Assembly (NCBI GenBank): GCA_963796955.1
Contig: CAWCNJ010000004.1
Coordinates: 128,001-192,000, forward strand
Source: Endomicrobiales bacterium
GTDB taxonomy: Bacteria > Elusimicrobiota > Endomicrobiia > Endomicrobiales > JALOBY01
Direction: 5' to 3'
Length of the DNA stretch: 64,000 nucleotides
The notes under the pieces were generated by a model. The model had not been told where the DNA came from and did not search any database. It saw only the letters and a list, made by a program, of their open reading frames with translations. Shown here piece after piece: positions 1 to 64,000 of the stretch. Both the position numbers and the translations under genes were made by a program. Within the stretch, counting starts at the first letter, position 1. Each line of letters begins with the position of its first letter.

Positions 1-3000
1 GAAAGTTCAGGTCGCTGTAGTGCAGGGCGCAAATTTCTGGGATCAGGATGCCAATGTTTTCTCAGCCGGCGCTAAATGGTACGATGCTGCCGGGACGAAC
101 AACTGGACCTGGTCCGACCCGGACCTTGTCTGGGTAGACGGCACGGCCTACGAAGTCCGCGCACGCGCGATCGATAATGCGGCTAATATCCAGCCGGTAG
201 TTGCGGCATACGATTTTACCTATGATTCCGTGCTGGCTTCAGCTACGATCACTGCCCCAATAGATGGGCATGCGTATAACGGTGTTGCCTCCATCGCTGG
301 TACGGCAAGCGATTCGATCGCGGGCCTCAAGCGTGTTGAAGTTGTAATGCGTGACCTGGGAGCCTTCGGATCGGACGGTTTCTGGAACCCTGCCACCGGT
401 AACTTTGACCAGACATATACGGCGGCTTCCTGGGGAGTTGCTGCGGGTCTGGCAAACTGGACCTTAAGCAGTTCTTCTTTCACCCTGGTTACGGGCCACA
501 GCTACCGCGCGATAGCCCGCGCCATCGACAACGCCGATAATACGCCGGCGGATCCCATATGGACGGGTGTGTGGGGAACAACGTTCCGCTTCGACAACCA
601 GCGGCCTGTTTCTCTTACCACATCACCGGTTGACGGCGGTTTCTATAACTACGATTTCACCGGCATTTATGGTACTGCCAACGATACGCCTTATGGCAAC
701 AGCGGACTGGCATTTGTTAAATATGCCATTCAGGATTCCAACGGTAAATGGTACGATGGTACCACTAACTGGACAGCCAGTTCGTTCCCCGGATGGGACA
801 ACACTTCGTTAGTTGACGGTAACCCCGGCACCTGGAGCAAGACACTGAACGCATCGCCCTGGAAGGATGGCTACAAGTACTCAATTACGGCCTATGCCCA
901 GGACAACGCCTCTAACGCCGAAATTGCATTCTCTACCATTACCTTCATGTTCGATAAGACCGCCCCTGTTTCCCAGGTGAACCTGCCGGTAAACAACAAA
1001 CAGTATAATTCTCTTACCTATGTATGGGGCGCTTCTACCGATACTACCGTATCGGCGGGCGGTCAAACATCAGGCGTACAATCAGTAGGACTGCGCGTTA
1101 AACGCGAATCCGACGGGTGGTATTTAAACAACAGCGGTGTCTGGCAAAGCGGCGTGCCTGCTGCTCTACCGCAATGCACGCTTGGTGTATCTAGTTTTAC
1201 GTTCACGGCACTGGATTCTTACTGGACCGATAACACCAGCTATACGGTAACCGCCCTTGCAACTGACCGTGCCGGCAATGCGGCTTACGGCCAGTCATCC
1301 TATTTCGTTTTTGACGCGTCGGCGCCTGTGTCTGCGATCACCTTGCCTGCGACCGATGGTCAGGTCATGACAACCCTTGCATCCATAGCCGGCGGCTCGC
1401 AAGATCTTGTTGCCGGCGGCCTTGGACAGGTGGCAGCGGTCAGCATTCGCATTCAGCGCGTTACGGTAAACGACTCTAAAGTTATGGACGGTTCCTGGTG
1501 TAACGGCCCCGGCTGGGATAGTAACTCTAACAACTGGCTGCCTGCCGTATGGAACGGCGGCGCCGGAACCTGGAGCTATTCAACTTCCAATATAGCTTTT
1601 GACTACAACGGCGGCTACCGCGTGGACGTGCGCGCAATGGACGTTGCCGGTAACTACGAATCTGTTTTCCCGACCCGCACCTTTATTTTCCGTCCGCCGG
1701 CTTCCGTTACTACGGTAAGTACGCCGGTGCACGCGAGCTTCTATAAGACGGTGGGTTCCCTTACCGGCACCGGCAACGATCAAACCAGGACGCTGCTGAC
1801 AAGCATTCAAAGAATGTCGGACGGTGCTTTCTACGACGGTTCCAGCTCTTCATGGACGGTGGTTTACGCGACGGGCGTTTGGCTGAACATCGTGCCGTCG
1901 TCACCTTCATGGTCCATGACGCTGCCGGAGTCCTTGTGGGTCAGCGGTTCTTCTTACACGGTTCGCTCACGGGGTTTATCGGTCTGGAATATCTGGGAGA
2001 ACAGTTCGCTGATAACACCGCCGGCTGCCAATGCCGTTACTTTCACGGTCGATACCGTTGAGCCGCTATCAGCTGTTTCGCAGCCGGCCAACAACGGATA
2101 TTATAATTCGCTGACAACGCTCTCCGGCACGGGCACGGACGCGACCTCCGGCGTTAAGACCGTAGAAGTGCTGATCAAGTCCGGATTGCAGTATTTCAAT
2201 ATCAATACTTCCGCCTGGACCGGTGTTGAAACCTGGAACCCGGCCTCATATGCGAATGGCAATTGGCAGTCTATCCTCTTGTCCAGCTGCGCTGCCGCGG
2301 CCTGGGCGGACGGCACCACGTATCTGGTGAAGTCCCGCGCCAGCGACAACACCCTGCCGCTGCCGGGTAATCAGGAAAACAGCGGCTCGGGTAACGCCGG
2401 GGTAAGTTTTACCTACGATCTTTCACTCCCGACGGCAACGATCACAGCTCCGGCCAGCGGTCAGCCGGTTTATAAGACGCTGACGTTCTTATCCGGACAA
2501 ATGTTGGATAACGCTCCTCAGACGGTGCAGGTTATGGTGCAGCAGCTTAATCCTTCCAGCTACTGGACGGGATCCGGCTGGCAGGCAAGCCCTGCGGTTT
2601 GGATCTCTTCGGGCGCCGGCTCGCCGCTGGCGGTGTATCAGTCTTCCTGGGTGTTAACCTCTCCCGTATGGACGAGCGCCAAAAAGTACATTATTTCAGT
2701 CAAAGCGCGCGATAAAGCGGGCAACTGGCAGAGCGGTTTTGCCGTAGGCACGAGCTCGAATTCTTTCATTATCGACCAGGACGCGCCGGCGGCCGTTGTC
2801 GCATCTCCTGCCCCGAACGGTATCTATAATGCGTCTCTCACCGCGATCACCGGTACCGCGCTGGATCCGTTCGCGCCGAACAACATCGGCATGTCACTGG
2901 GCAACCGCGTGAAATTGGTCATTAAGGATACGGACGATAACACGTACTGGAACGGTTCAGCCTGGTCGGTGAGCGTTTCAACGGTATACGCTACCAATGA

Positions 3001-6000
3001 TTCCGGCGACTGGACCGCTTGGCATTACCCGATCGCCTCCTGGATAAGCGACCGCAACTACACTGTTCAAGCCTGGGCGATAGATGACCTGGATAACGAA
3101 CAAACGGTTCCCGCGGGCTTCAGTATGGTCGTTGATACAACGCCGCCGGTAAGCTCGATAGATTATCCTGCTAATAACCAGATATTCAATTCCCTGCCGA
3201 CCCTTTCGGGTTCGGCGAACGCACAGCTTTCGGGCCTGTCCGGGCTTGACGTGCGCATCAGCTCCTGGACGGGCGCCGGCTGGTCCGTGCTGCCGGCTTA
3301 CAATTTTGTTCCTGCGACTATCTATCAGACCAGCTGGACCTTTACTGGTATAGCGGGCCTGGTAAGCGGCGTTACGTATCAGGCCGTAGCCCGTGCAAAA
3401 GACAATGCCGGTAACTATGATGTTAAGTTGTCTACGGTCAGTTTTGTATTTTTCACCGGCGCACCCACGGTCGTTATCGGCCAGCCCCTGTCCGGCGCTT
3501 TCTATGGGCCGGCGTACACCGTGCCGCTCAGCTCCGGTACCGCGACAGATCCTTTCGGCGTCAACCGGGTTGAGATAAGCATTTCACGCAATGATGGTAA
3601 GTATTGGAACCGTCCCAACAGCTGGGTAGTCCAGAGCAGCTGGCAGGTAACATCCGGCACGCTGCTGTGGTCTATCGCCAATCCCGCGTTCGAAGACGGC
3701 TACGTATACACCTTGTCAGCGCAGGCCACCAACACCGCGGGCAATACCTCGATCCCGGTCACTAAAACATTTACCTATGATAGTAATGTGCCAACGGTCT
3801 CCCTGCAAACACCTTCAACCTCGTACTATCATTCATTACCGAATATTTCAGGGACGGCTGCAGACCCTGCGGGCACCATTGGTACGAACCGTTCCGGACT
3901 TGGGCATGTGGATGTCGCGATACAGAACGACCCCGACTTCAACGGTAAATTCTGGAACCCGATCACGCATAGCTGGAACCTGGATACGCTGGGAACAGCC
4001 TGGTTCAATGCTACCGGCGATCTTGCGGGTCTTCCTTCATCTTCATGGAGCGTGCCTGCCGCTTCCACCCCGACCTGGGTAAGCAACCAGAAGTATAACG
4101 TGTCCATACGCTCAGTCGACCAAAGCGGCAACGCTTCCACCGTTATCAGCCAGGCTTTTGTGTATGATACTGATGCCCCGCTGGTTGCCATCTCGCTGCC
4201 AAGCCTGAGCTACTATAATAATCTGCCGACCATTACCGGTTCGGCCTCCGATGCCAATGATAAGGGCGGCGTCACCAATGTCCAGGTACGCATAAAGAAC
4301 TACACATTCACAAAATACTGGAACAATGTAAGCCAGGCTTTCGACATAGATGATACTGATGTCGCGCGTGAATCTTCGTGGTATACGCCGACAAACCAAT
4401 CGGGTACCTGGTCGGTATGGACGGCAACGTTCACCTGGGCCAGCGGATTTAAATATCAAATAGAGGCGCGAGCGCAGGATAATTCCGGCAATTACAGTGT
4501 GGTGTATGCCACGGCGAACTTCCGCTACGATACGCAGGCGCCAACGGCGGCGTTGGGCTTCTCCGGCTCAGGGTAGTTTTGTTCTCTCAATACCGGGCAA
4601 CGCCTTTACGGGAACCGCGCAGGACGTTCCCGCAGTCGCTGTCGGCAACAGCTACGGCGGCGCAGGGGTCTCTCAGATCGAATTCGCGATGCAGAATAAG
4701 TTAACGGGCAAGTGGTGGAACGGCGTTGATTTCAGCGCTTCCGGGGCACAGGCGTTCACCCGGCGCCATTCCCGGCGAGCCGATAGCCTGGAACTTTGCG
4801 GCCATGTCACTGACCAGCGGTGCCAGCTACTATATCACTCTGCGAACTCATGATAATGCCACCAATGTTCAGGACTTTATGGTAAATGGCGGCACGTTCA
4901 CTTTTGACACACGCCGCGGTATCAACTATTACGCTTGTTGGTGCTTCGTTCAGTTCACTTAACACTATTTCCGGAACGGCGGTAGATTATCCTGGTAATG
5001 CGGGCGGCCAGGCCGCCGGTGTAGGCTCGGTCGGGCTCTCGGTTTTGCGAGTAAGCGACGGCTACTACTGGACGGGCACCGCTGATCTGTGGGCATCTGC
5101 CACGTACTACGCCACCATGTCCGGCACCAATAACTGGCAAAGCGTAACGCTGCCGCCCTGGGCCAGCGGTGAGAAATACCGACTCCAGAGCAAGAGCTGG
5201 GATAACGCCCTGCCTGCGCCCGGTAACGACGAACAGATACTGTGCACCCGCTATTTTGTGTTCGATTCCAGCGCGCCGAGCATTGCGGTAAGCGGCCCGG
5301 TGAACGGGAAGATCTACAGCACACTGAGCACCATAACCGGCTCGGCGCAGGAATATCCGCTGGCTAACAATTCGGGGCTTAACAGAATAGACCTGAACCT
5401 GGCGGATAATACGAACGGTATGTGCTGGACAGGTTCAAGCTGGACGGTAACAGCGCAGTGGAACAGCATACCTCTCAGCGGCTCGGCGGCAAATTGGCAA
5501 TACAACTCTCTCGGCAGCGCCTTTACCAGCGGCCATACGTATACCGCCACCCTGCGCGCCTATGACACGCTCGGCAATACCCTGGCCCAGCCGACGGTAG
5601 TGAATTTTACCTTCGACAATACGCCGCCGGTTTCATTCGTGACCATCCCGGCCGAGAACATAGGCTACAATTCAACTACGCAGGTGCTCTCCACTGTATC
5701 GGGAACCGCGATGGATGTTACCGCGGGTGTAACATCGGTGAATGTATCCATCAAGGTCAATGATTACCCATCATTCGGCAATTATCGCTGGTGGAATGCA
5801 TCCCTTTCTACCTTCTCAGCCACCAGTGAAATGTGGAACCCGGCCCAGATATATGCGGTTAACGGTGCGACCTCTTCGTGGCGCCTAATTATCTCATCTA
5901 TGTCTTGGTTGTCTCCCTACACCTACGTTATCAGAACACAGGCGGCCGACCTTACCGATTTCACATCGAATGTCGAATCGTCTCTGCCGCAGCGCAATTT

Positions 6001-9000
6001 CAGCGTCGATTCAACGCTGCCGAACTCAACGGTCGGTTATCCGGTAAACGGCGCAAGCTATGTGACACTTGCCTCTATCACAGGAACAGCGGAAGCGATA
6101 CCTTCCGGGATAGCTTCCATGCAGATACGTATATCTGCAGAAGCGGCCGGCAGCGCTCCGTCCAATAAAGACTGGGGCGGCGTGGCGGCGGGCTGGGTGG
6201 CGCAGCCTAACTGGGTATCCTGCAGTGTGACAGCCTTTGCTACTTCAGCGACCTGGACATACAGCGATATACCCGCGAATTGGCCTACCAGCGCACATTA
6301 TTATCAGATACAATCAAGGGCTACTTCCCGAGCCCAGAACATTGAAGTACCCACTGTCGTTACCCGTTTCTCGGCGGATAACCAGCCGCCCGCAGCGTAC
6401 ATAGGCGTGCCGGCGAACGGCACGGGTTACAATAATTCCACCAAGCCCATCACCTCTATCACCGGTACAGCTACGGATGATTTTTCCGGTATAAATAATA
6501 TTTATGTACGTGTGCAGGATATGTATACGGGCATGTATTTCGATGGCACGGACTTTGAACAGGCGAACGGCACTCTGCCCAGCGTCTGGCTCCTTGCCTA
6601 CAGCACGAATGTGGCGAATGTGCTGGGGCCGCAGACATGGAACTATAACGAAACCCTGAACTATAAGAGCGGGCGTGCGTATAACGTGGTCGTAAGGCCA
6701 GACGATAAAGCCGGCAACGTACTGACAAATTTTGTGGTTGGAACAGCAAGCAATACGTTCTCGTATGATATTGAACCGCCTACTTCGACGGTGCTTATGC
6801 CCTACGGTAACGGGTTGTATTTCAGCAGTATGACGGTGATCTCCGGCACCGCCCAGGACCTTACGGCGACCGGTGTGATAACCTCGGGCGTGGCAAAAGA
6901 TTATCTTACCGTTTCGTATCTTTCCGGCGGCGCGACCTACTATTGGACCGGTGACAACATAACGTATGGCGCCTGGTGGAGTTCTTCAACGTATCCAGCG
7001 AACGGCGTGCAGTGCGCGGGAACAACCAGCTGGAACTATACGCACGCCAAATTCGTAGACGGCTCCGCCTGGACCCCCGGCGTAACCTACACCGTTAACC
7101 TTAAGGCCGTTGACAACGCCGACAACATTCAAAACCCGGGTTACACCACCACCTTCATGTTCGATAATGTTAAGCCGCTGGCGACTATCGGTTCACCGCT
7201 GGGAGGCGCCTATAAGGATCTGGATGTTATTAACGGCACGGCCTATGACCAGCATAGTAAGATAAGTGCTGTGCAGCTGTGTGTTAACCTTAACGGTACC
7301 ACCTGGTATTGGGACGGCGGTGCCTGGATCACCAGCCTGACCGATGTGTACTTTACCGTCGGTTCCTACAACCAGCAGACGGTTGCCTGGTCGTACACCG
7401 TACCAACGCCGGTCACTACCTGGGCGGACGGTAAAATTTATATTCTGAAAGCCCGCTCCATTGACGCGGCAATGAACGTCGGCGATCAGTCCGATGCGGC
7501 TGCATTCACCAGCGACCGGAGCGCGCCGGTATCAGCCTTGCAATATCCCAAAGACGGATTGTTCTATAAGAACATTACTATAATCAGCGGCACCGCCCAG
7601 GACTTCCCTGCGTCACCGCTTAACCATGCCGACATCGGTGCTAATACCGCGAACGTAGTGGTTACCATACAGGATGCCTCCAGCGGCCAGTATTGGGTCG
7701 GCGGGCCTACCTGGAGCGTTAACTTCAGTTCTCACGCGGTCGATTCAATACTGTTCGGCGGCGGGGTGTTCAACTGGTCGTTGTCCGCGCTGCCGGTGTT
7801 TGCCAATAACTCTTCTTATCGCATCAATGTTATAGCGCGCGACCAGGTGCTGAATGTTCAGAACTGGGAAAACTTCGGCAGCAAGCCCGGCGTATTGATC
7901 GGCATAGATTCGCTGAACCCGCAGGTGCAGGTAAGCGTGCCGCAAAACGGTCAGGTTTACCAGTCCCTTGCGGCTATCACCGGGACGGCGGTAGACGTGG
8001 GGCCGGCCGGTGTTGCTCAGGTTCAGATCGGCGTCAAGGATGTCTCCGGCGAATATTGGAGCGATATTTCACACAGCTGGCAGAGCCCTGCGGGCATTCT
8101 GTGGAATGTGCTGTCAACAACTTCTCCCTGGACAGATTCGGATATTAATGATCATAATGGTTGGGTCAGCGGTAATTCCTATACGCTCTACGCGCGGGCG
8201 CTGGATAACGCCGGTAACCTTTGCGAATGGACGACAACCACCTTCCAGCTTGACTGGGTGCCGCCAATGTCCCAACCTCAAGTGCCAGCCGCTAATGACT
8301 GCCGCAACAGCGCGATCACCACGATAACCGGTACAGCCCAGGATACGGTGCCCGGCACCGGTGTCAGCGAAGTTCGTTTCCGCATCCAGCGTTCTGACGG
8401 CCAGTGGTTTACGGGACTCTCGTTCGGTTCCAGCGACCCGGTATGGGTCGGCGGCGTAACGCTTACACCCGGAACACCCTATACCTGGCAAAAAGATGTA
8501 TCAGGTATATTCCAGGCGGGTTACAGCTATAGCTTTAACAGCCGGGCACGCGACCTGGTGAACATGCCGGTAGACAATAACTGGGAAGTAGCGTTCACCA
8601 CACACACCTACATTTTTGATACTGCAGCGCCGGTCTCCGCTGTTACCATGCCGGGCAACAATACATGGCGCAATACCCTGCCGGTAATTTCAGGAACAAT
8701 GATAGACCCGGCGCAGGTGGGTTCGGGTGCCGCGCCCTCGGGCGTCGTCAGCGTGGAAGTCTCCATTCAAAGGATGAGCGATAACCTTTACTGGAATAAC
8801 AGCGGCTTTGCGACCGCGGTCTCAAGCTTTATGGCGGCAGCGGTATGGAATTCTTCCTGGACCTATAATTTCAGCGACAGTTACTGGACTACCAACACCT
8901 CTTACACCGTGATTTGTCGCGCTTCCGACCGCGCCGGTAATCTGGCATGGGGCACAACCAACTACTTTATTTTTGATACAACCGCCCCGGTCTCGGCTGT

Positions 9001-12000
9001 TGCCCTGCCGGCCGGCACCCCGGGCCAGTACCCGACCGTTACCCAGATGCCGACATTTACCGGTACGGCTTCCGATACACAGCCGGGCAGCATAAATCGC
9101 GTGCAGGTACAGATAAAACATCCGGGCTCGCCTGATACCTACTGGGACAACACCGTATGGGGCGGCGCGACCTGGCTTGATGGCGCCATCTATAATCCTA
9201 TTACGGGTGTGTGGACGTATAATACGGGTAGTGTCACCTGGTTCCCGGATCCGGGCAACGTCGGCCAGAATTACGAAGTGCGTTCACGCGCCATAGACCA
9301 GGCTGGCAATGTGCAAGGTGTTATTGCCTCTGAGGGCACGTTCATGCTTGTCCCGCCCAAGCCGCATTCTACTATAACAACTATCGTTAACGGCGCTTCC
9401 TACCAGACGCTGGGTTCTATCGGCGGCACCGCTTCACAGGCGAGCCTCGGCATAGCGGAAACCGCGAACGTTCAAATACTCATACAGCGGCTCTCAGATA
9501 ATAAGTATTACAATACGATCTCAACATCAACGGTCGGCTACTGGGTTTCGCAAACCAGCTGGATGGTAACTAACACAAGCCTTCCGACCTGGTCTTATTC
9601 CATTGAACCTTCAACGTTCTCGCACAATATACAATATAAAGTGTTGACAAGGGCGATAAGCATCGACGGAGTTCCGGAATGGAACCCGGCGCCCTACGGC
9701 AGCGACACCGTGCCGCCGGTCCCGAACTCATCCGTCAGTTTCTGGATAGACAGCCAGGCGCCTCTGCTTGCCATAGTCAAGCCGCAGTCTAATTTTGACA
9801 ATTCTACAACGGTAATTTCCGGCACCGCCCAGGATGTGCCGGCCGGGATAAACCATATTCAGATATCCGTGATGCGCAACAGTGATAACAAATTTTGGAA
9901 AACCTCCGATAACTCCTGGAACGTCGGCCAGGTGATGAACTCTACTTCTACCTGGGACGGCACGGTCTGGACCATGAACCTGCCGGTATCGCCCTGGATA
10001 GACGGCAACCAGTATCAGATAATTGCAAGCGCCTATGATAACGTGGTGCCGGTATCAAATCAAAGCAATGCGACTACCAATTTCGTTTACGATGTTTCAT
10101 ATCCGACGGCAACTATCACCTCTCCCGCGCACAAGAGCATTATTTCGGCGGTAGACACCATGAGCGGCGCCGCGATGGATACGGCCCCCGGGCAGCTGCA
10201 GCAGGTGGACGTGCTTATTCAGCGCGCCGACGGCCGTTACTGGAAAGATGATATAGCCGACCAGGGCTGGAAACTGACGCCCGCCTGGAATGCTACCACG
10301 CTCTATACCTCCAGCTGGACCTGGGTAAAACCCGCCGCCCTTTCCTGGAACGGGAATACCACTTATTACATTACGGCGCGCGCCCTTGACAAGGCCGGCA
10401 ACCAGCAGAATAATTTCATTCTGGGTTCCTCGTCGATAACGATCTACGACGACTTGATCGCTCCTACTATCACCATGACCTATCCGGCGAATAATACAGC
10501 CATAAACCCCGGCGCTTCCTTTAACTTTACCGGCAGTATTATTGATAACCTCGCCGGAGGTGCGACGGTGGAAATGTTGTTCAGCCGTTTCAATAGTAAT
10601 GGAACGACCGATTATTGGACGGGCGCCGCGTGGTCCGCTTCCAGCACCACCTTCCGGGCGGAAGAGCTCGGCTTGCCGGGCCTTACCCGTTCCTGGTCGG
10701 AACCCTTTGTGGCCGCCAATTGGCTTTCAGATATGCGCTACAATATTAAAGTGCGCGGTATCGACGATGCAAAACCCGTGGGCAATACCGGCGCCTGGCA
10801 TAATGGCGGGCTTGGCTATGATTTCGTGATTGACACGACTCCGCCCAACTCGCAGGTGAATATGCCGGTTGACGGGACAACCTACCGCTCCATGACGCAG
10901 ATATCCGGCACTGCCAACGCCGATATGGCCGGCGTCGCTTCGGTGGGAATAACCATTCAACGTATCGCCGGTATAAACAATGACGGGCACTATTGGAGCC
11001 ACTTTACAAACCAGTGGGTAGTTGGCTCTACGCTGTGCCCTGCGAACGTAGTGCAGGGAACGGGTACCAAATCCTGGACGTATAACATCGCCGACAGCAA
11101 CTGGACCAGCGGCACGCAGTACCGCATTGTCAGCCAGGTGATCGACCTTGCGGGCAAAGCCGATATCACGTTCAGCACTGCAACATTCGTATTTGATAAT
11201 ACCGTCCCGCAGGTTACGGTGCAAACCCCCTCATTACCGTTCTACGGACCAAGCCGCCTGCTGAATACTATTTCCGGAACCGCCCTGGATGATCCCGCAG
11301 CCGGTCTTACCGCCGGGATCGACAAGGTGTACGTACGCATTAAGCAGGGCGCCAACCAATACTGGTCCGGCAGCGGCTGGGTCGCTTCGTCAAGCTGGGT
11401 GGTGGTTGCCGGCGGCAACAGCTGGACGTATCCCGCGCCTGTCTGGACCGACGGCGTAAGCTATGTAGTGAATGCCCGCGCGGTAGACCTTGTCGGCAAC
11501 CTTTCAGGGTGGACGACTGCCAGCTTCCTGTGGGATGAAACCATACCTCAGGCAGTATTGCAGCAGCCGGACACGGATTTCGAGGCCGCCCCGCTTTCCA
11601 CACTCTCAGGCACCGCTTACGACCCGGGTGCGGCGAACCAGAAATCGTATTTGGATAAAGTTGAAATAGCCATACAGATCAATCCCTCAGCCAGCGGTAA
11701 CTACTGGAGCGGCAGCAGCTTCAACTCGTCGAGCATTCAGTGGCTGCCTACCAGCGCCAACGGTTTGGCGGATGGCATTGACACCGTTAATCCATGGACC
11801 TTTACCGGTTCCACGCCCACCTGGTCTGACGGTGTGGAATATAGCGTAAGCGTTCATTCAATTGATAAAGCCGGCAACACCTCGTCAGTCGCGTCAAAGA
11901 CGTTCCACTACGATGTGTCTTACCCGACGGCCAGCGTACAGAGCCCGCCCAACGGTTCCATAAATTCAGCGGTGGACAGCATAGGCGGCGCCGTAATGGA

Positions 12001-15000
12001 CAGCGCTCCGGGCCAGTTGCAGTCGGCCGCTGTTGCCATTCAGCGCTACGACGGAAAATATTGGAAGGACGATATAGCCGACCAGGGGTGGAAGGTTTCT
12101 TTGCCTATCTGGAACCCGGTAACGATGTTCGTTTCCAGCTGGACGTGGGTGAAACCGGGGACCCTTGACTGGGGCAACAACGCCACCTATTATATTACCG
12201 CGCGCGCCACGGACCAGGCCGGCAACGTGGAAAATAATTTTGTATTCGGCATTTCGTCGGTCACGTTCTACGCCGACAACCAGGCCCCGTCGGTGAGCAT
12301 GGATTATCCGGCTAATGGTTCAACCATCAGTCCTGTAAATTCATTTAACTTCTCGGGCAACATCCAGGATAACCTTGCCGGCGGCGACTACCGTTGAGCT
12401 GTTGTTCAGCCGTTTCAACAACGACAATACGACCAGCTACTGGAATGGCGGCGCCTGGATGCAGGGCAGTGCGGTAACATTCCGCGCAGACCAGCTGGGC
12501 CTGCCGGGATTGAACCGTTCGTGGGCTTATACCTTTAACGCGGCGAACTGGCAGTCCGATATGCGCTATAACGTAAAGGCGCGCGCCTACGATGATGCCA
12601 AACCCGTCGGGAACATGGGCGGCTGGCATAACGCGGGTCTTGGTTATGATTTCATAATAGATACGACGCCGCCCAACTCCCAGGTGAACATGCCGGTAGA
12701 CGGTTCAACGTATCGTACTATGACACAGATAAGCGGCACGGCTAACGCCGATATGGCCGGTGTCGCATCAGTGGGAATAACCATTCAGCGCATAGCAGGT
12801 ACGGCTCCTGACGGTAATTATTGGAGTAACTATTTAAACAACTGGGTCGGCTACTCCACGTCTTGCCCCGCGAACGTAACGCAAGGACCGGGAACAAAGT
12901 CGTGGACCTACGCTATCGCCGACAGCAACTGGACCAGCGGCACCCGCTATCGCATAGTCAGCCAGGTGCGCGACCTCGCGGGCAACGCCGAAATTTTGAT
13001 GAGCACCGCGACATTCGTGTTCGATAACAGCGCGCCGCAAGTAAGCGTGCAGGCGCCCGTCTCGCCGTTCTATGGGCCAAGCCGCCTGCTGGATACTATC
13101 ACGGGAACCGCCGCCGACAATCCTTCACCGGGCCTTACCGCCGGTGTTGATAAAGTATTTGTGCGTATTAAGCAGGGAGCCAACCAGTACTGGTCCGGTA
13201 CCGGCTGGGTCGCCTCCTCCAGCTGGGTCGTGGTCTCAGGCGGCATAAACTGGACGTATCCGTCACCTGCCTGGGCGGACGGCGCAAGCTATGTTATAAA
13301 TGCCCGGGCCGTAGACCTCGTCGGCAATTTGTCAGGCTGGACGACTTCGACCTTCCTGTGGGACCAGAGCCTGCCGCAGGTGGTCTTGCAACGCCCGGTC
13401 AATGATTTTGAGCCGGCTCCTCTGTCTCTGCTTTCGGGAACGGCATATGACCCCGGTTCAGCCGGTCAGAAATCGTACCTTGACCGGGTGGAAATAGCTA
13501 TTCAGGTGAACCCCGCTACCAACGGTAACTACTGGAGCGGTAGCAGCTTCAACACATCGGATATCCAGTGGCTGCCCACCAGCGCGAATGCGCTTGCGGA
13601 TGGTATCGATACCGTCAATCCCTGGACCTTCACGGGTTCCACGCCCACCTGGTTGTCCGGTACGTCGTATCAGGTAAGCGTTCACTCGGTGGATAAAGCG
13701 AACAACACCTCCACGGCAGCCGCGAAAACATTTATCTTTGATAATATAGCGCCGACCACCAAGCTGACGACGCCGCCGGGAGACGTGCTTACCACCAGGC
13801 AAAACACCATGACGTCCATTATCGGGACGGCGGCGGATACCGCGCCGGGTCTGCTGAACCGCGTTGAGATCCGCATCAAACATACCAGCTCCGGCTATTA
13901 TTGGAACCCCGCGACGCAGGCCTTCGAAGGTTTGGCAGCCGATAGCGCCTGGTTCATAGCGACGACCACGGTGACACCGGCGTACACCGTCTGGAATACC
14001 ACCCAATCGATCACCACTCTTTCCGATGGCACACAGTACCAGATCGTCGCGCGCGCGCTTGATATGGCCGGCAATTACCACGTGGCGTATACCACCGCAA
14101 ATTTTGTGTATGATATCTCTCCCGCCAGATCGTATGTTACGGTGCCCGGGGCCAACAGCACTATGTGCCAGCTGCCTTCGATGTCGGGGACCGCGGTAGA
14201 CGCAGCTGGGGGCTCGGTAACCCTGGTTAAAGTTGCCGTGCGCAACAACCGTAACGGAAAATGGTGGGGCGGTTCAGATTTTACGGAACCAACGCCGCTG
14301 TATCTGGATGCTCTTGGCACGAATCCATGGGGCTTTGACTGCACGGCCGCCGGAATGACCGCCATGCTTTCATCAGGTTCTTCTTATTATATTGTCACCC
14401 AGGCATGGGATAACGCCCTTAACACCGAAGCATATCCGGGGAATGGCCCTGTAACATTTATCTGGGACGTCACCAGCCCCACTTCAACCGTGGTTGTACC
14501 GGTCAATGGTTCCTCATATAATGCGCTGGCGACGATCACCGGCGCCGTCGCCGATGTGCTGCCGTTCGCCGGGGCAACACCGTCCGCGATCAACAAAGTA
14601 CAGGTCGCGGTGCAGGACCTTACCTACCCGACGACCTACTGGAGCTTCGCCACGGGCTGGCTTAATACGGCGCAGTGGAATGACGCCGTAACGTATCAAT
14701 CATCATGGACGTTTGCGAACATACCGCTATGGCAGTCGGGCCGCTTCTACGGTATTCGCTCAAGGGCCTTTGACAGCGCCTTGCCGCTCCCTGGCAATGA
14801 CCAGAATACCCAGTGGCCGCAGAGCAACTACGTTATATTGTTCGATTCCATACCGCCGCAGGCCGCAATGACCTCGCCGGTAAACAACGCGATCACCAAC
14901 ACGCTTCCGCTGCTTACCGGTACCGCTCAGGACCTTCCGTCGGTCAATTCCGGCATAGACAAGATACTGGTTGCGGTTCGCGAGATAGATCCCGTCGGTA

Positions 15001-18000
15001 ACTGGTATAATCCGGCTACCTCATCGTTCACGTATGCGGGCGCTACGCCTCCGTATTCCACCGCCACCTGGATCAGCGCCGGCGCCCCGCACTGGGAATT
15101 GACCTGCCCGGCGCTGCGCGACGGTTACCAATATTTTGTTCAAGTATACGGCCGCGATAATGCCGGCAACAACGGCGCGGTTTCATCTCCTTCAGTGTTC
15201 AGATATGACGTCACGCCGCCGGTGGCTGCGCTGACGTATCCGTATAAATCGTGGCACGTTTCGCTGCCTACCATAAGCGGTACCGCAGCCGATAACGGCT
15301 ACACCGGTTCTTCTGTCGCGAGTATTTTGGTTACATATCAGGATAACCCGCCGGGAGGCCTGTGGTACGACGGCGTAACCTTCTCCAAAGGTACCATGTT
15401 CACGGCCACCTGGGTAAGTACGGGTATCGTGGGTGCGCCGAATTGGACGGAATCACAAACGCCGGCGTTCTCTAATAACCGCTGGTATCAGGTAGCCGCG
15501 AAAGCTGTTGACCTTGCGGGGAACGAAAGTCTCGTTGCCTCGCAGAATTTCCGCCTGGATAACGTGCCGCCGCTTTCAGCGGTAACCCAGCCCGCAACCG
15601 GCAAGTATTACAACGCGGTCAGCGCCGTTACCGGTACCGCATTTGACGCCGACAGCGGTATTGATAAGCTCCAGGTGCGGATTTTCGACGTCACCAGCAA
15701 TCTTTCCTGGTTCGGCGCGTCTCAAGGATGGAAAGATAACGGTGTTTACGGCTCTTCCTGGGTGGCGGTAAGCAATGTGTACGCCTCCAGCTGGTCTTAT
15801 ACGGACAGCGTCGGCTACGCGACAGGCAAAACCTACCGCATAACTTCACAGGCGCAGGACGTTGCCGGTTCCAATGAAGCACCCGGCGATATCCCCGCGT
15901 ATGACACTGAATTCTATTATGATAATTCGACCCCCCAGTCTGTGATCACGCTGCCCAGCCAGCCCGGCTCCGTTAAATATTACCGTCAGCTGCCGGTGAT
16001 ATCTGGTACGTCCCTGGACCAGCCGGCTGTGGGCGCAAGCGGCATCAGCATGGTGGAAGTTGCGGTAGAGAACAAGTCCCGGTCCGGCGCGAACTGGTGG
16101 GGTGGGGCGGATTATAACCAGGCTACATCGGGTTGGGCGGTGGCGGCGGGAACGATGTCATGGACGTATAGCTTCAACAACTGGACCGACGGTAATGCGT
16201 ATCTGGTACTGTCCCGCGCATATGACAAAACATTGCCGGCCCCGGGTTTAATAGAGAATTCCTTCGCGGTCGCGGTGAACTCGGTAACCTTCGTGTGCGA
16301 TACTTCGTCGCCCACCAGCACTATATCGTGGCCTCCATCCAACAACTATATCACCAACACGCTCAGCAGCATCAGCGGCACCACGATCGATGCGCTCAGC
16401 GGTGTCAGTGTTACCAAGGTTGGCATAAAACTTAACAACGGCGGCTGGTGGAACGGCACGGATTTCACGGGCGCCGAAGCCTATTTCAATTCTTCTCCTT
16501 TGACATCCGGCAATACCTCGTGGGCATACGGCGGCTTTGCCGCGGGTCTGGTAGACCAAAGCACGTTCACGGTCTTCGCGGTGGGCTACGACAACGCCCT
16601 GCCTGCGCCGGGCAACTATGAAACCGTGCTTTCATCGGTAACGTTCATTTATGATATTACGCGCCCGACTTCCACGATCACCGTGCCGTCTAATCTTTTG
16701 AACACGAAGACATTGCCCACGATCTCCGGCACAGCGTTCGATACGTTCGGTGTAGCCTCCGTCAATGTGCTGGTACGCGACCTGCTTTACCCCGCTACCT
16801 ATTGGCAGAGCGGCGCCACCTGGGGCCCCGCGATAACCTGGCACCCCGCGGCATATGCCAATGGGTCCTGGACGATGGCCTCGCCTGCGTTCACGGACGG
16901 CCATTCATACGAGCTGAAATCCATGGCCACGGACACCGCCGGCAACCCGGAGATCCCGGGCCTTGCCCAGACAGCAACCTTCAGCTACGATACGACGCCT
17001 CCGGATTCTAACGTTGCCTATCCGGTTAACGGCCATTATTACCCCAACCCGACAATTATAAACGGTACGGCTTCCGATACGTTCACGGGGATCGCCTCTG
17101 TATCGGTCATTATCAAACAGGTCAACAACACTAACTACTGGAACGGCAGCAGCTGGGTACCCGGTGTAGAGCAGGAACTTCCTACGACGTGGAACAATGT
17201 GGCGGGCACCTGGAGCCGCAGCACCGGGTTGCCGGTATGGGCAGACGCCACGCTCTACCAGATACAAAGCAAAGCGTATGATAAAGCCGGCAATGTGCAG
17301 ATAACGCCGCTGCACCCCGGCTCAACCTGGTACTGTGAACAGTCCGGCCCGACGTCAGGTATCACCCTTCCGGTCATGCCGCAACGCGAATATAATTCTC
17401 TTCCCGTGGTATCGGGAACCGCGAACGATTCTTTCGGCATCAACATGGTAGAGCTGCGCGTATTCGATATATCGACGGGCGAGACCTGGGATGAGACCGT
17501 GCCCGGCTGGGTTGCCGGCGATCAGGATATATGGAACCTGGCGACGGGCGCAAGCACCAGCGGCGGGACTATCAGCTGGACGTATCCGAAAGGTTCTATT
17601 ACCTGGCTTGACAACCGCAATTACCGCCTTTCTTCCCGGGCGCAAAACGTAGCCGGCACCTTTGAAACGGGCTGGTCTTCGAATACGTTCAAGTGCGACA
17701 TTTCATCGCCGACCGCGTATGTAAGCGTCCCGGCGAATAACGCCATTATTTCATCGCTGCCGACGATATCGGGCAAGGTGTATGACGCTTCCAATACGAC
17801 GCTGGTCCGCATGGGTCTGCACCGCCTTTCGGACAACCATTACTGGACCTTCGATGGCTGGACCGGCTCGCAGAACTGGGAGAACGCGGCCGGCGGCGGG
17901 ACCGGACTTCAGGACTGGACCTACACCCATGCCAGTTTTGCCGACGGTTCGGCGTTCCAGACGGGCGTAACCTACGCCATTGACGTTGAAGCCCGCGATA

Positions 18001-21000
18001 ACACCTTACCGGCGAAGAATATCAGCACACTGCTATCCACGTGCACGTTCATATTCGACAATCAGGGCCCGCTTACCGGCATCAGCGCCCCGGCTGACGG
18101 CGGCTCTTACAATGCCAGCTCTATCGGCGCCATCTTCGGTACCAGCTACGATTCTCCGGCGGGGCCCAACCATGTACTGCTCTCAGTCCATGATCTCAGC
18201 GGCGCCGCGGGCAGGTACTTTAGCGATGACGGCGCCGGCGGCGCGACCTGGTTGTCGCCGGTCCCTGAATACTGGATAGCTATCGCTTCCGCGGCTGCCG
18301 GCGGTGTTACCGTGCAATGGTCTTACAACCAGCCGGCCCTCAGCTGGACCGACGGCCACTTCTATACCGTGCGTGCGCAGGGCGTCGACAATATCGGTAA
18401 CGCCGGCGCCGTTATTTCCAGCGCGACGTTCATTTACGATATGACCAAGCCGACCTCCACCATTACGGACGCACGTAAAGGCGACGGTTCAACGGTCTCG
18501 CCTCTCAATAACGCATATATAGAGGATATTCGTTATATTGAAGGCACAGCCCAGGACCCGATACCTCCCGCGCTCAACGCCTCTGGTGTTCCTTCCGGCG
18601 GCGTGCAGTACTGCATAATAATGGAGTCAAATACTCCGACGTACGAGAACGGCATACCCGACGCGAATTTCGATTATCAATGGAACGGCTCCACCTGGAC
18701 GTTGTTCACCGGCGCCTACAACTGGCGCACGGCGAACGGCGGCATCAGCTGGTTCAGCGAGGATATGACCGGCAAGTGGTATTCCGGCCGCTGGTACCTG
18801 GTAAAGGCGCGGGCCATTGACAGAGCCGGCAACGTGCAGGATGACACGATCATGCCTTGGACGCGGTTCGCGGTAACCTTGCCTGCAAAGACCTTTAATG
18901 TCACCGTAAATAATCTGAGCCCGGTGGCAGGCCAGCTTGTTTCAGCGACCGTAGAGGCGAAAGATGCCAACGGCGACCGCGCCCGCAATTATCAGGGCAG
19001 GATCCGCTTCAGCGTTGACGGCCTTATCGCCTCGCCCGGCGGACCTGAAATGCCTAATACCGGCGGTGTCTACCAGGCGGAAGAAGGCTGGCTGCCCTCG
19101 GATTATTACTACACCTCGCTCGGCCAGGGCATACACACATTCAATGTCCTGATCGCGACGGAATCTCTGAAGCTGGTGAAGGGCGGCGCGGGCAACCGTG
19201 TTCTGCACGCGACCGATATAGACGATAACAGCATAACCGGCCAGGTTTCATTTAACGTTGCACCCGCCGCGGCCGAGAAACTTCGTGTGCTGGTGCCCGG
19301 CACCGCCGAAGCGCCCGGTGTTGTCGGCGGTATCAGCGGCTCCGTTATCGCGCAAACGGCCGGAACGCCGTTCACCGTTACTGCGCAAGCAGTAGACAAA
19401 TACTGGAACATCAACCCGTCCGCCGTCACGACCGTCCGCCTGAGCGCGACCGACCCCTATGCTTCGCCGCTGACACAGGTTAATACTCTTACCAACGGGA
19501 CCACCACGTATGATATCGCCCTGATGCAGCGCGGTTATCAGAACCTTACGGTTACGGATACCGGCGCCAGCGCCTGGACGTCGCAGACAACACCGCTGCC
19601 GGTGCAGGTTAACGCGGCGCTGGTAAATAAACTTATGGTATTGCTGCCCAACCAGACCCCGGTTTGGGGCAAGCCGCCCTACGACCCGCCGTTCTCAGAC
19701 GGCGGCCGCTCTACCACCACCGTTATGGCTCAAACCGCGGGCGCGCCCTTTACAGTAACCGTATACGCCGTAGACCGTTTCTGGAATAAACGTGACGATA
19801 CCGCCGCCAGTGTTCTTGTTGAGACAACCGACCCTTATGACGTTGAGCCTTCAACACGTCCGCTCTCAAATGGTTCCACCACATTTACGGTAACGCTGAT
19901 AACTTCCGCCACGCAGTATGTAAGCTCCAAGATATTCAGCGGCCCCGTTGTTTCAAGCGGCACCTCCAACGGCGTCTATGTACAGCCTACCACTGCGGAG
20001 AATTTACAGGTGCTGGTGCCGGGTGAAACAGCCATACCCGGAAAAGCTAATCTCGCAGAGTCAAAATATTTCGGCCAAAGCGCGCCTTTCGGCAAGACCG
20101 GAACGCCTTCAAACCTGACGGCGGGAACGACCTATGCCGTTACCGTGAACCTCGTCGACCGCTATTTCAACGTCGTGCCGAACGCGTCGATGCCGGAAAT
20201 AACCATGAATATCGCGCCCTACGCCTTCGGCGGCGGCGACTTCCATAGAAGCTAATCCTTTAAGTGCGACGTTGTCACAGGGTACGCGCCAGTTCATCAT
20301 TCGTTATATGGTATCCACCGGCCAGACCAACGGTCCGGCCAGCCGCGTGATAACGGTCTCTCCCGACCTCAGCTATAATCCCGATACCAGCGCTTCTATC
20401 GCTGTCATGCCGGCTTCCATAGCGAAGCTGCAGCTGATAGTGCCCGGCGAAGTAGCGGCCCCGGGCGTGTCGGCGGGCAAGAACAATACTCCGACAAGCC
20501 GCATCGCGGGCAGTTCCTTTAACGTGACTGTCAGATCGGTAGACCAATACTGGAACCTTAATTCCGCCGGGGCTGCGAGCGTCAACATCGAATCAAGCGA
20601 TCCCTTTATGCAGCCGGCGGCGCCGACCAGCAATTTGAGCGGCGGTGTTAAAACTATCGCCATAACGCTCCGCAAGGCGCGCACGGATAACAGTGATATA
20701 AATCCCATAACACACACTATAGGCGTGTACTCGTCCGATACGCCCGCCTGGAGCAGCATGACGGTGACCGGTATACCGATCACACCCAACAACGCCCAGT
20801 CGCTGCTGCAAATAGTGCTGCCCGGTGAAACGGCCGCCCCCGGCCATCCTAACGGGAAAACCGGCTCGCCCGCGCCGCTGCAGGCAGGCGCTAACCTTGC
20901 GGTAACGGTGAATGCCACGGATAATCAATGGAACCGCATAGCCGGTGTTTCTCACAGTATGCTGTTGAGCTCTCCCGCTGATATATATTCCGTAATACCG

Positions 21001-24000
21001 CCGGCCGTCGCCATGACGGAAGGTCAATGTGTGTTCTCGGACGCCACCGCCTATAAGCCGTACCTGGCGACGGTGCAAACGCTGCATGTGGATGACCAGG
21101 ATATTACGCCGCCGATATATGCCAGCACCACGACCTTGCCCTTTACGGTCACCGCGGCGCCTGCCAACCGTTTCCAGGTGCTGCTGCCTAACCAGGCAAA
21201 CCAGCCGGGCCGCTGGTCCGGCGCATTTACCAATGCGGGATCAGCGCCGTATGGCAAGGTAAATTCGGTACAGGCGCGCACGGCCGGCTCCTCTTTCGTC
21301 GCGACAGTGAATGCCTGCGATACCTATTGGAATATCGCGTCGACTGATGTTATCGTGCAGGTGCTGCCGATGGTGAACGCGGGTACCCAGGATACGTTTG
21401 CCGCGGTAAGCCCGTCAACGGCTTCATTAGTTAACACATCTACGCATACGGTGACTTTCTTCAGCGGCGGCACATTCCGCTATGTGGAAGCCCTTCCCTA
21501 TACCGGCGGTCTGCTGATGCAGTTGAGCGAGGGCATGCAGATAAACGCCGATCTGGCCAGCCGCCTGCAATTGCTGGTAAACGGCGAAACTCCGGCCCCC
21601 GGGAAACCTCCATACTCCGATTCTACCGGCGGCAAGAACGGCGCGCCGCTTAAACAGACAGCCGGCACGGCTTTCAATATTACCGTTAGAGTGACCGACC
21701 CGTACCATAACACGGCTACGCCTGCCGGTAACCCGGACATAACCGTCCGTCTTACCTCGGATGATACTTTTGACAAGTCCTTTGACGATCAGCACCTTAA
21801 CACCGGCAACAGCTATAACCTGGCCTATACCTGGACGCTTATAACCGCTACCACCAACGGCTGGACCTTGTCAGGCGATGATATCGCCCCTAACACGTAC
21901 GACACAGCTTTCTCACTGCCTGTGAAAGTCAATCCGCACGGTGACGATGCCGGCAATGGTTTCCCGCGTAAATTACAGGTACTGTTGCCTGGTGAAACGG
22001 CCGTACCCGGCAAATATAACGACGGCATCAACAGCGCGCCCTACGGCAAGTCGGGCATTCCTCTGGTACAAACGGCCGGCACGGCTTACCCTGTTACAGT
22101 AAACGCCGTTGACTTCTACTGGAACAGAGTGGACGACGCCCTGTATGGTATATCGCCTCTTGAAGGCAATCCCGGCGTGCACATTGTAACTTCTGACCTT
22201 TACGATACCGACCCGGCTGATAACGCGCTCGTTAACGGCATCAGAGTTTTCTCAGCAATGGCTGTTACCGCCGGGACATTTACCGTTACAGCCAGTGATA
22301 TCTATGATTCGCAGTATCTGCCATACACCACCTCCGTAGCCACGGCTATCGCAGCAACACCTGCGACTCAGCTGCAGATAATCATGCCGGGTGAAACGGC
22401 GGTGCCGGGCAAGTGGAATAACGGGCTTAACAGCGCGCCGTACGGCAAATCGGGTCTGCCGCTGGTGCAGACAGCCGGCGCGGCATTCACCATCACCGTC
22501 AATGGCTGCGATCAATACTGGAACCGCTGCCAGTCGGGGGCGGCTAATGTGCATATCGCAGCGACCGATCCGTTCTATACGCCGCCGGCCGATAAGTCTC
22601 TGGTCAACGGCCAGACAACGATCTCCCTGACCCTGGTAAGCGTCGGAACCAACACGCTCACCGCCTCTGATTCCAACGCTGTGCTGAACCCCTATTCCGT
22701 TACCGGTGTTACCGTTACGCCGAACGTTCCTGTCCAACTGCAGGTGCTGGTGCCCGGCGAGACCAATGTGGGTGGTAAGCCTTCCGGCAAGCAGGGCAGC
22801 TCGGCCACGCAAATGGCGGGGGCGCCGTTCCTTGTTACGGTGAACGCCTGTGATACTTCCTGGAACAAGACTTCAACATTCACCGTGGTTTCACTTACGG
22901 CGTCAGACTCGCATAGCTCAAACCCGGCGCCGCTCTCTCTGGTGAACGGCAGCACCTACTTTATGGTAACGCTGGTCTGTGCCACCGATGCCGTTAACTG
23001 GAATAATGCCGGCTGGACACTGACCGCCAATGCGCCTGCCTCGACTATGTCAAACTATGTTTCCGCCGCGGTGCCTGTGGCGCCAATAATGATACGAACC
23101 CTGTGAAACGCCGCCTGCTGGCCCTTACGCCGGGTGAAACGCACGAGGGCGGTAAGCCGCCGTACACGGGCAATACCGGCGGTAAAAATGGTTCTCCCGC
23201 GGGCTGTACCGCCGGAACACCGTTTACCGTTACCGCGCTGGCCTGCGATTATTGGTGGAACATCAACACGTCCTTTAATCCTAACGTCAATCTGACGGAT
23301 AACGACCCTAACGCCGCTTATCCTGCGCCGCAGCCGCTGGTTAACGGAACGACCACGTTCACGCAGTTCTTTGTGACCCGCAATGATACCGGCTGGTCGG
23401 TCAGCGTCAACGGCCTTGGTTATGTAGGCTACGATACGCCGAATTTAGTGGTCGCGCCCAATATCGCCACGAAATTACTCGCCCTGCTGCCGGGCCAGTC
23501 GGAGGCCTGGGGCACATACGCCAGCACCCAGCCCGGCCGTTCCGGTATGCCCGCCGACATGGCAGCCGGCACACCCGTGCAGATAACGTTGAGATCCTGC
23601 GACGATTATTACAACTTCCAATCCGTTGATAATTCTCTTATCTCGATAGCGGCCACCGACCCGAACATGTCTATTCCGGCTAACCGGAACCTGTCTAACG
23701 GTGTTACGTTCTATACCATTATCCCGGTGACGGCCGGCACACAGACCATCACGGTCAGCGATATGCAGGCGCCCTTCATGGCTTCCAACCGCTCGGACGT
23801 CTACCATGTTAATACCGGACCCGTATCGCGCCTGCAGGTGCTGGTGCCCGGCGAGACAAGCCTGCCCGGCTCGGCTTCCGGCAAACAGGGCACGGTTGCC
23901 GTTCAGACAGCCGGTATTCCTTTCAATGTAACGGTTAATGCCACCGACCTGTTCTGGAATATCAAGCTTGACCATAACGATGCTGTCGGCGCGCGGCTGG

Positions 24001-27000
24001 ATACGACCGATCCCTGGGACATAAATCCCTCAACTCAGCCGCTGACGAACGGTACCACAATATTCGCCGTAACGCTGGTCACACGCGGCGCGGCCCATAA
24101 ACTGTATGCGGTGGACGCCGGCGCTTACGCCCTTGAAAAAGATACCTCGAGCATTATTACCGTTATCCCTAAGATAGATCAGCTGGCAGAACTGAAGCTG
24201 CAACTTGTCGTGCCGGGTGAGACGGCAGTTGAAGGCAAATGGAACAACGGCGTTAACCCCGTTCCTTACGGCAAGAGCGGTCTTCCCTCAGTTGAGACCG
24301 CTGGTGTTAACTTCACCGTGACCGTCAACATGGTCGATAAATTCTGGAACGTGATCAACAGCGGCGTAGCCATGCAGTATGTACAGTTGATGAACGTTAA
24401 CAAATGCGATCCTTTCGCCGTCTATCCGGGCAGCACGTCGCTGACCAACCGGTACCACCACGTTCATGGTGCAACTGCGGACCAGCGGTTATGGCGCTAA
24501 TCCTTCCAGCTGGACCATTACGGCCCGTGATGTTGACCCCTCTTTGCCGAACCTTACGGATTCCGTTTCGCCTGATGTCGTTGTTCAGCCGAACACCCCC
24601 AAAAACTGGTTCGTGGTCGTGCCCGGCGAAACCTGGGTTCCCGGAAAAACCTCCGGCCTTGCCGGTAAGACGGATATTTCCCTGCCGTCAAATCAGACTG
24701 CCGGCACATCCTTTAATACCACGGTTTACCTGGTTGACGATTATTTCAACGCCGCCAACCTCGGTCCGGCCATGGGTGCTGTTACCGACGATCCAAACGA
24801 TATAGACCCCGGCAGCCAGCTGCTGATCGGCGGTGTAGCCACGGTCCCCGCGACGTTGGTCACCGCATCCACCAGCGGCTGGACCATAACCGCTTCGGGC
24901 GGCGCGTACACCGGCTTTACCACTCCGAAGATCATTGTCGGCCCCGCCGGCCCAAGCCGTATACTTGCACTGCTGCCGGGCGAGCAGTACCTTGCAGGCT
25001 CCGTCACGGGTAAGACGGCAGCGTTGCCCTCGGCGCAGATCGCCGGCACGCCGTTCGTCGTTACCGCGATGATAACCGACAACCGCTGGAACCTGGTCTC
25101 CTCAACATCCTCGCGCCTGGGCTGTTGGACCGAGGACCCGTATGATGTGGAGCCCGCCAGCGCCTCTACAACGAACGGACAGCTGACATTCACGGTGGAG
25201 TTCCACCGCGGCGTGGGGGAAACCTACCGTATACGGGTCTCCACTGACGACGGGAACCTCTTAAGCGCCTACACCACGCCGGCTATCGCATCGAATTTGG
25301 CGCCGCGACAAAATTGCAGCTGCTGGTGCCGGGTGAAACCGCACTGGACGGCTCAAACCTTGGGAAGTCGGGCACGCCTTCATCCTGGACCGCCGATACC
25401 GCCTATACGCTTACCGTGCGCGTGGTGGACAAATACTGGAACCTGAACTCACTGGTGAACACCACGTTTGTAACGTCGTCCAACAATACATTCTATACAC
25501 CGGTCAACGATACCACCAGCAGCGGCAACAAGCTGTTCAATACGTCCTTGCCCACGATCTCACCGACGGGTTGGACCATAACGGTTTCAACAGCGGCCGG
25601 TTCTTCGAACAGTTATCTCACCGGCAACACATCGCCCAATATCCCGGTTACCGCCGGCGCACCGCGGCAGCTGCTGGTCGTGCTGCCGGGAGAATCCCCG
25701 CAGGCGGGCTCCGGCACCGGTAAGCGGCACGCCGGATCTTCAGACTGCCGGTGCGGGTTTTGCGGTCTCGGTCTATGCGACCGACAGTAAGTGGAACCAA
25801 TCAACATCAACTCAGACTATTCGTATTACGACCGATGACCCGTATGATATCGAACCTGTGAGCCAGCAGCTTTCGGGCGGCTACGCCGTGTTCGTTTCAA
25901 CGCTGGTCACGGGCAATGCCGGTTCCATGAACTCCGCGAACCGCGTTACGACCATAACAGCCTCGGACATTACCGGCAGCGGCTCAACGTTAACTGCCGG
26001 TCTCGCACAGGTTACGGTGCAGCCTGATAACGCTCATGCGTCTACACTGCAATTACTGTTGCCGGGTGAATTACATGTCCCCGGGAAACCTCCCTATCAA
26101 GTGCCGTTCGGAGGACGATCAGGTGTTCCACAACAATTAACAGCTGGAACGACATATTCCGTTACAGTAAACGCCTGCGATACGTATTGGAACATCAGTC
26201 CGATTCAGATGCCTTTGATAGAAATGGACAATACCGATGTATATAATGTGCCAGTCTACCGTACCCTTGCCAATGGAACTAATGTATTCCCTGTGTACAT
26301 GCGGCGCGCAACATTGTATCAGGAAGGGCTGATCAATTCAGCAACGATCACGATTGTTCATTCCGCGATCCCGCAGCTATATTCTGCAGCGATGAGCACA
26401 TTTTCCGTCGTTCCAGAAGCGTCTGGGAAGAACTTTATTATTTTGGTGCCTGGGCAGACGCACCTGCCGGGTACAATTACCGGCACAAACGGCGGCGCAA
26501 CTAATCAAACAGCGGGCATACCGTTCCGCGTAACGGTTGATTGTGTAGACAGTTTCAACAATATTGTGCCCACGGCTAACCCGCTTGTTACTATGACATC
26601 GAGCGATCCCAATGATGGCGTTGGCGCCGAAACCGGCATAGGCTGGGATCCTGTCTCTCAATCGCTCTTTGTGGGCTGTACATATTTCATGGTGAACCTT
26701 GTCACTGCTAACACAAGCCATATACTTACTGCCGCGCAAACAGATGGTAAAATACCGTACTACGGCATAACAAATTCTCTCCCGGTCTACGTAAATCCCG
26801 GCGCCCCAGCAAATTACAGGTGTTGTTGCCGGGAGAAAGTGGTCTGCCAAATACTACCGTTGGTAAGACCGGGACGCCGCTTGCACAGGTTGCCGGTACT
26901 CAGTTCTTCGTTACCGTCAACGTTACGGATATCCTCTGGAACGTGAACAATTCAGTCGGCCCCATGGTAAGTGTTCGCACCAGCGATCAGTATGATGTTG

Positions 27001-30000
27001 AACCCGGCACCGCATCCCTGACTGCCGGAACAGGACCATTCCTGGTAACATTGCCGACAGCTTCAACCTCACATTTGATATTTGCTTATGATACCAGCAA
27101 TACATACTCTACAGGTACTGCCACCATGTTCCAGGTCTCACCGGCGCCTGCAGCTAGGTTGCACATCGTGCTGCCCGGCGAAACCTATACGCCAGGCAAA
27201 CCTCCATATGACGGCACGGGTGGTAAGACAAATGCGCCTGTCACCCAGACTGCCGGCCAATCATTTACCCCCACAGTGTACTTAACCGATCTGTACTACA
27301 ATATCCGTTCAGGTGATGTAAGTAACACTGTATTTATTCATTCATCGGATCCTAATTTTAGCGCGCCTTCCGGACAGAGCATAAACAGCGGGCAGGTATC
27401 AATACCTGTAAGATTGGTTACTTATAATACGCAAACGGTCGGAGCAACTTATCAGGATTTATCTATAAGTTCGACGACGTCAACACCACTGTATGTGCAG
27501 CCAAATGCTCCTGCTAGAATGCAAATAGTAGCGCCCGGTGAAACTTCGCGTCCTGGCAAATGGAACAATGGTTCTAACATACAACCTTTTGGCAAGTCCG
27601 GGACGCCCAATCAGGTTACGGCGGGTAGTTCTTTCCAAGTAACAGTTACGGCCTGTGATAATTATTATAACCCTACAACCGCTCAACCAGATGCCACAGT
27701 TACTACCACAGATCCCTATGATGTAGAGCCGGCCACCCAGACCCTGCTGAACGGGTCAACGACTTTCACCATAACATTGGTAACGCAGCGCGTTACCATA
27801 GCTTCGGCGACCGCAAGCGGCTATACGCCTGACTATACGGGTAACATAACGGTTAACGCAGCCTCGGCCTCCGGATTGCAGATCATCCTGCCGGGCGAAA
27901 CGGCGGTACAGGGTAAGTGGAATGTTGAACCCGCGGGCAAGACCGGTGCCCCGGCTGCAGCGACGGCGGGCACTCCCTTTAGCGTGACGGTGCGGGCGAT
28001 AGACCCGCACTTCAATCTATGCAATATAAGCCAGACCATCGATCTGGAAAGCAACGACCCTAACGATGCCAACCATACCGGCGTCCCTCAGCAGAATAAT
28101 TTGTCCGGCGGATCGGCGACATACAACCGCATACTGCTGACGGCGAATACCAGCTGGATATTTACCGCCACAGACCGCGACCCGAGTTTGCCGTCCCTGA
28201 ACCCGGCGGTTTCCACACCGGTATGGGTGAATGCCGGCACGCCGTGGCGCATACTGGCACTGGTGCCGGGTGAAACGTATCTGCCGGGCAATACCGTAAG
28301 CCAGGGCGGCGGCAAGGGCGGCTCGCCGCTGCAGCAGACCGCGGGTGTGCCTTTTGTTACCACCGTTATCGCCTGCGATCTGAATTGGAATAATGTGCCC
28401 GGTGAAACGTCGGTCGTGGACCTTAGGTCGACGGATAATTTTGCGGATCTGCCGGCTGGCTATCAGGAACACGGTTTTGGCGCGGACGGCCGCACGACTT
28501 TCACGAACACTATCTACACCGCCAGCACGCAAACCTTCTACGCTTCAGGCGTCGGCGAGCCGGTGCTGAACCACGGCAACATACTTAACCCCTATACCAG
28601 CTCGGTCGTTACCGTGGTTTCTTCCGACGCCGTCAAGATGCAGGTGCTGCTGCCGGGTGAAACGTACGTGGCCGGCAAGCCGCCCTATAATCTCGGCGGA
28701 GGCGGCAAGGGCGGGGCGCCGACCCAGCGGGTAGCAGGCGTGCCGTTCAATGTCACTGCCAGAGAAGTGGACCCTTACTGGAATACCGTTACTTCTATTG
28801 TTTCACAGGTGCGTTGCGATACGGACGATCCCTACGATGTGCAACCCGCTATAGCGCCGTTGGCGGGCGGTCTGCGCATATTCCCTATCGATCTGGTCAC
28901 GGCATCAACCTGGACAATAACTGCCGTCGATACTGATGATGCCGCTATTGCCGTGAATGTTTCTTCGCCGGTCTACGTTGCGCCTAATAGTGCCGACCGC
29001 CTGCAGGTGCTGTTGCCGGGTGAAACCGCGGTAGCCGGAAAATTCGACGGCAAAACGGGATCGGCAACACCGCGTACCGCCGGAGTGCTTTTCGCGGCCC
29101 AGGTCAGACTGACAGATGCCTACTGGAACACTATTTACGCCGGCGCGATGCCCACAGTTTCCCTCGGTTCTACGGACGTCTATTGGAGTACCCCAACCGC
29201 GAAGACGCTGGTGGCGGGGGTGGTCAATTTCTCTGGTGTGTCCGGCCTGACGCTGGTCACTGCCACGACAACCACCATTTTTGCGGATGGCGGCGGTTAC
29301 ACCACCGGTGTTTCATCACCGGTACTGGTTATGCCTAATACCGCTACAAAAACGATCGTTGTCGTTCCCGGTGAAACACAGGTTAACGGAAAGAACGTGC
29401 CGCCTCTGGGCCGCAGCGGAACGCCCGCCACCGAGACGGCCGGGCAGATGTTCACCATAACGGTTTATGCGGTGGACGGTAATAATAACTTCGTCAATAC
29501 CGTGAATATAAATCCGGTGAACATCATAACATCCGATATTTACGACACCGATCCGGGTAATTTGAACATGGTTAACGGATTGATAACGACTAACGTAACC
29601 ATAAAGACGGCTAAAGCAACCGTTGTCTCGGCGCTTCCGGGCGGCGCACCTCTTGCTCAGGGCGATTCTTCCAGCATCCCGGTGGTAAGCGGTGTGGCCA
29701 GAAGGCTGCAAGTGTTGTTGCCCGGCGAAACCGCGGATCCCGGCTCAGTAAGCGGCAAGATCGGCTCTCCAGGCAACCAGGTTGCCGGTTACAGCTTCAA
29801 TGTAACCGTGCGCACCTGCGACGATTATTGGAACGCGGTGTCGACCAATCCGATGATCAGCGTTTACAGCGACGATATTAATTCACCCTTTAATCCTGCA
29901 TTCAGCGGCCAGATGGTGTCTAATGCCGTGGTAAGCGTTATGATGGTCACGGCATCTACCAACACCTACACGGTGCGGGCAGACGACATAGACGGGGTCT

Positions 30001-33000
30001 CGCCCGACCTTATCAGCGGTATTTCTTCGGGTGTTCGCATTGTCCCGGGCGCGCCAAACCAGTTATTGGCGATAGTACCGGGCGAAGAATTCAACGGCGG
30101 TACGCTTACCGGCAAGACCGGTTTGCCGAATGTTATTACCGCCGGTACCCTGTTCTCCGCGCGCGCTGCCGTTTGTGACCCCTGGTGGAACCGTGTGTCC
30201 AATATCGGCGTTACCATTATCGCTACCAGCCCGCTGGACCCTTACGACGTCGAACCGGCGCAGGGCGCTGTTGACCCGACGGATGGCACCGCCTCGTTCC
30301 TGTTCACCCTGCACCGCGCGGTAACGCAGTATATACTTGCAACGGACGCCAATACGGTCGGCCAGACGTTTACGGCCAACAAATCGTCGGTATTCAGTTG
30401 CGTGCCCGCCCTGCCCATACAGTTGCAGGTGCTGCTGCCGGGTACGACCGGCGTGCCGGGTTCCGTCAGCGGCCGCATCGGCATGCCAGCCGCGCAGACC
30501 GCGGGCGCCGGTTTTTACGGAACCGTCAATGTCGTTGACCAGTTCTTTAACGTCGCGACGCAGCTGGATCCGCAGCCGCTGGTGCATATCAATACGTCCG
30601 ACCAGTATGATGCGGAACCTTCTACTTCCATCCTGGTAAGCGGTACGAACCAGTTCTATATTAACCTGCGCACCGCGGCCACCAGCCATTTCGTGGTCGC
30701 CTCGGATGTGGACTGGTATCGCGCCGCTCTATAACCCTGACACGAGCGACGTCTTCACCGTTAACCCTTCCAGCGCCAACCAGATACATGTTATTTTGCC
30801 CGGCGAAACAATTCTTGGCGGATCGTTCACGGGTAAAGCCGGAACGCCCTCAGCATGGATCGCCGGACAGTCCTTTACAGCGACCACGTACCTGACCGAC
30901 CAGTTCTTTAACCGCATTCGCGGTGGTGTTACCATGCCGACGGTAGCGGTGCAGACCTGGGACCCGCAGGACCCGGAACCGCCCTCAAATCAATTGAGCC
31001 AGGGCTCTAACGTTTTCGCCCTGACACCGGAAACCGCCGCCTCTACCTGGACGGTAACCGGCATCGACACGGGCGGGCAATACGTGAGCGGAACTTCCAG
31101 CATGATCCGCGTATGGCCGGGCCCCGTGCACCATTATGTGATCTCAGGCCTGCCTGCCAGCGTTATCGCGGGCGCCGGATTTGATATACGCCTGAATGTT
31201 CAAGACCAGTACTTTAACATGGTCTCTACGGGCCCCAGCTGGGATGCTTATTCGAATGCCAAGGGTGTTTCGGGCGTGGACGCGCATTTTGACGCCGAAG
31301 TTTTCCCGCAGCCCCAGAATGCCACAATGCCCGTCGATTATAATTTTGTGCAGGAAGATTGGGGAACAAAGCTGTTCGCTTCAGGCGGCGTCTTCCGCCG
31401 TTCAGGCTCACGCTGGCTGAAGGCGAAGGATATCCTTGACGGCACGAATATAAATTCAGAACTGACGAAGAACGGGATCATTTATTCCACGCGGCCGTAT
31501 GTAACGGTATTGCCAGGTGACTTCTATAAGGTCATTATCTCTACCGACGCTCTGGCGCTCGGCACACCCGCAGGAGATATGGAAGTGCCTGCCGGTTCGC
31601 CCAACACCATGCTTTCTTTCGGCCATAAACAGATCTACGGACAGCTGGCCGACGCCTTTAACAATGCGATCTCAAGCGGCGGCGTTACCTTGTATTTCAA
31701 CGTGGTAAGCGTTACCGGTTCCACCGGCACTGTGAAGGATAACCTGGGCAACATAATAACCTCGGCTGTTACCGATGCCCAGGGCCGGGTCGGCTATTCA
31801 AGCGCCATCAGCTACTTTGTTTCCACCAAATCCGGCGAAAGCGCCCGCGTCTGGATAGCTACCTTCACCGCGCCATCCGATATAACCGGTTACCTGCCGG
31901 AGTCCAAGAATATTTCAGGGAACTTTACGACTACCGGCGGCGATCCCTACCGCGTCGGTTTTGCGAACTTCCCTGCCCAGATCATCGCCGGTCAGGAAAG
32001 CTCGCCCATGAGCGTATACCGCTACGATGCATTCGGTAACCTTACCAAACAGGGCGCTTTCCCCGTATACCTTACGAGCAACGAGCTAACGGGTCGTTTC
32101 TCTTTCCGCAATCCTCCAGGAGCCGGTAACGAAGTAACCAGCGTGTATATAGGTCAGGGAGAAACTTCGGCTGATTTCTATTACTACGATGAAATGTCTT
32201 CCCTGCCGGCGGGCGAAGACGGCCGCCCGGGCCAGTGGACGTTGACCGGTAACGCGGGTTTAACCCTTGCTGCGACCGCCTACCTTACCATCGTACCCGC
32301 GGATACGACAAAATTGATGTATGATAATCCGCAGCGCACACTGATAGCCAACCGTCTGGTGGATGATGTCGGTGTTATACGCCCCTTCACGCTACAGCCG
32401 CAGGATACGTACGGCAACCCGACCATCTCCACCACCAATTCGATCTTCGTGAAGTTAAGCACGGATCGCCTGTCTTCGCCGACGAATGATAATTACGGCT
32501 TCTCGCTTTCGAGCACGCCATTCATACCCATAGGCAATGCGCTGGTAGAGATCACGACCGGCACCTATTACGTTAACCTGTATTACCGCGACACCCGCGC
32601 CAGCAATAGCTACAGCCCTATTAACAGCAAGCCGGTGCTGCACGCGACCGAGATCCCCACTAAAGCCTGGGCGGTAGCCTCCCAGTATGTGAACGTACTG
32701 CCCGATGCTATCACCAAGACGTCTATAATCTCGCCCGCACAACAGCTGACGGCCGGCGCCACATCGCAGCCCTTCCTGATCCAGACGCAGGATACGTATT
32801 CCAACCCCTCGTCGGTCACGCCGGTGCAGTCCGATCCGGGTGAGAACGGCGTGCGCTACGTGCTGTGGAATAACTCCGCCGGCCACGAGGAATTCTGGTC
32901 GTACGGTTATAACGACCATGCGTCAACCGGTGTCGCTAAGATCACGGTGGGCACGAACACCACCTACTTCTATATGGTGGATACACTTATGGGCAGTGCC

Positions 33001-36000
33001 ACGGTATATGCAGATGAAGACGGCTTCCTGCCCAGAGGCTGGGCAGGCGCTGCGGAAGGTTATACGGTCGTGGCCGCGCCGCCCTATAAACTGGTCATCG
33101 GCTCGCCCGTGCGCCGGCTTATCGCCGATACCACTATTCAGTATGATCCGGATTTTACGTATAACAGCACTACCGATACCTTTATTTCCGTGCAGACACA
33201 GGATTTCTACGGGAACGTTTCACCTGTTTCTTCCGTAACCATCGTTTCCGTTAAAACCGTCATGCCGCCTTCCATGCCGGGAGCCCAGATCTCCGCCGAT
33301 AATTTCAACTGGGTACCGGGGAACCCCTCGGACATGCCGCTTAATCTGAATATGGCGCCGGGAGAATCCACCGTTAAATTCTACTTTAAGGCCAAAATAG
33401 CAGGACTGGTGCCCATAGCGGCGACCGTGCCCGGTATGCAGCCCGCGACACAAAATGAAATAATTACGCCGGGCAAGATCGATTATTTCACCGTCGAACA
33501 CAACTTTACCGAAGCCAACCCGCTTTCCGTCCAGCTGCCGGGCGCCGTTTCGGTGCAGGCGCGGGATTATTACGGTAACGCCGCCAGCGGCGATCCGGTC
33601 AATGGAAATTACTACACGGGCACGGCGCTCTTCTGGACGAACGGTTCAACGGATACGGTAACGCTCAATCCATTAAGCTACACCTTTACCCAGAGCACCA
33701 GCACCTATCAGCCGATCGCCGGCCGCTTTATAAACCTGCAGGCGCGTGACCTGCGGCAGGAATACCTCAGGGTCGGGGCCACCGACCAGGTGAACCCGTT
33801 GATAAACGGCTGGACCAACGATCAGCGCGGCACCTGGGGCGATGTGGTTACTGCCGGTGTGGTCGTTACGCCCACCGATTTCGCGCCGGATCCGGATGAT
33901 TCATATAAGACCGGTTTCCTGGCGCAGAACCCCACCCTGCAACAGGGTGACGGTTGCATCACCAGTCGCCCTGCGCCGGTCGCCATGCTGCGCCTGCGTA
34001 TGGAAATTCAGCCTAAGGTCGTGGCCTCAACGGCCTCCTGGAACTACATTACCGTTACCCGGTACGGCACTCTGCGCTGGGACCAGATACGCAGCATAGA
34101 TATCTATCGCGACAGCGGCGGGGATACTTTTAACGGCGATACTGTGCTTGGTCAGCCCTGGACCGCGGCCGATACCTTTATCTCCAGCGCATCTTTCACC
34201 AACGGCAATGCGGACCTGGATATCCCCTTAAGCATTCCTCAGACTATCACGAAGACGCCTCAAACGTATTTCGTCGCCGTGCGCGTGGAACCTACCGCCG
34301 ACCCCGGTTCCACACTGGCCCTGGGCATTAAGAGCAATAAGATCATACTGGCGCCGGGCGGCGTGCTGCTGGCCAGCAATAATATACCGTGCATATCCAC
34401 CTATTCCGTTATCGCCGTGCGGCTTTCCGATGTGCTGGTCGATTACAAGAAGACGGACCCGATGTCCAACATTGCGGCCTATTACGACCCTGACGGCAAC
34501 GGCCCGCTGCCGTCGGCTAAACAAACTTCCGCGCCGCAGGGATACTTCGGCGTCGGCATGATGCGCTTCGGCCTGTGGACGCCGGAGCTGACGGCGCATC
34601 TTAAGACGTTGAAGGTCACCCAGCTCGGCACCGCCGATGATAAGGATATTATTTCCTGCACCCTGTATGAAGATACGAACCTTAACGGCACCTTCGAGCC
34701 GGCTACGGATATAGCGGTCTCGCCTGATGTGCCGATCAGCGGCGGCGTAGCTACCCTGCCGGTTAACAGCCTGCCCTTAGGCGTTAATCTTATAAACCAG
34801 ACCACGCATTACTATTTTGTGGTTTACCGCCTGGCGAACGGCGCCCAGGTCGGCCGCACCATCGGCGCTTCCCTCTCGGACTTTACGTTCCCCGACGGCC
34901 AGATAGCGGCCGCGGGTCCTGATGCCGCCAACTTCCCCGGACAGATCGCCGTGATGGCGCAAATGTCGTCGGATACACCTCTGATAGCCGCCACGCCGGA
35001 CACGCTGGTAATAGACGCTAAAACATCGGTGAACCCCGGCGTTGTCACGCAGGGTGACCAGAATGTGCCGATGATAAAGCTGCGCCTGCGCACCGATACC
35101 AGATCCCTTATCTGGCAGGGCTTGCGCGTAGACAGGCGTAATCAGTACGGACTGAACGTAGACAGCGACGTCTCGAACGTGAAAGTATGGTATGACACCT
35201 GCCAGGCAAGGCTCGCGCAGAACATGACGCCGCTTACGACCGGGTTGCTGCAGCTGACCACCACGTACGGCCTGGCGCCTTCCGGTAATCTTTTTATAGA
35301 TGACGAAGTGCTGACCTACGATTCCATCGTCGGCAGCGCGGTAAATCTGCCCGACGGTATCAGCACCTTTAGAGGCCTGTACAACACGACGCCCGCCACC
35401 CACAACATGAACACGACCGTAACGGGCACGGGTGACGGCATATTCAACCCGAATACCGACCAGCTTATTTCGCCGCCTTCTCCGCCGAGCATCCTGTTCT
35501 CGACCGGCGTGTCGCACATTACCATAACCGGCCCCAAGGGCGGCCAGGAACTGCTGGCCCAGGGCGTTGGTAAGGGTAAGACCTATTTCGTAACCTACGA
35601 TATAGACAACTTCGCGACGCTCGGCCAGACGTATCTTGGCCTGGATATAAAGACCACTGACTACTTTACGGTGAATACGCCGAAGATGGTTTCCAACCAG
35701 TCCCTGCCGGTATTCTGCGAGGTCGTAACGGTGAGAGAGTACGCCGACAAGGTAACCTTTACCCCCAGCGATACGACTCTGAAAGCCACCCTGTCACAGG
35801 CGGCTACCAACCAGCCGATAATCTCGTTTACGGCTCATACCGATAAGTCTGAGGCCACGTTCAAGAACATAATAGTGAGCCGCGCCGGCACCGGTTCGGA
35901 TTCGGATGTGACCGCGGTGCGTATATGGTACGACGGCAATAACGACGGACTGCTGAACCTGGGCACAACGCAGGATTATGTTATCGGCCAGGGCTCTTTC

Positions 36001-39000
36001 GGCAATGCCGGTGTACCGGGAGAAGCTTCAATAGACATATCGTCCATGTCCATGTTATTGGCAGGCTGCACTGTGACACCGGATATCTGGAGCAAGATAA
36101 CCACCACCGGGCGCGGCGCCAAACATTTCTTTGTAACGTATGATATCTCAAGCGTGGCTTTGCCGGAATACACGCTCGGCGCAACGCTTGCCGCGACTTC
36201 AAAAATACAGGTTTCCGATCCGAACTTCGTGGATACGGCCAACCTGCCGTTCACGTCGACGCTGCGCACGCTGGTGCCAAGCTCGCGCAATGTTACCATA
36301 ACCCCTGTGGCGCTTAACACAGCCTCGCTCGCCTCATCTGTGGGTGCGGCCGACAACCAGATATCTCTTAGCTCAGTGGCCAATTTCCCGGATATCGGCG
36401 CTCTGACGATAGATTCGGAAATAATCCTCTATACCAGCCGCGACACGCTCGCCAACACCGTCAGCGGCCTGACACGCGGCGCGTGGAATACGGTTGCAGC
36501 CGCACACACCGCCGGTTCATTTGTTTCCCGCAGCTACCTGCAGGGTACCGTGAACGCGCCGATGCTTAAACTGACCGCCGCCTGCGACGGCTTCCAGGTG
36601 CGCTGGTACCGCCTGAAACTGGACCGCATCGCGCCTACCGGCCTGAACGGCGTTGATGCCGACATTCACCAGATCCGAGTTTACAAAGATAACGGGGACG
36701 GCATACTTAACCGTGACGATTCAACGGGCCTGATAGGCGCCGACCAGCTGGTCTCAAGCGGTACGGCGGTATTCACCAACGGCTCGGTGCAAATAAACCT
36801 TTGCGGCGACGGCTCAAGCTACAACACCGATACCAAGCAGATTGAATCCTATTCATTGATAACAACGACCCCGACGGTATACTGGGTTACTATGGACATC
36901 GATCAGACCGCGACCATCGGCTCCAGCATCGGCATGGGCTGCCAGCTGTTCGATTATGTGCAGGTGGGCGCGACGCAGAGGAACGACGGCGTGCATAAGG
37001 TTGTCGACGGTCCTTCAGTGGTATACCCCGGCGACCCCTTCCCGTTCCGTTCCGGTTATGCCTTTGTGTACGGCACTATAGATAATTTAATGGTCAATTA
37101 TGACGCCCCGTCGCTGGCCAGCATTATGCAGAACGCCAAGAACGTGGCCGTTATGAGCTTTAACATGAAGACCGATCAAAATACGGCGATCTGGACCGGT
37201 GTGAAGCTGGACCTGACGGGTACCTGTATCGATAACGATATTTCGATCGTCAAGGTGTGGAGAGATCTGAACGGCAACCAGGTGTTCGACGTAGCCGATT
37301 CCACGCAGGACGCGTTCGGTAACTTTCCGGGCCTGTTGTCCTACGGTACGGAAAACTTTGCCAATCATACGGTCAATATTAAATTCAAAACTCCCCAGGT
37401 CATAGGTTCCACCCAGTCCATTACGTACTTTGTAACCATGGATATGAACTCTCTTGCCAAGGTCGGCCACACGGTGGGATTGTCCATCGCTAACACAGGA
37501 TACTTTACGGTAGATGTCCCCGACAAGGTCCAGCTGCTCAGGGCCGCCCCCTATACTTCGCCGGTAACGCCTATTTCGGAATATCCGGATACGGTTACCT
37601 TTGAGCCGTGGCCCTGGTTCGATCCGGTAAACAACAAAGACGTGCTCGCGGGCGTTACCACATCGCAGGGCAATAAGAACCTGACGGTGCTTAAGTTCCG
37701 TCTCAAGACCGATGTCGCGGAAGCGATCTGGGACCATATACGCATATCCCGTATCGGTATGGGCGCGCCGGGTATGCCGGTTAACGGCACGAACAGCGAT
37801 GTGCAGTACGTAAAGATCTACGCAGATTCGAACTTTAACGAATCGTTCGACGCCGGCGATACGTTAATAACTTCCGGTACCGACCAATTTACGTCCGACG
37901 CCATAGGACCGACGCTGGATATACCGCTTACCGTGCCGCAGACCTTACGGCCGACGCCGCAGGTCTACTTTGTGCTGTACGATATTTCTCCCACCGCCTA
38001 TGCCAACGATTCAGTCGGTATCCGCGTGCAGGATAAATCGTGGATAGCGGTGAGCACGCCCAATTTTGTCGCCCAATTCCCCATGACCACGCCGGCAACC
38101 CGCCGTTTAACGCGCAGGGTTACTTTGACAGCTCTATGTCTCAAATACTGCCGATCAGTATCAACGTGCAAAGCGCCAACGAGGCGCCGCTGGTCAAACT
38201 GCCGGGTGACACGAATGTGCCGATCTTACGTCTGCGTATGACGACCAGCATTAACAGCGCGGTGATCTCCTCCATTACGATCCACCAGACGGGCACTATT
38301 GAAACGTCGCCCGTGGATCCCACCTATTACAACGGCATGGGTGATGGCGATTTCTACCGGCTGAAATTGTGGGTGGACGACGGTGACGGCGTTTTCGATC
38401 CCACCAAAGATACGCTTGTTTCCGTTATGCCGCACCGCAAATGGGTATTGGATGCCGGCCTGAACCCGAACAGCACGCCTAACTTCGCGGCCAGTGTGGC
38501 TATCCTGCCTTGCGGCGTGACCATTGATGCCGCCGGTAAAACTTTCTATGTCACCGCCGATATCGGAACCCAGGACCTGGGCAACCGCACAACCTTCAGC
38601 CACAGTGCCGGCCTGCAGCTGCTTCGGTGGGAATCTATCACCGCGGTGCCCGCTTCCGTTGTTTCTAACGGCGGCAATACGTTCCCGTATAAATCGATCA
38701 ACCTCTCCATCGCCGATGTTTCCATCACATCGGTCGACGTGAGACCTGATGAGGCGGGAGTGCAGTCAGAAGGCTGGTGGAATTCCAATACCACCCTTGC
38801 CGCTTCATGGCAGATCATTAAAGTTAAAGACGCGCAGGTAACCTCTTATAAGGCTGCCGTCGGAACACGCCCTCTCGCCCAGGATGCGACGCTGGGCATC
38901 GGTTCGGCGGGTTGGATCAGCACCACGAACCAGAGCGTGCAGATAAGCGGCCTTGCGCTGAGCGAGCCGGTAGTGGTCTTCCTTGCGGAAGATTTCCTTA

Positions 39001-39995: not shown

Positions 39996-40013
39996 AATTT
40001 GTACGTAACAAAG

Positions 40014-40056
40014 ACAAAGCCGGCTTACCTTTTTATGGGTATTCCGGCTTTGTTGA
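40014..40056 (+). terminator. Hairpin after the giant gene, probable intrinsic terminator
   Basis: ACAAAGCCGG (40014-23) pairs with CCGGCTTTGT (40044-53), 19 nt after the stop codon; U-tract is weak. Confidence 0.6.
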
Positions 40057-40281
40057 AGACCCGTTTGCGGGGCGCCAGAAGCGCCTCGCCTCGGATCTTA
40101 CAGCCGGACGTTTTGTACCGCCGGTTATGGCGGACGACTGCCCCGAACTGCAACCACATTTAACCATAAACGGTCCTGTCGTACCATGCGGTTTCTCTCA
40201 AATTTACTGACTTGGAGTTTTCTGCGAGAAATTTGTCGGATCTTCAAAAATAATTATATAGATACGAAAGCATGGCATAGT

Positions 40282-40310
40282 TTGACTTAAACTCAATTAT
40301 TGAATATAAT
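40282..40310 (+). promoter_or_regulatory. Sigma70-type promoter
   Basis: TTGACT-17 nt-TATAAT, about 40 nt upstream of a G-rich RBS and GTG at 40352. Confidence 0.8.
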
Positions 40311-40351
40311 TGCGAAAAGAATATAGTCTTCTGTTGATCAAGGGGGGGAGT

Positions 40352-40882
40352 GTGAAACTGGTGCCTTTATGTCTGGCGCTTTTTGTTTTACAAAGCACAG
40401 TAGCGGTTTCAGCAGAAAGAATTTTAGTAAATTCAGGCGGCAGTGGAAAATCCTCACCAAAAATACTTTCTGTAAGCTTAAGTCCCTTCGCCCATGGATA
40501 CCGCGCAGTTTCGAAGGTCTCCATGCAGTTGGGCGGCCCGAAAAGAGCCGGCAGTTTCCTTCCCGATGCCAGTTTTGTTCTCCGTGACGTGTACGTATTC
40601 CCCAATCCAGCCAAAACAGGAAAAATGCCGACCATTCATGTTGAGGTAGGCGTAGCCGATCAGGTGCAACTGCATATATATGATATCGCAGGTGATCTTG
40701 TTCATAGTGTCGTCTTGTCTGATGCACCGCAAATAATAGATGATGGAACAGGTAAGGATTATGCCTATGAATATAAATGGGAAGACAATATAGCAAGCGG
40801 CGTCTATTTGTGTGTGGTGCGCGCTCAAAAATCTGGCTATGGTGATATAAATAAAACCATTAAGCTGGCGGTGATACGATGA
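40352..40882 (+). CDS. Small exported protein consisting mostly of a T9SS type-A-like CTD
   Basis: GTG after AGGGGGGGAG (the TTG at 40310 overlaps the -10 box); hydrophobic N-terminus ending AVSA; YVFPNP...IYDIAG...IASGVYLC...KLAVIR*. Confidence 0.82.
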   Translation: MKLVPLCLALFVLQSTVAVSAERILVNSGGSGKSSPKILSVSLSPFAHGYRAVSKVSMQLGGPKRAGSFLPDASFVLRDVYVFPNPAKTGKMPTIHVEVGVADQVQLHIYDIAGDLVHSVVLSDAPQIIDDGTGKDYAYEYKWEDNIASGVYLCVVRAQKSGYGDINKTIKLAVIR

Positions 40883-41811
40883 AAAAATTAATTGTTGCGA
40901 TATTCACCATTGCTATAACAACCGGCTCAGGCTTTTGCGATAACACGACAGGTGCTGCCTTTTTAAAGATCGGTGTAGGCGGCCGGATCTCTGCTATGGG
41001 TTCAGCCGCGACCGCGATCGTTGACGATGCGAGCGCCATTTATTGGAACCCCGCGGGCACAGCCGATCTGCCTTTAAAAGAAGATCAGGTTATGTTCATG
41101 CATTCCCAGTGGCTGCAAGATACTACCTATGAATTTGCCGGCTTTGTTCACCCCACCTCTAACGGTGCTTTAGGCCTGGCGGTATCATACCTCGGCTGGG
41201 GCTCAATAGAAGGCCGGGATGATAACCGGCAGCTCACAAATTCTTTCTCGGCCTCGGATACGGCAGCGTATTTATCCAAAAGCGTCCGTTCCAGTTGGGG
41301 CAGTTACGGTGCAAATATCAAGTTGATCCAACAGAGAATAGAAACAGAACAAGCTTCGGGCCTAGCGGGAGATGTAGGCTGCAAAATATATAGGTCATCA
41401 TCTCCATTATCTTTTGGTCTGTCTATTCAGAACCTTGGCCCACAGATGCATTTTATCAGTGATGGGTTTAATGTGCCACTCTCAATAACGGCCGGGACAG
41501 GCTACTATTTTTGCGATAACCTTCTCGTCAGCGCTGATTTGCGTCGTGAGTTGTACGAAAACCGCAATAGCATAGCCTTTGGCGCCGAATATGTTGTCGC
41601 AAGCATCGTAAGTTTACGTGCAGGGTACCTGACTAAGATAAGTGAGACTGCTTCCGGTTCAGATGGAACCGGCAATGGCCTGCTTAATTATGCGGGCCTA
41701 GGTGGCGGCATCGGAGTCCAAATCCACAACCTACATTTTGATTACGCCATGGTCCCTTACGGCGCGCTTGGTGTAACTCAACGTATCTCAATAACGGCAT
41801 CTTTTAAATGA
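40879..41811 (+). CDS. PorV/PorQ-family (UPF0164, FadL-like) outer-membrane beta-barrel
   Basis: Signal peptide; FLKIGVGGRISAMGSA...DDASAIYWNPAG; C-terminal LRAGY...DYA...RISITASF; ATGA overlap with the upstream gene. Confidence 0.88.
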   Translation: MKKLIVAIFTIAITTGSGFCDNTTGAAFLKIGVGGRISAMGSAATAIVDDASAIYWNPAGTADLPLKEDQVMFMHSQWLQDTTYEFAGFVHPTSNGALGLAVSYLGWGSIEGRDDNRQLTNSFSASDTAAYLSKSVRSSWGSYGANIKLIQQRIETEQASGLAGDVGCKIYRSSSPLSFGLSIQNLGPQMHFISDGFNVPLSITAGTGYYFCDNLLVSADLRRELYENRNSIAFGAEYVVASIVSLRAGYLTKISETASGSDGTGNGLLNYAGLGGGIGVQIHNLHFDYAMVPYGALGVTQRISITASFK

Positions 41812-43637
41812 ATCGGATCAAACCATACATAGCCCCGCTAATAGTATTTATTCCATCGCTTGCCTTACGGTTTGTGTATTTCTCACATTTAAGGTTAAAT
41901 CAATTGTTAATGACTCCCTTTGCTGATGCCCGATATTATTACGACTGGGCGCTGTCAATTGCAAAAACTGGTGATTTGCTTGGCAAAGGTCCCTTCTTTC
42001 TTAACCCCGGCTACCCATACCTGCTTGCCTTGCTGCTAAAGATATTTGATTATAGTATACCCTCAATTATATTGTTTCAGTTTGTTGTGGGTGCGTTATC
42101 GGCAGTTCTAGTCTATTGCATTTCCAAAAAATTCCTGCCGGTGCGTTTTTCGGTAACTGCGGGCATTTTGTATGGTGTATGTTCTGTTCCGATGTTTTAT
42201 GAGGGTTTTTTGCTTACCTTTGTTTGGATAACGCTATTTAACTTGATAGCGATGCTGAGTGTTCTTAATACAGAGGGCAAAAACGCATGGAAATGGTTGG
42301 CGTTGGCCGGCCTAAACATAGGTCTTTCTGCCATATTTCGGCCAAATATATTGTTGCTTGTGCCATTGTGTGTTGGTTGGATGTGGTTTTACACCAGAGA
42401 AAGCATATTTAAAAGCCTTCTTATTTTTTTTCTACCTATATTCCTGGTCTTAGCCCCGGTAATAATACGGAACGTAGTTGTACTAGGAGAACCCGTGATT
42501 TCCAGTGTGAGTACCGGTATCAATTTGTACATCGGAAATAGTGAACATTCTGACGGTTCAAATATGGCTATTTTTAAACTTGCTCCCCTTGCTAGCTCGC
42601 CTAAACATATGCTTGATACCTTCAAACAGCTAGCAGAAAAAGATTCTAAGATATCTTTGTCTTACTCTCAGGTTGACCGTTATTGGGAGAGGCAGTCTCT
42701 GAACTGGATTTATAATAATAAAGCTCGTTCTCTTCATAATCTTGTGAATAAGTTTTTGTTGTTTGTAAATGCTCGAGAAATAGAAAGTAATGTGCCGTTC
42801 TATTTAACAAAAAAAGTGGTGTTCCCACTGGCGTTTTGTCCGGGTGTCGGATGGTTCATTCCTTTTGCTGTGGTTGGTTTTTTTGTTTTCTGGAGAGATA
42901 AGAATAGTATGTTGTTAAGGGCATTTTTTGCTGTCCAGATAACAACTGTACTGATTATTTTTATGCTTAGCGAGTATCGGGCTCCTGTAATACCAGTTCT
43001 TGTAATATTTGCAATGGCAGGAGCGTATTGGCTATATGGGAAAGCTAAGCAAAAAGACTATCAAGGAATCTCAATTGCCTCGTGTTTTTTCTTTGTTCTC
43101 GTATTTATCTCTAACTGGAATAGAGCATCAGCGGCGACCGCCGGTTCGACTCTTTGGGAAGGCAGGTATGCCATGCAGGCAGGTGATTACATGAAAGCTG
43201 AAGAGCTCTTTCGTAAATCAATTTCAATTGACAGGTCGAACGTGGCTGGATATCAATACTTAGGTATCCTATACTTTTCTAAAGGACAATTTACATTGGC
43301 ACGCCAATGTTTTGAAAAAACCATAAGCATTTCTCCGACAACAGAAACGTATATTAGTCTTGGAACCATAGCCTTGAGACAAAATGATGCAACATTGGCA
43401 AAGAAAAACTTTGAGAAGGCAGTGCTGCTCGATGTCGGGGATTCTCGGGCAATAGACGGTCTAGCATGTGCTGAGTTTCTGTTAGGTGCACAAGATCGCT
43501 CATACCAATTGTGGGAACATGCATTGCACATCGTGTCTGATGAGAAACAACGTTCTATGATATTGACCAATGTTGCACTTGCGGCGAAGCAAAACAAAAA
43601 ATTTAATGAGTTAATCGAACAAAACAAAGGGGGGTAA
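41808..43637 (+). CDS. Polytopic GT-C (GT39/PMT/ArnT-like) glycosyltransferase with C-terminal TPRs
   Basis: DARYYYDWA first loop, PGYPYLLA, FYEG, RPN, GINLYIGN, EYRAP motifs; many hydrophobic helices; 3-4 TPR-like repeats. Confidence 0.82.
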   Translation: MNRIKPYIAPLIVFIPSLALRFVYFSHLRLNQLLMTPFADARYYYDWALSIAKTGDLLGKGPFFLNPGYPYLLALLLKIFDYSIPSIILFQFVVGALSAVLVYCISKKFLPVRFSVTAGILYGVCSVPMFYEGFLLTFVWITLFNLIAMLSVLNTEGKNAWKWLALAGLNIGLSAIFRPNILLLVPLCVGWMWFYTRESIFKSLLIFFLPIFLVLAPVIIRNVVVLGEPVISSVSTGINLYIGNSEHSDGSNMAIFKLAPLASSPKHMLDTFKQLAEKDSKISLSYSQVDRYWERQSLNWIYNNKARSLHNLVNKFLLFVNAREIESNVPFYLTKKVVFPLAFCPGVGWFIPFAVVGFFVFWRDKNSMLLRAFFAVQITTVLIIFMLSEYRAPVIPVLVIFAMAGAYWLYGKAKQKDYQGISIASCFFFVLVFISNWNRASAATAGSTLWEGRYAMQAGDYMKAEELFRKSISIDRSNVAGYQYLGILYFSKGQFTLARQCFEKTISISPTTETYISLGTIALRQNDATLAKKNFEKAVLLDVGDSRAIDGLACAEFLLGAQDRSYQLWEHALHIVSDEKQRSMILTNVALAAKQNKKFNELIEQNKGG

Positions 43638-43641
43638 TGTT

Positions 43642-46152
43642 ATGGGAGCGATGCGGCGCTTTATCGTTTTGACGATAGTTGCAATGGTGTCTTACTTGGC
43701 GTGCCTTGGTGCCGCAGATGTCCCTCAAATGATGAACTTTCAAGGACAATTCTCTAGCGGGTCTATTACTCTAGATTTTTATATCTCTTCCGGCGCAACA
43801 ACCGGAATGCGGCTGCCAACAAGCAGCCCTTGGCACGAAACATTGTCTACATCAACTGCCGATGGTTATATCAGCTACCTGTTGGGCAGTCAAAGCGCGA
43901 TTCCTAAATCAATTTTCACAGATAGTTCGACGATACGATACCTTGAAATTGTAGAAAATAGCTCATCCCAATTTATGCAACTTGTCTCTGTCCCTTTTGC
44001 ATACAGGGCATCATTCTCCGACAACGCGATGTATGCTGAAAGTTTAGCAGGCGGCGCTACTATTTCAGGTGACTTAAATGTTTCTGGTTTAGTATCGATG
44101 AGTAGTGTAACAATCAATAGTGCGATTTTACGATCCGGAAGCACGGCATACGGCACAAATGCCAACACGCATATATGTCTTGGGGCCAACAGCATTACTG
44201 GAGATGTTAACAATTTCTCGTACTGTACGATCAGTGGGGGTTATGGTAACTATGCAAAAGGTGCGTATTCTTTCATTGGCGGTGGGCTAAATAACAGTGC
44301 TGGTTGTTATGGTTGGAGTGGTATAAACACTGTTATCGGTGGTGGTAGCTCGAATGTAGCAAAAGACGAATACTCGGCTATCTTAGGAGGCTGGAATAAT
44401 TCAAATGAAGGATATTGTTCGGCGATTGGTGGGGGACGAAACAACACTATAACCTATTCATCCCCGGAAAATGGCTATTACTCAACCATTCCAGGTGGCC
44501 GCGATAATGGGATAACTGGTAGTTACTGTTTTGCGGCTGGAAGGCGTGCCAAGGCTCAATCGGAAGGAGTATTCGCTTTATCAGATTCTCAAGATGCTGA
44601 TTTTGTTGTAAATTCAGACAATGTCTTTGGTTCACGCTTTAGTGGTGGCTATTGGTTTACTGGTGGGAATGTAGGTGTAGGAACAACCTCGCCTCAGTAT
44701 AAACTTCAAGTTAACGGACAATTTAGTTCAGGTAATTATTCGATATTTACATCCAGTTCGCTGGTTGGGGTAAAAGAAATTATCTTTCAGGATGGAACAA
44801 CACAAAACACTGCAAATATCCAATGGTCAGCAACTGGTAACGATATTTATCGGTCGGTAGGCAATGTTGGTATTGGTGTTCCCAATCCATCTGCGAAGTT
44901 AACCTTTGATGGTGGTTTATTGAGGTATGGAAGTTCTATGTTAGGCTCTGCGGCCAATACACATATTTGTCTTGGAATGGAAAGCACAACTGGCAGAACT
45001 ACTGGGTATAATGGGCAATACTGTACAATTACTGGTGGTTATTGTAACCAAGCAACTTCTGATTTTGCCGTTGTGGATGGTGGGCATCAAAATATAGCAT
45101 CAGGATATTCATCAAGAGTCCTTGGGGGTGAATATAATACGGCGGCTGGCGATCATTCATGCGCAATAGGAACGAAGGCTCAGGCGAACGCGCTCGGTTC
45201 CTTTGCATTAACAGATTCACAGTGGTCCTATTTTACCGTTAATTCAACTGATACATTCGGAGCAAGATTTCAGGGAGGTTATTGGTTGACCGGTGGTAAT
45301 GTTGGCATTGGGATTACCCCTAGCTCATCAACTTTAACGGTGAACGGTACAATTCTTGCAATTTCAAGTATTACCGCTGGCGCATTCGTTGGTAATGGCG
45401 CAGGGCTGACAAATCTTCCGGTTCCTGGGAATATGGTTACTGTTGATTCAATACAAACGATAACCGCGCAAAAGATATTTCAGAATTCCGTCGGGATTGG
45501 AACCGCTTCCCCAAGAACTACATTGGATGTTAATGGCGGCATAACCGCCGTCTCCAGCATCACCGCCTCCGGCGGATTCTACGGCAAAGCCTCAGGCTTG
45601 ACCGATCTACCTGTTTCTACAAATGTAGTAACAACTGACACCACTCAGAACATTTCAGGAAACAAGACCTTTACTGGAATAACTTTCGGTGTCGTGCCAA
45701 CAGGAACAGTTTTGCCTTATATAGTAAGCATATCGACGATGCCTGCGGGTTTCCTCTATTGCAACGGTCAGGTGGTTTCACGTTCGACCTACGCTACACT
45801 CTTTGCGCTTATCGGCACTGCTTTTGGTTCCGGTAACGGCAGTACTACATTTAATTTGCCTGATATGCGGGGAATGTTTCTCCGCGGAGTGGATGACGGA
45901 CGAGGATATGATTCTGAAGCTAACCGTGTAATAGGTTCTACGGAAACTGATACACTTCAAGGACATAAGCACTCAGTCCAAGCTCAAGTGGTGTCAGTAA
46001 GCAATGTTTATTTGCCCTTCACTCCTACTGCATGTCCTTTAGGAGATGGCAATACAGGTGTCCCTATATCCGATGGTATGAATGGGACCCCTCGTACATC
46101 TAAGGAAACTCGTCCACAGAACATAGCTATTGCTTATATCATCAAATACTAA
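43642..46152 (+). CDS. Exported tail-fibre-like protein with C-terminal phage tail-collar domain
   Basis: Signal peptide then VPQMMNFQG; GGxxNxA repeats; GNVGIG repeats; VPTGTVLPY...GFLYCNGQxVSRSTYATLFALIGTAFGSGNGSTTFNLPDMRGMFLRG...ETRPQNIA. Confidence 0.85.
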   Translation: MGAMRRFIVLTIVAMVSYLACLGAADVPQMMNFQGQFSSGSITLDFYISSGATTGMRLPTSSPWHETLSTSTADGYISYLLGSQSAIPKSIFTDSSTIRYLEIVENSSSQFMQLVSVPFAYRASFSDNAMYAESLAGGATISGDLNVSGLVSMSSVTINSAILRSGSTAYGTNANTHICLGANSITGDVNNFSYCTISGGYGNYAKGAYSFIGGGLNNSAGCYGWSGINTVIGGGSSNVAKDEYSAILGGWNNSNEGYCSAIGGGRNNTITYSSPENGYYSTIPGGRDNGITGSYCFAAGRRAKAQSEGVFALSDSQDADFVVNSDNVFGSRFSGGYWFTGGNVGVGTTSPQYKLQVNGQFSSGNYSIFTSSSLVGVKEIIFQDGTTQNTANIQWSATGNDIYRSVGNVGIGVPNPSAKLTFDGGLLRYGSSMLGSAANTHICLGMESTTGRTTGYNGQYCTITGGYCNQATSDFAVVDGGHQNIASGYSSRVLGGEYNTAAGDHSCAIGTKAQANALGSFALTDSQWSYFTVNSTDTFGARFQGGYWLTGGNVGIGITPSSSTLTVNGTILAISSITAGAFVGNGAGLTNLPVPGNMVTVDSIQTITAQKIFQNSVGIGTASPRTTLDVNGGITAVSSITASGGFYGKASGLTDLPVSTNVVTTDTTQNISGNKTFTGITFGVVPTGTVLPYIVSISTMPAGFLYCNGQVVSRSTYATLFALIGTAFGSGNGSTTFNLPDMRGMFLRGVDDGRGYDSEANRVIGSTETDTLQGHKHSVQAQVVSVSNVYLPFTPTACPLGDGNTGVPISDGMNGTPRTSKETRPQNIAIAYIIKY

Positions 46153-46176
46153 AGAAACGATTTCAAACTGAAGAAC

Positions 46177-46204
46177 TTGAAAAAAAAATGAATTCTGCTA
46201 TGAT
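46177..46204 (+). promoter_or_regulatory. Candidate sigma70 promoter P1 for the riboswitch-led operon
   Basis: TTGAAA-16 nt (includes an A run)-TATGAT with extended TG. Confidence 0.55.
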
Positions 46205-46246
46205 TTAGTGAGTGAATTTGTTTTCATGGCAGAGCCAAAATAGCCA

Positions 46247-46275
46247 TTGACGAAATCAGGGTTTTCTGCAATAGT
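46247..46275 (+). promoter_or_regulatory. Candidate sigma70 promoter P2
   Basis: TTGACG-17 nt-AATAGT with extended TG, about 35 nt before aptamer 1. Confidence 0.45.
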
Positions 46276-46308
46276 ATTAGTGAGGGAGTCCAGATTGATC
46301 CTTCGCAT

Positions 46309-46397
46309 TGACGATAAAGGCAAACCAGATGAAAGTCTGGGGCGCAAAACCACGGGGCTTAAGATAGGGGCTATCTACGCCAGCCGGGTTACCGAAG
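46309..46397 (+). ncRNA. c-di-GMP-I (GEMM) riboswitch aptamer 1
   Basis: CGATAAAGGCAAACC-AGAT-GAAA-GTCT-GG-GGCGCAAAACCACGG...AGCCGGGTTACCGAA matches the class-I pattern; G at the G20-equivalent position. Confidence 0.9.
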
Positions 46398-46460
46398 CAG
46401 ATGTTGTTCTGTAGCTGTTTTTCATTTTGGTGTCTCAGGTCGCATAAAGACCCCTATCTC

Positions 46461-46508
46461 AGGCTACTGTGGCTCAGATGTGATGAGCGATGGTAGTCTT
46501 TGTTTTTT
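46461..46508 (+). terminator. Terminator of riboswitch 1 expression platform
   Basis: AGGCTACTGT/ATGGTAGTCT plus GCTCA/TGAGC stem, followed by TTGTTTTTT. Confidence 0.72.
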
Positions 46509-46543
46509 GGTGGAACATGAAGCAATTGCTCTTTCAAACGAAG

Positions 46544-46702
46544 TTCCGACAAAGGCAAACCCGGTGAAAGCCGGGGACGCAAAGCCGCCTCGCATGATGC
46601 GAGGGTTCTACCCGAAAGGCGGGTGGAATACGGGTCTAAAACGACAGTCCGAAGTCCGAAGTCCGGAGTCCGGAGCATCGTTAAGACGGCCGGGTTACCG
46701 AA
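46544..46702 (+). ncRNA. c-di-GMP-I (GEMM) riboswitch aptamer 2, expanded variant
   Basis: CGACAAAGGCAAACC-CGGT-GAAA-GCCG-GGGACGCAAAGCC-[43 nt]-ACGGGTCTAAA...AAGACGGCCGGGTTACCGAA. Confidence 0.85.
46646..46673 (+). repeat. 4 x heptamer AGTCCG(A/G) in the P3 apical loop of aptamer 2
   Basis: AGTCCGA AGTCCGA AGTCCGG AGTCCGG. Confidence 0.9.
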
Positions 46703-46818
46703 GAGCTGAGAATCGTTTCCCCCGAAGAATAGGGGAGCCCAGACGATTTTTAGAAACAGTTAAGAGCACGCATAGCTTATATAATAAGCTACTCGCGCGC
46801 GAATTAACGAACTTAGGT

Positions 46819-46862
46819 AACCGGACTGCCAGACCCACACATGGCTGTTCGGTTTTTTGTTT
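46819..46862 (+). terminator. Terminator of riboswitch 2 expression platform
   Basis: AACCGGAC-T-GCC / GGC-T-GTTCGGTT stem followed by TTTTGTTT, just before the RBS of 46880. Confidence 0.7.
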
Positions 46863-46879
46863 GAAAGGCGGAGAAGAAA

Positions 46880-47275
46880 ATGAAAACACGGTTCGCGATG
46901 AAAATGATGCTGTTGACGATCGGCCTGCTGCTGAACAGCTGGGGCGCCCCCCGTTTCACGGCCCAGCTCACGCAGCCGCTTGTTGTCAGCGTCACCAATT
47001 ACCCGAACCCGTTCGACAGCCGCTGCGAGAGGACCACCATCCTGCTCTCGCTGGCGCAGGAATCGCAGGTAAGCATTTCCATCTACGATCTGCTGGGTAA
47101 CATGGTGCGGCAGTTCCCTTCGATGAGCGAGGATGCCGGCACCACCAGCATTGTCTGGGATGGGACGAACGATGACAAGGAGAAAGTGGCAAAAGGCGGA
47201 TATCTGGTGCTGGTCGTGGCCAATAGTGAGGCCGGTACATCCCAGGTAATACGAAAGGTCGGCGTTTTGCATTAG
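46880..47275 (+). CDS. Signal peptide + stand-alone T9SS/FlgD-Ig-like CTD protein
   Basis: GGAG RBS; TNYPNPF...IYDLLGNMVR...WDGTNDDKEKVAKGGY...IRKVGVLH*. Confidence 0.85.
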   Translation: MKTRFAMKMMLLTIGLLLNSWGAPRFTAQLTQPLVVSVTNYPNPFDSRCERTTILLSLAQESQVSISIYDLLGNMVRQFPSMSEDAGTTSIVWDGTNDDKEKVAKGGYLVLVVANSEAGTSQVIRKVGVLH

Positions 47276-47285
47276 TGACAAAAAA

Positions 47286-48923
47286 ATGAAAAAGAAACTG
47301 GCAACCACCAATCTCATAGCGATCTTCAAGTCTCTGGCCTGCTGCGCCAAAGCGCTTGTGGTGGTTTGCGTTGTTCTCTTCGGACTTCTGATTTCGGACT
47401 CTGGACTGGTGTATGCCGACAACACCGGCGGCCAGGCTGGCCAGTTCCTTGCCTGGGGCGCCGGAGCCCGTTCTCTGGGGATGGGCGCGGCCTTCTTCGC
47501 TGTAGCTAATGACGCATCGGCAACATACTGGAACCCCGCCGGGCTGCCGCAGCTGGACCGCAAGGAGCTTATGGCGCTGCACGTAACGTTGTTCGCCGAT
47601 ACGACCTACGATTTTATTTCTTACGTACATCCGACGCCGAACCTGGGCGTTTTCGGTATAAACCTGACCCGTTTATATTCCACGGGATTTGAAAAAGTTA
47701 ACATCACGTTTGATTCCACAAAGACCGACATCGTCGACATTCAAAGCATGGGAACATTTGATGATTCCCAGACCGCCCTTACCCTGGCGTACGGCAAGAA
47801 TATCCGCGACGGCATTGCGATCGGCGGTTCGTTCAAGTATATAACCCACACGCTGGATACCTCAACGAACGGATTCGCTACCTTCGACGTAACATCGCTG
47901 GTGACCGGCGTAACTTCGGCGCTGCCGGACATGAAGATGGCCTTCGGCATAAACAACATCATGAGCAGCGCTTTCGGCGACACGGAAGACAAACTGCCGA
48001 TGATACTTCGCGCAGGCATTTCGCAGCCGTTCCTGAAGAACAAGCTGCTGCTTGCGGCCGATATGAACAAAGGCATGAGCTCGGACATGGAGTGGCACCT
48101 GGGCACCGAATACTGGCTGCTGAATTTCGCAGCATTGCGCGTGGGCTTTAAAGGCCAGCAGGGCATCAGCGAAACAACGGCCGGATTCGGTCTGAGATAC
48201 CGCGATTACGGATTTGACTATTCTTTCGGGCTGACGGATCTGGGTATGTCGCAGCGGGTGAGCGGTTCCTGGCGCTTCGGCCTCTCCGTGAACCAGAACA
48301 AGGAAGCCCTGGTTCGCCGCTACATTCAGGAAGGCATGGAAGCATACACCAAGGGTAATTTCCTTCTTGCGCTGAATCGCATGGAAGCGGCTCTTGACAT
48401 AGACCCGTCCAACAAGGACGTCCAGAAAATGTCTAAACGTCTGCAGATGGTCATAGGCTTTATACCGTCCGCCAAAGCTGAGAACGAGGAAGAGACGGCT
48501 ATCCGCAAGGGTGTGGCCGCCTTCACCGAGAACGATGACAAGGGCGCCATAAACGCCTTGCGCTACGCCTATTACAAGAACCCCGCGAACCTGAAAGTGC
48601 TGCACCTGTTGAACGCTATGGAAAAAGAAATGGGTATCAGTATCACACCGGTATATAAGGAAGAGGCGGCCGGCTTTACCATGCTGGATCAGAAAATTTA
48701 TGATGCGCGCCAGGCTATTATTGAAGGTAAATATGATCAGGCGCTGATCAAGTGCCAGGATATAATGAACCTGGAGCCGGAAAACGTGACCGCACTTGAA
48801 ATGATGGGTTCTGCCTTCTTCATGATGGACCAGCCGGAAAAGGCGAAGCAGGTATGGATGAAAGTGCTTGAGATAGATCCGTCGAACAAGGTGGTACCTG
48901 AGTTCCTTAATCAGTTGAAGTAA
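47286..48923 (+). CDS. PorV/PorQ-family beta-barrel fused to C-terminal TPR repeats
   Basis: FLAWGAGARSLGMGAA...NDASATYWNPAGL; barrel ends ...DYSF...QRVSGSWRF; then about 200 aa of TPR-like helices (ALDIDPSN, LEPEN, LEIDPSN). Confidence 0.87.
   Translation: MKKKLATTNLIAIFKSLACCAKALVVVCVVLFGLLISDSGLVYADNTGGQAGQFLAWGAGARSLGMGAAFFAVANDASATYWNPAGLPQLDRKELMALHVTLFADTTYDFISYVHPTPNLGVFGINLTRLYSTGFEKVNITFDSTKTDIVDIQSMGTFDDSQTALTLAYGKNIRDGIAIGGSFKYITHTLDTSTNGFATFDVTSLVTGVTSALPDMKMAFGINNIMSSAFGDTEDKLPMILRAGISQPFLKNKLLLAADMNKGMSSDMEWHLGTEYWLLNFAALRVGFKGQQGISETTAGFGLRYRDYGFDYSFGLTDLGMSQRVSGSWRFGLSVNQNKEALVRRYIQEGMEAYTKGNFLLALNRMEAALDIDPSNKDVQKMSKRLQMVIGFIPSAKAENEEETAIRKGVAAFTENDDKGAINALRYAYYKNPANLKVLHLLNAMEKEMGISITPVYKEEAAGFTMLDQKIYDARQAIIEGKYDQALIKCQDIMNLEPENVTALEMMGSAFFMMDQPEKAKQVWMKVLEIDPSNKVVPEFLNQLK
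47379..47408 (+). repeat. 4 degenerate heptamers (TTCGGAC-like) inside a signal-peptide coding region
   Basis: TTCGGAC TTCTGAT TTCGGAC TCTGGAC; reverse complement of the aptamer-2 loop repeat. Confidence 0.75.
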
Positions 48924-48996
48924 AATATAAGAGTATCTAAAAGGATCTGGTTTAAAAAGATGCAACAGCTTACAAAAGTTTTTAAACAAAACACGC

Positions 48997-49041
48997 TGAA
49001 AAGCCCGACACTCTGTGAAAAAACAGGGAGCCGGCTTTTCA
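48997..49041 (+). other. Intergenic hairpin between PorV-TPR and the FliF-FliG gene
   Basis: TGAAAAGCC...GGCTTTTCA outer stem with CTCTGT/ACAGGG inner stem; function unclear. Confidence 0.5.
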
Positions 49042-49073
49042 TTGCCTTATACCATATTCAACAGGAGCTCATT

Positions 49074-50843
49074 ATGAAATTGGTCGCGCGGGCGCTGTTC
49101 TTCTGTCTGCTGGTGCTGATGCCGGCCTTTGCCGCATCCACCGACAACAGCGGCGGGGGTAAGACCGCCGAGATTTCATTGCTTGAACAGGAATCAAAAT
49201 TTGAGAAAGACAAGTCGGACTATCTTCAGCAGAACGTGGTAGACAAGATACTGGGGCCCGGCAACGCCGTGGTGATCGTTGACGTGGAGCTGGGCATAGA
49301 GACCAAAGTTACGAACCAGGGCGCGAAAGAGAAAAAAACCGAGCGCAAGAAGCGCCTCGGTGAAGTGGAATATCTGCTGCCCGGCGTGCCGAACCCGAAG
49401 TCTGTCGCGAACGAATCCCAGCCGGGCGAATCGAAAGAAGAGACGGGAGCCGCGGAAGAAACGAAAACAGAATCAAAAACGGTCATAAAGAAGCTGCAGG
49501 TAACGGTGCTTTACGATGAAAAAATAGTCCAGGAGAAACTGGATACCGTTAAAGAAGCTATTATAAATTTCCTTAAGCTGGACCCGAAGCGCGGCGACAA
49601 GATAGAGTTCAAGAAAACAAAATTCACCAGCGGATTCTTCGAAGAAATGATGAAGCCGCTGATACTGATTCCTCTTATCATAGCGCTGCTGGTATTGTTC
49701 TTTCTGTTCGGGCCGTTGGCCAGTTTTTTCCGCAATTATGTGCGTACGCTTGCTGAACACGGCGGAACAGAAGTTACCGTCGACTCAAAATTTGAAGGTG
49801 ATAAGGGCGATGAGGAAGGAGCCGGTGGCGCAGGCGGCGGTGGCGTGGGAGAAGGCATTCTCGGCGAAGGCGACGGTAAGAAATATATACCTTTTGAATA
49901 TATAAACGATGACAATCTGAAAAGGCTTGTCTATCTGGTAAAGCGCGAGCCGCCTGAAACGATATCGCTGGTGGTCAGCTACCTGAAGCCCGAGTACGTT
50001 AAGGAACTGCTGAACGCCCTGACACCGGAACTGCAGGCGAAGGTGGCCACCGAAATGGCGACGATCCGCTCGCTGGACATGGATGATGTTCAGAAAGTGG
50101 ATAACTACATAAAGGAAAAGATAGAGTTCCTTATCGGCGGATTGTATCACCTGCTTAACGTGCTTGATAAAGTAGACCCGATCACGCAGTCCAATATATT
50201 CGAATACCTTAAGAATGAAAAACCGGACCTGTATGAAATGGTGCGGAAATTCGTGCTGATGTTCGACGATATACCCAATTTCCCGGACCAGGCGATGCAG
50301 GTGATAATCCGCGAGCTTAAGACCCAGGATATGGCGAAAGCACTGCGCAACGCCGAGCCCGAGATCATGAACAAATTCCTTGCCAATATGTCGACGAACG
50401 CTTCCGCCATTTTAAAAGAAGAAATGGAGTACGGCAGGCCCCTTACCGATGCCGAGGTTGAGGAAGGCCGCAAACAGCTGATGGATGTGGTAAAGAAGCT
50501 GGAGGCGGAGAACAAAATATTCCTGCGCGAAAAGCCGAAGTCCGGCGTGCTGGAAGGCCTGGAGGCCGGTAGCAACGATAACACCAGCTACAACGAATAT
50601 TATCAGGCAGGCGTGGGTTCTTATGAAGCGGGGGAGTACGACGCGGCCTTGCCTTACCTTGAATACTGCACACAGCTGGATCCTACACAGCCGGCGGGCT
50701 TTCAATATCTGGGCGCTGCATATTACGCGCTTGGGCGTACCGCCGAAGCGGTAGCAGCGTACGAAAAAGTGGTTGAGCTGGACCCGACCAACGAAGAACT
50801 AAAAAACTGGCTTGCTTCGCAGAGCGCCAATAAACTCGCATAA
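49074..50843 (+). CDS. FliF C-terminal (RBM3/beta-collar)-TM-FliG middle + C-terminal domain-TPR fusion protein
   Basis: AGGAG RBS then MKLVARALFFCLLVLMPAFA; VDKILGPGNAVVIVDVEL, LPGVP, IKKLQVTVL, LDPKRGDKIEF (FliF-like); one TM helix; PFEY...EPPETISLVVSYL (FliG_M); GG...LMFDD...KFLANMS...LKEEMEY (FliG_C); TPRs. Confidence 0.85.
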   Translation: MKLVARALFFCLLVLMPAFAASTDNSGGGKTAEISLLEQESKFEKDKSDYLQQNVVDKILGPGNAVVIVDVELGIETKVTNQGAKEKKTERKKRLGEVEYLLPGVPNPKSVANESQPGESKEETGAAEETKTESKTVIKKLQVTVLYDEKIVQEKLDTVKEAIINFLKLDPKRGDKIEFKKTKFTSGFFEEMMKPLILIPLIIALLVLFFLFGPLASFFRNYVRTLAEHGGTEVTVDSKFEGDKGDEEGAGGAGGGGVGEGILGEGDGKKYIPFEYINDDNLKRLVYLVKREPPETISLVVSYLKPEYVKELLNALTPELQAKVATEMATIRSLDMDDVQKVDNYIKEKIEFLIGGLYHLLNVLDKVDPITQSNIFEYLKNEKPDLYEMVRKFVLMFDDIPNFPDQAMQVIIRELKTQDMAKALRNAEPEIMNKFLANMSTNASAILKEEMEYGRPLTDAEVEEGRKQLMDVVKKLEAENKIFLREKPKSGVLEGLEAGSNDNTSYNEYYQAGVGSYEAGEYDAALPYLEYCTQLDPTQPAGFQYLGAAYYALGRTAEAVAAYEKVVELDPTNEELKNWLASQSANKLA

Positions 50844-50866
50844 AAGTTACTTTGGGAGACCAAAAA

Positions 50867-53800
50867 ATGGACATCTTTAAAAACAAAAAACCGGCTGAAG
50901 GGACCAACCCCCAGGTGGAGACGCCACGGATGGCAGAGCCCCAGCCGCCAACCGCGCAGCCGCCCGTTCCGGTGATTTCCGACAGCCAGGCTATGGCCGA
51001 GGCCAGGGCCCGCGCGCGTGAACAGTTGAACCTTATGGAGCAAAAGATCGCTCAGGAGCGCGAAGCCTGGTCGCATAAAGTCAAGGAAAAGGCCGAAGAG
51101 CAGGTTTCCTGCAACGCGAAGCTGGATATGCTGGTAAATCGTATCGCTCTTGAACGCGAGCGCCATGAAGCGGAGCTTGTCCTTATGCAGCAGAGCATCG
51201 ACAACGATCTTAAGTCTATCGACGCGGCGCTGGAAGCTGAGACCGCAAAATGGACGGAGCGCCTTTCGTTGAAGGATAAGGATATTGAAGATGCCAGGCA
51301 CCGCTCGGCCTTTGAAGAGACCCAGAAGAAAATAGAGTCTGAACAATCCCTGCGCGCTCTTAAAGTTGAAAAAGACGCGCTGGAACAAAAATTCAAAAGC
51401 CTGCAGCGCTCCATGCTGGAAGAACAAAATAAGTGGCTCGGCCAGATACGGCTGAAAGAAGAAGAGATCGTAAACCTTAAAACACAGATCGCGTTGCACG
51501 AAGAACAGATGAAAACCGACGAAGAAAAGAACACGTTGACCAGGAAGGAGTCGGAAGAAAACTGGCATACGCAGATAAAGGAGCTGGAGGAGCGCCTGGA
51601 TACCCAGCGCACCGACTGGACCCGCGTGCTCGCGAAAAAAGAAGAAGAGCTTTCAGCCATCAAAACAACGCTGGAGCAAAAACTTTCCACCCTTGCGATA
51701 GAGACCGAGCGCAAAGAGAACGATATCCGCCTTCTCAAGACCCGCATGGAAGAACGCATCAAGGCCGCCGAAGAATCCCTGAACGGAGAGAACGCGCGCT
51801 GGCAGCAGCTGCTGGGAGAACGCGATGAGGAGTTTAAAAAACTGCGCGTGGAGCTGATGCTGCGCGACAGTCAGGAAAAAACCGAACGCCAGAAAAAATA
51901 TCAGGACCTTAAAGACGCCGAATCCACCGCCTCCCGCCGGATCCGCGAGGCGAAACAAAAACTGGAAGATGAAAAACAGGTCTGGCAAAAGCGTATAAAC
52001 GATAAAGATGAAGAGCTGAAGAACCTCAAGATCCAGGCCGAGCTTAAGCTGAAAGATATCCAGGACGACCGGGCACTCCGGCAGCGCCGCGCTGAGGAAG
52101 AAAAATCAGCGCTCTCAGCCACGCTCGCAAGCTTGCAGGAAAAACTTGAAGAAGAACGCGTTACTCTGCAAAAAAGCGTTGCGGAAAAAGACGCGGAGAT
52201 AGAAACCTGCCAGCAGCAGTGGCAAAATACGCACGATGCGATGACCCGGGAAGGCGAAGCTCACATCAAAGAGCTGCGGGCGCAAAAAGACAGTTATGAA
52301 AGAGAAGTGCTTGCCCTGGAAGCCCAGCTGGCCCAGGAAAAACAGAAATGGAATACATTGATTCAGGAAAAGGACAAGCAGCTCTCTGTCGCGCGCGCCG
52401 AATATAACGCCAGAGAAGCGCTGGTGCACCAGGAACTGAATATACTGGAAGAACAGTTGCGCAAAGAGCAGCAGCCGCTGCTGCGACAGGTGCACGATAT
52501 TGAAGGAAAAGTAGGGGAATTGCAGCGCGCCGCCCAGATAGAGATATCGCACCGCGAGACCCAGAAAAAATCGTTACAGGATCAATTTCAACGCCGCGAA
52601 GAGAATCTGCGCCAGCGCCTGAATATTCAAATAGAGAAGATCAAGGATTCGGAAAATTCTCTCGCGGGCCGTGTTGCCGAAATAAAGGCGCATATGGACG
52701 CGCAGGGAAAAGAGGCGCAGTCAAGGCTTGAGGCTCTCGAAGAAGAAGGACGTCTGATCTCCGGACAGATGTCGCAGGAACATGAGCGGATAGAGGCTGA
52801 GAAAGCCAAGTTGTCTGAAAAATATTTGTCTGCCAAACTGGAACTTGAAGAGAGTATTAAAAAACTGGAAAACGAATACGACCTGATGCATACGACCTTG
52901 CAAGCTGAAATAGAGGAAAAGACCTCGGAACTTGCCGGCGAAGAGACCCGTCTGCACGCTGCCGAAGAAAGGATCGCAAAAGAAACAGCACAGCGCGAAA
53001 AAGAGTTCGCGGACCTTAAGGCCCGCGGCGACAGCCAGCTGGCGCAGCTGAGCGGCGAACTGGAAGCGCTTAAGAAACGCAATGACACCGATATACGTTC
53101 CCAGGTCGCCCAGCTGGAACTGCTGCGGCGCCAGGGCGCGGCGCGTGAGCAGGAGATGGCGGCGGATATAGAGGTCATCAGGCAGAACTCCGAGTCGGAA
53201 TTGAAACCCATGGCGGACCGCAAGGAGCAGCTGCGCTCACAGCTGGATTCCCTGCGCGCGCAGTCACAGACGAAACTGAAAGCCATCGACGGGCGCATTA
53301 GCGCGCTTCGGGCGCAGCATGACGCTATCGAAAAAGAATTCCTGGGCAGAAAGAACGTCGTCACGGAATCAATAAACGGTGTACAACGTGACAGTGAAGG
53401 AAAACTCCGCGCGCTTCAAAACGAACGCACGGAGCTGGAAGCTGCGTTTGCCCGCGAAATGTTGTTGAAGGAAGAAGAATTCTCAGCTCTCGAAAAAGAA
53501 GTGAACGGGCATGTGCAATTATTACAGCAAAAGAAGGATGCGGAGCGCGAAGAAGCCCGTATGCAGATGGAAAGCATGCGCGCCGACATAGACAAACTGT
53601 ATGAAGAAGTCTCGCGGGTTGAGACGGAATACCCGGAAATACTGGCCACGCGCCAGGAAGAACTGGTTTCTCTTGAAAAACAGGTCAATGAACGCGCGCA
53701 ATATTATCAGAAACAAACCCTTCAGGCGGAAAAATCGCTTGAGAATTATCAGCGTCGGGCCGAAAGCCGCATAGAGACCGTCCGGACGCAGCTGGACCAG

Positions 53801-55753
53801 ATGGTGGCGCGCCATAAGACAGAACTGTCCGTGCTGGAAGCGAAAATAACGGCGGTAAAGAAACAAACGGAAGAAAAAGAGAAGGCGCTCAACGACGAAC
53901 AGAACCGCGAAGGCCGCGTCTTCGTGGATGAAAAATACCGTCTGGAAAAACAGAAGGCCGAGCTGGAAGAAAAATTGAAAGATGTGACCTTCACTTCACG
54001 CGATCAGATAGGGAAAAAGGAAAAAGAGATCTCCGCCCTGCAGCTGGACCTGGCCGCCAAAGAACGCCTGTGGGAAGAGGCATGGCAGAAGAAGGAAATG
54101 GAGTTGGAAGCCGAGCGCGTCGTGCTGACCAGGGAGCAGGAAAGCCTTGAAGTCCGCCTGAAGAACGAGGAACAGATCTCTTCCAGCCGTCTGGCCCAGA
54201 AAGAGAACGAGATACATCAATATATGGCGCAGGCGGAGACACGGCTTAAGGCCCTTGAAGCCGACATCGAAGCTAAACGCGGCGCCTGGGACGAATCTAA
54301 AAAAGCGCTGGTAGAACAAATAACCGCCCATGAAGCGACGCTTGCGACACTGCAGCAGAATTGGCGCGAGAGCATGGCACGCAAGGACAAAGAACATACC
54401 GCGTTGAAGTCCAACCTCGAGTTCTGGGAACTGCGCACCAAGACCGAAGAAGAAAAACGCATGGCGGACTGGGAGAAGGAAAAATTCTCCCTGGAAGAGA
54501 AAGTAAAACACGTTACGGAGCAGATCTCTTCGCTGCAGTACGATTCAGCGGCCAAACTGGCCGAACGTGAAAAACAGCTTAACTCCGACAAAGAATCGGC
54601 ACGGCTGGCGGAGGAATCATCCGCCGCGCAGTGGCGTGAGACCGAGACGATGCTGAGCGGCCAGCGCGATTCCCTGATGCAGGAAGTTTCATCGTGGGAA
54701 AAGAAGATCAAGGACGAGACCGCGCAATATGAAAAGGAAAGCCGGGAGCTGGACAAGGATATTGAAAAACTGAAGCTGGAAAGCGCCCTGAAAGATGCCG
54801 GCATCCAGGCGAGTCGCCACAAACTTGAACGCGACTGGTTCAAGGCGCTGCGCCGGCTGGAAGGGCAGCTGGAGACCGTGAGCCGCCGTTACATCGAAGA
54901 AAAAGATTCCTGGACGGGTAAGATCCACCTGATCGAGGAAGAGATAAATACCTTCAAGGTGCGTCTTGGCATGCGCGAAGACCGCCGCCAGGCCGAGATC
55001 ACACGGCGCCAGGATGAACTGCGCAAGATAATCAACGAACTGGAGAACGAAGTGAAGGGTATGTACGCCAGATACAGCGACGCGGTGCTCGGCAAGAAGG
55101 AGTGGGTGACCAAGCGCAGCCAGCAGCTGGCAGAGCTTCGTGCCCAGCTGGCCGAGAAAGAAACCGTATGGCAGCGCGAGCAGTCGGCGAAAGAAGCTTC
55201 GCTGACCGGTGTCTTCGAGCAGTTCGGCTCCGATCTGTCGGACATGGAAAAGTCGCTGAAGGAAGAAACCGGTAAATTCGAAAAGCTGCTGGGACTGAAA
55301 CAGAAACAATTACAGAATATTATGGCGCAGATGGCCGGCAAGGAAGAGGAGCTGGTGCGCGAGCGTGAATTCAGTCAGAACACCTTAAGCAAATTGCATA
55401 CGAAAGCCGCGGAATTCAAGCAGCAGATAGAAGCTGAGTTGCGGGCTTTGTCGGCGGGCAAACAGGAACAGCGCTCCCATGTGCATATTTTTGACGAGGC
55501 GATGGAGCTGTACTCTCAACAGAACTTTGGCGCCGCCCTTGAACGGCTGGAAGCCCTGGTGAGCCAGCATCCGCGTTTCCCCGGCGCCCTGCAATATATG
55601 GCGCTGTGCAGCTTCGAACAGGGAAAACTTGCCGAGGCGGTGCAGTTCGCCGAACGGGCCTTCGAGCTCGACGGCAGCAATGAGTCTCTCAAGGAATGGA
55701 TACTACAACTCAAACAAGCGGCACGTTCACATATATCAGATTCTAATAATTAA
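50867..55753 (+). CDS. Very long cytoplasmic coiled-coil protein (24 x 61-aa period) with C-terminal TPR
   Basis: GGAG RBS before ATG 50867; Pro-rich head; E/K/Q/R/L-rich rod; no signal peptide, TM helix or Walker A; FDEAMELY...ALQYMALC...AFELDGSN TPR tail. Confidence 0.88.
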   Translation: MDIFKNKKPAEGTNPQVETPRMAEPQPPTAQPPVPVISDSQAMAEARARAREQLNLMEQKIAQEREAWSHKVKEKAEEQVSCNAKLDMLVNRIALERERHEAELVLMQQSIDNDLKSIDAALEAETAKWTERLSLKDKDIEDARHRSAFEETQKKIESEQSLRALKVEKDALEQKFKSLQRSMLEEQNKWLGQIRLKEEEIVNLKTQIALHEEQMKTDEEKNTLTRKESEENWHTQIKELEERLDTQRTDWTRVLAKKEEELSAIKTTLEQKLSTLAIETERKENDIRLLKTRMEERIKAAEESLNGENARWQQLLGERDEEFKKLRVELMLRDSQEKTERQKKYQDLKDAESTASRRIREAKQKLEDEKQVWQKRINDKDEELKNLKIQAELKLKDIQDDRALRQRRAEEEKSALSATLASLQEKLEEERVTLQKSVAEKDAEIETCQQQWQNTHDAMTREGEAHIKELRAQKDSYEREVLALEAQLAQEKQKWNTLIQEKDKQLSVARAEYNAREALVHQELNILEEQLRKEQQPLLRQVHDIEGKVGELQRAAQIEISHRETQKKSLQDQFQRREENLRQRLNIQIEKIKDSENSLAGRVAEIKAHMDAQGKEAQSRLEALEEEGRLISGQMSQEHERIEAEKAKLSEKYLSAKLELEESIKKLENEYDLMHTTLQAEIEEKTSELAGEETRLHAAEERIAKETAQREKEFADLKARGDSQLAQLSGELEALKKRNDTDIRSQVAQLELLRRQGAAREQEMAADIEVIRQNSESELKPMADRKEQLRSQLDSLRAQSQTKLKAIDGRISALRAQHDAIEKEFLGRKNVVTESINGVQRDSEGKLRALQNERTELEAAFAREMLLKEEEFSALEKEVNGHVQLLQQKKDAEREEARMQMESMRADIDKLYEEVSRVETEYPEILATRQEELVSLEKQVNERAQYYQKQTLQAEKSLENYQRRAESRIETVRTQLDQMVARHKTELSVLEAKITAVKKQTEEKEKALNDEQNREGRVFVDEKYRLEKQKAELEEKLKDVTFTSRDQIGKKEKEISALQLDLAAKERLWEEAWQKKEMELEAERVVLTREQESLEVRLKNEEQISSSRLAQKENEIHQYMAQAETRLKALEADIEAKRGAWDESKKALVEQITAHEATLATLQQNWRESMARKDKEHTALKSNLEFWELRTKTEEEKRMADWEKEKFSLEEKVKHVTEQISSLQYDSAAKLAEREKQLNSDKESARLAEESSAAQWRETETMLSGQRDSLMQEVSSWEKKIKDETAQYEKESRELDKDIEKLKLESALKDAGIQASRHKLERDWFKALRRLEGQLETVSRRYIEEKDSWTGKIHLIEEEINTFKVRLGMREDRRQAEITRRQDELRKIINELENEVKGMYARYSDAVLGKKEWVTKRSQQLAELRAQLAEKETVWQREQSAKEASLTGVFEQFGSDLSDMEKSLKEETGKFEKLLGLKQKQLQNIMAQMAGKEEELVREREFSQNTLSKLHTKAAEFKQQIEAELRALSAGKQEQRSHVHIFDEAMELYSQQNFGAALERLEALVSQHPRFPGALQYMALCSFEQGKLAEAVQFAERAFELDGSNESLKEWILQLKQAARSHISDSNN

Positions 55754-55775
55754 CTAACCCTTCAGGGAGGATGTC

Positions 55776-58700
55776 ATGGCCGACGAAAAGTTACCAAAAG
55801 TTCCACCGTTACCGCCCGCAAGACCAGCCGGGAGCGGACCAACCCCGCCGAAGCCGCCTATGCCGGGGGCCGGTGCCAACCCGCCCGCGGTGAAACCGGC
55901 GTTGCCGGGTAAGCCCGCGATAAATCCGGCGGCGGCGCCGCGCCCTATGCCCGGGCAGGCGGCTCGTCCTCCTGTGAACACCCAAACCCAGCGAAACGTA
56001 ACGCCGGCCCAGCCGTCCACCGGCTATTCTGAGGTTGACGATGCCCGCAACGCGCTGGAAGGCCAGATAAACGAACTGCAAAAACAACTGCAGTCCGAAC
56101 GCGAGAAGCTGCTGCTGCAGACCGTGCGCGCAAAGAAGAAGAAGCGATGTCGGCCAAAGTTGAAGAATCGATCAAGGATATTCAGGAACGTGTCCGCCGG
56201 GAAAAACGCGATCAGGAATTGCAGGAATCGCTGGCGAAGGCCGAAGCGTACAATAAAGAGATGGAGGCGCGCCTTGCCGCCGAGCGCCAGACCTGGGTGG
56301 AGACCCTTAAAACGCAGATCGGCCAGAAAGATTCGCAGGAAAAAGAAGTGGAATACCAGTTCGAGCTGCGCATGAAGGAGCTGGAACGCCGCTGGCATGA
56401 GGAAAAACTCGCCTGGTCGCAGGCCATCAAAGCGAAAGACGAAGAGGTGATACGTCTGCACCGTGAAAAAGAGAGCGCGGTAGGCGAAGAGCGCGCAGCT
56501 TCCGAGAAACGGGTAACCGAACTTACCCGGGAACGCGAGTCCCTGCAGCGTGAGCTGATCGATGTACGCGATGTACGCCAGGAAGAGCGCAGCTCGCTTC
56601 TGGAAAAACTTGAGGGCCGCGATAAGGAGTTCATGGGCCTGAAGGCCCAGCAGGCGATGCTGGTGACCCAGGTGCGCGAAGCTAAAGACAAACAGGACCA
56701 GATGCGCCAGCTGCTGGAAAAATTCCGCGCTGAAAAAGAGAACCTGCATTCGCTGCTGGAAAATAAGGATAAAGAGTTCTACCTGTTCAAAACGCAGTTC
56801 GCCCTCTACCAGACCCGCTCAAAATCGGAGCAGGAAAAGCTGCTTAAGGAACTGGTATTGTTCAAAGATCAGATGGGCAAGGACGCGCAGCAATATTCCA
56901 GCGTCCTGCGCGCCAAAGAAGAAGAGATGAACCTGCTGCGTCGCGCTAACGAAGGCAGGGAAAGCGAGATCCGTAACCAGTTGGAAAAGAAAGAACAGGA
57001 AGTCGCCTCAACGGCGGCGCAATACGAGGCTCGCATAAAAACGCGCGAAGCCGAACTGCGTTACGAACTGGAACGCAAGGAAACGGAACTTAAAGGTCAG
57101 ATAGTCCATATTGAAGAACAGGTCAGAGCGCGCGTCGGTGAAATTGAGAACCTGAAAGAACGTCATACCGAGCAGCTGCGCGCCAGGGACGGCGATATAA
57201 AGAGCGCGGCGGAAAAACTGGCGGCTATGCAGGTGGAAGTTGCCGTTGCCAGACAAAATACACAGTCCGCCGAACAGCGTATGGCGCTTGCACAATCAGA
57301 GGCTGCCAGGCTCAAGGAGATCATAGAAGAAAAAGAAGTTGACGCGGCTTCCGCACAGGCACAGTTCACCGCCCGCCTTGAGCAGGCTGCTTCCGAAGTG
57401 CGTCAGGCGACCGAACGCGAACAGGCGCTGCGCCTTGAGCTGGCTGTCGCCCGGCAGAACATGCAGGTTTTTGAAACCCGCATAGCAGCGGCGCAGTCGG
57501 AAGTTGCCGGGCTTAAAGAAGTGATCGCGAGAAAAGACGCTGAAGCTTCTGAGCGCCAATCGGAGTTCAGCTCACGCCTGGAGCAGGCGGCATCGCAGCT
57601 GCGCTCCGTGCAGGAACGGGAGCAGACGCTGAAAGTAGAACTGGCTTCTGCGGCCGCCGTGCGCCATGATCTTGAAAAAGCGGTGGAGAGAGAACACGAG
57701 GAAGCGGAGCGCCAAAAAGCTCAGATCGTTGAAAATGAAAATCTTTACCGGAACGGCTTATCCCAGAAAGATACGGTCATCAGCGCCAAAGAACTTGAAC
57801 TTGCCGGCATGCGTGAAACAATAGCGGCTCTTCGTATGGAACTGGTTAAAAACGAAAGTATGCAGCGCGAGCTTACCGTGGCGAATGACCGTCTTGACGT
57901 GGCATTATCCCAGGCAAACGCGGCCTTAAGCGATCGCGATATGCGCCTCGCCAGGGCCGGCGACAGGGAGAAGGGCCTTGCTGATACTATCAACGAACAT
58001 GTCAATGAATTGTCCGCTGTCCGCGCAAGCCTTGCCGCGGTTGAAAATGAAGCGGCCGCGTTGCGCGGCGCGATAACCGAACGGGACGGCCGGATAAAGG
58101 AAGGCGACCGCAAGGAAGACGAACTGCGCGCTCAACTCCTTTCGAAAGAAGGTGAGATCAACACCCTGCGCGAGACGATGCAGCAGCGCGAGGCGATGCT
58201 GGTGACGGTGCAGACCCAGGCCGAACGCCGCGAGAACGACATGAAGATCGCCTTCGCCCAGCGTGATGCCGAACTGAACAACCGCTGCGCGGCCCTTGAG
58301 GCGACGCTGGTTGAGAAAGACCGTTTCCTCGCCGGTTCCGCCGAAAAAGAACGCGCCTTATCGAACGCCCTGGCGAAAGAAGAGGAAAAAGTTTCCGAGC
58401 AGCTGGAACACGTGAGGGAACTTGTTTCAAGAGAGAACGAGCTCAAGATGTCTCTTAACCAGAAAGAGAACGCGTATGCCGCTGAACGCGCCGCGATAGA
58501 ATCGCGCATAGCGGAGCGCGACCGCCAGCTTACCCAGCAGGCGCAGGCGTTTGAGGCTGAGCGCAGAAAATACGAAGAAGCCGTCTCACGGGCGGAACGT
58601 TCATTGCAGGAAGCTTCAGCGGCCGCTCAGCTGCAGCTTGCCTCCCGTGAAAAAGAGATCGAACGCCTTAACAGCGCGGTAGCGGCCGCCCAGCATGCGG

Positions 58701-59848
58701 TCAATGCCGCCAAACAGGAAAACGCCCTGCATGAGCAGGAATTGCAGCTGGGCGCAAAACAGCGCGAAGCCGCTCTGCTTATTGATATAACCAACGCCCG
58801 GGAAAAAGCTAAGAAGGCCGAGCAGGTCCTCAGCGATTCTCAGCGTCAGCACCAGCATCTGCTGCTGTCACAGGAACAGAACGCGATGCAGCGCGAGGCG
58901 GCGTTGAGCGCGGAAAAGAACGCGGCAAAAGAGCTTCTGGCCGGCCTGAAAGCCGATAACGATACCCTGCGGCGCGAAGGCGAAAAAATGCTCGCCGAAG
59001 TGAACGCCAGTCAGCATCGCATGAACGAGGTAAAGGAATTATACGAGCGGCAGCTGAGAGCCAAGGAAGAAGATCTGGCCCAAATTAAGGCGAACAGGCT
59101 GGCGTTCGAAGACTCTGTGCGCCACCAGATCAATGAAGAATACCGCCGGCATCTGGAAGGGGTGCAGAGGGAAAAGCAGGACGGCGAACGCGCCTTCATG
59201 AACCAGATACAGACCCTGAGGGACACCATGCGTACCGACCTGCTGCACGTGCAGGAAACCATGACCCGCGACCACTCGCAGCTGGAACGCCAGCTGCAGG
59301 AAAAAGAGGCCCGGCTGCACGAACTCCAGCAGGCTTTAAAAGACGAAGCATTACGCGAGCAGGAACAGAAAACCGCCCTGGACAAGAATGTTGAGAGGGT
59401 GCGGGAAGAATACAAGGCATTGCTTGCAGAAGAAACAAGAAAACATGAAATGGAGCGCGATGTAATAGCGCGCAATACCAAGCATATAGACGATGAGTGT
59501 TCTTCGCTGCGCCAGAGAGCAGAGGGGCTAGCCTTTCAATTAAAACAGGCGAATGATACCCTGCAGGGGAAAAATAAGGAAGTCATGACCCTTCAGGAAA
59601 ATCTTGACACCCTGACCATTCAAAACAGGAAGCAGGCACAGTATTCTTCTAACGATGCCGCCGCGAAAACGGCTAAATTCGGCCCGGAAGACACCGTTAT
59701 ACTTGAGCCGCATGTTCCCCAGCCGCAGATCCAGCAGCCGGCGCCAGCAAAGCAGCGTAAACCGCTGATAGGCCGTATCTGGGATAATTTGAACGAACCC
59801 GTCATAGAGATCGGCGGAGATAACATGAAGAAGAAAGACCATGAATAA
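55776..59848 (+). CDS. Long coiled-coil protein with Pro-rich N-terminus (one apparent frameshift at ~56131)
   Basis: GGGAGG RBS before ATG 55776; adding one base at CGCGC^AAAGAAGAAGAA joins ORF 55776..56375 to 56147..59848 as ...TVRAKEEEAMSAK... Confidence 0.82.
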
Positions 59849-60509
59849 CGAACTGCATAAGCTTAGAGAAAAATGGGAAGCGTCTTTCAGCGCTCTGGAA
59901 TGCACGGCGCGCGGTGCCGGCAGCAGCGATGCTTTCCGCAACAATGAATTCGCATTGCTGCGCGAGGAGGTGGGCGCGCTCAAGGCTGAACTGGTGGAAG
60001 CCAGGCGTGAGCGGGAAGCGTCCCGGTACGCGGACACCCGCGCGAGTGAGCTGGAAAACGCCATACGCCTGCAAACGCTGGACAACGAGAATAACAGGCG
60101 TGCTCTGGAAGAACTGTGCCGGAGCCGCGTTCAGGAAGAAAACCTTTCCGTCCAGGCGGCGGAAAAGGCGGCGAAAACGATCGCCGGTGAAAAAGAACGT
60201 GCCGAAAGCCTTGCCGAAGAATTGTTCTTTGCACGTGCCGAAAATGAGGCGTTACGGCAGCGTGTCGCGGCCGCCGATGCAGCCGCGTGCGATGCCCGCG
60301 CCGCAGCCGTGGAACGCGAGAAGTCATTTTCCGGCCTGCTTGAGCGGCTTAACCGCGCCGAATCAGAGTGTGAGCGCATCTCACAGAATTTTATCCAATA
60401 CCGGATGGAAATAATCACCCGCGGCAACAAAGAAGAACGCCATCGCCGCCATAGCGAGCCGGTCCTGGGTGAGAAGATCATATCCTGGCTGTCCAACAAA
60501 GAGCGTTAA
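59841..60509 (+). CDS. Short coiled-coil hypothetical protein
   Basis: 222-aa E/A/R-rich ORF overlapping the upstream stop; ends PVLGEKIISWLSNK. Confidence 0.75.
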   Translation: MNNELHKLREKWEASFSALECTARGAGSSDAFRNNEFALLREEVGALKAELVEARREREASRYADTRASELENAIRLQTLDNENNRRALEELCRSRVQEENLSVQAAEKAAKTIAGEKERAESLAEELFFARAENEALRQRVAAADAAACDARAAAVEREKSFSGLLERLNRAESECERISQNFIQYRMEIITRGNKEERHRRHSEPVLGEKIISWLSNKER

Positions 60510-60529
60510 GACATAATTAAAGGGGAAGT

Positions 60530-63500
60530 ATGGGTCGATCGAGTAACTATTTATTCATTGCCCTTATCTTGTTGCTGGCCGGCTTTGTCGTTGCGTGGGC
60601 TGCGCCCGCTCCCGTCGGCGACCTTGCCGCTTCGTCGGCAGGCTATCGCCATATTACCCTGACCTGGAGCACGCCGTACGATGCGGCGGCTTCCACCACG
60701 CCTGCGTATTACGATCTGCGCTGCTCGACCACGACCCCCATTATAACGGCCGCGGACTGGAATAACTGCCCCTCTTCTCCGGTCTACCCCTATAATATTG
60801 TTTTCACAACGCAGGGTGTTTCAGCCGGCAGCCCTGTCTCGTTTTCGGTGACCGGGCTTACGAACGGCCGCACCTATTTCTTCGCCATCAAGTCTTCCAC
60901 CGATAATATTTCCTGGTCGGCGCTTGATACGTCGAGCCCTGAACCCTTTAATACTCCCTTCAATACGGTACCCTACACCCTTCAATCATACGATTTCCCG
61001 GCTGCCCGTTCTGAGGTCTATACTTCAACCCCCACGTTGACGTGGCACAGCGATACGGTAACGCCGGGTTCCGACGACAGCGTCTGGGGTGATTCCATAG
61101 TTACCTATACCGTTGAATTATCAACAGATGTTTCATTTGGTTTCCATTCATCCGAAGATGTTTCCATACCTTCTTATACCACATATCCGCTTGCTGAAAA
61201 TACCACGTATTACTGGCGTGTGCGACCGCACGACAGCGAGGGGCTTCAATCTGCCGGTTTCCTTGATCAGACGGACCGCTGGTTCATGGTCAATGCGAAA
61301 AAAGACGCGCCAACTCCCTTCAACCTGCTATTGCCGGCGAACCTGGATATCATCAACAACAATACGCCGTCCCTGCAATGGTCGGCCTCTACCTGCGCCG
61401 ATCCCATGCCGGAAGGCATTGTCTCGTATACCGTCCAGTACAGCACCAGCCCTACCTTCAATATTGTGTGCACCACCACGGTCGCGGCCCTGGCGGGATC
61501 TCCCTACGCGGTGCCGTCGGCCTTGATCGAGAATGCGCACTATTTCTGGCGGGTATACGCGGTCTCCGGCTCCGGTGTTTCAACGATGTCATCTTCCACC
61601 GGCACCTTTTGGGTCAATGCCATACATACGGGGCCCGGCATATTCGCGCCTGCCGGACCGCCAAACGCGTCGATCGTGCGGCTTTCCACGCCAACTATTT
61701 CCTGGAGCCCTTCGGCCGACCCGGATCCCGGCTCAGCGGTCGTTTATAACGTCATATATTCTTCCACCGATATTACGTTGAGCATGGATTATCACGTCAT
61801 CTCAGGCATTGGCACTACCTGGTATGTTCTGCCGCCGCTGCAGGACGGTGTTGTTTACTGGTGGCAGGTGCAGTCTGATGACGGGGCCGGCGGCCAGTAT
61901 CAAAGCACAGAATGGTCATTTTCCGTGCATGCGGTTAATGCGCCACCAACGCCGTTCGATCTGCTCAGCGCTTCAGGAACGGTCGCGACACTTAAACCTG
62001 CATTTTCCTGGCAGGCCGCCACTGACCCCGAGGGCGACGCCTTCTCCTATACAGTGCAATACACGACGACTGATTTCTCCGCGGCGGTTTCCTCAGCCGG
62101 GTTGCATGTCGCTTCTTTTACGCCGGCCGTTAATCTTACGGAAAATGCACAATATCTGTGGCGTGTGATGTCCGTAGACAGTTTCGGCGCGCAGCGTATG
62201 TCGAACCAGACCTGGCCGTTGGCTATAAATGCCAACCCCGAGCCGCCGCTGCCGTTCTCGCTTGTTTCACCGGCTGATCAGGCCCAGATAAGTTATCTTG
62301 CTCCTACGCTTATCTGGCAGGCGACAACCGATCCGGACCCGGGCGATTCTATCGCCGGTTATACCGTCAGATATTCGACTGCTCCCGATCTGAGCAATGC
62401 GGTTTCCGTAGCAGGAATTTCTGTCACCTCCTATACCGTCACGCCGCCGCTCACCGCGAACACCACCTATTTCTGGAGCGTGCGTGCGGTTGCCACGCAG
62501 AGCGGCCAGACGGACGCAGCGGCGATCCGCAGTTTTTTCGCGGTGAACCAGCCGCCGCTGGCCTTCTCGCTGCTCGCTCCTTCGGGCATCATTGCCACAC
62601 GCACGCCCACGCTTAACTGGCAGGCCGCGCCGGATCCGGAAGGCGATGCCGTAACCTACACGGTCCGCTACGCAACGAATGCGGCATTTGCCGGCGCCGT
62701 GTCGGTGTCCGGTATAACGAACAATTATTACACGACCCCCGCGCTGATAGAAGACGCCAGCTATTACTGGAAAGTTGATGCCGTCGATGTATGGGGGCAT
62801 GTGCGTAACTCAACGAACGTTCTGCCGATCGCCATTAACAGCATTGATTCACCCCCGGCGGTATTCGTCTTGATCTCCCCACCTGACGGCACGGTATGCG
62901 GGGTACGCCCTGTATTTTCCTGGCAGGCCTCATCGGATACCGATCCGGGCGACAGAGTTTCCTATGAGTTATGGTACTCCACTTCGCCGGTCTTTGCCTT
63001 TAAAACGGTGGTAGCTTCTCTTCCGGGAACCTCGTACACAACCGTCCAAAGCCTTATACCCGGCACGACCGTATACTGGAAAGTCAGCGCCCTGGACAAC
63101 GCCGGCAACCGTACGATGACAACCGCCTGGCGGACGTACATCTCTCAGGCAGAGCCGCCGGAGACACCCGCAAATTTTACCGCCATGTCCTCGGCTGATG
63201 GTCGCACGATCACGCTTACCTGGCAGGCGCCGGGTGCGAACGCCGATGGCTCAGCGTTGACACCTCTTGATGGTTTCTGTATTTACCGCGCCTACGATCT
63301 TAACGGCGTGCTGGCCTCAGTAACGCCTCTTATTATCCCTGCTGGCATGACCTCGTATACCGAGCAAATAGCCGCCGGCCAGACCGTGTATTATCAAGTG
63401 AGCGCAAGGAATATCCTTGGCGGTGAAAGCACCCGGTCCCGCGCTGTTTCAGCCGGCGCGCAGGGAGAACTTTTAAGCTACACGAATGATTGCGATCTGA

Positions 63501-64000
63501 TACTTTCGTGCCCGCCAAATGTGGTCCCCTCGTCCTATTCAGTCACGGTAAGCCGCGACGGCGCACTGGAATTCGGGAACGTTTTGCGTCATTATTCCGT
63601 GCACGTCGCTGCCGGCGGCGTCGAGCTGAAAAAATATGTGTTTTCAAAGCCGCTTACCATCTCGCTTAAGACGGACACCGCGATCCAGTCGCCGGCCGCC
63701 CATGCCCCGGTGCAGGCGCAACTCACCACGGGTATTTTCTGGCATAACGGCGTTGAATGGATCTACCTTGGCGGTGAAAACGCTTCCGGCGATATCAGCG
63801 TCAGGGCAAGTTCCGCGGGGGAATATGAATTGCGCGCCGTATCACGTTCATCTGAATTCCACGTTCTCTCTCACTGGCCGGCGATAATTACGCCGAACGG
63901 GGACGCCATCAACGATGAGTTCAACATCACATTTGAAAACCCCATGTCGGACGCGGTCTCCGGCGAGATTTACGACCTCCGGGGCGCGCGTATCGCGGAA
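60530..64000 (+). CDS. Exported FN3-repeat protein with type-B-like (gliding motility-associated, TPNGD) CTD; 3' truncated
   Basis: Not in the ORF track because it has no stop in the window. AGGGG RBS; MGRSSNYLFIALILLLAGFVVAWA signal; FN3, 7 x PxFxW..DPD..YxWxV repeats, FN3; ends IITPNGDAINDEF...GEIYDLRGARIAE in the same frame. Confidence 0.87.
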   Translation, partial: MGRSSNYLFIALILLLAGFVVAWAAPAPVGDLAASSAGYRHITLTWSTPYDAAASTTPAYYDLRCSTTTPIITAADWNNCPSSPVYPYNIVFTTQGVSAGSPVSFSVTGLTNGRTYFFAIKSSTDNISWSALDTSSPEPFNTPFNTVPYTLQSYDFPAARSEVYTSTPTLTWHSDTVTPGSDDSVWGDSIVTYTVELSTDVSFGFHSSEDVSIPSYTTYPLAENTTYYWRVRPHDSEGLQSAGFLDQTDRWFMVNAKKDAPTPFNLLLPANLDIINNNTPSLQWSASTCADPMPEGIVSYTVQYSTSPTFNIVCTTTVAALAGSPYAVPSALIENAHYFWRVYAVSGSGVSTMSSSTGTFWVNAIHTGPGIFAPAGPPNASIVRLSTPTISWSPSADPDPGSAVVYNVIYSSTDITLSMDYHVISGIGTTWYVLPPLQDGVVYWWQVQSDDGAGGQYQSTEWSFSVHAVNAPPTPFDLLSASGTVATLKPAFSWQAATDPEGDAFSYTVQYTTTDFSAAVSSAGLHVASFTPAVNLTENAQYLWRVMSVDSFGAQRMSNQTWPLAINANPEPPLPFSLVSPADQAQISYLAPTLIWQATTDPDPGDSIAGYTVRYSTAPDLSNAVSVAGISVTSYTVTPPLTANTTYFWSVRAVATQSGQTDAAAIRSFFAVNQPPLAFSLLAPSGIIATRTPTLNWQAAPDPEGDAVTYTVRYATNAAFAGAVSVSGITNNYYTTPALIEDASYYWKVDAVDVWGHVRNSTNVLPIAINSIDSPPAVFVLISPPDGTVCGVRPVFSWQASSDTDPGDRVSYELWYSTSPVFAFKTVVASLPGTSYTTVQSLIPGTTVYWKVSALDNAGNRTMTTAWRTYISQAEPPETPANFTAMSSADGRTITLTWQAPGANADGSALTPLDGFCIYRAYDLNGVLASVTPLIIPAGMTSYTEQIAAGQTVYYQVSARNILGGESTRSRAVSAGAQGELLSYTNDCDLILSCPPNVVPSSYSVTVSRDGALEFGNVLRHYSVHVAAGGVELKKYVFSKPLTISLKTDTAIQSPAAHAPVQAQLTTGIFWHNGVEWIYLGGENASGDISVRASSAGEYELRAVSRSSEFHVLSHWPAIITPNGDAINDEFNITFENPMSDAVSGEIYDLRGARIAE

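Follow-up and report, generated by a model that had tools for sequence, protein, structure and literature searches.

The first 39,995 nucleotides of the window, a 64,000-nt stretch of contig C4 from the genome (G000, completeness 81%) of an uncultivated soil bacterium of the Endomicrobiales (Elusimicrobiota), consist on the + strand of 13 stop-to-stop open pieces with 12 single-base frame shifts between them. The locus raises the question of whether these pieces are adjacent genes, the remains of a decaying gene, or one very large gene broken up by its assembly. We favour, with a probability of about 0.85, a single gene of ~17,900 codons for a 1.9-MDa surface fibre, whose breaks are mostly or all assembly errors and for whose product a type-IX-like export is proposed.

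Adjoining frames overlap at all 12 junctions, the downstream one being open before the upstream one closes, and the pieces stay open for up to 2,638 codons. A preliminary description of the window had read the 13 ORFs as one gene of more than 13,300 codons, with its N-terminus beyond the window and a product of well over 1 MDa. Extension upstream located an ATG at window position -13768 (C4:114232), 13.8 kb outside the window and accompanied by a signal-peptide-like sequence, so that both the missing N-terminus and the larger true size were confirmed. The whole gene occupies G000:C4:114232-167995 (window -13768 to 39995; 53,764 nt), and its last three quarters, 13,331 codon positions, are carried by the window. 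Subtraction of the net +4 bases leaves 53,760 nt, exactly 17,920 codons; the read-through product comprises 17,916 residues with a computed mass of ~1.91 MDa and is predicted to be acidic. A terminator scan after the stop codon found none, the one feature seen by eye being a long-loop inverted repeat.

1..39995, + strand: in-window part of the giant gene, delimited from the open pieces, the orthologue alignment and the upstream start
39993..39995, + strand: TAA stop codon of the giant gene

A search of 41 genomes, G000 included, matched the gene in eight, namely G000 and seven relatives. Two of these relatives encode it in one uninterrupted frame:

G012:C31:30982-84894: uninterrupted orthologue of 17,970 aa, parts in the same order
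G006:C6:90170-142201: uninterrupted orthologue of 17,343 aa, parts in the same order

The read-through product and both orthologues are thus larger than the 10,000 codons in a single ORF by which a giant gene of the Elusimicrobiota was defined. Neither orthologue contains a frame shift, both are colinear with the whole chain, and the alignments run continuously through all breaks with coordinates that abut at each of them, which upholds the earlier claim of a single gene. Eleven colinear HSPs, with 9,811 bits, connect the pieces to the 17,970-aa protein, an agreement that is far beyond chance. Identity to the orthologues was 29-36% over the first third and 42-63% over the remainder, and the last ~100 aa were nearly invariant in all three proteins. 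At E 1e-5 the first part, the ~960-aa head included, was unaligned over ~2,000 residues against G012 and ~1,250 against G006.

The protein is composed of a signal peptide, a ~960-aa head with a beta-propeller, ~80 modules of a family A, 32 modules of a family B and a conserved tail of ~2,900 aa. The parts that fall within the window are:

1..18914, + strand: in-window part of the family-A Ig-like array, which has ~80 modules of ~120 aa in all (residues 978-10,897)
19260..31140, + strand: family-B array, 32 modules with a period of ~120-125 aa (residues 11,012-14,980), no Pfam match
31144..34086, + strand: non-repetitive conserved region of 981 aa, no family match
34084..38100, + strand: region with few weak internal repeats (residues ~15,960-17,280)
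38103..39992, + strand: C-terminal 630 aa, 60-63% identity to the orthologues

Structure comparison matched the head propeller with Z 20-24 over ~300-350 aligned residues, while the first 460 residues of the head fold poorly (pLDDT <50). Across the A array, weak matches to Pfam Big_13, Big_3_3, Big_3_2 and Big_7 were obtained; the piece at 2-4573 scored 49.3 bits for Big_13 and 44.3 bits for Big_3_3 (cut-off 27 for both), and matches above cut-off in three further pieces likewise identify the Big_13 / Big_3_3 / Big_3_2 class of Ig-like repeats. The ~80 tandem A modules were counted with a self-built profile. The B module was modelled as a nine-strand beta-sandwich (pLDDT 94.3), for which a fold search returned generic beta-sandwich matches only (best E 8.7e-4, TM at most 0.56). 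The ~100 beta-sandwich modules estimated previously came close to the ~80 A and 32 B modules counted here, the fold of the latter being a model. For the non-repetitive parts, Pfam matches with E as high as 1 did not rise above noise, PDB sequence searches gave no match or one at E 0.18, and the ESM Atlas gave low-recognition leads only.

Modules are 30-40% identical to one another. In both G012 and G006, the closest counterpart of every one of the 32 B modules occupies the same place in the array, and the A array shows block shifts between the giant protein and the two orthologues. The family is marked by an undescribed 120-aa beta-sandwich module and by a striking one-to-one conservation of 32 tandem modules. 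Assembly collapse of repeats was also considered and ruled out, as self-BLAST detected just two DNA repeats in 54 kb; module counts equal or close to those of the orthologues (A, 80 vs 82 and 80; B, 32 vs 32 and 32) likewise speak against it.

Eight of the 12 shifts are of the +1 type (one surplus base, or two missing) and four are -1. They were placed in the following zones:

4464..4576, + strand: zone 1, +1, near 4555; spanned by an A module at residues 6050-6172 (80 bits)
4705..4853, + strand: zone 2, +1, near 4760
4886..4962, + strand: zone 3, +1, near 4910; spanned by an A module at residues 6186-6293 (67 bits)
12339..12397, + strand: zone 4, +1, near 12383; one base extra against the tandem copy
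20209..20255, + strand: zone 5, +1; orthologue alignments switch frame at 20213/20242
23007..23106, + strand: zone 6, -1; orthologue alignments switch frame at 23085/23112
24445..24500, + strand: zone 7, +1; extra C in CC at 24449-24450, missing from a contig of sequencing run X1; alignments switch at 24449/24451
25248..25446, + strand: zone 8, -1, at ~25275-25323; orthologue alignments switch frame at 25296-25323
25582..25790, + strand: zone 9, +1, near 25724; alignments switch at 25723/25724; an X1 contig (25730-25880) begins just past it
26751..26946, + strand: zone 10, -1, near 26800-26805, next to CCCC; alignments switch at 26799
30640..30734, + strand: zone 11, +1, near 30714; orthologue alignments switch frame at 30710/30718
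38037..38241, + strand: zone 12, -1, at ~38094-38106; orthologue alignments switch frame at 38103/38106

The break positions of the preliminary description match the frame changes in the orthologue alignments, and the repairs proposed with them were recovered as well: LTNGTTTF at 24450 is encoded by an independent short-read contig, GAPSKLQVLLPGE at 26805 and DVDGIAPLY at 30714 can be derived from the two frames, and the break at 12383, for which comparison with an intact duplicate had been suggested, has one base extra relative to the tandem copy at 10138-11883 (73% identical). The statement that the breaks often lie in a short G/C run holds for 24450 (CC) and 26805 (CCCC) and fails for 12383 and 30714, which are outside runs. 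The shifts are clustered, with three in 355 nt (4555-4910) and five in 3.7 kb (23083-26805), and seven of the 12 lie within the 12-kb B array. A compensating frame-shift pair is also present upstream of the window, which brings the whole gene to 14 sites. An off-frame profile search for further hidden compensating pairs found none, and missed the known pair likewise.

The reliability of the assembly was assessed in a survey of conserved genes, in which 454 ORFs (680 kb) of a genome of the same family were compared with G000. A homologue of at least 40% identity was present for 272 of them (103,311 aligned aa), and a change of frame occurs at 15 of the 18 HSP junctions. Among the genes split in this way are gyrB, atpD, secD, lon, gltB, ilvB, serA, tgt, ruvA and queA (twice). 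With gyrB, atpD and secD disrupted in this assembly, indels in G000 are not to be trusted at face value.

The giant gene could still be a true pseudogene, recently inactivated, whose indels are partly or mostly real, or the population could hold a mix of intact and broken alleles; we consider this improbable. It is favoured by the density of shifts, 12-14 per 53.8 kb (~1 per 4 kb) against a background of 15 per 310 kb. This ~5x excess over the genome background is unexplained. The clustering at 4555-4910 and 23083-26805 points the same way, and giant non-essential surface genes are plausible targets of loss. Against it, a comparable local cluster occurs in conserved genes on contig C7, where six of the 15 survey shifts fall within 19 kb at a density close to that of the giant gene. 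Furthermore, all lesions of the giant gene are single-base indels, with no plain nonsense change in 17.9 thousand codons and with pieces that remain open over such lengths, and the orthologue in G003, a separate assembly, is more broken still (25 of 27 junctions change frame).

Sequencing reads bear on the same alternative. Only one run (X1), which may share its sample with the assembly or represent a slightly different strain, contained any of the stretch (share 0.06), covering seven of 30 bins and one of the 12 breaks, a limited coverage that leaves the pseudogene some room. At the covered site the gene is intact in X1: a 226-nt X1 contig (depth 5.1) over 24374-24600 is identical to the assembly save for one letter, absent at 24449, which restores the frame. 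Six of the seven X1 contigs are at least 99% identical to the assembly, and between them they differ by one substitution and the 24449 indel. Copies from the same species were also sought, and metagenome contigs (8 loci, best 65% identity), genome contigs (1 locus, 57%) and longer proteins (16 matches, best 50%) yielded no copy usable for testing the remaining breaks. The sole in-frame stop is a TGA upstream of the window, within ~30 codons that read better in another frame, in which the surrounding family-A profile match extends from 47-82 to 11-82 with a gain of 9.5 bits. An alternative genetic code was ruled out for this single TGA, the one such codon in a stretch reading better off-frame.

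The conclusion that the breaks are assembly artefacts rather than decay is well supported, and was demonstrated directly at one of the 12 sites. The 12 in-window shifts and the upstream compensating pair would mostly or all be consensus errors of an error-prone assembly, and the organism would most likely produce the protein at full length. One 54-kb gene can thus appear as 13 or more hypothetical ORFs in an error-prone metagenome-assembled genome that splits housekeeping genes too, and gene counts, completeness estimates and giant-gene surveys based on assemblies of this sort will overlook proteins like it or count them wrongly.

That the 13 pieces are truly separate, adjacent surface-protein genes of an operon is very unlikely. 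Some ATG, GTG or TTG does occur near the beginning of each longer piece, but the orthologue alignments cross the junctions and cover residues upstream of those start codons, relatives encode one ORF, and a signal-peptide-like start is found on the first piece only. In addition, breaks fall inside eight B and two A modules, which become complete only on read-through; all eight of these B modules are normal when read through with X (91-143 bits). Programmed frameshifting or phase-variable on/off tracts, suggested by the few sites in short C or G runs, can hardly account for 12-14 sites of both signs that have no slippery motif in common and lack any long homopolymer or repeat tract, in a gene whose orthologues require no shift and whose extra base at 24449 is lacking from a short-read contig.

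With a single gene as the preferred reading, its two ends suggest how the product may reach the cell surface. Direct reading of the residues that follow the ATG at C4:114232 shows two basic ones, then a hydrophobic segment and an A-x-A site, in keeping with the Sec signal peptide expected of type IX cargo. The last ~100 aa form a type-IX-like / FlgD_ig-like sorting domain. It stays under every curated cut-off: the FlgD_ig match (window 39729-39947) reached 20.3 bits where 27 are required, and NF052323 (E 2.6e-5) and NF033707 (E 6.8e-5) were matched weakly, at their C-terminal-domain ends. With the type A domain defined as 80-100 aa matching TIGR04183 / PF18962, a TIGR04183 search of the giant protein gave no match. 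Three genes follow the stop codon:

40310..40882, + strand: small protein, ORF of 190 codons between stops, type-A-like sorting domain (TIGR04183, 22.2 bits vs cut-off 23)
40879..41811, + strand: outer-membrane barrel of the PorV/PorQ family (NF033709, 151.6 bits vs cut-off 90)
41808..43637, + strand: membrane glycosyltransferase-like protein (PMT_2) fused to TPR repeats

A PorV/PorQ homologue lies downstream of the giant gene in both of the two orthologous loci; the family combines a sorting domain of type-IX-like character with a barrel of the PorV/PorQ kind. The core type IX machinery (SprA/Sov, PorV, PorU and GldK/L/M/N) was also looked for in G000. An SprA-like ORF (1,828 aa) was matched at four colinear places, each below threshold (55, 47, 37 and 30 bits vs 200), and PorU matches in seven ORFs were confined to C-terminal-domain-like ends. 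Neither GldK nor GldM had a match in the 81%-complete genome, and the same GldM search gave none in control genomes. To our knowledge, canonical type IX secretion is not established in Elusimicrobiota. We propose that the giant protein would cross the inner membrane by Sec and be exported via its C-terminal domain, which may then be handled by a reduced type-IX-like route formed by the SprA-like protein and the adjoining PorV/PorQ-like barrel.

Proteins of at least 10,000 aa are frequently detected in Elusimicrobiota, which is among the phyla enriched in proteins >5,000 aa, and surveys of such very large proteins in this and other PVC-related phyla call them poorly characterised and report those >30,000 aa from Omnitrophota only (bioRxiv 10.1101/2023.11.21.568195; PMC11573180). 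The giant protein is of the kind already reported there, and with proteins >30,000 aa in Omnitrophota its gene is well short of the size record. Current knowledge is not overturned by it; what is added is a well-delimited family of ~18,000-aa proteins in Endomicrobiales, whose module arrays and sorting domain are not described in the available text of those surveys.

The SprB/SprF-type cargo of type IX secretion in Bacteroidota consists of giant repetitive surface proteins that begin with a signal peptide and end in a sorting domain, and whose genes adjoin an outer-membrane barrel of the PorV/PorQ/PorP kind. The giant protein shares with this cargo the giant repetitive build, signal peptide, sorting domain and adjoining barrel gene, but it belongs to another phylum, is ~3x longer, has a domain that resembles type A / FlgD_ig rather than type B, and comes without detected GldK and GldM in the 81%-complete genome. 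Ice-binding adhesins of the Marinomonas kind (1.5-2 MDa) carry ~120 tandem, nearly identical Ig-like extender repeats and are exported by type I secretion. Both these adhesins and the giant protein have >100 Ig-like modules as an extender between anchor and binding head; the giant protein differs in its diverged modules, in DNA repeats that are almost absent, and in an end that is type-IX-like.

At ~4 nm per module, 112 modules would give an anchored fibre that carries its propeller head at about half a micrometre's distance from the cell. Because all 32 B modules are kept in place and the A array is held at 80-82, selection on total reach is suggested; the B-array conservation spans the divergence of the Endomicrobiales families compared, and the A count holds despite block rearrangements. 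It is tempting, though doubtful, to see in the protein a length-controlled spacer (~0.5 micrometre reach) that presents a variable propeller head and leaves the cell by a stripped-down type-IX-like export lacking the GldKLMN motor. We know of no such route, with an SprA-like protein and a dedicated PorV/PorQ-like barrel and without GldKLMN, described outside Bacteroidota-related phyla. Besides the two full-length orthologues, two further relatives carry frames of 7,312 and 6,476 aa, the latter probably cut by a short contig.

The 13 stop-to-stop open pieces that tile window positions 1-39995 on the + strand belong to one giant gene, as the preliminary description had proposed, and its size is raised here to about 17,900 codons. 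The 12 frame breaks between the pieces were confirmed: at 12 of 12 junctions the following frame was already open before the preceding one ended (8 junctions +1, 4 junctions -1), and the peptide continuations originally read at the breaks were visible in three-frame translations of every junction. The N-terminus, expected to lie outside the window, was found upstream on the contig; in this genome (G000; 2.1 Mb, 11 contigs, 81% complete) the window occupies C4:128001-192000, and the same frame runs on upstream in two open stretches, C4:114211-124839 and C4:124840-132576. The first ATG, at C4:114232 (window -13768), overlaps the stop codon of the gene before it. The sequence that it opens resembles a Sec signal peptide, with basic residues, then a hydrophobic segment, then an A-x-A site. 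Counted through the TAA at 39993-39995, the gene is 53,764 nt long; once the 12 shifts, which add a net +4 bases, are corrected for, exactly 17,920 codons remain. In the read-through protein, where each break is written as X, 17,916 residues add up to 1.91 MDa with a pI of 4.6; Thr, Ser, Ala, Gly, Val and Asn are abundant.

Comparison with orthologues bridged the breaks. A 480-aa piece of the giant protein had matches in 8 of 41 genomes, G000 included. Two same-order genomes carry it as a single uninterrupted frame, of 17,970 aa (G012:C31:30982-84894) and 17,343 aa (G006:C6:90170-142201); in two further genomes the open frame measures 7,312 aa and 6,476 aa, respectively, the shorter one probably truncated by its short contig. 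In tblastn searches of C4:114001-168300 each of the two full-length proteins aligned as one colinear chain (11 and 8 HSPs, respectively), with identities of 29-36% over the first third and 42-63% beyond. At the window's frame changes the coordinates of the orthologues abut, as with G012 residues 12725/12726 at 24449/24451 and residues 13159/13160 at 25724/25723.

The breaks are very probably assembly artefacts (probability about 0.85). In a survey of frame shifts, a genome of the same family supplied 454 ORFs of at least 200 aa, taken from 680 kb, for comparison with G000; homologues at ≥40% identity turned up for 272 of them (103,311 aa aligned), and 15 of 18 junctions between colinear HSPs showed frame changes. 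The genes interrupted in G000 include those for DNA gyrase B, ATP synthase beta, SecD, Lon, glutamate synthase, acetolactate synthase, SerA, Tgt, RuvA, PhoH and QueA (twice), and since no cell could lose all of these, the assembly must be error-prone throughout. A direct test was provided by X1, the sole public sequencing run with part of the stretch (share 0.06), which may derive from the source sample or from a slightly different strain. Seven X1 contigs lay on the stretch, six at 99% identity or more. One of these (226 nt, depth 5.1) covers 24374-24600 with 0 substitutions and one base fewer at 24449, where the assembly has CC; a single C restores LTNGTTTF in one frame, bearing out the repair first suggested at 24450. 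The other five near-identical contigs span no break, one of them beginning at 25730, just past the break near 25724. Read evidence favours an intact gene at the one of 12 sites that it covers.

The lesion spectrum, exclusively single-base indels, also fits assembly errors. The sole in-frame stop lies upstream of the window (TGA, C4:124837-124839), in a region (C4:124800-124920, window about -3200 to -3080) where some 30 codons fit the orthologues and the profile of the Ig-like A modules better in another frame; in that frame, at about window -3182 to -3093, the family-A match grows from positions 47-82 to 11-82 (+9.5 bits). The TGA is therefore best read as the product of a probable compensating -1/+1 indel pair about 89 nt apart, bringing the total to 14 indels and 0 plain nonsense changes, and more such pairs, hidden for want of a stop, may exist elsewhere in the gene. 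The orthologue in another Endomicrobiales MAG (G003:C4:257805-308863) changes frame at 25 of 27 junctions, and assemblies of this kind systematically hide the giant gene family.

That some of the breaks are real mutations is unlikely. This explanation draws on the shift density, about 1 per 4 kb in the giant gene against a surveyed background of 1 per 20.7 kb, an excess that is not fully accounted for. Clustering also occurs elsewhere: 6 of the 15 background shifts fall in C7:70971-89790, a low-quality assembly stretch of 19 kb with shifts in ruvA, queA (twice), tgt, secD and a gmhB-like gene. CCGG lies within 8 nt of 8 of the 12 break estimates vs 21.6% of positions by chance, in a post-hoc count with positions partly chosen by eye, and is 1.5 times as dense in the giant gene as in the genome; in the independent set of background shifts in conserved genes, 8 of 15 were near CCGG vs 4.07 expected. 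This proximity may reflect context-dependent basecalling errors, with which it is compatible. Repeat collapse was ruled out by self-BLAST of the 54 kb, which found only two DNA repeats, a 100-bp match and a 1.75-kb tandem duplicate (10138-11883 vs 11959-13711; 73% DNA identity, about five A modules); the duplicate corroborates the extra base placed near 12383.

Windowed self-comparison and self-built profiles resolved the protein, from N- to C-terminus, as follows:
Residues 1 to about 960: non-repetitive head
Residues 978-10,897: about 80 tandem A modules of about 120 aa each (Pfam Big_13 / Big_3_3 / Big_3_2 / Big_7)
Residues 11,012-14,980: 32 tandem B modules, a second repeat family (self-built profile)
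After the B array: non-repetitive stretch of 981 aa
After the 981-aa stretch: weakly repetitive region
C-terminus: tail of 630 aa

The counts slightly exceed the roughly 100 beta-sandwich modules first estimated. Part of the A-module matches exceed Pfam gathering scores, and the B modules had no match in the Pfam search. The B module at window 28629-29030 (75-sequence alignment) was predicted as a nine-strand all-beta domain (pLDDT 94.3), for which Foldseek returned only generic beta-sandwiches (best E 8.7e-4, TM ≤0.56). In the two orthologues the A array counts 82 and 80 modules, and the B array 32 in both. In each, the best match of all 32 B modules was the module at the same position, and for 29 and 30 of the 32 it outscored every paralogous module of the giant protein itself, indicating that the B array is old and fixed and has not been homogenised. 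The A array shows block offsets with its total retained. A representatives library yielded 312 relatives of the head at E ≤0.001; residues ~463-926 of the head query gave a confident beta-propeller prediction (Z 20-24 against WD40-type, BamB-type and bacterial lectin propellers, ~300-350 residues aligned), a fold likeness with no functional implication, and the first 460 residues a poor one.

The last ~100 aa are almost invariant across the three orthologues and weakly resemble type IX C-terminal domains (FlgD_ig 20.3 bits vs cut-off 27); the C-terminal-domain ends of two NCBIfam models matched at E around 1e-5. G000 also encodes an SprA-like ORF of 1,828 aa (four colinear matches, all sub-threshold) and seven ORFs with PorU C-terminal-domain-like ends. 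Searches of this 81% complete genome found no PorU body, GldK or GldM, the last being likewise without a match in the control genomes. Directly downstream of the giant gene and beyond lie:
Downstream of the giant gene: small protein with a type-A-like C-terminal domain
Downstream of the giant gene: PorV/PorQ-family barrel (151.6 bits vs cut-off 90)
41808-43637, directly after the PorV/PorQ-like gene: PMT_2-TPR protein (PMT_2 E 5e-11)
50852-55753: ORF of 1,633 aa in an A-rich stretch, TPR at its end
56147-59848: ORF of 1,233 aa in the A-rich stretch, no family

A PorV/PorQ-like gene lies 3' of the giant gene in both orthologous loci. The conserved type-IX-like end and this neighbour speak for the export through the C-terminal domain first suggested, and the sub-threshold score and the missing GldK and GldM against it; with a weak likeness and partial machinery, we reasonably infer, short of membership in the type IX system, that the protein may be exported in this way. 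The PMT_2-TPR protein joins a GT-C type membrane glycosyltransferase-like domain to TPR repeats and could glycosylate surface cargo; neither orthologous locus gave a match to it at E 1e-5.

According to one preprint, proteins of at least 10,000 aa are frequently detected in Elusimicrobiota and those above 30,000 aa in Omnitrophota only (bioRxiv 10.1101/2023.11.21.568195); another report places the phylum among the bacterial phyla most enriched in proteins above 5,000 aa, which it calls poorly characterised (PMC11573180). Our literature search found no description of this family, and paper supplements might list orthologues. Three points are worth keeping: the B array is fixed at 32 modules, its module has no name yet, and the type-IX-like context is a reduced one.

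A near-consensus sigma-70-like promoter (TTGACT-17 nt-TATAAT, 11 of 12 matches) lies at 40282-40310, in a 310-nt AT-rich gap 3' of the giant gene, and the genes for the small protein, PorV/PorQ and the glycosyltransferase may therefore be transcribed independently of it. Among the export-related genes, 43642-46152 encodes an 836-aa protein with a phage tail collar domain (E 2e-21). A UPF0164 barrel-TPR protein (47286-48923) adjoins an unusual 627-aa fusion (48960-50843) of FliG middle and C-terminal domains (E 3e-27), a FliF-C-like stretch and TPR. Between 50000 and 60000 the + strand shows a strong excess of A (AT skew 0.31-0.37), and the ORF at 55776-56375 overlaps the one at 56147-59848 in another frame, which may mark a further frame shift. 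At 60530-64000 a large, open-ended surface protein begins (at least 1,157 aa), with fn3 and Ig_Rha78A_N domains.

Follow-up and report, generated by a model that had tools for sequence, protein, structure and literature searches.

The window, that is the whole stretch of 64,000 nucleotides analysed, closes with a run of genes which from 46880 onward lie on one strand (+) and are tightly packed behind two riboswitches. This co-oriented run with short gaps had been observed in a first-pass annotation, and the gene identities proposed there hold with corrections of starts and frame. The features are:

46177..46204 (+), promoter-like site TTGAAA-16-TATGAT with a TG before the -10, a consensus match only (10/12)
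46309..46396 (+), c-di-GMP-I riboswitch aptamer 1 (RF01051, 84 bits)
46544..46702 (+), c-di-GMP-I riboswitch aptamer 2, one helix of which has a 103-nt insertion (RF01051, 45.8 bits)
~46706..46753 (+), terminator-like hairpin and U-run after aptamer 2 (folding)
46880..47275 (+), 131-aa protein, signal peptide and type-A T9SS-like sorting domain only (TIGR04183, FlgD_ig)
47286..48923 (+), PorV/PorQ-family outer-membrane barrel with C-terminal TPR tail (NF033709, TPR_2, TPR_19)
48960..50843 (+), FliF-FliG-TPR fusion, 627 aa (Pfam, structure models)
50852..55753 (+), 1633-aa coiled-coil protein with TPR at the C-terminus
55776..59848 (+), second giant coiled-coil gene (56147-59848 as annotated by open frame)
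59841..60509 (+), 222-aa coiled-coil protein
60530..64000 (+), FN3/Ig surface protein whose sorting domain is of type B (CHU_C), ending 138 nt past the window (Pfam)

Both aptamers contain the conserved cores and score above the Rfam gathering score for RF01051 (35 bits), which confirms the earlier claim that two c-di-GMP riboswitches head the run. The hairpin and U-run behind aptamer 2 (46706-46753; -25.1 kcal/mol, z -4.1, with 0 of 200 shuffles equally good) are probably the expression platform, and c-di-GMP would set whether transcription passes the leader into the operon. For comparison, 20 orthologous loci of relatives and another 20 loci of short-class paralogs were used (40 related loci together). 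In 18/20 orthologous loci a same-strand riboswitch is found 1.6-3.1 kb upstream, a tandem pair occurs in 6/20 relatives, and the genome's own riboswitches (n=3) all fall within one 80-kb region that includes the operon. The two aptamers and the leader kept in relatives are like known c-di-GMP-I riboswitches, including their tandem arrangements, while the difference here lies in the target, an operon for a rotor and outer-membrane carriers.

With intergenic distances between -8 and about 150 nt, the riboswitch-led run is probably a single transcription unit. It extends past the window end, where the FN3/Ig gene is followed by a barrel with LysM (PorP/SprF-like; PorP_SprF 29.1 bits) and by a coiled-coil/TM/propeller protein, and 46177-64000 together with about 3.8 kb beyond the window would form one c-di-GMP-riboswitch-controlled operon. 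A check of synteny, which had been suggested with the first annotation, found the order of the gene set conserved across the phylum. The 131-aa protein (TIGR04183 29.6 bits, cut-off 23; FlgD_ig 42.5 bits) has a small CTD-only counterpart at the equivalent place in 10/20 orthologous loci. The barrel proper spans approximately residues 51-336 (NF033709 125.2 bits, cut-off 90) and is followed by the TPR tail at residues 337-545, which is presumably periplasmic; this barrel gene stands immediately 5' of the fusion in 19/20 orthologous loci, with a CTD protein further upstream in 16/20. The FN3/Ig protein (fn3 89.1 bits, Ig_Rha78A_N 95.9 bits), whose CHU_C domain is split by the window end and complete 138 nt further on (37.3 bits, cut-off 27), has an ortholog in 6/20.

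The centre of the operon is a single chain in which a signal/TM segment, a periplasmic FliF RBM3 domain with beta-collar, a TM helix, a Gly-rich linker, the middle and C-terminal domains of FliG and a TPR tail follow one another. The fusion recognised in the first pass is real, and its FliF part corresponds to RBM3, as Pfam scores (YscJ_FliF_C 25.0 bits, FliG_M 49.9, FliG_C 95.6), a PDB match and predicted folds agree. Since ortholog alignments begin at residue 37-46, translation probably starts at Met39 (nt 49074); the window copy contains no stop codons. In sequence the fusion matches T. maritima FliG 1lkv across the middle and C-terminal domains (E 1.7e-34), and its model aligns with FliG at Z 17.8 (VIA-align; rmsd 12.3 A across 217 residues, with the domains hinged). 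The predicted FliG_C alone superimposes on MotAB-bound FliG_C (8ucs_H) with Z 15.2 and rmsd 1.2 A over 88 residues, and the periplasmic domain folded alone on the FliF S-ring with Z 13.4 and rmsd 1.7 A over 102 residues. FliF S-ring/RBM3 chains occupy the top three places among 48,161 chains for this domain (Z 13.4, 12.4, 11.6; next 8.6), and the top 18 Foldseek matches are all FliF S-ring/RBM3. The torque helix of FliG has lost its Arg in 43/43 fusions. Its acidic pair is kept in the window class (Glu in 21/21 and 16/21), and the first acidic residue is kept in only 8/22 short-class fusions, which adjoin MotAB, so that the charge interface differs from the classical one. Degeneration also affects the EHPQ motif that binds FliM (His in 0/43, Gln in 3/43 fusions), which fits a missing FliM.

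Behind the fusion, the 1633-aa protein shows six Trp-marked repeats at 61-residue spacing near its N-terminus and no signal peptide; a homolog occupies the equivalent position in 12/20 orthologous loci. The second giant gene truly starts at 55776, and its reading frame is interrupted by a single base near 56110-56140, as recognised from orthologs that carry the Pro-rich N-terminus in a single frame. Its product runs from this N-terminus through a conserved Trp-motif module into the coiled coil, and the N-terminal module is kept after the fusion in 17/20 orthologous loci. For the 222-aa protein, no homolog was found among the 40 related loci. The coiled coils had earlier been taken for long filaments, though the proteins lack signal peptides and appear cytoplasmic. 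Together with the TPR tails, they would act as scaffold or spacer, replacing the absent FliM/FliN C-ring.

The absence of flagellar and Gld genes noted for the 64 kb extends, for the families tested, to the whole assembly of this uncultured bacterium (2.1 Mb, 81% complete). FHIPEP (FlhA), Flagellin_N, Flg_bb_rod, FliMN_C and YscJ_FliF gave 0 matches each in this 81%-complete assembly, and searches for six flagellar families, each with a positive control that worked, found nothing in this genome. A full flagellar set elsewhere in the genome had been named as a point to check, and FlhA, flagellin, rod/hook, FliM/N and canonical FliF were not found. Of the T9SS and gliding genes proposed for the same search, GldK had 0 matches in the assembly, as did GldL and GldM in searches run without a positive control, whereas a divergent SprA-like gene is present outside the window (SprA/Sov homolog, TIGR04189, E 2.4e-46).

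Stator genes, likewise proposed for the search, were found adjoining a paralog in this genome and inside 9/20 orthologous operons, all of the latter from distant families. In all, this genome has three fusion paralogs and two sets of MotA-MotB-MotB, of which one comes immediately after the C6 fusion paralog and the other is an orphan followed by response-regulator and kinase genes. MotA is full-length and like solved MotA/PomA (9lu9, E 9.4e-55), with Arg90 and Glu98 kept; the MotB proteins have OmpA/Pal-like domains, and in the C6-adjacent pair one member has Asn instead of the channel Asp. In relatives, MotA-MotB-MotB lies behind 19/20 short-class paralogs, which have a PorV/PorP-like barrel upstream in 9/20 and a TPR-only protein after MotB in 8 others. 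MotA from orthologous loci forms a clade of its own in 9/10 rows (support 100/99), and unlinked copies of this operon-class MotA, 70-75% identical to the clade, occur in 4/4 same-order genomes tested. The window operon contains no stator gene, and in the 81%-complete assembly tblastn with the operon-class clade returns only the two short-class copies (34-40% identity); in this order the stator genes stand outside the operon. The C6 and C7 paralogs are each immediately preceded by a gene for a TolB-like PD40 propeller (TIGR02800, 103 and 77.9 bits). The two MotA genes are the only MotA_ExbB-family genes in the assembly, with none of TolQ/ExbB type seen.

Across 201 Elusimicrobiota genomes the fusion is found in 74 and MotA in 73; 70 have both, 4 only the fusion, 3 only MotA and 124 neither. 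These counts overstate the support for co-occurrence, since kin are not independent. Among the first 20 MotA matches from other genomes, 19 have a fusion match no more than 2.1 kb away, and 54/76 genera have 2-7 intact fusion paralogs per genome. FHIPEP (FlhA) is found in only 5/201 genomes, and 69/74 fusion-bearing genomes are therefore without it. An SprA-like protein is present in 178/201, including two families nearly devoid of the fusion: f2, with SprA-like in 44/64 against fusion or MotA in 1/64, and f19, with 56/58 against 1/58.

The operon suggests an envelope machine, so far undescribed, made of flagellar motor parts; of published mentions, one brief remark in a preprint was all that was found. 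We consider it rather probable that this is a non-flagellar, MotAB-driven rotor ring of flagellar-motor descent, linked to the outer-membrane proteins that carry surface adhesins. The fusion would form an inner-membrane ring without export gate or axle, and ion flow through peptidoglycan-anchored MotA/MotB-type stators would turn it. Because the ring genes adjoin a PorV-family TPR-tailed barrel and T9SS-type sorting-domain proteins, the ring may contact the barrel, and its likeliest output would be to work mechanically on complexes of outer-membrane carriers and adhesins, so that surface proteins are moved, deployed or released (gliding-like movement or regulated attachment). The earlier suggestion of a repurposed FliF-FliG ring gains from the fusion, the synteny, the riboswitch lead, the lack of FlhA and the stator genes. 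The neighbouring giant proteins would be candidate cargo. A role as general energiser of T9SS-like export is weakened by the SprA-like protein in near-fusionless families.

In such a role the ring and MotAB would replace PorLM/GldLM and power export of CTD proteins through the SprA-like translocon with PorV/PorP-like shuttles, in which case the motor would not move proteins already at the surface. The missing GldK, GldL and GldM matches would agree with it, as would the SprA/Sov homolog, PorV-family barrels and both sorting-domain types in the genome and the invariable position of the cassette next to such barrels and cargo. We nevertheless regard it as unlikely, since families f2 and f19 indicate that the translocon works, or acts otherwise, without this motor, and since a genome has several paralogous cassettes that come with a barrel and cargo of their own and so resemble dedicated units, not one general motor; moreover, no positive control backed the searches for GldL and GldM. 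The altered torque helix can also be read as the mark of a ring that never turns, the fusion being fixed in place as a scaffold across the envelope or a platform for signalling, whose FliG domains and TPRs only dock coiled coils, with MotAB as peptidoglycan anchor or ion-sensing unit. The MotB without channel Asp and the regulator and kinase genes behind the orphan set would suit such a role, as would the incomplete retention of the acidic residues in the class next to MotAB. Yet the MotA sets are conserved, full-length and of MotA/PomA type with Arg90 and Glu98, the ring-building RBM3/collar and FliG_C fold are retained, and operon-class MotA is 70-75% identical across distant families against 35-45% for the fusion, which implies strong constraint on a working stator; a static role thus seems quite unlikely.

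Still less can be said for a substitution of TolQRA-TolB-Pal in outer-membrane tethering or constriction, which we judge very unlikely. The lack of any other MotA_ExbB-family gene, the PD40 neighbours and the OmpA/Pal-like MotB domains invite the idea, but none of the 40 related loci gave a match for the PD40 genes, whose scores are far under the TolB cut-off of 343 bits, the absence of the cassette from whole families of the phylum would be odd for a housekeeping system, and c-di-GMP control with linkage to giant adhesin-like cargo suits a facultative surface function. FlhA in a few Elusimicrobiota could mean that the phylum's ancestor was flagellated and that the locus is a decaying remnant, or that it belongs to a flagellum with its remaining components diverged past detection. 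This is hardly credible given the intact paralogs in most genera, the conserved gene order and riboswitch, a window copy free of stops and the nil results with working controls, and two FlhA-bearing genomes (G064, G121) have fusion-type matches too.

The proposed MotAB-driven ring shares with the flagellar motor core the FliF RBM3/collar, the FliG middle and C-terminal domains, MotA/PomA-type stators with Arg90 and Glu98, and MotB plug and OmpA-like domains, and in most cassettes stator and rotor genes adjoin. It differs in lacking RBM1/RBM2, FliG_N, FliM/FliN, export gate, rod, hook and filament, in joining FliF and FliG on one chain with a TPR tail and added giant coiled coils, in the loss of the torque-helix Arg and EHPQ His (43/43), in two different MotB genes per MotA and in several cassettes per genome, each beside an outer-membrane barrel. 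Bacteroidota T9SS and gliding employ SprA/PorV, PorP/SprF with type-B cargo such as SprB, and the GldLM motor. Common to both are PorV/PorQ-family barrels, the type-A sorting domain, a cargo protein of type B (CHU_C) with a PorP/SprF-like barrel after it, a giant SprA-like barrel encoded at another place in the genome and, here as read from the genes, an ion-driven MotA/ExbB-superfamily motor linked to surface adhesins. Here, however, GldK, GldL and GldM have no match, the proposed motor is MotAB on a FliG ring rather than GldL5M2, the barrels have TPR or LysM tails and the phylum is Elusimicrobiota. Gliding by Agl-Glt in Myxococcus combines the AglRQS motor (MotA/TolQ-type), an envelope-spanning complex, an outer-membrane adhesin and AglZ, a long cytoplasmic coiled-coil platform protein. 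Its likeness is in concept only, with no sequence relation found here, and Agl-Glt is not known to have a FliG/FliF ring or PorV-like barrels. Engineered and studied full-length FliF-FliG fusions in Salmonella and Vibrio are reported still to build rings as a single chain (PDB 8z4d; PMC6079021; bioRxiv 10.1101/2023.02.06.527414), which makes a natural one-chain rotor plausible; those fusions join full-length FliF to full-length FliG within a flagellar system, whereas the natural fusion has only RBM3/collar with the FliG middle and C-terminal domains and stands in a genome in which none of the flagellar families searched was found.

The gene run opens with a leader in which two c-di-GMP-I aptamers stand in tandem, and all genes after this leader lie on the plus strand with intergenic gaps of -8 to about 150 nt, as the first-pass annotation had claimed for a co-oriented run led by two c-di-GMP riboswitches.

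Features of the predicted operon, in order (window coordinates unless a locus is named)
46177-46204, +, promoter-like site upstream of both aptamers
46309-46396, +, c-di-GMP-I riboswitch aptamer 1, conserved core (Rfam RF01051, 84 bits, gathering score 35)
46544-46702, +, c-di-GMP-I riboswitch aptamer 2, conserved core with a 103-nt insertion (Rfam RF01051, 45.8 bits, gathering score 35)
~46706-46753, +, terminator-like hairpin with U-run, 3' of aptamer 2 (-25.1 kcal/mol, z -4.1)
First gene, +, 131-aa protein with a signal peptide and a type-A sorting domain only (TIGR04183 29.6 bits, cut-off 23)
47286-48923, +, PorV/PorQ-family barrel with TPR tail (NF033709 125.2 bits, cut-off 90)
48960-50843, +, FliF/FliG/TPR fusion, 627 aa (Pfam)
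50852-55753, +, 1633-aa coiled coil with TPR at its C-terminal end
55776-59848, +, second giant coiled-coil gene, true start at 55776
After the second giant coiled coil, +, 222-aa coiled coil
Next, +, FN3/Ig protein; its type-B (CHU_C) sorting domain runs across the window end and is complete 138 nt further on (CHU_C 37.3 bits, cut-off 27)
Beyond the window, after the FN3/Ig protein, PorP/SprF-like barrel with LysM (PorP_SprF 29.1 bits, cut-off 22.3)
L007:3724-5808 (a locus outside the window), after the PorP/SprF-like barrel, 694-aa protein with an N-terminal coiled coil, a TM-like stretch and a propeller-like C-terminus

In folds of the leader, a second hairpin with a U-run precedes the first start codon, and no competing pairings that would assign ON or OFF to the tandem riboswitch were derived from them. 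Scanning the operon body for terminators and promoters gave counts close to the shuffled expectation and no plus-strand site in any intergenic gap. The run ends after the 694-aa protein, where opposite-strand genes follow; in this protein a hydrophobic stretch was taken as a TM helix by eye, and a weak C-terminal match to SGL (19.8 bits, cut-off 26.3) was read as a propeller. The second giant coiled-coil gene is interrupted at 56110-56140 by a frame break of one base within an A/G-rich run; it is treated as one gene because its orthologs read through in a single frame, and the break may be an assembly artefact. A Trp-marked motif (W, ~7 residues, K-[DE]-[EK]-[ED]) is common to both giant coiled coils and the 694-aa protein. 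It occurs six times in the 1633-aa protein at a spacing of 61 residues and is also found in the second coiled coil, in its conserved head (56147-56450). For the 222-aa ORF no counterpart was detected among 40 related loci at the thresholds used.

The claim that FliF and FliG are joined with TPRs in one chain was borne out by sequence and by predicted structure. Pfam matches comprise FliG_C (95.6 bits), FliG_M (49.9 bits) and YscJ_FliF_C (25.0 bits, cut-off 23.8), FliG_N staying under its cut-off (19.2 bits, cut-off 25), and the sequence matches the solved structure of the FliG middle and C-terminal domains, 1lkv (E 1.7e-34). An AlphaFold model of the full chain, built from 34 homologs (mean pLDDT 75), begins with a helix read as a signal or TM segment (hydrophobic core at about residues 40-58), followed by a periplasmic domain of alpha-beta-beta-alpha-beta topology that has a long hairpin, then a TM helix at ~233-267, a disordered Gly-rich linker, the FliG middle and C-terminal domains and three TPR-like hairpins. 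Against FliG chains the model reaches Z 17.8 at an rmsd of 12.3 Å over 217 residues, with a hinge between the two domains; its FliG_C alone superposes on 8ucs_H, a FliG_C solved with MotAB, at Z 15.2 and 1.2 Å over 88 residues. Since FliG and TPR rows took up the search with the whole 627-residue model, the periplasmic part was folded alone (41 sequences) and compared with 48,161 chains. The top three of these are FliF S-ring/RBM3 chains (Z 13.4 with 1.7 Å over 102 residues, 12.4 and 11.6), the next best being PrgK/EscJ with Z of at most 8.6, and all 18 Foldseek hits with E ≤6.1e-5 are FliF. The fusion is thus a FliF cut down to its S-ring/collar module and continued, by way of one TM helix, as a FliG that has lost its N-terminal domain. 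FliG with its middle and C-terminal torque domains is thus present, and a full FliF (RBM1, RBM2, RBM3) with a separate FliG_N on the FliF C-terminus was not found, the fused chain having RBM3/collar only.

A residue alignment of 43 fusions was made from the three of this genome, 20 of the window class (orthologous to the window copy) and 20 of the short class (paralogs typically beside MotA-MotB-MotB), with none dropped. The Arg of the torque helix is lost in all 43. The first acidic residue of this helix is Glu in 21/21 window-class sequences versus 8/22 of the short class, and the second is Glu in 16/21 and 12/22, respectively. In flagellar FliG, the EHPQR motif binds FliM; at the EHPQ positions the 43 fusions have Glu in 42, His in none, Pro in 33 and Gln in three. 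A tail of about 100-140 residues after FliG_C is confined to the window class and, in the window copy, accommodates the TPR. Some MotB pairs include a copy with Asn replacing the channel Asp, which hints that the stator may be built on a mixed MotB pair.

The first-pass annotation had further noted that flagellar, Gld and SprA genes are missing from the window. Extended to the whole assembly (2.10 Mb in 11 contigs, 81% complete), this stands for the flagellar and Gld families searched. FHIPEP (FlhA), Flagellin_N and Flg_bb_rod gave no match in the genome, with controls positive in four genomes, and neither FliMN_C, and with it a C-ring FliM/FliN, nor YscJ_FliF (PF01514) was detected in searches with a working positive control. 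GldL and GldM (searched without a positive control) and GldK (for which no control reached the family cut-off) likewise had no matches in the genome, and neither the PorL/PorM (GldL/GldM) motor nor the PorK (GldK) part of the PorK/PorN ring of the T9SS was found by these searches. For SprA there is a divergent candidate: a SprA/Sov-like protein of 1820 aa is encoded elsewhere, on contig C8 of the same assembly (L046:7443-12905), at 157.7 bits against the TIGR04189 cut-off of 200 (E 2.4e-46) and 24.4 bits against the SprA_N cut-off of 27. Its gene lies between lptF/lptG and a ComF-like gene, with a PorV-family barrel and an M6 peptidase bearing a CTD (a T9SS-like C-terminal sorting domain) nearby. 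Further T9SS-like parts are PorV/PorQ-family barrels (47286-48923, and 40879-41811 with 151.6 bits to NF033709), sorting-domain cargo and a PorP/SprF-like gene after the type-B cargo, as recognised by TIGR04183, CHU_C and PorP_SprF; the NCBIfam type-B and PorP models stay under their cut-offs (22.1 vs 35 and 21 vs 90.55).

Three fusion paralogs with a mutual identity of 27-28% are encoded in the genome, and a scan of genome contigs with their alignment confirmed at least three loci. Every paralog adjoins a PorV/PorP-like TPR barrel and CTD proteins, and a TolB-like PD40 protein stands immediately upstream of two of the three, the PD40 genes having no counterparts among 40 related loci at the thresholds used. 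At the paralog locus on contig C7, a four-helix protein of the 23S-rRNA-intervening-sequence type (L004:3534-3899, PF05635 125.7 bits) lies between a CTD protein and the PorV-TPR barrel. The genome-wide check for MotAB found two MotA_ExbB genes, both of MotA type and each with two MotB genes downstream, which carry plug and OmpA-like domains. One of these triplets lies directly 3' of the fusion paralog on contig C6. The other is unlinked, with a response regulator and a hybrid kinase downstream. MotA aligns over its full length with the solved MotA/PomA 9lu9 (E 9.4e-55) and retains Arg90 and Glu98. At L005:11048-11707 on contig C6 and at L049:12874-13566, another locus outside the window, the second MotB of the triplet has Asn at the channel Asp, the first MotB keeping Asp.

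The wider distribution was followed in a phylum sample of 201 Elusimicrobiota genomes, and the comparative counts come from related genomes. A fusion match occurs in 74/201 genomes and in 54 of 76 genera, usually in two to seven copies, two large families being nearly without it (1/64 and 1/58). MotA is found in 73/201 genomes; 70 share fusion and MotA, four have the fusion alone, by weak matches in three of these, three have MotA only and 124 have neither. FHIPEP is present in 5/201 genomes, and 69 of the 74 fusion genomes are without it. Among the first 20 foreign MotA matches, 19 have a fusion match no more than 2.1 kb away and the remaining one lies at a contig end. Gene order, which the first-pass annotation had proposed to compare across relatives, proved conserved at the loci of the 20 best orthologs, which come from 20 genomes in 17 families: the PorV-TPR barrel lies directly upstream of the fusion in 19/20, a CTD protein ahead of the barrel in 16/20 (a small CTD-only ORF in 10/20), the first giant coiled coil is found in 12/20, the conserved N-terminal module of the second in 17/20 and the FN3 type-B protein in 6/20. 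At 20 short-class paralog loci, the fusion is succeeded by MotA-MotB-MotB in 19 and preceded by a barrel-TPR gene in nine; in eight others a TPR-only gene comes after MotB.

Within the orthologous loci, MotA and MotB occur in 9/20, all from distant families, and in none of the nine loci of the same order or class. In a MotA tree of 31 rows, nine of ten MotAs from orthologous loci form a clade of their own (support 100/99), the tenth sitting on a long branch, and both MotAs of the window genome fall among short-class MotAs. An unlinked MotA-MotB pair, 70-75% identical to the orthologous-locus clade, was present in 4/4 same-order genomes tested; by tblastn, a MotA of this clade is absent from the 81%-complete assembly of the window genome. 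The unlinked stator set on contig C3 was rejected as a partner of the window operon, its MotA grouping with short-class cassette MotAs.

The riboswitch accompanies the locus as well. On the same strand, it precedes the fusion by 1.6-3.1 kb in 18 of the 20 genomes with orthologous loci, as a tandem pair in six; a seventh has a second, sub-threshold copy, and at the loci of two sampled genomes, G067 and G064, none was detected. Only three c-di-GMP-I riboswitches were found in the window genome, namely the tandem pair and a third at L008:4735-4796 (42.7 bits), 15 kb upstream of the window, so that all three lie in one region. Compared with the cassette elsewhere in the phylum, the window operon is thus an order-level variant: its stator genes have moved out, two giant coiled coils with Trp repeats and a pair of type-B cargo and PorP-LysM barrel have been added, and its leader is a tandem riboswitch. 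The genome encodes at least one GGDEF protein of the response-regulator type.

These facts are most simply explained by a rotor-stator machine of flagellar descent other than a flagellum. In it, FliF-RBM3/FliG chains would assemble into an inner-membrane ring, on which MotAB units would act and which they may rotate; cytoplasmic coiled coils and TPRs would stand in for the C-ring, work would be handed, through a presumed barrel contact, to PorV/PorP-like outer-membrane carriers and sorting-domain cargo as the putative output, and c-di-GMP would control transcription of the operon. Three observations count against a rotor-stator reading, namely the altered charge interface of the rotor, the absence of stator genes inside the window operon and the absence of a MotA of the operon's own clade from this incomplete assembly. 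A static scaffold is the weaker explanation, since full-length MotA with Arg90 and Glu98, the RBM3/collar and the FliG_C fold are all kept. A flagellar remnant is also weaker; the fusion is multi-copy, and its gene order and riboswitch are conserved. A substitute for Tol-Pal, to which the TolB-like neighbours of two paralogs might point, is weaker as well. Both MotA_ExbB genes are of MotA type with MotB_plug partners, and the PD40 proteins, at 103 and 77.9 bits, stay far under the TolB cut-off of 343.

The cassette of fusion, barrel, CTD and stator genes could, alternatively, be a general energiser of T9SS-like export, in keeping with the barrels and sorting-domain proteins beside every paralog. 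This is less likely because SprA-like homologs occur in 178/201 genomes, including families without the cassette. Small genomes that look host-associated are also among the 178. Returning to the rotor-stator machine, a fuller picture of it is possible, if rather doubtful: a further type of bacterial surface engine, in free-living Elusimicrobiota, in which an axle-less and gate-less flagellar-type rotor ring would be turned by MotAB, periplasmic TPR tails would pass the rotation to PorV/PorP-like carriers, and these would move giant adhesins with CTD anchors over the surface or out of it, resulting in gliding or switchable attachment, with coiled-coil 'rulers' for a C-ring and c-di-GMP as the gate.

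The flagellar motor is the best-studied bacterial motor, and to our knowledge FliG-based rotation is known from the flagellum only. A conserved, multi-copy FliF-FliG-MotAB module in a mostly flagellum-less phylum would be a new use of this motor and, through its tie to type-IX-like outer-membrane carriers, a new coupling of ion flow to the cell surface. If true, it would be a living FliF-FliG-MotAB module without type III export, bearing on the evolutionary assembly of the flagellar motor, and its one-chain minimal rotor would be apt for structural work. Two old questions become testable, namely which components of the flagellar motor still function when the export apparatus is missing and how T9SS-type sorting domains are handled in bacteria other than Bacteroidota, and uncultured, free-living Elusimicrobiota gain a candidate mechanism for moving on surfaces or for regulated adhesion. 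The accessible text of one preprint reports free-living Elusimicrobiota without flagellar structural genes that have 'numerous homologues' of motAB, flbD and fliG, calling the role of MotAB unclear, and in that text fusion, cassette and riboswitch are not described (bioRxiv 10.1101/2022.07.08.499144). The literature search found no description of fusion or cassette beyond this passing remark, and the main-text passages found in two papers on stator and flagellar evolution do not mention them (PMC12505986; PMC13277936).

The third riboswitch leads a HEAT-repeat gene and then a long same-strand run of giant Ig-like genes, which occupy the first 40 kb of the window (1-39995; 3535, about 2575, 2503 and 2626 aa, and more) and terminate in a 651-aa protein with a FlgD_ig-type C-terminal domain. 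Among them, five consecutive same-strand ORFs at 20272-30734 (944, 465, 326, 362 and 1304 aa) have no Pfam match at E ≤0.001. Between this run and the operon leader lies a low-G+C stretch (40310-46152; 41-46% vs about 55% around), which encodes a second CTD-only protein of 190 aa, the PorQ-like barrel of 40879-41811, which is without TPR, a membrane glycosyltransferase of PMT_2/TPR type and a secreted protein of 836 aa that has a phage tail-collar domain.

Follow-up and report, generated by a model that had tools for sequence, protein, structure and literature searches.

The leader of an operon in an Endomicrobiales bacterium contains two c-di-GMP-I riboswitch aptamers, the second of which has 43 additional nucleotides in the 5' strand of its P3 helix, and the question raised by this locus is whether the additional segment reflects damage, a stray repeat or a designed element of the sensor and, in the last case, what its contribution would be. 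The DNA analysed (referred to as the window) is a stretch of 64,000 nucleotides, positions 128,001 to 192,000 of the forward strand of contig CAWCNJ010000004.1 in assembly GCA_963796955.1 (2.1 Mb, 11 contigs, 81% complete, labelled G000), and positions are those of the window unless a genome label is given. Comparison of the locus with its relatives indicates that the hairpin-pair insert is a conserved design variant of a known sensor, not damage or a stray repeat, because the same layout, with compensating base changes, recurs in many relatives.

Organization of the leader and fold of its second aptamer

The leader comprises, in this order, a promoter-like site, aptamer 1, a terminator-like hairpin, aptamer 2, two terminator-like hairpins, a ribosome-binding site and the ATG at 46880 (Table 1). 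A metagenomic locus, L076, is the ortholog of the whole leader (81% identity), with the promoter block, the canonical first aptamer and the terminators in common; about 44 nt at 46397-46440, located between aptamer 1 and its terminator-like hairpin, are missing in L076. One RNA-library contig from a relative starts at 46294, which hints at the promoter predicted upstream of this position. A simple terminator scanner listed no terminator on the + strand, and the terminators of the leader were therefore taken from folds only. Just before the second terminator-like hairpin downstream of aptamer 2, the motif GGUAACC (46816-46822) is complementary to GGGUUAC of aptamer 2 (46693-46699). In a search of sequencing runs, no run contained at least half of the window's words (best share 0.21).

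Regarding neighboring genes, the operon behind the leader includes a UPF0164/TPR protein (47286-48923) followed by a 627-aa protein (48960-50843) composed of a FliF C-terminal-like region, FliG middle and C-terminal domains and TPR repeats. Upstream of the leader, an 836-aa secreted repeat protein (43642-46152) has a C-terminal phage tail collar domain (Pfam Collar, E 2.4e-21).

Table 1. Features of the tandem leader and its first gene (positions in the window).
Feature	Position	Strand	Basis or remarks
Promoter-like site, sigma-70 type (TTGACG, 17 nt, AATAGT)	46247..46275	+	Pattern scan; block near-identical in metagenomic ortholog L076
Aptamer 1, canonical c-di-GMP-I without insert	46309..46396	+	RF01051, 84.0 bits, E 4.3e-15
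Terminator-like hairpin and U run, 3' of aptamer 1	46461..46508	+	Minimum-energy fold; conserved in L076
Aptamer 2, c-di-GMP-I with two expansions	46544..46702	+	RF01051, 45.8 bits, E 9.3e-06; variant model R1, 76.3 bits
43-nt insert, P3 5' strand, between P3a (AGCC) and bulged A	46587..46629	+	Sequence, fold
Hairpin A, 7 bp, loop UGA (CCUCGCA-UGA-UGCGAGG)	46588..46604	+	Fold
Hairpin B, 10 bp, loop AAAGG (GUUCUACCCG-AAAGG-CGGGUGGAAU)	46605..46629	+	Fold
Conserved unpaired A, counterpart of the canonical P3 bulge (U53 of Vc2)	46630	+	Rfam alignment and excerpts of PMC11705072
Four 7-nt repeats (GTCCGRA), P3 terminal loop	46647..46674	+	About 29 further extra nt; outside the conserved variant
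Terminator-like hairpin and U run, 3' of aptamer 2	46706..46753	+	Fold; L076 keeps arms, loop varies
Second terminator-like hairpin and U run	46821..46858	+	Fold; conserved in L076
Putative first regulated gene, 131-aa signal-peptide protein, FlgD Ig-like / T9SS-tail-like domain	46880..47275	+	Pfam FlgD_ig, E 6.4e-11

Investigation of aptamer 2 with the Rfam model gave a match over the full model (1-87) above the gathering score of 35 bits. A poor covariance-model score had been anticipated in a first-pass annotation of the letters, and this is the case both in the window, where aptamer 2 scores 45.8 bits compared with 84.0 bits for aptamer 1, and in relatives, the variant of one of which (32.2 bits) falls under the Rfam cut-off. 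The first hairpin of the GEMM motif has been described as 2-bp and 6-bp stems with a 3-nt internal loop, a GNRA tetraloop and an AAA linker to the second hairpin (GEMM text of PMC1950547), and the same arrangement was detected in aptamer 2 (GC-AAA-CCCGGU-GAAA-GCCGGG-GAC-GC-AAA), its pairs being 100% paired in a 19-row alignment of variants. According to the available excerpts of PMC3764141, G20, A47, A48 and C92 are key ligand nucleotides and the C44-G83 pair keeps the helices parallel. With Vc2 numbers transferred to consensus columns by a mapping made in this analysis, alignment of aptamer 2 to the Rfam consensus places a G before GCAAAC, the AAA linker and the UUACC 3' end at the ligand pocket.

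The docking nucleotides, i.e., the C of GAC and the G ahead of CCGGG, are also present, and the CUAA...UAAGAC segment lines up with the tetraloop-receptor region of other variants, a region that the Rfam alignment skips as a local end. The ligand-contact and GAAA/receptor elements had been described in the first-pass annotation as looking intact; P2 with its GAAA loop, the AAA linker, the docking nucleotides GAC/GG and the 3' strand CCGGGUUACC agree with the consensus. The core can be aligned both with the consensus and with 18 further variants, and sequence comparison establishes aptamer 2 as a genuine c-di-GMP-I aptamer belonging to a conserved structural subclass in Elusimicrobiota.

Both aptamers of the window have G at the position aligned with G20 of Vc2, the column before GCAAAC. 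An A was observed at this position in six of 18 variants (L080, L067, L032, L086, L030 and L065) and in several canonical relatives. In Geobacter, A at the G20 position marks 3'3'-cGAMP-selective GEMM-I aptamers.

Regarding the insert itself, aptamer 1 reads AAAACC-ACGG with no gap (46347-46356) and aptamer 2 reads AAAGCC (46581-46586), the 43 nt and ACGG (46630-46633), and the isolated insert folds exactly into the two hairpins that the first-pass annotation had drawn. The insert alone has a predicted energy of -25.7 kcal/mol; its shuffled versions average -11.66 (sd 2.36; z -5.95), and none of 200 folds as stably. When the entire 601-nt leader is folded, all 17 hairpin pairs but one, a loop-end pair at 0.66, reach probabilities of 0.92-1.0, and the consensus riboswitch structure with a four-way junction is only 1.9 kcal/mol dearer than the unconstrained minimum (-67.6 vs -69.5 kcal/mol). 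The multiway junction proposed earlier is accordingly specified as a four-way junction of P3a (AGCC/GGUU), hairpins A and B and P3b (CGG/CCG), in which G46587 and A46630 alone are unpaired and the P3 3' strand is unbroken. The insertion site coincides with the single bulged nucleotide of the Rfam consensus, in the 5' strand of the second hairpin and four model pairs above its base (the second hairpin is named P3 here, as in the first-pass annotation, and P2 in Weinberg et al., 2007). Aptamer 2 has 103 nt in place of 31 model positions of RF01051; the continuous P3 with a lone bulge near the base, a feature of that family, is replaced by a P3 with a two-hairpin segment of 43 nt directly 5' of the bulged A, and despite the insert both P3 segments and the 3' strand still pair.

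Recurrence, pairing and gene contexts of the hairpin pair

The concern, voiced in the first-pass annotation, that the insert might be a common dispersed repeat was not borne out for the 43 nt, a sequence that the genome contains only once: blastn-short searches with the insert and with each hairpin against the 81%-complete assembly returned only their own locus, the next-best match being 15 nt, and the 43 nt were rejected as a dispersed repeat or miniature mobile element since no near-identical second copy was found there. The 7-nt array in the P3 loop is, unlike the insert, a dispersed repeat. Arrays of three or four GTCCGGA-like units, which are nearly self-complementary, occur 19 times in the assembly, and two of them are located, in opposite orientation, in the P3 terminal loops of the genome's two branched aptamers (46647-46674 and G000:C4:112841-112868); the array is missing in L076. 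Long P3 terminal loops of short repeats were also observed at G004:C1:22437-22581, G005:C6:4699-4845, G009:C28:61807-61962, G009:C8:105709-105869 and G081:C225 (L126); the repeats in these Elusimicrobiota loops look genome-specific, are about 7 nt long by eye and are able to pair into long hairpins. Short repeats seem to land commonly in the P3 loop.

The insert had been treated in the first-pass annotation as a one-off, which does not hold, as it belongs to a conserved subclass of 23 distinct aptamers, from Elusimicrobiota genomes and metagenome contigs, with the same two-hairpin layout at the same site; one of them is in L076. Within G000, the third RF01051 match (G000:C4:112735, outside the window) is a paralog with a 5' half identical to aptamer 2 at 43/44 nt and, at the same site, two different hairpins (GCCCGG-loop-CCGGGC and AUCACGCGA-loop-UCGCGUGGU). 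At the level of the order, 11 of 61 genomes have RF01051 matches and the layout was detected in nine of the 43 matches, in seven genomes. A strict IUPAC pattern scanned against a genome collection (one genome per species) yielded 22 loci, nine of them true variants (eight labelled Elusimicrobia or Endomicrobiales and one Ignavibacteria), and the same pattern in metagenomes yielded 26 loci, 15 of them true (seven new distinct sequences) and 11 false; the pattern being strict, these counts say nothing on absence in other phyla. The Ignavibacteria-labelled record, L047, is the same contig as G113:C84, which is placed in the class of the window genome, so that label and placement conflict. Matches outside Elusimicrobiota (13/22 and 11/26 loci) were rejected as canonical Bacillota or Actinomycetota aptamers with an unrelated downstream ACGG..CTAA and provide no evidence for the variant beyond this phylum, and the false loci served as negative controls: fold z scores were -2.5 to -6.2 for true inserts and +0.62 to -2.49 for the 24 false loci (13 + 11).

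Alignment of nine and then eight variants with MAFFT left the hairpins out of register, and a covariance model (R1) was therefore built from five well-aligned variants and the remaining variants were re-aligned with it. R1 scores of 63.5-150 bits were obtained for 18 distinct variants, compared with at most 55.3 bits for canonical aptamers, with the exception of one close canonical relative (69.4 bits). When R1 was applied to 151 sampled genomes of the phylum, 44 of them had a match, and five more variants, checked by folding, were obtained, including one of another class (G066:C9) with a GUAA loop and without a tetraloop receptor. The insertion site has either no hairpin or exactly two in every match inspected (43 RF01051 matches, both pattern listings and 22 R1 loci). 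In three tandem leaders of class-level relatives (L118 271-385/G101:C19; L094 497-614/G145:C319; L095/L047, G113:C84:70031-70166), the second aptamer has the 5'-side insert and the first aptamer has a different two-hairpin insert, on the P3 3' side (between distal hairpin and 3' strand).

Covariation was evaluated in the model-fitted alignment A4, comprising 19 rows, i.e., 18 variants and one non-variant row gapped in the hairpins. All modelled pairs of hairpin A (6/6, 98.1% of cells paired) and hairpin B (7/7, 100% of cells paired) have changed on both sides. Over the whole structure 98.3% of cells are paired vs 76.3% in shuffles, none of 500 shuffles reaches any observed measure and controls in which the partner was shifted by 1-3 columns bring pairing down to 32-49%, figures to be read in the light of an alignment that leans to the structure and of kinship among rows, which inflates the shuffle statistics. 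Checks independent of the A4 fit come from L076 and from RNA-library contigs. In a MAFFT alignment of the window with L076, the insert differs by eight stem substitutions, which combine into four double compensatory changes: in hairpin A, C-G to U-A and U-A to C-G; in hairpin B, A-U to G-C and G-C to U-A. One loop-end pair is lost. RNA-library contigs of relatives from two studies (80-95% like the window) carry paired changes as well: 46614G>T is accompanied by 46620C>A in both studies, and 46590T>C by 46602A>G in one; these contigs come from relatives, are no proof of transcription and are uninformative in the parts they leave uncovered. As judged from these compensatory changes, the base pairing of both hairpins is demonstrably under selection, and their sequences, loops and lengths are not.

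Among the variants, the stems vary in length and sequence, the loops vary as well (3-11 nt or more) and the insert ranges from 31 to 62 nt. Kept features are the abutting hairpins, a 5' base of hairpin B that reads R-Y-Y-Y (17-18 of 18 rows) and the unpaired A followed by CGG in all 18 core variants, with U before the A in 14. The 3'-strand bulge reads GG in 18/18 variants and AG (24) or GG (7) in 31 canonical relatives, a contrast confounded by relatedness. Two candidate interactions were tried and rejected: a function of the insert as an expression-platform part (anti-SD or anti-terminator), given that the hairpin sequences vary freely and GAAGG and the terminators are conserved, and a pairing that would join AAACGA of the distal P3 strand to UCGUUU of a terminator arm in the window, which is lost in L076.

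Regarding gene contexts, 11 of the 18 variants stand alone 7-11 nt 5' of the ATG of a signal-peptide family of about 168 aa, with GAAGG overlapping the aptamer 3' end, and four precede a small FlgD_ig-like protein, the window being one of these and L076 a fifth by leader alignment; one variant precedes an fn3 protein and one context is unclear. Because most stand alone 7-11 nt before a start codon, the variants are best regarded as working switches. The signal-peptide family (about 166-170 aa, motif D-L-D-x-R-D-x-x-N, no Pfam match) is found 7-11 nt 3' of a c-di-GMP-I aptamer in many Elusimicrobiota. Copies behind aptamers were detected in L003 (1671-2168, G000:C4), L031, L022, L032 and L033, with partial copies in L065, L067, L070, L080, L086 and L088, and copies behind canonical aptamers in L038, L010, L029 and L041. 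Canonical aptamers precede the family at the same distance in four genomes, and in five genomes a canonical aptamer occupies the second position of the FlgD_ig leader. The insert is present only in the leader of the 168-aa family in G003, G005 and G006, only in the FlgD_ig leader in G012, in both in G000 and in neither in G007; this mosaic presence therefore requires several gains, losses or exchanges, and the insert is facultative and dispensable in evolution.

Possible role of the insert at the P3 hinge

In the available excerpts of PMC11705072, U53 of Vc2 pairs with G87 in the free RNA (NMR); during folding with Mg2+ and ligand, U53 flips out, C52 pairs with G87 and U53 stacks on A82 beside the docking nucleotide G83, the helix with the U53 bulge undergoing the main rearrangements on docking. 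At the position of A82, G is found in all 18 variants counted. Four-way junctions can adopt two stacking arrangements into coaxial helices, only one of which keeps P3 straight. By analogy with Vc2, the backbone at the bulge would be a permissive, extrahelical site, and the insertion point would be the P3 hinge, which in Vc2 changes register and flips out as P2 and P3 dock. P3a, hairpin A, hairpin B and P3b meet immediately 5' of the bulged nucleotide in a four-way junction nearly free of linkers. Only a hairpin pair, unlike a single hairpin, would leave P3a stacked on P3b as in the canonical fold, and the insert would come as a pair because a four-way junction alone keeps the two segments stacked. 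Located at the hinge, the insert would most likely set the register or rigidity of P3 and in this way tune folding, docking and ligand response; in the leader of the window, the second of two serial switches would then respond differently from the first.

The best explanation overall, held with about even confidence, would be a conserved c-di-GMP-I subclass in which the hairpin pair at the P3 hinge tunes folding, docking or ligand response and is not a second sensor. The insert would most likely be a fold-tuning peripheral module, with the reservation that the model, Vc2, is a different aptamer with U in place of A at the bulge. The main and equally simple rival to fold tuning is a merely tolerated expansion, in which the exposed backbone of the bulge accepts a self-contained hairpin pair and pairing is kept only to spare the aptamer, a credible minority reading. 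The presence or absence of the insert before the same gene families fits such an expansion equally well, stem sequences, loops and lengths (31-62 nt) are free to vary, folded Vc2 has its bulged nucleotide outside the helix (excerpts of PMC11705072), the P3 loops of the same aptamers also take unrelated repeats and selection for pairing would be expected anyway, to avoid misfolding of the aptamer. A tolerated expansion accounts less readily for the restriction to exactly two hairpins or none in every match inspected, for a layout that spans several families and at least two classes, for the linker-free junction with R-Y-Y-Y at the base of hairpin B (17-18/18 rows) and for the association of the insert with G at the A82 position in 18/18 variants.

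A second input, i.e., binding of a protein, an ion or another RNA by the hairpin pair or junction, or a flip between stacking conformers, so that the aptamer would sense more than c-di-GMP, is considered improbable. Neither loop has a conserved nucleotide, internal-loop motifs are lacking, the neighborhood offers no consistent candidate partner gene and the variants occur in at least three gene contexts, against which the architecture conserved at the hinge beside the P2-P3 docking contact and the two stackings open to a four-way junction can be set. The first-pass annotation had suggested tuning of affinity or kinetics, or a second input; with neither loops nor stem sequences conserved, the evidence tilts towards a role in the fold or hinge and offers nothing for a second ligand. 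That a mobile or dispersed repeat (a miniature transposon or REP-like element) landed in P3, or that aptamer 2 is a decaying pseudo-aptamer, is very improbable: although the dispersed 7-nt array is indeed found in the P3 terminal loop of aptamer 2, the 43 nt occur only once in the 2.1-Mb assembly (81% complete; best other match 15 nt), site and layout are conserved and the sequence is not, the core nucleotides are intact and the standalone variants sit on ribosome-binding sites.

Beyond fold tuning as such, the hairpin pair may be a built-in regulator of the P3 hinge, with two junction stackings of which only one would hold P3 sufficiently straight for the tetraloop-receptor contact and the C44-G83 pair, gating docking and thereby setting the c-di-GMP threshold and speed, a reading that is unlikely. 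If it were true, threshold and speed might depend instead on Mg2+, temperature or a bound factor, tandem leaders would be two sensors of one ligand with deliberately different set-points and hairpin-pair insertion would be a modular natural form of riboswitch retuning that may recur at other sites or in other phyla.

Significance and comparison with known c-di-GMP riboswitches

The c-di-GMP-I riboswitches are among the best-studied classes, and their aptamer serves both as a model of RNA folding and as a scaffold for biosensors. The variants, with a natural, conserved branch at the very nucleotide that is flipped out on folding, form a ready set with matched insert-free relatives before the same genes, in which the influence of peripheral junctions on docking, affinity and kinetics can be tested. 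As the insert halves the Rfam score and drops the aptamer of at least one relative below the cut-off, c-di-GMP regulons of Elusimicrobiota are under-counted. The variants also point to putative c-di-GMP-controlled genes that are unstudied, namely the 168-aa secreted family without Pfam match and the operon of the FlgD-Ig-like protein.

In common with canonical c-di-GMP-I aptamers (RF01051, Vc2), aptamer 2 has the P2 stem of 2 + 6 bp, the AAA/GAC internal loop, the GAAA loop and the AAA linker as well as the receptor-like CUAA/UAAG in P3, the 3' strand CCGGGUUACC and the G before GCAAAC. It differs in that the P3 5' strand is broken by two hairpins (31-62 nt among the variants) exactly 5' of the bulge, forming a four-way junction, and in an Rfam score that is roughly halved. 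The GEMM motif as first described has two adjacent hairpins, P2 stems of variable length, bulges near the base, bulged A residues and frequent tandems (Weinberg et al., 2007; GEMM text of PMC1950547). The stem is branched here, whereas the GEMM text of that account has length variation and bulged A residues, and no description of a branched P3 in c-di-GMP-I was found in a full-text literature search and in that text. Tandem c-di-GMP riboswitches are described for delta-proteobacteria in the GEMM text of PMC1950547 and as Bc3-5 of Bacillus thuringiensis in the abstract of PMC4759541. Like these tandems, as far as described in those portions of the two sources, the leader of the window has two aptamers, each followed by terminator-like hairpins; it differs from them in combining a canonical and a branched aptamer in one leader, an asymmetry that recurs in the relatives G012 and L076.

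Follow-up and report, generated by a model that had tools for sequence, protein, structure and literature searches.

A FliF(RBM3)-FliG fusion protein of Elusimicrobiota as a candidate rotor of a proposed MotAB-driven cell envelope machine

Introduction

The flagellar MS-ring protein FliF (Salmonella and Vibrio structures 6scn, 8z5v, and 8z4d) displays an RBM3 fold of long paired strands with an insert between the first two strands, a membrane helix directly after RBM3, and a one-to-one coupling to FliG. In the T. maritima structures 1lkv and 3ajc, FliG comprises M and C domains, a Gly-Gly linker, and an acidic pair in the torque helix. To our knowledge, FliG and MotAB have been described only as flagellar parts, and a filament-less rotor is usually interpreted as a relic. 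A split RBM with a ring-building insert is also present in SpoIIIAG (5wc3), a protein of endospore formers with neither FliG nor stator. A proton-driven rotary motor of the inner membrane that acts on PorV/PorP-type barrels and CTD cargo is formed by GldLM/PorLM in the Bacteroidota, where GldL5M2 is the rotary unit itself with a periplasmic GldM shaft and there is neither a FliG ring nor MotAB.

A FliF-FliG fusion has been reported from the non-flagellated Chlamydiaceae. According to the accessible part of that publication, the protein of ~330 aa combines a FliF-like periplasmic ring domain, a transmembrane helix, and a FliG-like part, keeping an RBM2-like region and a FliG_M-like piece only and lacking RBM3, with no SpoIIIAG-like domain (Bergeron 2016, PMC4768692). 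Rotor genes without filaments were counted in 11% of non-motile species in the accessible part of a general survey (PMC12199754).

Here, a fusion gene of an Elusimicrobiota genome is analyzed in its window (the whole 64,000-nt stretch of DNA that was studied) and across the phylum. Like the chlamydial protein, the 589-aa product joins a FliF-like ring domain, one transmembrane helix, and a FliG-like part, whereas it carries RBM3, FliG_M, FliG_C, and a tetratricopeptide repeat (TPR) tail and belongs to a MotAB-associated family. An earlier note made from the sequence of the window alone had stated that the opposite part of FliF is kept in the two fusions, which is correct according to the accessible text on the Chlamydia protein (Bergeron 2016, PMC4768692). 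No description of a system of this kind was found in full-text literature searches, including the accessible parts of two recent surveys on stator evolution and flagellar loss.

Architecture of the fusion protein

The gene was read as a single open reading frame because more than 100 full-length relatives have the same architecture (mean column identity 43%), and the frame at 48960-50843 (+) was uninterrupted in the ORF check. ATG 49074 was taken as the start because an AGGAG lies ahead of it at a 7-nt spacing and ATG 48960 lacks a site of this kind; relatives likewise begin with a short charged run before a hydrophobic segment, in line with this choice. From the N-terminus, the protein consists of a candidate signal peptide, an RBM3/collar-like domain, one transmembrane helix, a Gly/Glu linker, FliG_M, FliG_C, and the TPR tail (Table 1). 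AlphaFold2 (AF2) modeled a helix at residues 2-14 with a low-confidence stretch after it, and the transmembrane helix is trailed by basic residues and the conserved cytoplasmic GGTEVTVDSK. The Gly/Glu linker occupies the position of the FliF C-terminal peptide and FliG_N. The predicted topology, with an exported N-terminus, places the RBM3/collar-like domain in the periplasm, one helix in the inner membrane, and FliG_M, FliG_C, and the TPR tail in the cytoplasm.

Table 1. Features of the fusion gene and its neighbors in the window.
Feature	Position	Strand	Basis
131-aa secreted protein, mostly T9SS type-A C-terminal sorting domain (FlgD_ig/Por_Secre_tail)	46880..47275	+	Pfam, NCBIfam
PorV/PorQ-family outer-membrane barrel (~50-336) with helical/TPR C-terminal domain (~336-545)	47286..48923	+	NF033709, Pfam
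Whole fusion, FliF(RBM3)-TM-FliG(M,C)-TPR	49074..50843	+	ORF, Pfam, AF2, relatives, start site
Candidate signal peptide, residues 1-20 (AFA/A, residues 18-21; slash marks the cleavage site), or signal anchor	49074..49133	+	Read from sequence
Periplasmic RBM3/beta-collar-like domain, residues 31-184	49164..49625	+	Pfam, PDB profile, Foldseek, VIA-align
LPGVPNPK motif, residues 102-109, in low-confidence insert 83-128	49377..49400	+	Conservation in relatives
Single TM helix, residues ~195-217	49656..49724	+	AF2 helix 195-229, relatives' consensus
Gly/Glu-rich low-confidence cytoplasmic linker, residues ~230-272	49761..49889	+	pLDDT <50 at 232-265
FliG_M, residues 284-351	49923..50126	+	Pfam 50.2 bits; T. 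maritima alignment
FliG_C, residues 378-484, torque-helix region NMSTNASAILKEEMEY	50205..50525	+	Pfam 95.6 bits; alignment
Cytoplasmic two-repeat TPR tail, residues 507-581	50592..50816	+	Pfam TPR_2, TPR_1, TPR_19; AF2 helices 504-588
1633-aa protein, nearly all coiled coil, terminal TPR module, without signal peptide or TM	50852..55753	+	Pfam TPR 1547-1610 only
Pro-rich N-terminus and coiled-coil protein in two frames (55776-56375, 56147-59848)	55776..59848	+	Orthologue alignment

RBM1/2 (Pfam YscJ_FliF, PF01514) had no match in the fusion protein at E<=1. NF004606 ("type III secretion system protein"), which we take to be the model of the Chlamydia-type fusion, gave 24.8 bits against a cut-off of 297. 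Weak Pfam matches to MgtE_N, BTAD, Utp12, and others were discarded, since cross-matching of this sort is known for FliG/MgtE and for TPRs. The genome holds two further fusion genes, the short-form paralogue C6 on contig 6 and the paralogue C7.

Periplasmic RBM3-like domain

Sequence profiles (Pfam and a search against PDB sequences) and two fold searches were concordant for the periplasmic domain, with FliF RBM3 as the best structural match. The Pfam match to YscJ_FliF_C (PF08345, residues 57-184) was borderline, its 25.2 bits lying just above the cut-off of 23.8. Among PDB sequences, a 44-sequence profile built on residues 25-200 yielded seven matches at E<=10, six of them SpoIIIAG or FliF, and the best E-value was that of SpoIIIAG (0.0011), followed by 0.0025. 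By structure SpoIIIAG matched less well than FliF: in Foldseek with the AF2 model of residues 25-200, the top 18 matches were RBM3/collar chains of FliF MS-rings (E 5.5e-7 to 1.4e-5) and SpoIIIAG ranked 19th (8.9e-3 vs ~1e-6), while VIA-align against 48,161 chains was led by three FliF chains (Z 13.4, 12.5, and 11.6; Salmonella residues 224-438), with a drop to Z 8.5 at the next best match and with SpoIIIAG at Z 7.4.

The AF2 model comprises a helix (31-60), a strand (65-82), the low-confidence insert (83-128), a strand (129-148), a helix (153-167), and a strand (176-182). The insert corresponds to that forming the collar loop in FliF, and unlike in FliF it is ~46 residues long and includes an LPGxPxPK motif. 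In an alignment of 50 fusion relatives, P103 and P106 of the motif were invariant and G104 and P108 nearly so. An alignment of the periplasmic domain that included both paralogues had P79, G80, P82, and P84 conserved, and P106 and G107 were invariant in the motif region of the short-form family (own numbering in both alignments). The fusion further departs from FliF in having neither RBM1/RBM2 nor the C-terminal FliG_N-binding peptide and in the covalent attachment of FliG. Judging from this kinship, the domain may self-assemble into a ring.

The natural RBM3/collar-TM-FliG_M-FliG_C fusion with a TPR tail and without RBM1/2 and FliG_N that the earlier note had proposed was upheld by the profile and fold searches. 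For residues ~50-185, which the note had likened to FliF RBM3 and SpoIIIAG, the profile and fold searches gave such matches, with FliF ranking first by structure, and the membrane stretch placed at 49659-49712 falls inside the AF2 helix 195-229.

FliG domains and torque interface

Residues 273-484 were aligned with the T. maritima FliG MC structures over 212 residues (E 7e-34). The sole match to FliG_N was weak (E 0.0016) and situated within FliG_M, and the FliG equivalog TIGR00207 scored 114.1 bits against a cut-off of 226.7, with only profile positions 112-326 of 338 covered. Besides the lack of FliG_N and the added TPR tail, the fusion differs from FliG in a degenerate FliM-binding EHPQR motif, reading EPPE where T. 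maritima reads EHPQ. The Gly-Gly linker was kept, with G355 invariant and G356 nearly so among 50 relatives, as was that of the short-form family (G372 and G373 invariant, own numbering).

The torque helix holds the acidic pair E448/E449, of which E449 was invariant in the 50 relatives and which presumably sits at the place of D288/D289 of E. coli FliG. At the position that we take to be equivalent to R281 of the E. coli protein, the window fusion has Asn. The acidic-pair site reads KQMM in C6 and KETM in C7, and the consensus of the short-form family at the torque helix differs again. The charge pairs of the canonical torque interface are thus just partly kept, given the Arg to Asn exchange, KQMM in C6, and the deviating short-form consensus.

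Gene neighborhood and stator genes

The small secreted protein upstream (Table 1) matched Pfam FlgD_ig with 42.5 bits and TIGR04183 with 29.6 bits (cut-off 23), and 41 of the 80 orthologue loci examined have a homologous sorting domain ahead of the barrel. The barrel matched NF033709 over profile positions 3-325 of 326 (125.2 bits, cut-off 90), scored too low for the PorV and PorQ equivalog models, and had Pfam matches to UPF0164 and TPR. Its C-terminal TPR domain is presumably periplasmic, and a full-length barrel-TPR orthologue lies immediately upstream of the fusion in 62 of the 80 loci. A complex prediction for the barrel tail (residues 335-545) with the periplasmic domain of the fusion scored 0.11, against a mark of 0.32, which counts neither for nor against an interaction.

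Downstream, the 1633-aa coiled-coil protein is specific to the lineage of the window, with homologues in at least 20 of the 80 loci; its gene has a high AT skew. The next gene, for the Pro-rich coiled-coil protein, is split in the assembled sequence by a frame change near 56130. Its one-piece 927-aa orthologue from locus L063 could be aligned to the beginning of 56147-59848 and has the Pro-rich head encoded from 55776. Homologues of this protein occur downstream of the fusion in 60 of the 80 loci.

Two flagellar-type MotA/MotB stator sets are encoded in the genome. One set, a MotA gene and two successive MotB genes, comes after C6; the other MotA-MotB-MotB set is an orphan on contig 3; and the window copy has no adjoining stator gene. 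The stator genes had Pfam matches to MotA_ExbB, MotB_plug, and OmpA, all MotA and MotB scores were beneath the NCBIfam equivalog cut-offs, and MotA has a large cytoplasmic domain. Searched against PDB sequences, the C6 MotA matched flagellar MotA/PomA in ten of ten cases (best 9.4e-55) and ExbB/TolQ in none. It has basic and acidic residues at what we take to be the positions of PomA R88 and E96. The channel Asp is present, in a YAD/YTD context, in three of the four MotB copies (the first of C6 and both on contig 3), and the second MotB of C6 has Asn at this position. Since the only two MotA_ExbB-family matches of the genome are these two stators, no separate TolQ/ExbB was found in it.

Upstream of each of the three fusion paralogues are genes for CTD cargo and for a TPR-tailed barrel, and profile matches assign the barrel of the window locus and that of the C7 locus to the PorV family. 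A TolB-like PD40 propeller gene precedes C6 and C7 (TIGR02800, 103 bits, under the cut-off of 343), and a homologue search with the N-terminal domain of C6 returned at least six close relatives.

Distribution in the Elusimicrobiota

Of 201 Elusimicrobiota genomes, 71 had FliG_C, 73 had a MotA of the same type, and five had FlhA (FHIPEP); 66 of the 71 FliG_C-positive genomes had no FlhA match. The family pattern of MotA paralleled that of FliG_C, with none in the 64 genomes of family f2 and none in the 58 of f19. For the 150 FliG_C matches listed, MotA was located within 10 kb of 94 (downstream in 82 of these) and within 2 kb of 61. In the TPR-tailed family of the window copy, MotA was downstream in 44 and MotB in 38 of the 80 orthologue loci, and the window copy and its closest relatives (L004-L016) had no MotA within 10 kb. 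The compact operon of L063 encodes barrel-TPR, fusion, coiled coil, MotA, and MotB with no adjoining cargo gene.

All 20 sampled short-form loci had the fusion followed by MotA and one or more MotB-like genes, with two MotB-like matches in most. The barrel-tail domain was a separate secreted protein with a signal peptide, encoded after the MotB genes, in ten of these loci, and seven had a cargo-like gene and then a gene for a barrel-TPR protein upstream. The PD40 protein was not found in the 20 short-form loci, which are from other genomes. Several fusion paralogues per genome were present, and in one genome (G064) the fusion system stands beside a true flagellum with its own 335-aa FliG, FlhA, and a more distant MotA. 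Homologue records were nearly all from Elusimicrobia, the exceptions being one metagenome-assembled genome (MAG) labeled as Ignavibacteria, one protein labeled as Omnitrophica, and a few labeled plainly as "bacterium". Public annotations read "hypothetical", "tetratricopeptide repeat protein", or "FliG C-terminal domain-containing protein".

The fusion family is genetically coupled to MotA/MotB, to a PorV-family barrel-TPR protein or a free secreted TPR domain, and to a cytoplasmic Pro-rich coiled-coil protein. The earlier note was accurate for the domains and had missed the stator and PorV-barrel context that is tied to the fusion across the phylum.

Flagellar and T9SS-like genes

The genome of the window is 81% complete, so absences from it are provisional. 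With this scope, profile searches gave no match for FHIPEP (FlhA), YscJ_FliF, or FliMN_C, the YscJ_FliF search having matched in control genomes, and genes for the export gate, rod, and C-ring were not found in the 81%-complete assembly. This fits the proposal of the earlier note that the fusion offers no docking surface for a type III export gate. Flagella existed in the phylum, as five of the 201 genomes retain FlhA and a FliG of canonical size.

A 1828-aa SprA-like frame had four collinear partial matches, each under the 200-bit cut-off. SprA-like proteins occurred in 176 of the 201 genomes, including 56 of the 58 of f19, in which the fusion and MotA are missing; T9SS-like export in the phylum therefore does not generally depend on the machine. 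An obligatory role of the fusion-stator pair as motor of a phylum-wide T9SS-like system was accordingly rated lower, SprA-like genes being present in families without the pair. Profile searches for GldL and GldM gave no match in the genome of the window and none in control genomes either.

Discussion

The conserved neighbors point to a proton-driven rotary machine in the cell envelope that has not been described so far. In this machine, which would be non-flagellar, driven by MotAB, and coupled to PorV-like barrels, the fusion probably forms the rotor ring; ring assembly, rotation, and output are what we infer. A driven rotor is likelier than a passive ring or conduit, as MotA/MotB and the PorV-family barrel-TPR protein are tied to the fusion phylum-wide. 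The RBM3 domains would form a many-membered periplasmic ring, as FliF does with its 33-34 subunits, carrying beneath the membrane a ring of FliG, since FliG is fused one-to-one with the RBM3 ring subunit. Peptidoglycan-anchored stators of the MotA5MotB2 type, powered by the proton gradient, would rotate this ring via FliG_C, with the window copy possibly served by the orphan contig-3 set or by the contig-6 set. Through the collar loops with their conserved LPGxPxP(K), motion or force may reach the TPR domain that the PorV-like barrel extends into the periplasm, and from there surface proteins with T9SS-type sorting domains. Such a machine would follow the same functional logic as GldLM/PorLM with unrelated parts. 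Against the rotor model stand the partly lost charges of the torque interface, the degenerate EHPQR motif, the lack of MotA within 10 kb of the window copy and its closest relatives, the Asn at the channel position in the second MotB of C6, and the SprA-like proteins of f19.

A stripped-down motor of the Elusimicrobiota is a tentative elaboration of this model that we regard as possible, if doubtful: RBM3-FliG and MotAB, without type III export, rod, hook, filament, or C-ring, would deliver periplasmic torque to the TPR domains of PorV-like barrels carrying T9SS-type proteins.

The fusion is unlikely to be a static envelope scaffold or conduit, as the earlier note had read it, in which RBM3 and FliG would be a fixed platform and MotAB would pulse force in the manner of TolQR/ExbBD, as an analogue of Tol-Pal/TonB. 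RBM3 is indeed common to the non-rotating channel ring of SpoIIIAG, some paralogues have poorly retained charges in the torque helix, and in a genome where no separate TolQ/ExbB was found the loci offer Tol-Pal-like pieces in the TolB-like PD40 proteins of C6 and C7, OmpA-type peptidoglycan-binding domains, and TPR proteins. However, the A subunit of the stator is of the full flagellar type, large cytoplasmic domain and exclusively MotA/PomA matches in the PDB included, FliG_M, FliG_C, and the Gly-Gly linker are conserved phylum-wide and would be needless for a mere scaffold, and no PD40 protein was found in the sampled short-form loci of other genomes.

The machine might instead energize T9SS-like secretion or surface movement in place of GldLM, driving export, anchoring, or lateral movement of giant CTD surface proteins via PorV-like barrels; this is a narrower version of the rotor explanation. 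We give it little credence, although CTD cargo and TPR-tailed barrel genes precede all three paralogues, similar genes recur upstream in part of the short-form and orthologue loci, and the SprA-like frame is present. The missing GldL/GldM matches point the same way but do not establish absence, as the control genomes were equally without match; the SprA match is beneath the family cut-off, the nearly universal SprA-like proteins extend to f19 with neither fusion nor MotA, and the L063 operon has no adjoining cargo gene.

A functionless remnant of a lost flagellum, for which the five genomes with FlhA and canonical-size FliG and the surveyed filament-less rotor genes could speak (PMC12199754, accessible part), is highly improbable given the conserved architecture and invariant motifs of over 100 full-length relatives, several paralogues per genome, the fixed synteny with stators, barrel-TPR, and coiled-coil protein, and the occurrence in G064 next to a complete set of flagellar genes.

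In most non-host-restricted families of a whole phylum, a half motor is conserved with its stator, multiplied within genomes, and linked to outer-membrane barrels; one genome retains it alongside a genuine flagellum. Rotation, should it take place, would make this a new type of envelope machine and a minimal torque system provided by nature, with one rotor polypeptide and a stator, and would bear on how the flagellar motor and the export apparatus were joined. Should the stripped-down motor prove true, it would be a third independent way of powering outer-membrane secretion or gliding. It would then either represent a rotor-stator module of pre-flagellar type, as its living analogue, or be a case in which such a module was radically re-used.

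Domain architecture of the fusion protein

The fusion gene is located on contig 4 (window 128001-192000) of a 2.1 Mb source assembly in 11 contigs that is 81% complete, and relatives are named Elusimicrobia and Endomicrobiales. The open frame spans 48960-50843 (+) and, as AGGAG lies 7 bases 5' of the ATG at 49074 while none is present at the ATG at 48960, the product was taken as 589 aa. The Pfam check that the earlier note had called for matched YscJ_FliF_C (barely above the cut-off), FliG_M, and FliG_C. No Pfam match to YscJ_FliF was obtained in the protein and the single, weak FliG_N match fell within FliG_M, bearing out the claim that RBM1/2 and FliG-N are missing. A profile of 44 aligned sequences (residues 25-200) gave seven matches at E<=10 in the PDB sequence set, and SpoIIIAG or FliF accounted for six. 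The AF2 model of the same residues (mean pLDDT 69.5; core >85, insert <50) displayed the order helix, long strand, insert, long strand, helix, and strand. Foldseek placed FliF MS-ring chains in the top 18 positions for this model (E 5.5e-7 to 1.4e-5) and SpoIIIAG 19th, and VIA-align, a method independent of Foldseek, ranked FliF chains 1-3 among 48,161 chains (Z 13.4, 12.5, and 11.6; next Z 8.5), matching Salmonella residues 224-438. Residues ~50-185, previously read as FliF RBM3/SpoIIIAG-like, therefore match both proteins by profile and by two fold searches. The full-length AF2 model (mean pLDDT 79.9) included FliG_M and FliG_C, modeled with confidence, plus the TPR tail, and FliG_M with FliG_C aligned to T. 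maritima FliG at E 7e-34. Since the Pfam, profile, fold, and model results agree, the FliF(RBM3)-FliG fusion with a TPR tail is confirmed at 49074..50843; the finding is real and the first domain interpretation, with its domain order and the topology that this order implies, is right.

Families of the fusion and their conservation

A word-indexed search retrieved 191 relatives, and the full-length ones among those listed (576-694 aa) had common precomputed domains. Fifty relatives aligned end to end with a mean column identity of 43%. The architecture shared by the full-length relatives upholds the reading of the gene as one ORF. In the 50 relatives, conservation extended to the LPGxPxPK loop motif (P103 and P106 invariant), GGTEVTVDSK next to the membrane, P273 and F274 where FliG_M begins, a Gly-Gly linker with invariant G355, and, within the torque-helix region, E449. 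A second, short-form family of about 480-570 aa comprises RBM3, FliG_M, and FliG_C without the TPR tail; its search gave 162 matches at E<=1e-10, with PF08345 in all 120 matches listed. An exhaustive profile search of the RBM3 region against 1.84 billion representatives identified 709 proteins at E<=0.001, of which 137 reached E<=1e-10; among them were proteins as long as the fusion, canonical FliF, and short proteins that stand alone. FliG_M plus FliG_C were present in 13 of 15 hand-picked mid-length matches, and the organism of fusion-type matches, where the source states one, was nearly always Elusimicrobia. Other RBM3-like combinations, all from the representative library without context, comprised a fusion with FtsK_4TM and FtsK_alpha (P0139), one in which a MacB periplasmic core domain precedes the RBM3-like domain (P0246), and an 847-aa frame with a histidine-kinase core followed by the RBM3-like domain and continuing into FliG_M/C (P0242); these three may be gene-call joins.

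Features of the fusion protein, its neighborhood, and related loci
Feature	Coordinates	Location	Evidence or note
YscJ_FliF_C	residues 57-184	fusion protein	Pfam, 25.2 bits, cut-off 23.8
TM helix, 35 residues	residues 195-229	fusion protein	AF2 model
Gly/Glu linker, disordered	residues 232-265	fusion protein	AF2 model
FliG_M	residues 284-351	fusion protein	Pfam
FliG_C	residues 378-484	fusion protein	Pfam
TPR repeats	residues 507-581	fusion protein	Pfam
Second PorV-family barrel, without tail	40879-41811	window	
PMT_2 + TPR membrane glycosyltransferase-like gene	41808-43637	window	
836-aa protein with phage tail collar domain	43642-46152	window	
Sorting-domain protein, 131 aa	46880-47275	window	TIGR04183 above cut-off
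PorV/PorQ-family barrel with ~210-aa helical/TPR tail	47286-48923	window, directly upstream of fusion	NF033709 matched over its whole length, 125.2 bits (cut-off 90)
1633-aa coiled-coil protein with TPR end	50852-55753	window, downstream of fusion	no signal peptide or TM helix (sequence reading)
Pro-rich-head coiled-coil gene	55776-56375 and 56147-59848	window	split over two overlapping frames
Stator locus: single MotA, two MotB-like genes (plug + OmpA)	11480-12817	L084, contig 6	
Stator locus: single MotA, two MotB-like genes (plug + OmpA)	10392-11851	L092, contig 3	
Free tail-domain protein	about 11400-12300	L100	also in L105, L109, L111, and L112 (other Elusimicrobiota genomes)

Stator genes and cytoplasmic partners

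Three kinds of partner are genetically coupled to the fusion: flagellar-type stators, a coiled-coil protein, and either a periplasmic TPR module or a PorV-like barrel. In its own genome, genes for a 255-aa MotA and for two MotB-like proteins, which have MotB_plug and OmpA domains, come after the short-form paralogue on contig 6 (C6), and contig 3 encodes a second MotA-MotB-MotB set adjoining response-regulator genes. Only two MotA_ExbB-family matches were identified in this genome, both flagellar-type stators, and the 81%-complete assembly yielded neither a separate ExbB nor a separate TolQ. All ten PDB sequence matches of the C6 MotA were flagellar MotA or PomA (best 9.4e-55, full length), and K/R and E were kept at the positions of R88 and E96 in PomA. 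The channel Asp was kept in three of the four MotB copies, with Asn in the second MotB of C6.

Across the 201 genomes sampled from the phylum, the C6-type MotA was found in 73, and its distribution over the families mirrored that of FliG_C. Pairing was assessed on 150 listed of 171 FliG_C matches and 150 listed of 160 MotA matches. Among the matches listed, 94 of the 150 for FliG_C had a MotA on their contig no more than 10 kb away (61 no more than 2 kb away), which lay downstream in 82 of these 94 pairs. The share with a MotA within 10 kb was 58/71 for frames of 420-600 aa and 31/68 for frames of at least 600 aa. In the short-form family, the fusion gene preceded MotA and MotB-like gene(s) in 20/20 loci sampled, mostly with two MotB-like matches; in the 80 orthologue loci of the TPR-tailed family, MotA was downstream in 44 and MotB in 38. 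No MotA was within reach of the window copy or its closest relatives (L004-L016), where giant coiled-coil genes are downstream of the fusion in place of MotA. The conserved part of the Pro-rich-head coiled-coil protein followed the fusion gene in 60/80 loci. This protein is encoded by a single 927-aa gene in L063; the frame change in the window (near 56125-56146, in an AAG/GAA-rich stretch) reflects either an error in sequencing or a genuine frameshift. The compact L063 operon begins with barrel-TPR and the fusion, continues through the coiled coil, MotA, and MotB, and closes with a 235-aa protein whose start resembles that of a lipoprotein; unrelated genes for efflux and glycolysis flank it.

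Outer-membrane link and surface cargo

A full-length barrel-TPR orthologue was located upstream of the fusion in 62/80 loci, separated by some tens to a few hundred bases. In the short-form loci, the tail domain (barrel-TPR residues about 350-545) also occurs as a free protein, about 290-330 aa long and bearing a signal peptide, which followed the MotB genes in 10/20, and seven further loci had the full barrel-TPR gene upstream; the periplasmic TPR module, free or barrel-fused, is therefore a core partner of the fusion. Genes upstream of the barrel often include one whose product terminates in a T9SS-type sorting domain; in the window, giant Ig-like proteins are encoded in an array ahead of it. 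The run of giant same-strand genes at 2-39995 encodes 1524+, 2503, 2626, 944, 465, 326, 362, 1304, 2511, and 651 aa, with bacterial Ig-like domains in some, a FlgD_ig/CTD-like end on the last, and no Pfam match for six; these products probably represent surface cargo belonging to this locus. The region 40001-46152 has a G+C of 0.41-0.46 compared to 0.55-0.58 elsewhere. A TolB-like PD40 propeller plus fn3 protein is encoded directly before C6 (L084, 7596-9167) and before the contig 7 paralogue (L085, 5489-7381); no counterpart was detected in the 20 sampled short-form loci of other genomes.

Flagellar and T9SS-like genes

Export-gate and C-ring genes were not found in the 81%-complete genome: FHIPEP (FlhA), YscJ_FliF, and FliMN_C gave no match, while all three were matched in four flagellated control genomes. 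Its three FliG_C matches are each a fusion. In the phylum, FliG_C was identified in 71/201 genomes (1/64 in family f2, 0/58 in f19, and 69/78 in all others) and FHIPEP in 5/201, all five FliG_C-positive. Open frames around the FliG_C matches were mostly 470-710 aa; the few of canonical FliG size (335-370 aa) occurred mainly in genomes that also had FlhA. Genome G064 (C1:270116-290191, C5:136588-138529, and C2:147355-148425) carries a canonical flagellar set (335-aa FliG frame, FlhA, and a distant MotA) plus two fusion loci that each have a closer MotA of their own, such that both systems coexist.

A SprA-like protein was found in 176/201 genomes. As these include f19, which has neither fusion nor MotA, the proposed rotor-stator machine is not the general motor of a T9SS-like pathway. 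In the own genome, a SprA-like 1828-aa frame (contig 8, about 81890-85096; L088-L091) matched the model of SprA, the T9SS translocon, in four collinear pieces, each under the family cut-off; such frames elsewhere in the phylum are about 1800 aa. No match to GldL or GldM was obtained in this genome, and the same searches were silent in every control genome.

A putative rotor-stator-barrel module

The fusion protein is predicted to work like a FliF-FliG unit and is a strict member of neither family, since it lacks the RBM1/2 of FliF and departs from FliG in the N-domain, EHPQR, and equivalog score. According to PMC4768692, the Chlamydia fusion combines an RBM2-like part with a FliG_M-like piece, without a SpoIIIAG-like domain; it is thus complementary to the Elusimicrobiota fusion, which keeps the opposite part of FliF as the earlier note had proposed. 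The same paper cites engineered Salmonella FliF-FliG fusions as functional, as had also been stated. SpoIIIAG has the split RBM in common with the fusion protein, but matched less well than FliF in Foldseek and VIA-align. The closest functional analogue of the proposed machine is GldLM, made of unrelated proteins. A literature search found no description of a rotor-stator-barrel system: in the portions available, a 2025 paper on MotAB evolution treats FliG only as a flagellar partner and leaves Elusimicrobia unmentioned (PMC12505986), another 2025 paper on periplasmic force transducers includes Elusimicrobia only for TolA and CpoB (PMC12204202), and a 2025 survey of flagellar loss raises other functions of orphan rotor proteins as a possibility (PMC12199754).

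By analogy with FliF RBM3 ring assembly, the fusion protein would form a periplasmic ring carrying an equal number of FliG units beneath the membrane, and the stators would spend the proton gradient to turn it, as in FliG_C-MotA torque generation. Most tentatively, the conserved collar-loop motif might touch the periplasmic TPR module, a contact that could pass force to the barrel and the CTD-bearing cargo. Counting against the rotor reading, the torque helix retains its canonical charges only in part and in a different way in each subfamily, EHPQR is degenerate in the fusion protein, and the window copy has no adjacent stator. Because of its conserved neighbors, the fusion is raised from an oddity to the putative core of a conserved and apparently undescribed rotor-stator-barrel module.

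Follow-up and report, generated by a model that had tools for sequence, protein, structure and literature searches.

As a rule, the length of a long coiled coil drifts in steps of a heptad or a hendecad. Long-range periods run over the helix repeat in the myosin rod (28 and 196 residues) and in tropomyosin (about 39 residues), and for the Streptomyces protein Scy the preliminary description of this DNA names a non-heptad repeat of 51 residues. WbdD and WbbB carry short enzyme-fused coiled-coil stalks whose length varies in heptad steps. In Myxococcus gliding, AglZ, a coiled coil of more than 1000 residues with an N-terminal receiver domain, occupies the cytoplasmic side of an envelope machine with a MotAB/TolQR-type motor. 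Long bacterial rods are represented by Scy (>1000 residues) and FilP of Streptomyces, for which the excerpted text of PMC9858780 describes mostly non-heptad repeats, little supercoiling and a presumed dimeric state, together with an almost wholly hendecad (3.67) architecture, alanine-rich cores and a DivIVA-like N-terminal domain.

The window, that is the whole stretch of 64,000 nucleotides of Endomicrobiales DNA (phylum Elusimicrobiota) analysed here, encodes a giant rod protein, CC1 (P0001), in an operon preceded by tandem riboswitch aptamers (Table 1). Homologues of CC1 begin like the product of the ATG at 50867 (MDIFK...), and its composition is dominated by E, K, R and Q. Apart from TPR, no Pfam family was found in the protein (ABC_tran_CTD stayed below threshold, with E 0.0088 and 16.7 bits against a cut-off of 32), no NCBIfam family was found, and no solved structure was found for the rod. 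The C-terminal helix pairs are recognised as TPR by Pfam, by profiles of solved structures and by AF2, which predicts five confident helices at pLDDT 82-87. Solved TPR proteins match the CC1 profile over positions 714-799, and the best 60 of 184 solved-structure profile matches fall on this module, one of them extending further upstream. Matches in the ESM Atlas were restricted to TPR clusters, at 0.86-0.87, under the level that counts.

Table 1. Features of the CC1 operon, in window coordinates
Feature	Position	Strand	Evidence and remarks
c-di-GMP-I riboswitch aptamer 1, upstream of operon	46309..46396	+	Rfam RF01051, 84 bits (gathering score 35)
c-di-GMP-I riboswitch aptamer 2 (tandem)	46544..46702	+	Rfam RF01051, 45.8 bits
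Mini-protein, ~131 aa: signal peptide and T9SS type A sorting (FlgD-Ig-like) domain	46880..47272	+	TIGR04183 Por_Secre_tail, 29.6 bits (cut-off 23)
PorV/PorQ-family outer-membrane barrel with C-terminal TPR	47286..48923	+	NF033709 PorV_fam, 125.2 bits (cut-off 90); Pfam UPF0164, TPR
FliF/FliG+TPR fusion, 627 aa: FliF C-terminal ring motif, FliG middle and C-terminal domains	48960..50843	+	Pfam YscJ_FliF_C, FliG_M, FliG_C (2.6e-27), TPR
CC1 rod protein (P0001)	50852..55753	+	1633 aa counted from TTG 50852; ATG 50867 is the likely start
CC1 N-terminal part: short amphipathic motif (MDIFKNKK), proline-rich linker, degenerate first unit	50867..51067	+	N-termini of 29 family members
CC1 array: 24 x 61-residue units, residues 73-1536, single register, period 61/17	51068..55459	+	
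CC1 C-terminal TPR module, residues 1547-1610	55490..55681	+	TPR_19, 26.6 bits (cut-off 25), and TPR_16 (Pfam)
CC2, second giant coiled-coil protein	55776..59848	+	Two frames in this assembly, joining near 56125-56140

The preliminary description of this DNA had claimed a coiled coil with an exact 61-residue period repeated 24 times, and autocorrelation, a repeat HMM and Fourier analysis agree that the register holds over residues 73-1536. In the BLOSUM62 autocorrelation of the whole protein the six top lags are 183, 61, 122, 244, 366 and 305. Within residues 73-1536 the expected peak at lag 61 is present and reaches 0.51, whereas outside the multiples of 61 no lag exceeds 0.15. Across lags 1-400, 200 shuffled sequences gave at most -0.20, and 200 shuffles that kept the hydrophobic pattern gave 0.109 +/- 0.046 at lag 61, with a maximum of 0.23. 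The repeat HMM placed 25 of 25 units in the same phase, namely the 24 units of the array and the degenerate N-terminal one. All 13 aromatic positions listed earlier lie in column 1 of the 61-residue stack, with W at residues 73, 134, 195, 256, 317, 378, 500, 1171 and 1354, F at 866 and 1476, and Y at 927 and 1293; their nucleotide coordinates convert exactly, 51068 being residue 73.

The Fourier transform of the hydrophobic residues contains one peak, at 3.588 residues per turn, which equals 61/17, the 17th harmonic of 61, and its power of 24.8 compares with a maximum of 2.06 in 50 shuffles. This value is consistent with the composition suggested at first, 4x7 + 3x11 (four heptads and three hendecads) over 17 turns of a continuous helix with a hydrophobic seam, and a seam of 61 residues per 17 turns implies only weak supercoiling. 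Tandem Repeats Finder detected no 183-nt DNA repeat in the gene, so that the copies must be old and diverged, as the preliminary description had also held. Repeats inside one protein are strongly diverged from one another, and each pairs with its own orthologue in other species.

A profile built from 706 repeats of the family supports an unbroken helical seam. Glycine and proline together do not exceed 0.106 in any column, large hydrophobic residues account for 0.38-0.89 of the residues in 13 columns, and the 24 units, followed across 17 orthologues, each have a core occupancy of 0.67-0.88. CC1 has the unbroken helix propensity and the coherent hydrophobic seam of a coiled coil in the wide sense, and it is not a canonical heptad one, as there is no peak at 3.5. 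In the 706 repeats the conserved columns are those of the core and of the flanking e/g-like positions, and variability is greatest on the outer face (mean entropy 3.55 versus 3.03 in the core); among CC1 orthologues, outer-face conservation peaks in units 3, 5, 21 and 22, and R1371 and R1375 are invariant. Structure prediction yielded a helix at positions 2-201 and 216-426 of a 427-residue AF2 monomer model of residues 622-1048, with a break at residues 823-836 and a pTM of 0.25, and a Foldseek search of this central model against the PDB gave no match at E<=10. When the last 800 residues were modelled by AF2 as a monomer, the mean pLDDT was 60.7, the rod came out split into a low-confidence bundle and the TPR alone is usable. 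A two-copy complex prediction for residues 134-438 from a 17-row alignment scored 0.04 against a mark of 0.42, too low to speak for or against pairing. With a helix rise of ~0.148 nm per residue, one unit would span ~9 nm and the 24-unit rod, if parallel and two-stranded, would be ~217 nm long.

P0001 was matched in 33 of 401 sampled Elusimicrobiota genomes (E<=1e-10), and the CC1 profile in 35 of them. These queries did not find the family in several large FliG-bearing Elusimicrobiota families (0/47, 0/48, 0/11 and 0/10 genomes). A direct homologue search, in which 8000 word-sharing candidates were scored, gave two relatives; the profile was also searched against 1.84 billion representative proteins, where TPR-rich proteins dominate past rank ~25. 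The 61-residue period is kept at 18-39% identity, and 30 of the 33 fetched loci contain an ORF of at least 500 aa with at least three of its four best lags among 61, 122, 183 and 244. Phase was analysed in the 26 proteins that have a TPR anchor: all detected units share a single phase in 12, another seven show stray hits only, with equal phase on either side, and in the remaining seven the off-phase hits lie within the last five units, four proteins showing a net slip (-1 or -4) and three being off phase only in the final one or two hits. Four giant proteins, P0024, P0034, P0039 and P0089, were rejected as relatives, their repeats being unrelated, with periods of 63, 198 and 74; their seams peak at 3.50-3.54 in the same test.

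The expectation that homologues would differ by integer multiples of 61 residues was borne out in a stricter form, since the multiple is 4x61. The family comes in sizes of about 24, 28 and 32 units, with the TPR anchor at residue 1516-1574 (n=20), 1768-1779 (n=5) or 2021 (n=1). Representative matches that are 1500 aa or longer and cover the greater part of the profile measure either 1533-1637 aa (12 proteins) or 1851-1860 aa (5 proteins), with none between, and P0001 is shorter than P0003 and P0004 by exactly 244 residues. The extra units of longer relatives are whole four-unit blocks located mid-rod, after about unit 10 of 24. Conserved prolines at unit coordinates 8.69, 12.69 and 15.02 shift to 8.69, 12.69, 16.69 and 19.02 in four out of five examined proteins with 28 units, and lie at 8.69, 20.69 and 23.02 in the 32-unit protein. 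In a quick tree, one 28-unit protein is nested within a 24-unit clade (SH-aLRT 100) and the remaining 28- and 32-unit proteins belong to a different clade, which indicates that the four-unit change occurred at least twice. In many relatives, 24-unit ones included, autocorrelation is strongest at lag 244, and the four-unit steps could stem from unequal recombination between units 244 residues apart and not from selection. In shorter relatives of ~890 aa, an N-terminal transmembrane helix replaces the amphipathic motif, and 8-11 units remain in register with a periodicity of 3.585.

The genomic surroundings are conserved as well, the order barrel-TPR, FliG-TPR, CC1, CC2 being kept across Elusimicrobiota families. 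Among 30 related loci in which a rod gene was called, the barrel-TPR gene (40-69% identity) lies upstream of CC1 on the same strand in 27, the FliF/FliG-TPR gene is directly 5' of CC1 in 23, and CC2 comes after CC1 in 28; in four, the FliG-TPR gene lies outside the operon and the barrel gene directly precedes CC1. Three of the operon proteins end in a homologous TPR module, and CC2 lacks a coherent long-range periodicity, its Fourier power being 2.9-6.5. The ends of CC2 carry conserved peptides, at the C-terminus a motif of the FWxxLNxP(V/I)IEI type and at the N-terminus a proline-rich one. One or two RF01051-type aptamers occur just upstream, on the operon strand, in 6 of 7 related loci examined; in the window a promoter-like site lies near aptamer 1, at 46177-46204. 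The mini-protein with the T9SS tail is related by tblastn to small upstream genes of related loci.

FliG_C is present in all 33 CC1 genomes versus 175 of 401 overall. The markers of a flagellar motor looked for, FlhA, flagellin and the FliF N-terminal domain, had no match in this genome, which is 81% complete, so the absence of flagellar genes is unproven. No stator genes are present in the operon of the window; the sole FliG-adjacent MotA/MotB pair of the genome is on another contig, beside a paralogue, and one related genome has a FliG-TPR gene beside MotA/MotB without a giant coiled coil. Among the matches listed in a literature search there was no paper that treats the CC1 rod, a coiled coil repeating every 61 residues, or FliG/MotA of Elusimicrobia, and the excerpted text of an mBio 2025 stator paper (PMC12505986) contains no mention of Elusimicrobia.

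Taken together, these observations lead us to favour, tentatively and with somewhat less than even confidence, a view of CC1 as a strut or ruler of set length within an envelope machine. We do not read it as a track offering 24 equivalent binding sites, because conservation within the repeat falls on the core and its flanks and not on the outer face. The ruler function proposed at first fits in this respect, as a length conserved across the phylum suits a ruler or a strut. CC1 would form an unbroken, weakly supercoiled alpha-helical coiled-coil rod on the cytoplasmic side of an undescribed machine under c-di-GMP riboswitch control, probably centred on the FliF/FliG fusion rotor protein and the PorV-family outer-membrane barrel. 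The amphipathic N-terminus may tether one end to the inner membrane, a task for which the short relatives would use their transmembrane helix, and the C-terminal TPR and the better-conserved surfaces of units 3, 5, 21 and 22 may bind partners. Candidates for this role are the FliG-TPR protein and the end peptides conserved in CC2, the contact with the rotor protein being a candidate interaction only. The middle units would act as a spacer whose length can be altered in whole 244-residue blocks only. A parallel in-register homodimer would seem to permit indels of 7 or 11 residues, and the strict conservation of the period is therefore left unexplained by that model alone. As a guide to strand orientation, g-to-e' charge pairing is barely enriched (ratio 1.15 versus 0.99 for other i+5 pairs).

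It is tempting to go further and to imagine a true ruler with a 36-nm (244-residue) module, of which 6, 7 or 8 copies set how many FliF/FliG rotor rings there are or how they are spaced, or else how large a cytoplasmic cage becomes, in a new c-di-GMP-controlled, ion-driven surface machine for T9SS-type cargo that works without a flagellum; the exact 61/17 period would then keep all docking surfaces on one side of a near-straight rod along the inner membrane. This extension is a long shot. CC1 offers a way into an envelope machine that is conserved but undescribed, in a phylum with few cultured members, and in which flagellar rotor parts appear to be reused together with T9SS-type outer-membrane parts. 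Tomograms should allow such a component, a rod of constant length, to be recognised.

An unlikely but tangible alternative is an antiparallel hairpin, in which the chain folds near its middle like an SMC/Rad50 arm to give a rod of ~108 nm. The N-terminal motif and the TPR would then share one end, and length could change only by adding units to both arms at the apex, in agreement with the mid-array position of the 4 or 8 extra units and with the even number of units in every observed length step. The only break modelled by AF2 in residues 622-1048 lies ~25 residues beyond the midpoint, the conservation among orthologues is roughly mirror-symmetric (units 3 and 5 versus 21 and 22), and pairing between different parts of the chain would explain the exact period. 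However, the 61-residue register passes the middle unshifted and no conserved loop is seen there: a unit contains on average 0.6-1.8 G+P, and units 12-14 keep a core occupancy of 0.70-0.80 (17 orthologues). The helix-helix packing of the AF2 model is not confident at its pTM, and Pfam and NCBIfam detect in CC1 neither an ATPase head nor a hinge or zinc hook of the SMC/Rad50 type.

It also seems improbable that CC1 forms a periodic track, lattice or filament, with rods staggered by 61 or 244 residues or aligned along a periodic partner and with sites at each 9 or 36 nm. Such an arrangement would account for a period that stays exact at 18-39% identity, though a parallel dimer alone would tolerate indels; the 244-residue super-period, as the top lag in many 24-unit relatives and in prolines four units apart, is compatible with it, and a weakly supercoiled rod would hold equivalent positions on nearly one side. 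Yet the outer-face columns are the least conserved among repeats, and the repeats are individually distinct, with one-to-one orthologues. Nor did the net-charge profile of CC1 reveal the long-range zoning that underlies a staggered packing of filaments; its harmonics 1 and 2 are the weakest. On the same grounds the regularly spaced binding sites of the preliminary description are not supported.

A very improbable reading takes CC1 for a spacer made of a single stable alpha-helix of the ER/K type. Opposite charges are indeed strongly enriched at i+3 (2.37) and i+4 (2.88) in a protein very rich in E, K, R and Q. ER/K helices, however, have no hydrophobic seam, and in CC1 a seam is kept over 1464 residues with a Fourier power 12 times the shuffle maximum. 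That CC1 is a general cytoskeletal or chromosome-handling coiled coil whose operon position has no functional meaning is scarcely credible: a contact with the operon partners is not directly evidenced and CC2 has a faint SMC match (21.8 bits versus a cut-off of 567), but the conserved gene order, the shared TPR ends and the riboswitches common to these operons speak against it.

Compared with described rods, CC1 resembles Scy and FilP in being a very long bacterial rod with non-heptad repeats and a predicted low degree of supercoiling, and differs from them in several respects. Its period is 3.588 and not the hendecad value of about 3.67; instead of being alanine-rich, its 13 core columns have an alanine fraction of 0.02-0.09, and column 0 holds an aromatic residue; it has no DivIVA match (Pfam, E<=0.01) and ends in a TPR; and it belongs to another phylum and another genomic context. 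With the myosin rod and tropomyosin it shares a long-range period over the helix repeat, plus a super-period, but those are heptad proteins (3.5) whose long period resides in surface charges, whereas that of CC1 lies in the core pattern, without charge zoning. AglZ is likewise a coiled coil of more than 1000 residues, and its position in an envelope machine parallels the cytoplasmic placement suggested for CC1, although Pfam detects no receiver domain in CC1 and no sequence relationship was found between the two. CC1 recalls the coiled-coil rulers WbdD and WbbB in that the length of the coiled coil seems to be the selected property; unlike them it carries no enzyme domain and changes in steps of 244 residues. 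To our knowledge no other bacterial protein keeps so strict a register, in which a unit of 61 residues and 17 turns is repeated without net indels through 1464 residues and length has changed in 244-residue blocks only. This strictness makes CC1 a natural test case for how non-heptad periods shape rod geometry and why length is selected.

The giant rod protein CC1 (P0001) contains 24 units of 61 residues (residues 73-1536), and the exact period claimed for it in the preliminary description proved real and far beyond chance by autocorrelation, shuffling and a repeat HMM. The top six autocorrelation lags are 183, 61, 122, 244, 366 and 305; lag 61 reaches 0.51 over residues 73-1536, versus 0.15 for the best non-multiple of 61 and a maximum of -0.20 in 200 shuffles, while shuffles keeping the hydrophobic pattern give 0.109 +/- 0.046, so that the similarity between units exceeds a mere common helix pattern. 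The repeat HMM assigns a single phase to 25 of 25 units, and when the protein is stacked by 61 from residue 73, the aromatic residues from which the spacing had been read all fall in column 1. The DNA copies, described as diverged, are indeed so: Tandem Repeats Finder returned no 183-nt repeat in the gene, and units score 0-80 against each other versus about 300 against themselves, which together indicate an old array. Beyond the array, Pfam places a TPR at the C-terminus (residues 1547-1610), its other rows being further TPR-type matches and a single sub-threshold ABC_tran_CTD, and NCBIfam gives no match to the protein. The ATG at 50867 is probably the real start, since homologues open with MDIFK or MDLFK.

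In a profile built on 706 repeats drawn from 29 family members, large hydrophobic residues occupy columns 0 (W/Y/F), 4, 11, 14, 18, 25, 29, 32, 36, 43, 47, 50 and 54, and four more seam positions, mainly Lys, Arg or Glu, lie at columns 7, 21, 39/40 and 57. The resulting 17 positions per 61 residues, joined by ten 4-steps and seven 3-steps, match the decomposition into four heptads and three hendecads proposed earlier. The Fourier transform of hydrophobicity has a single sharp peak at 3.588 (61/17) and none at 3.5. The power of this peak, which shuffled sequences never raise above 2.06, is 24.8 for P0001 and spans 18-34 among five relatives. Glycine plus proline amounts to <=0.106 in every column of the profile, and seam occupancy is 0.67-0.88 for each of the 24 units (17 orthologues). 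Relative to the undistorted helix, for which PMC9858780 gives 3.63 residues per turn, the offset is -0.04 for CC1 and -0.13 for heptads; the rod is therefore expected to form a weak left-handed supercoil, with an estimated turn of roughly 310 residues, a value very sensitive to the 3.63 constant. Opposite-charge pairs are strongly enriched at i+3 (ratio 2.37) and i+4 (2.88), so the helices are individually stabilised too.

A six-frame search of genomes sampled from the same phylum revealed relatives in 33 of 401 genomes at E<=1e-10, and a TPR-free profile in 35 of 401 at E<=1e-15. At least three of the four best lags are among 61, 122, 183 and 244, in an open reading frame of at least 500 aa, in 30 of the 33 fetched loci, the remainder being a short form and two fragments, one a 543-aa end piece and the other too short for lag analysis. 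Across the 26 proteins with a TPR anchor, all units are in register in 12, another seven have one or a few stray matches with equal phase on either side, and the last seven have off-phase matches inside the final five units (four show a net slip of -1 or -4, and three are out of phase just at the final one or two matches). MAFFT introduced no gap into CC1 residues 134-438 and 622-1048, cut in register from 17 orthologues of 12-43% identity; the equal length of these segments follows from the cutting, but the absence of gaps from the optimum does not. The family gives no sign that homologues tolerate arbitrary indels, which would have refuted the preliminary description. Units of close relatives pair one to one, with four or eight extra units after about unit 10, and in distant relatives many units still match their own orthologue. 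No Pfam or NCBIfam family was found for the rod beyond its TPR, no solved relative appeared among the matches listed by profile search, and a literature search found no paper on it.

Changes in length are confined to large steps. Twenty proteins have the TPR anchor at residue 1516-1574, five at 1768-1779 and one at 2021, steps close to 244 = 4 x 61, and P0001 has exactly 47+60+14+123 = 244 residues fewer than its relatives P0003 and P0004. Single prolines inside the long helix, conserved across the phylum, mark unit coordinates 8.69, 12.69 and 15.02 (CC1 residues about 541, 785 and 928), the first two separated by exactly four units; they may act as kinks. They stand at 8.69, 12.69, 16.69 and 19.02 in four of five 28-unit proteins examined and at 8.69, 20.69 and 23.02 in the 32-unit protein, so the added piece is a four-unit block between prolines. 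In a set of 1.84 billion representative proteins, the matches that span most of the profile and reach 1500 aa or more form two groups, 12 of 1533-1637 aa and five of 1851-1860 aa, leaving the range from 1637 to 1851 aa empty, although these matches share members with the genome set and do not form an independent sample. In a quick tree one 28-unit protein is nested in a 24-unit clade (SH-aLRT 100) and the remaining 28- and 32-unit proteins belong to the clade formed by the window's own order; four-unit changes therefore arose at least twice. None of this proves that multiples of four are selected, because a pre-existing 244 super-period (lag 244 is top-ranked in many 24-unit relatives) could bias recombination to four-unit steps.

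The regularly spaced binding sites envisaged in the preliminary description are not supported. On a 61/17 helical wheel the mean entropy is 3.03 for the core, 3.21 for the flanks and 3.55 for the outer face, so that the consensus is a structural signature and not a repeated docking site, and no long-period component appears in the net-charge profile. When orthologues are compared, the outer face is best conserved in units 3, 5, 21 and 22, the last with an arginine-rich surface (R1371 and R1375 invariant) present in the short subfamily too, and the most variable units are 7-14 and 23-24. A spacer with functional ends accounts for this more readily than 24 equal sites along a track. As a simple parallel homodimer does not require a strictly conserved period, some register-dependent contact, whether intramolecular, intermolecular or with a partner, is likely. 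The g-to-e' charge pairing examined for strand orientation is barely enriched, with a ratio of 1.15 versus 0.99 for other i+5 pairs. A hairpin, with the chain folded back on itself, draws some support from the mid-array insertion of extra units, length steps that are always even numbers of units, a break in the AF2 model at residues 823-836 and a roughly symmetric conservation profile, yet it lacks a conserved loop, seam and register continue through the middle, and the pTM of the model is 0.25.

The short subfamily of about 890 aa (P0042, P0049, P0061, P0090) is devoid of TPR and keeps 8-11 units in the 61 register with a seam of 3.584-3.586. Its N-terminal transmembrane helix is followed by a basic stretch, which by the positive-inside rule suggests a cytoplasmic rod. 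In one sampled genome a relative with a 617-aa open frame follows a FliG_C match at a distance of about 400 nt, on the same contig and strand. CC1 has no signal peptide; its N-terminus comprises a short amphipathic stretch (M-x-[IL]-F-[DK]-K-[IF]-K) and then a proline-rich linker, and may serve as a membrane tether.

The gene order mini-protein, barrel, FliG-TPR, CC1, CC2 is conserved. The mini-protein is kept at the operon head, and in some loci an equivalent sorting domain ends a giant surface protein. The barrel scores 125 bits against the PorV/PorQ family (cut-off 90) and carries a TPR; FliG-TPR fuses FliF_C, FliG_M and FliG_C to a TPR. Among 30 loci, FliG-TPR is the immediate 5' neighbour of CC1 in 23, the barrel gene taking its place in four and a contig end cutting the locus in three. 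The TPR tails of barrel, FliG-TPR and CC1 are mutually homologous. CC2, a second giant coiled coil, is encoded 3' of CC1 in 28 of 30 loci, the other two being cut by the contig end. Its periodicity is weak and incoherent, unlike that of CC1, and its conserved ends, a proline-rich N-terminus and a C-terminal FWxxLNxP(V/I)IEI-type motif, are candidate TPR ligands. Homologues of CC2 are one continuous protein starting just past CC1, and its split here may reflect either an error in the assembly or a genuine frameshift. Aptamers for c-di-GMP also precede the operon in six of seven related loci examined.

Features of the window and of other contigs (C6-C8) of the same genome
Feature	Coordinates	Strand	Remarks
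Giant ORFs	2-38241	+	1524+, 2503, 2626, 944, 465, 326, 362, 1304, 2511 aa; several with bacterial Ig-like domains, several without Pfam match; probably surface adhesins
Low-GC region	40000-46200		0.41-0.46 vs about 0.55-0.58; second UPF0164-like barrel, PMT_2+TPR glycosyltransferase-like protein, 836-aa protein with phage tail collar domain
Tandem c-di-GMP-I riboswitch aptamers	46309-46396, 46544-46702	+	ahead of operon
Mini-protein	46880-47272	+	about 131 aa; signal peptide and T9SS type A sorting domain only, NYPNPF motif
CC1 ORF	50852-55753	+	1633 residues counted from TTG
CC2, two frames	55776-56375, 56147-59848	+	frames meet near 56125-56140, aag-rich run
fn3 + Rha78A-like Ig protein	60530-64000	+	>1157 aa; kept 3' of CC2 in 8 related loci
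FliF_C/FliG fusion	C6:171302-182817		no TPR tail; then MotA and two MotB/OmpA genes
FliF_C/FliG fusion	C7:3896-8994		no TPR tail
SprA_N match (L059)	C8:84746-85093		T9SS translocon; marginal, in 1828-aa open frame

The window's own genome (2.10 Mb, 81% complete) holds three FliG_C genes; on another contig, one of these directs into a MotA gene and a pair of MotB genes downstream. FHIPEP, Flagellin_N and YscJ_FliF were all without a match in this genome. The two further fusion genes each have a PorV-like barrel+TPR gene nearby and a TolB-like propeller+fn3 gene directly 5'. The marginal SprA_N match hints that the genome may possess T9SS-type export. FliG_C occurs in 33 of 33 CC1-bearing genomes versus 175 of 401 overall, a descriptive comparison, the genomes being related and not independent. 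On the best reading, CC1 is a fixed-length, weakly supercoiled rod serving an undescribed c-di-GMP-controlled envelope machine of the FliF/FliG-PorV kind.
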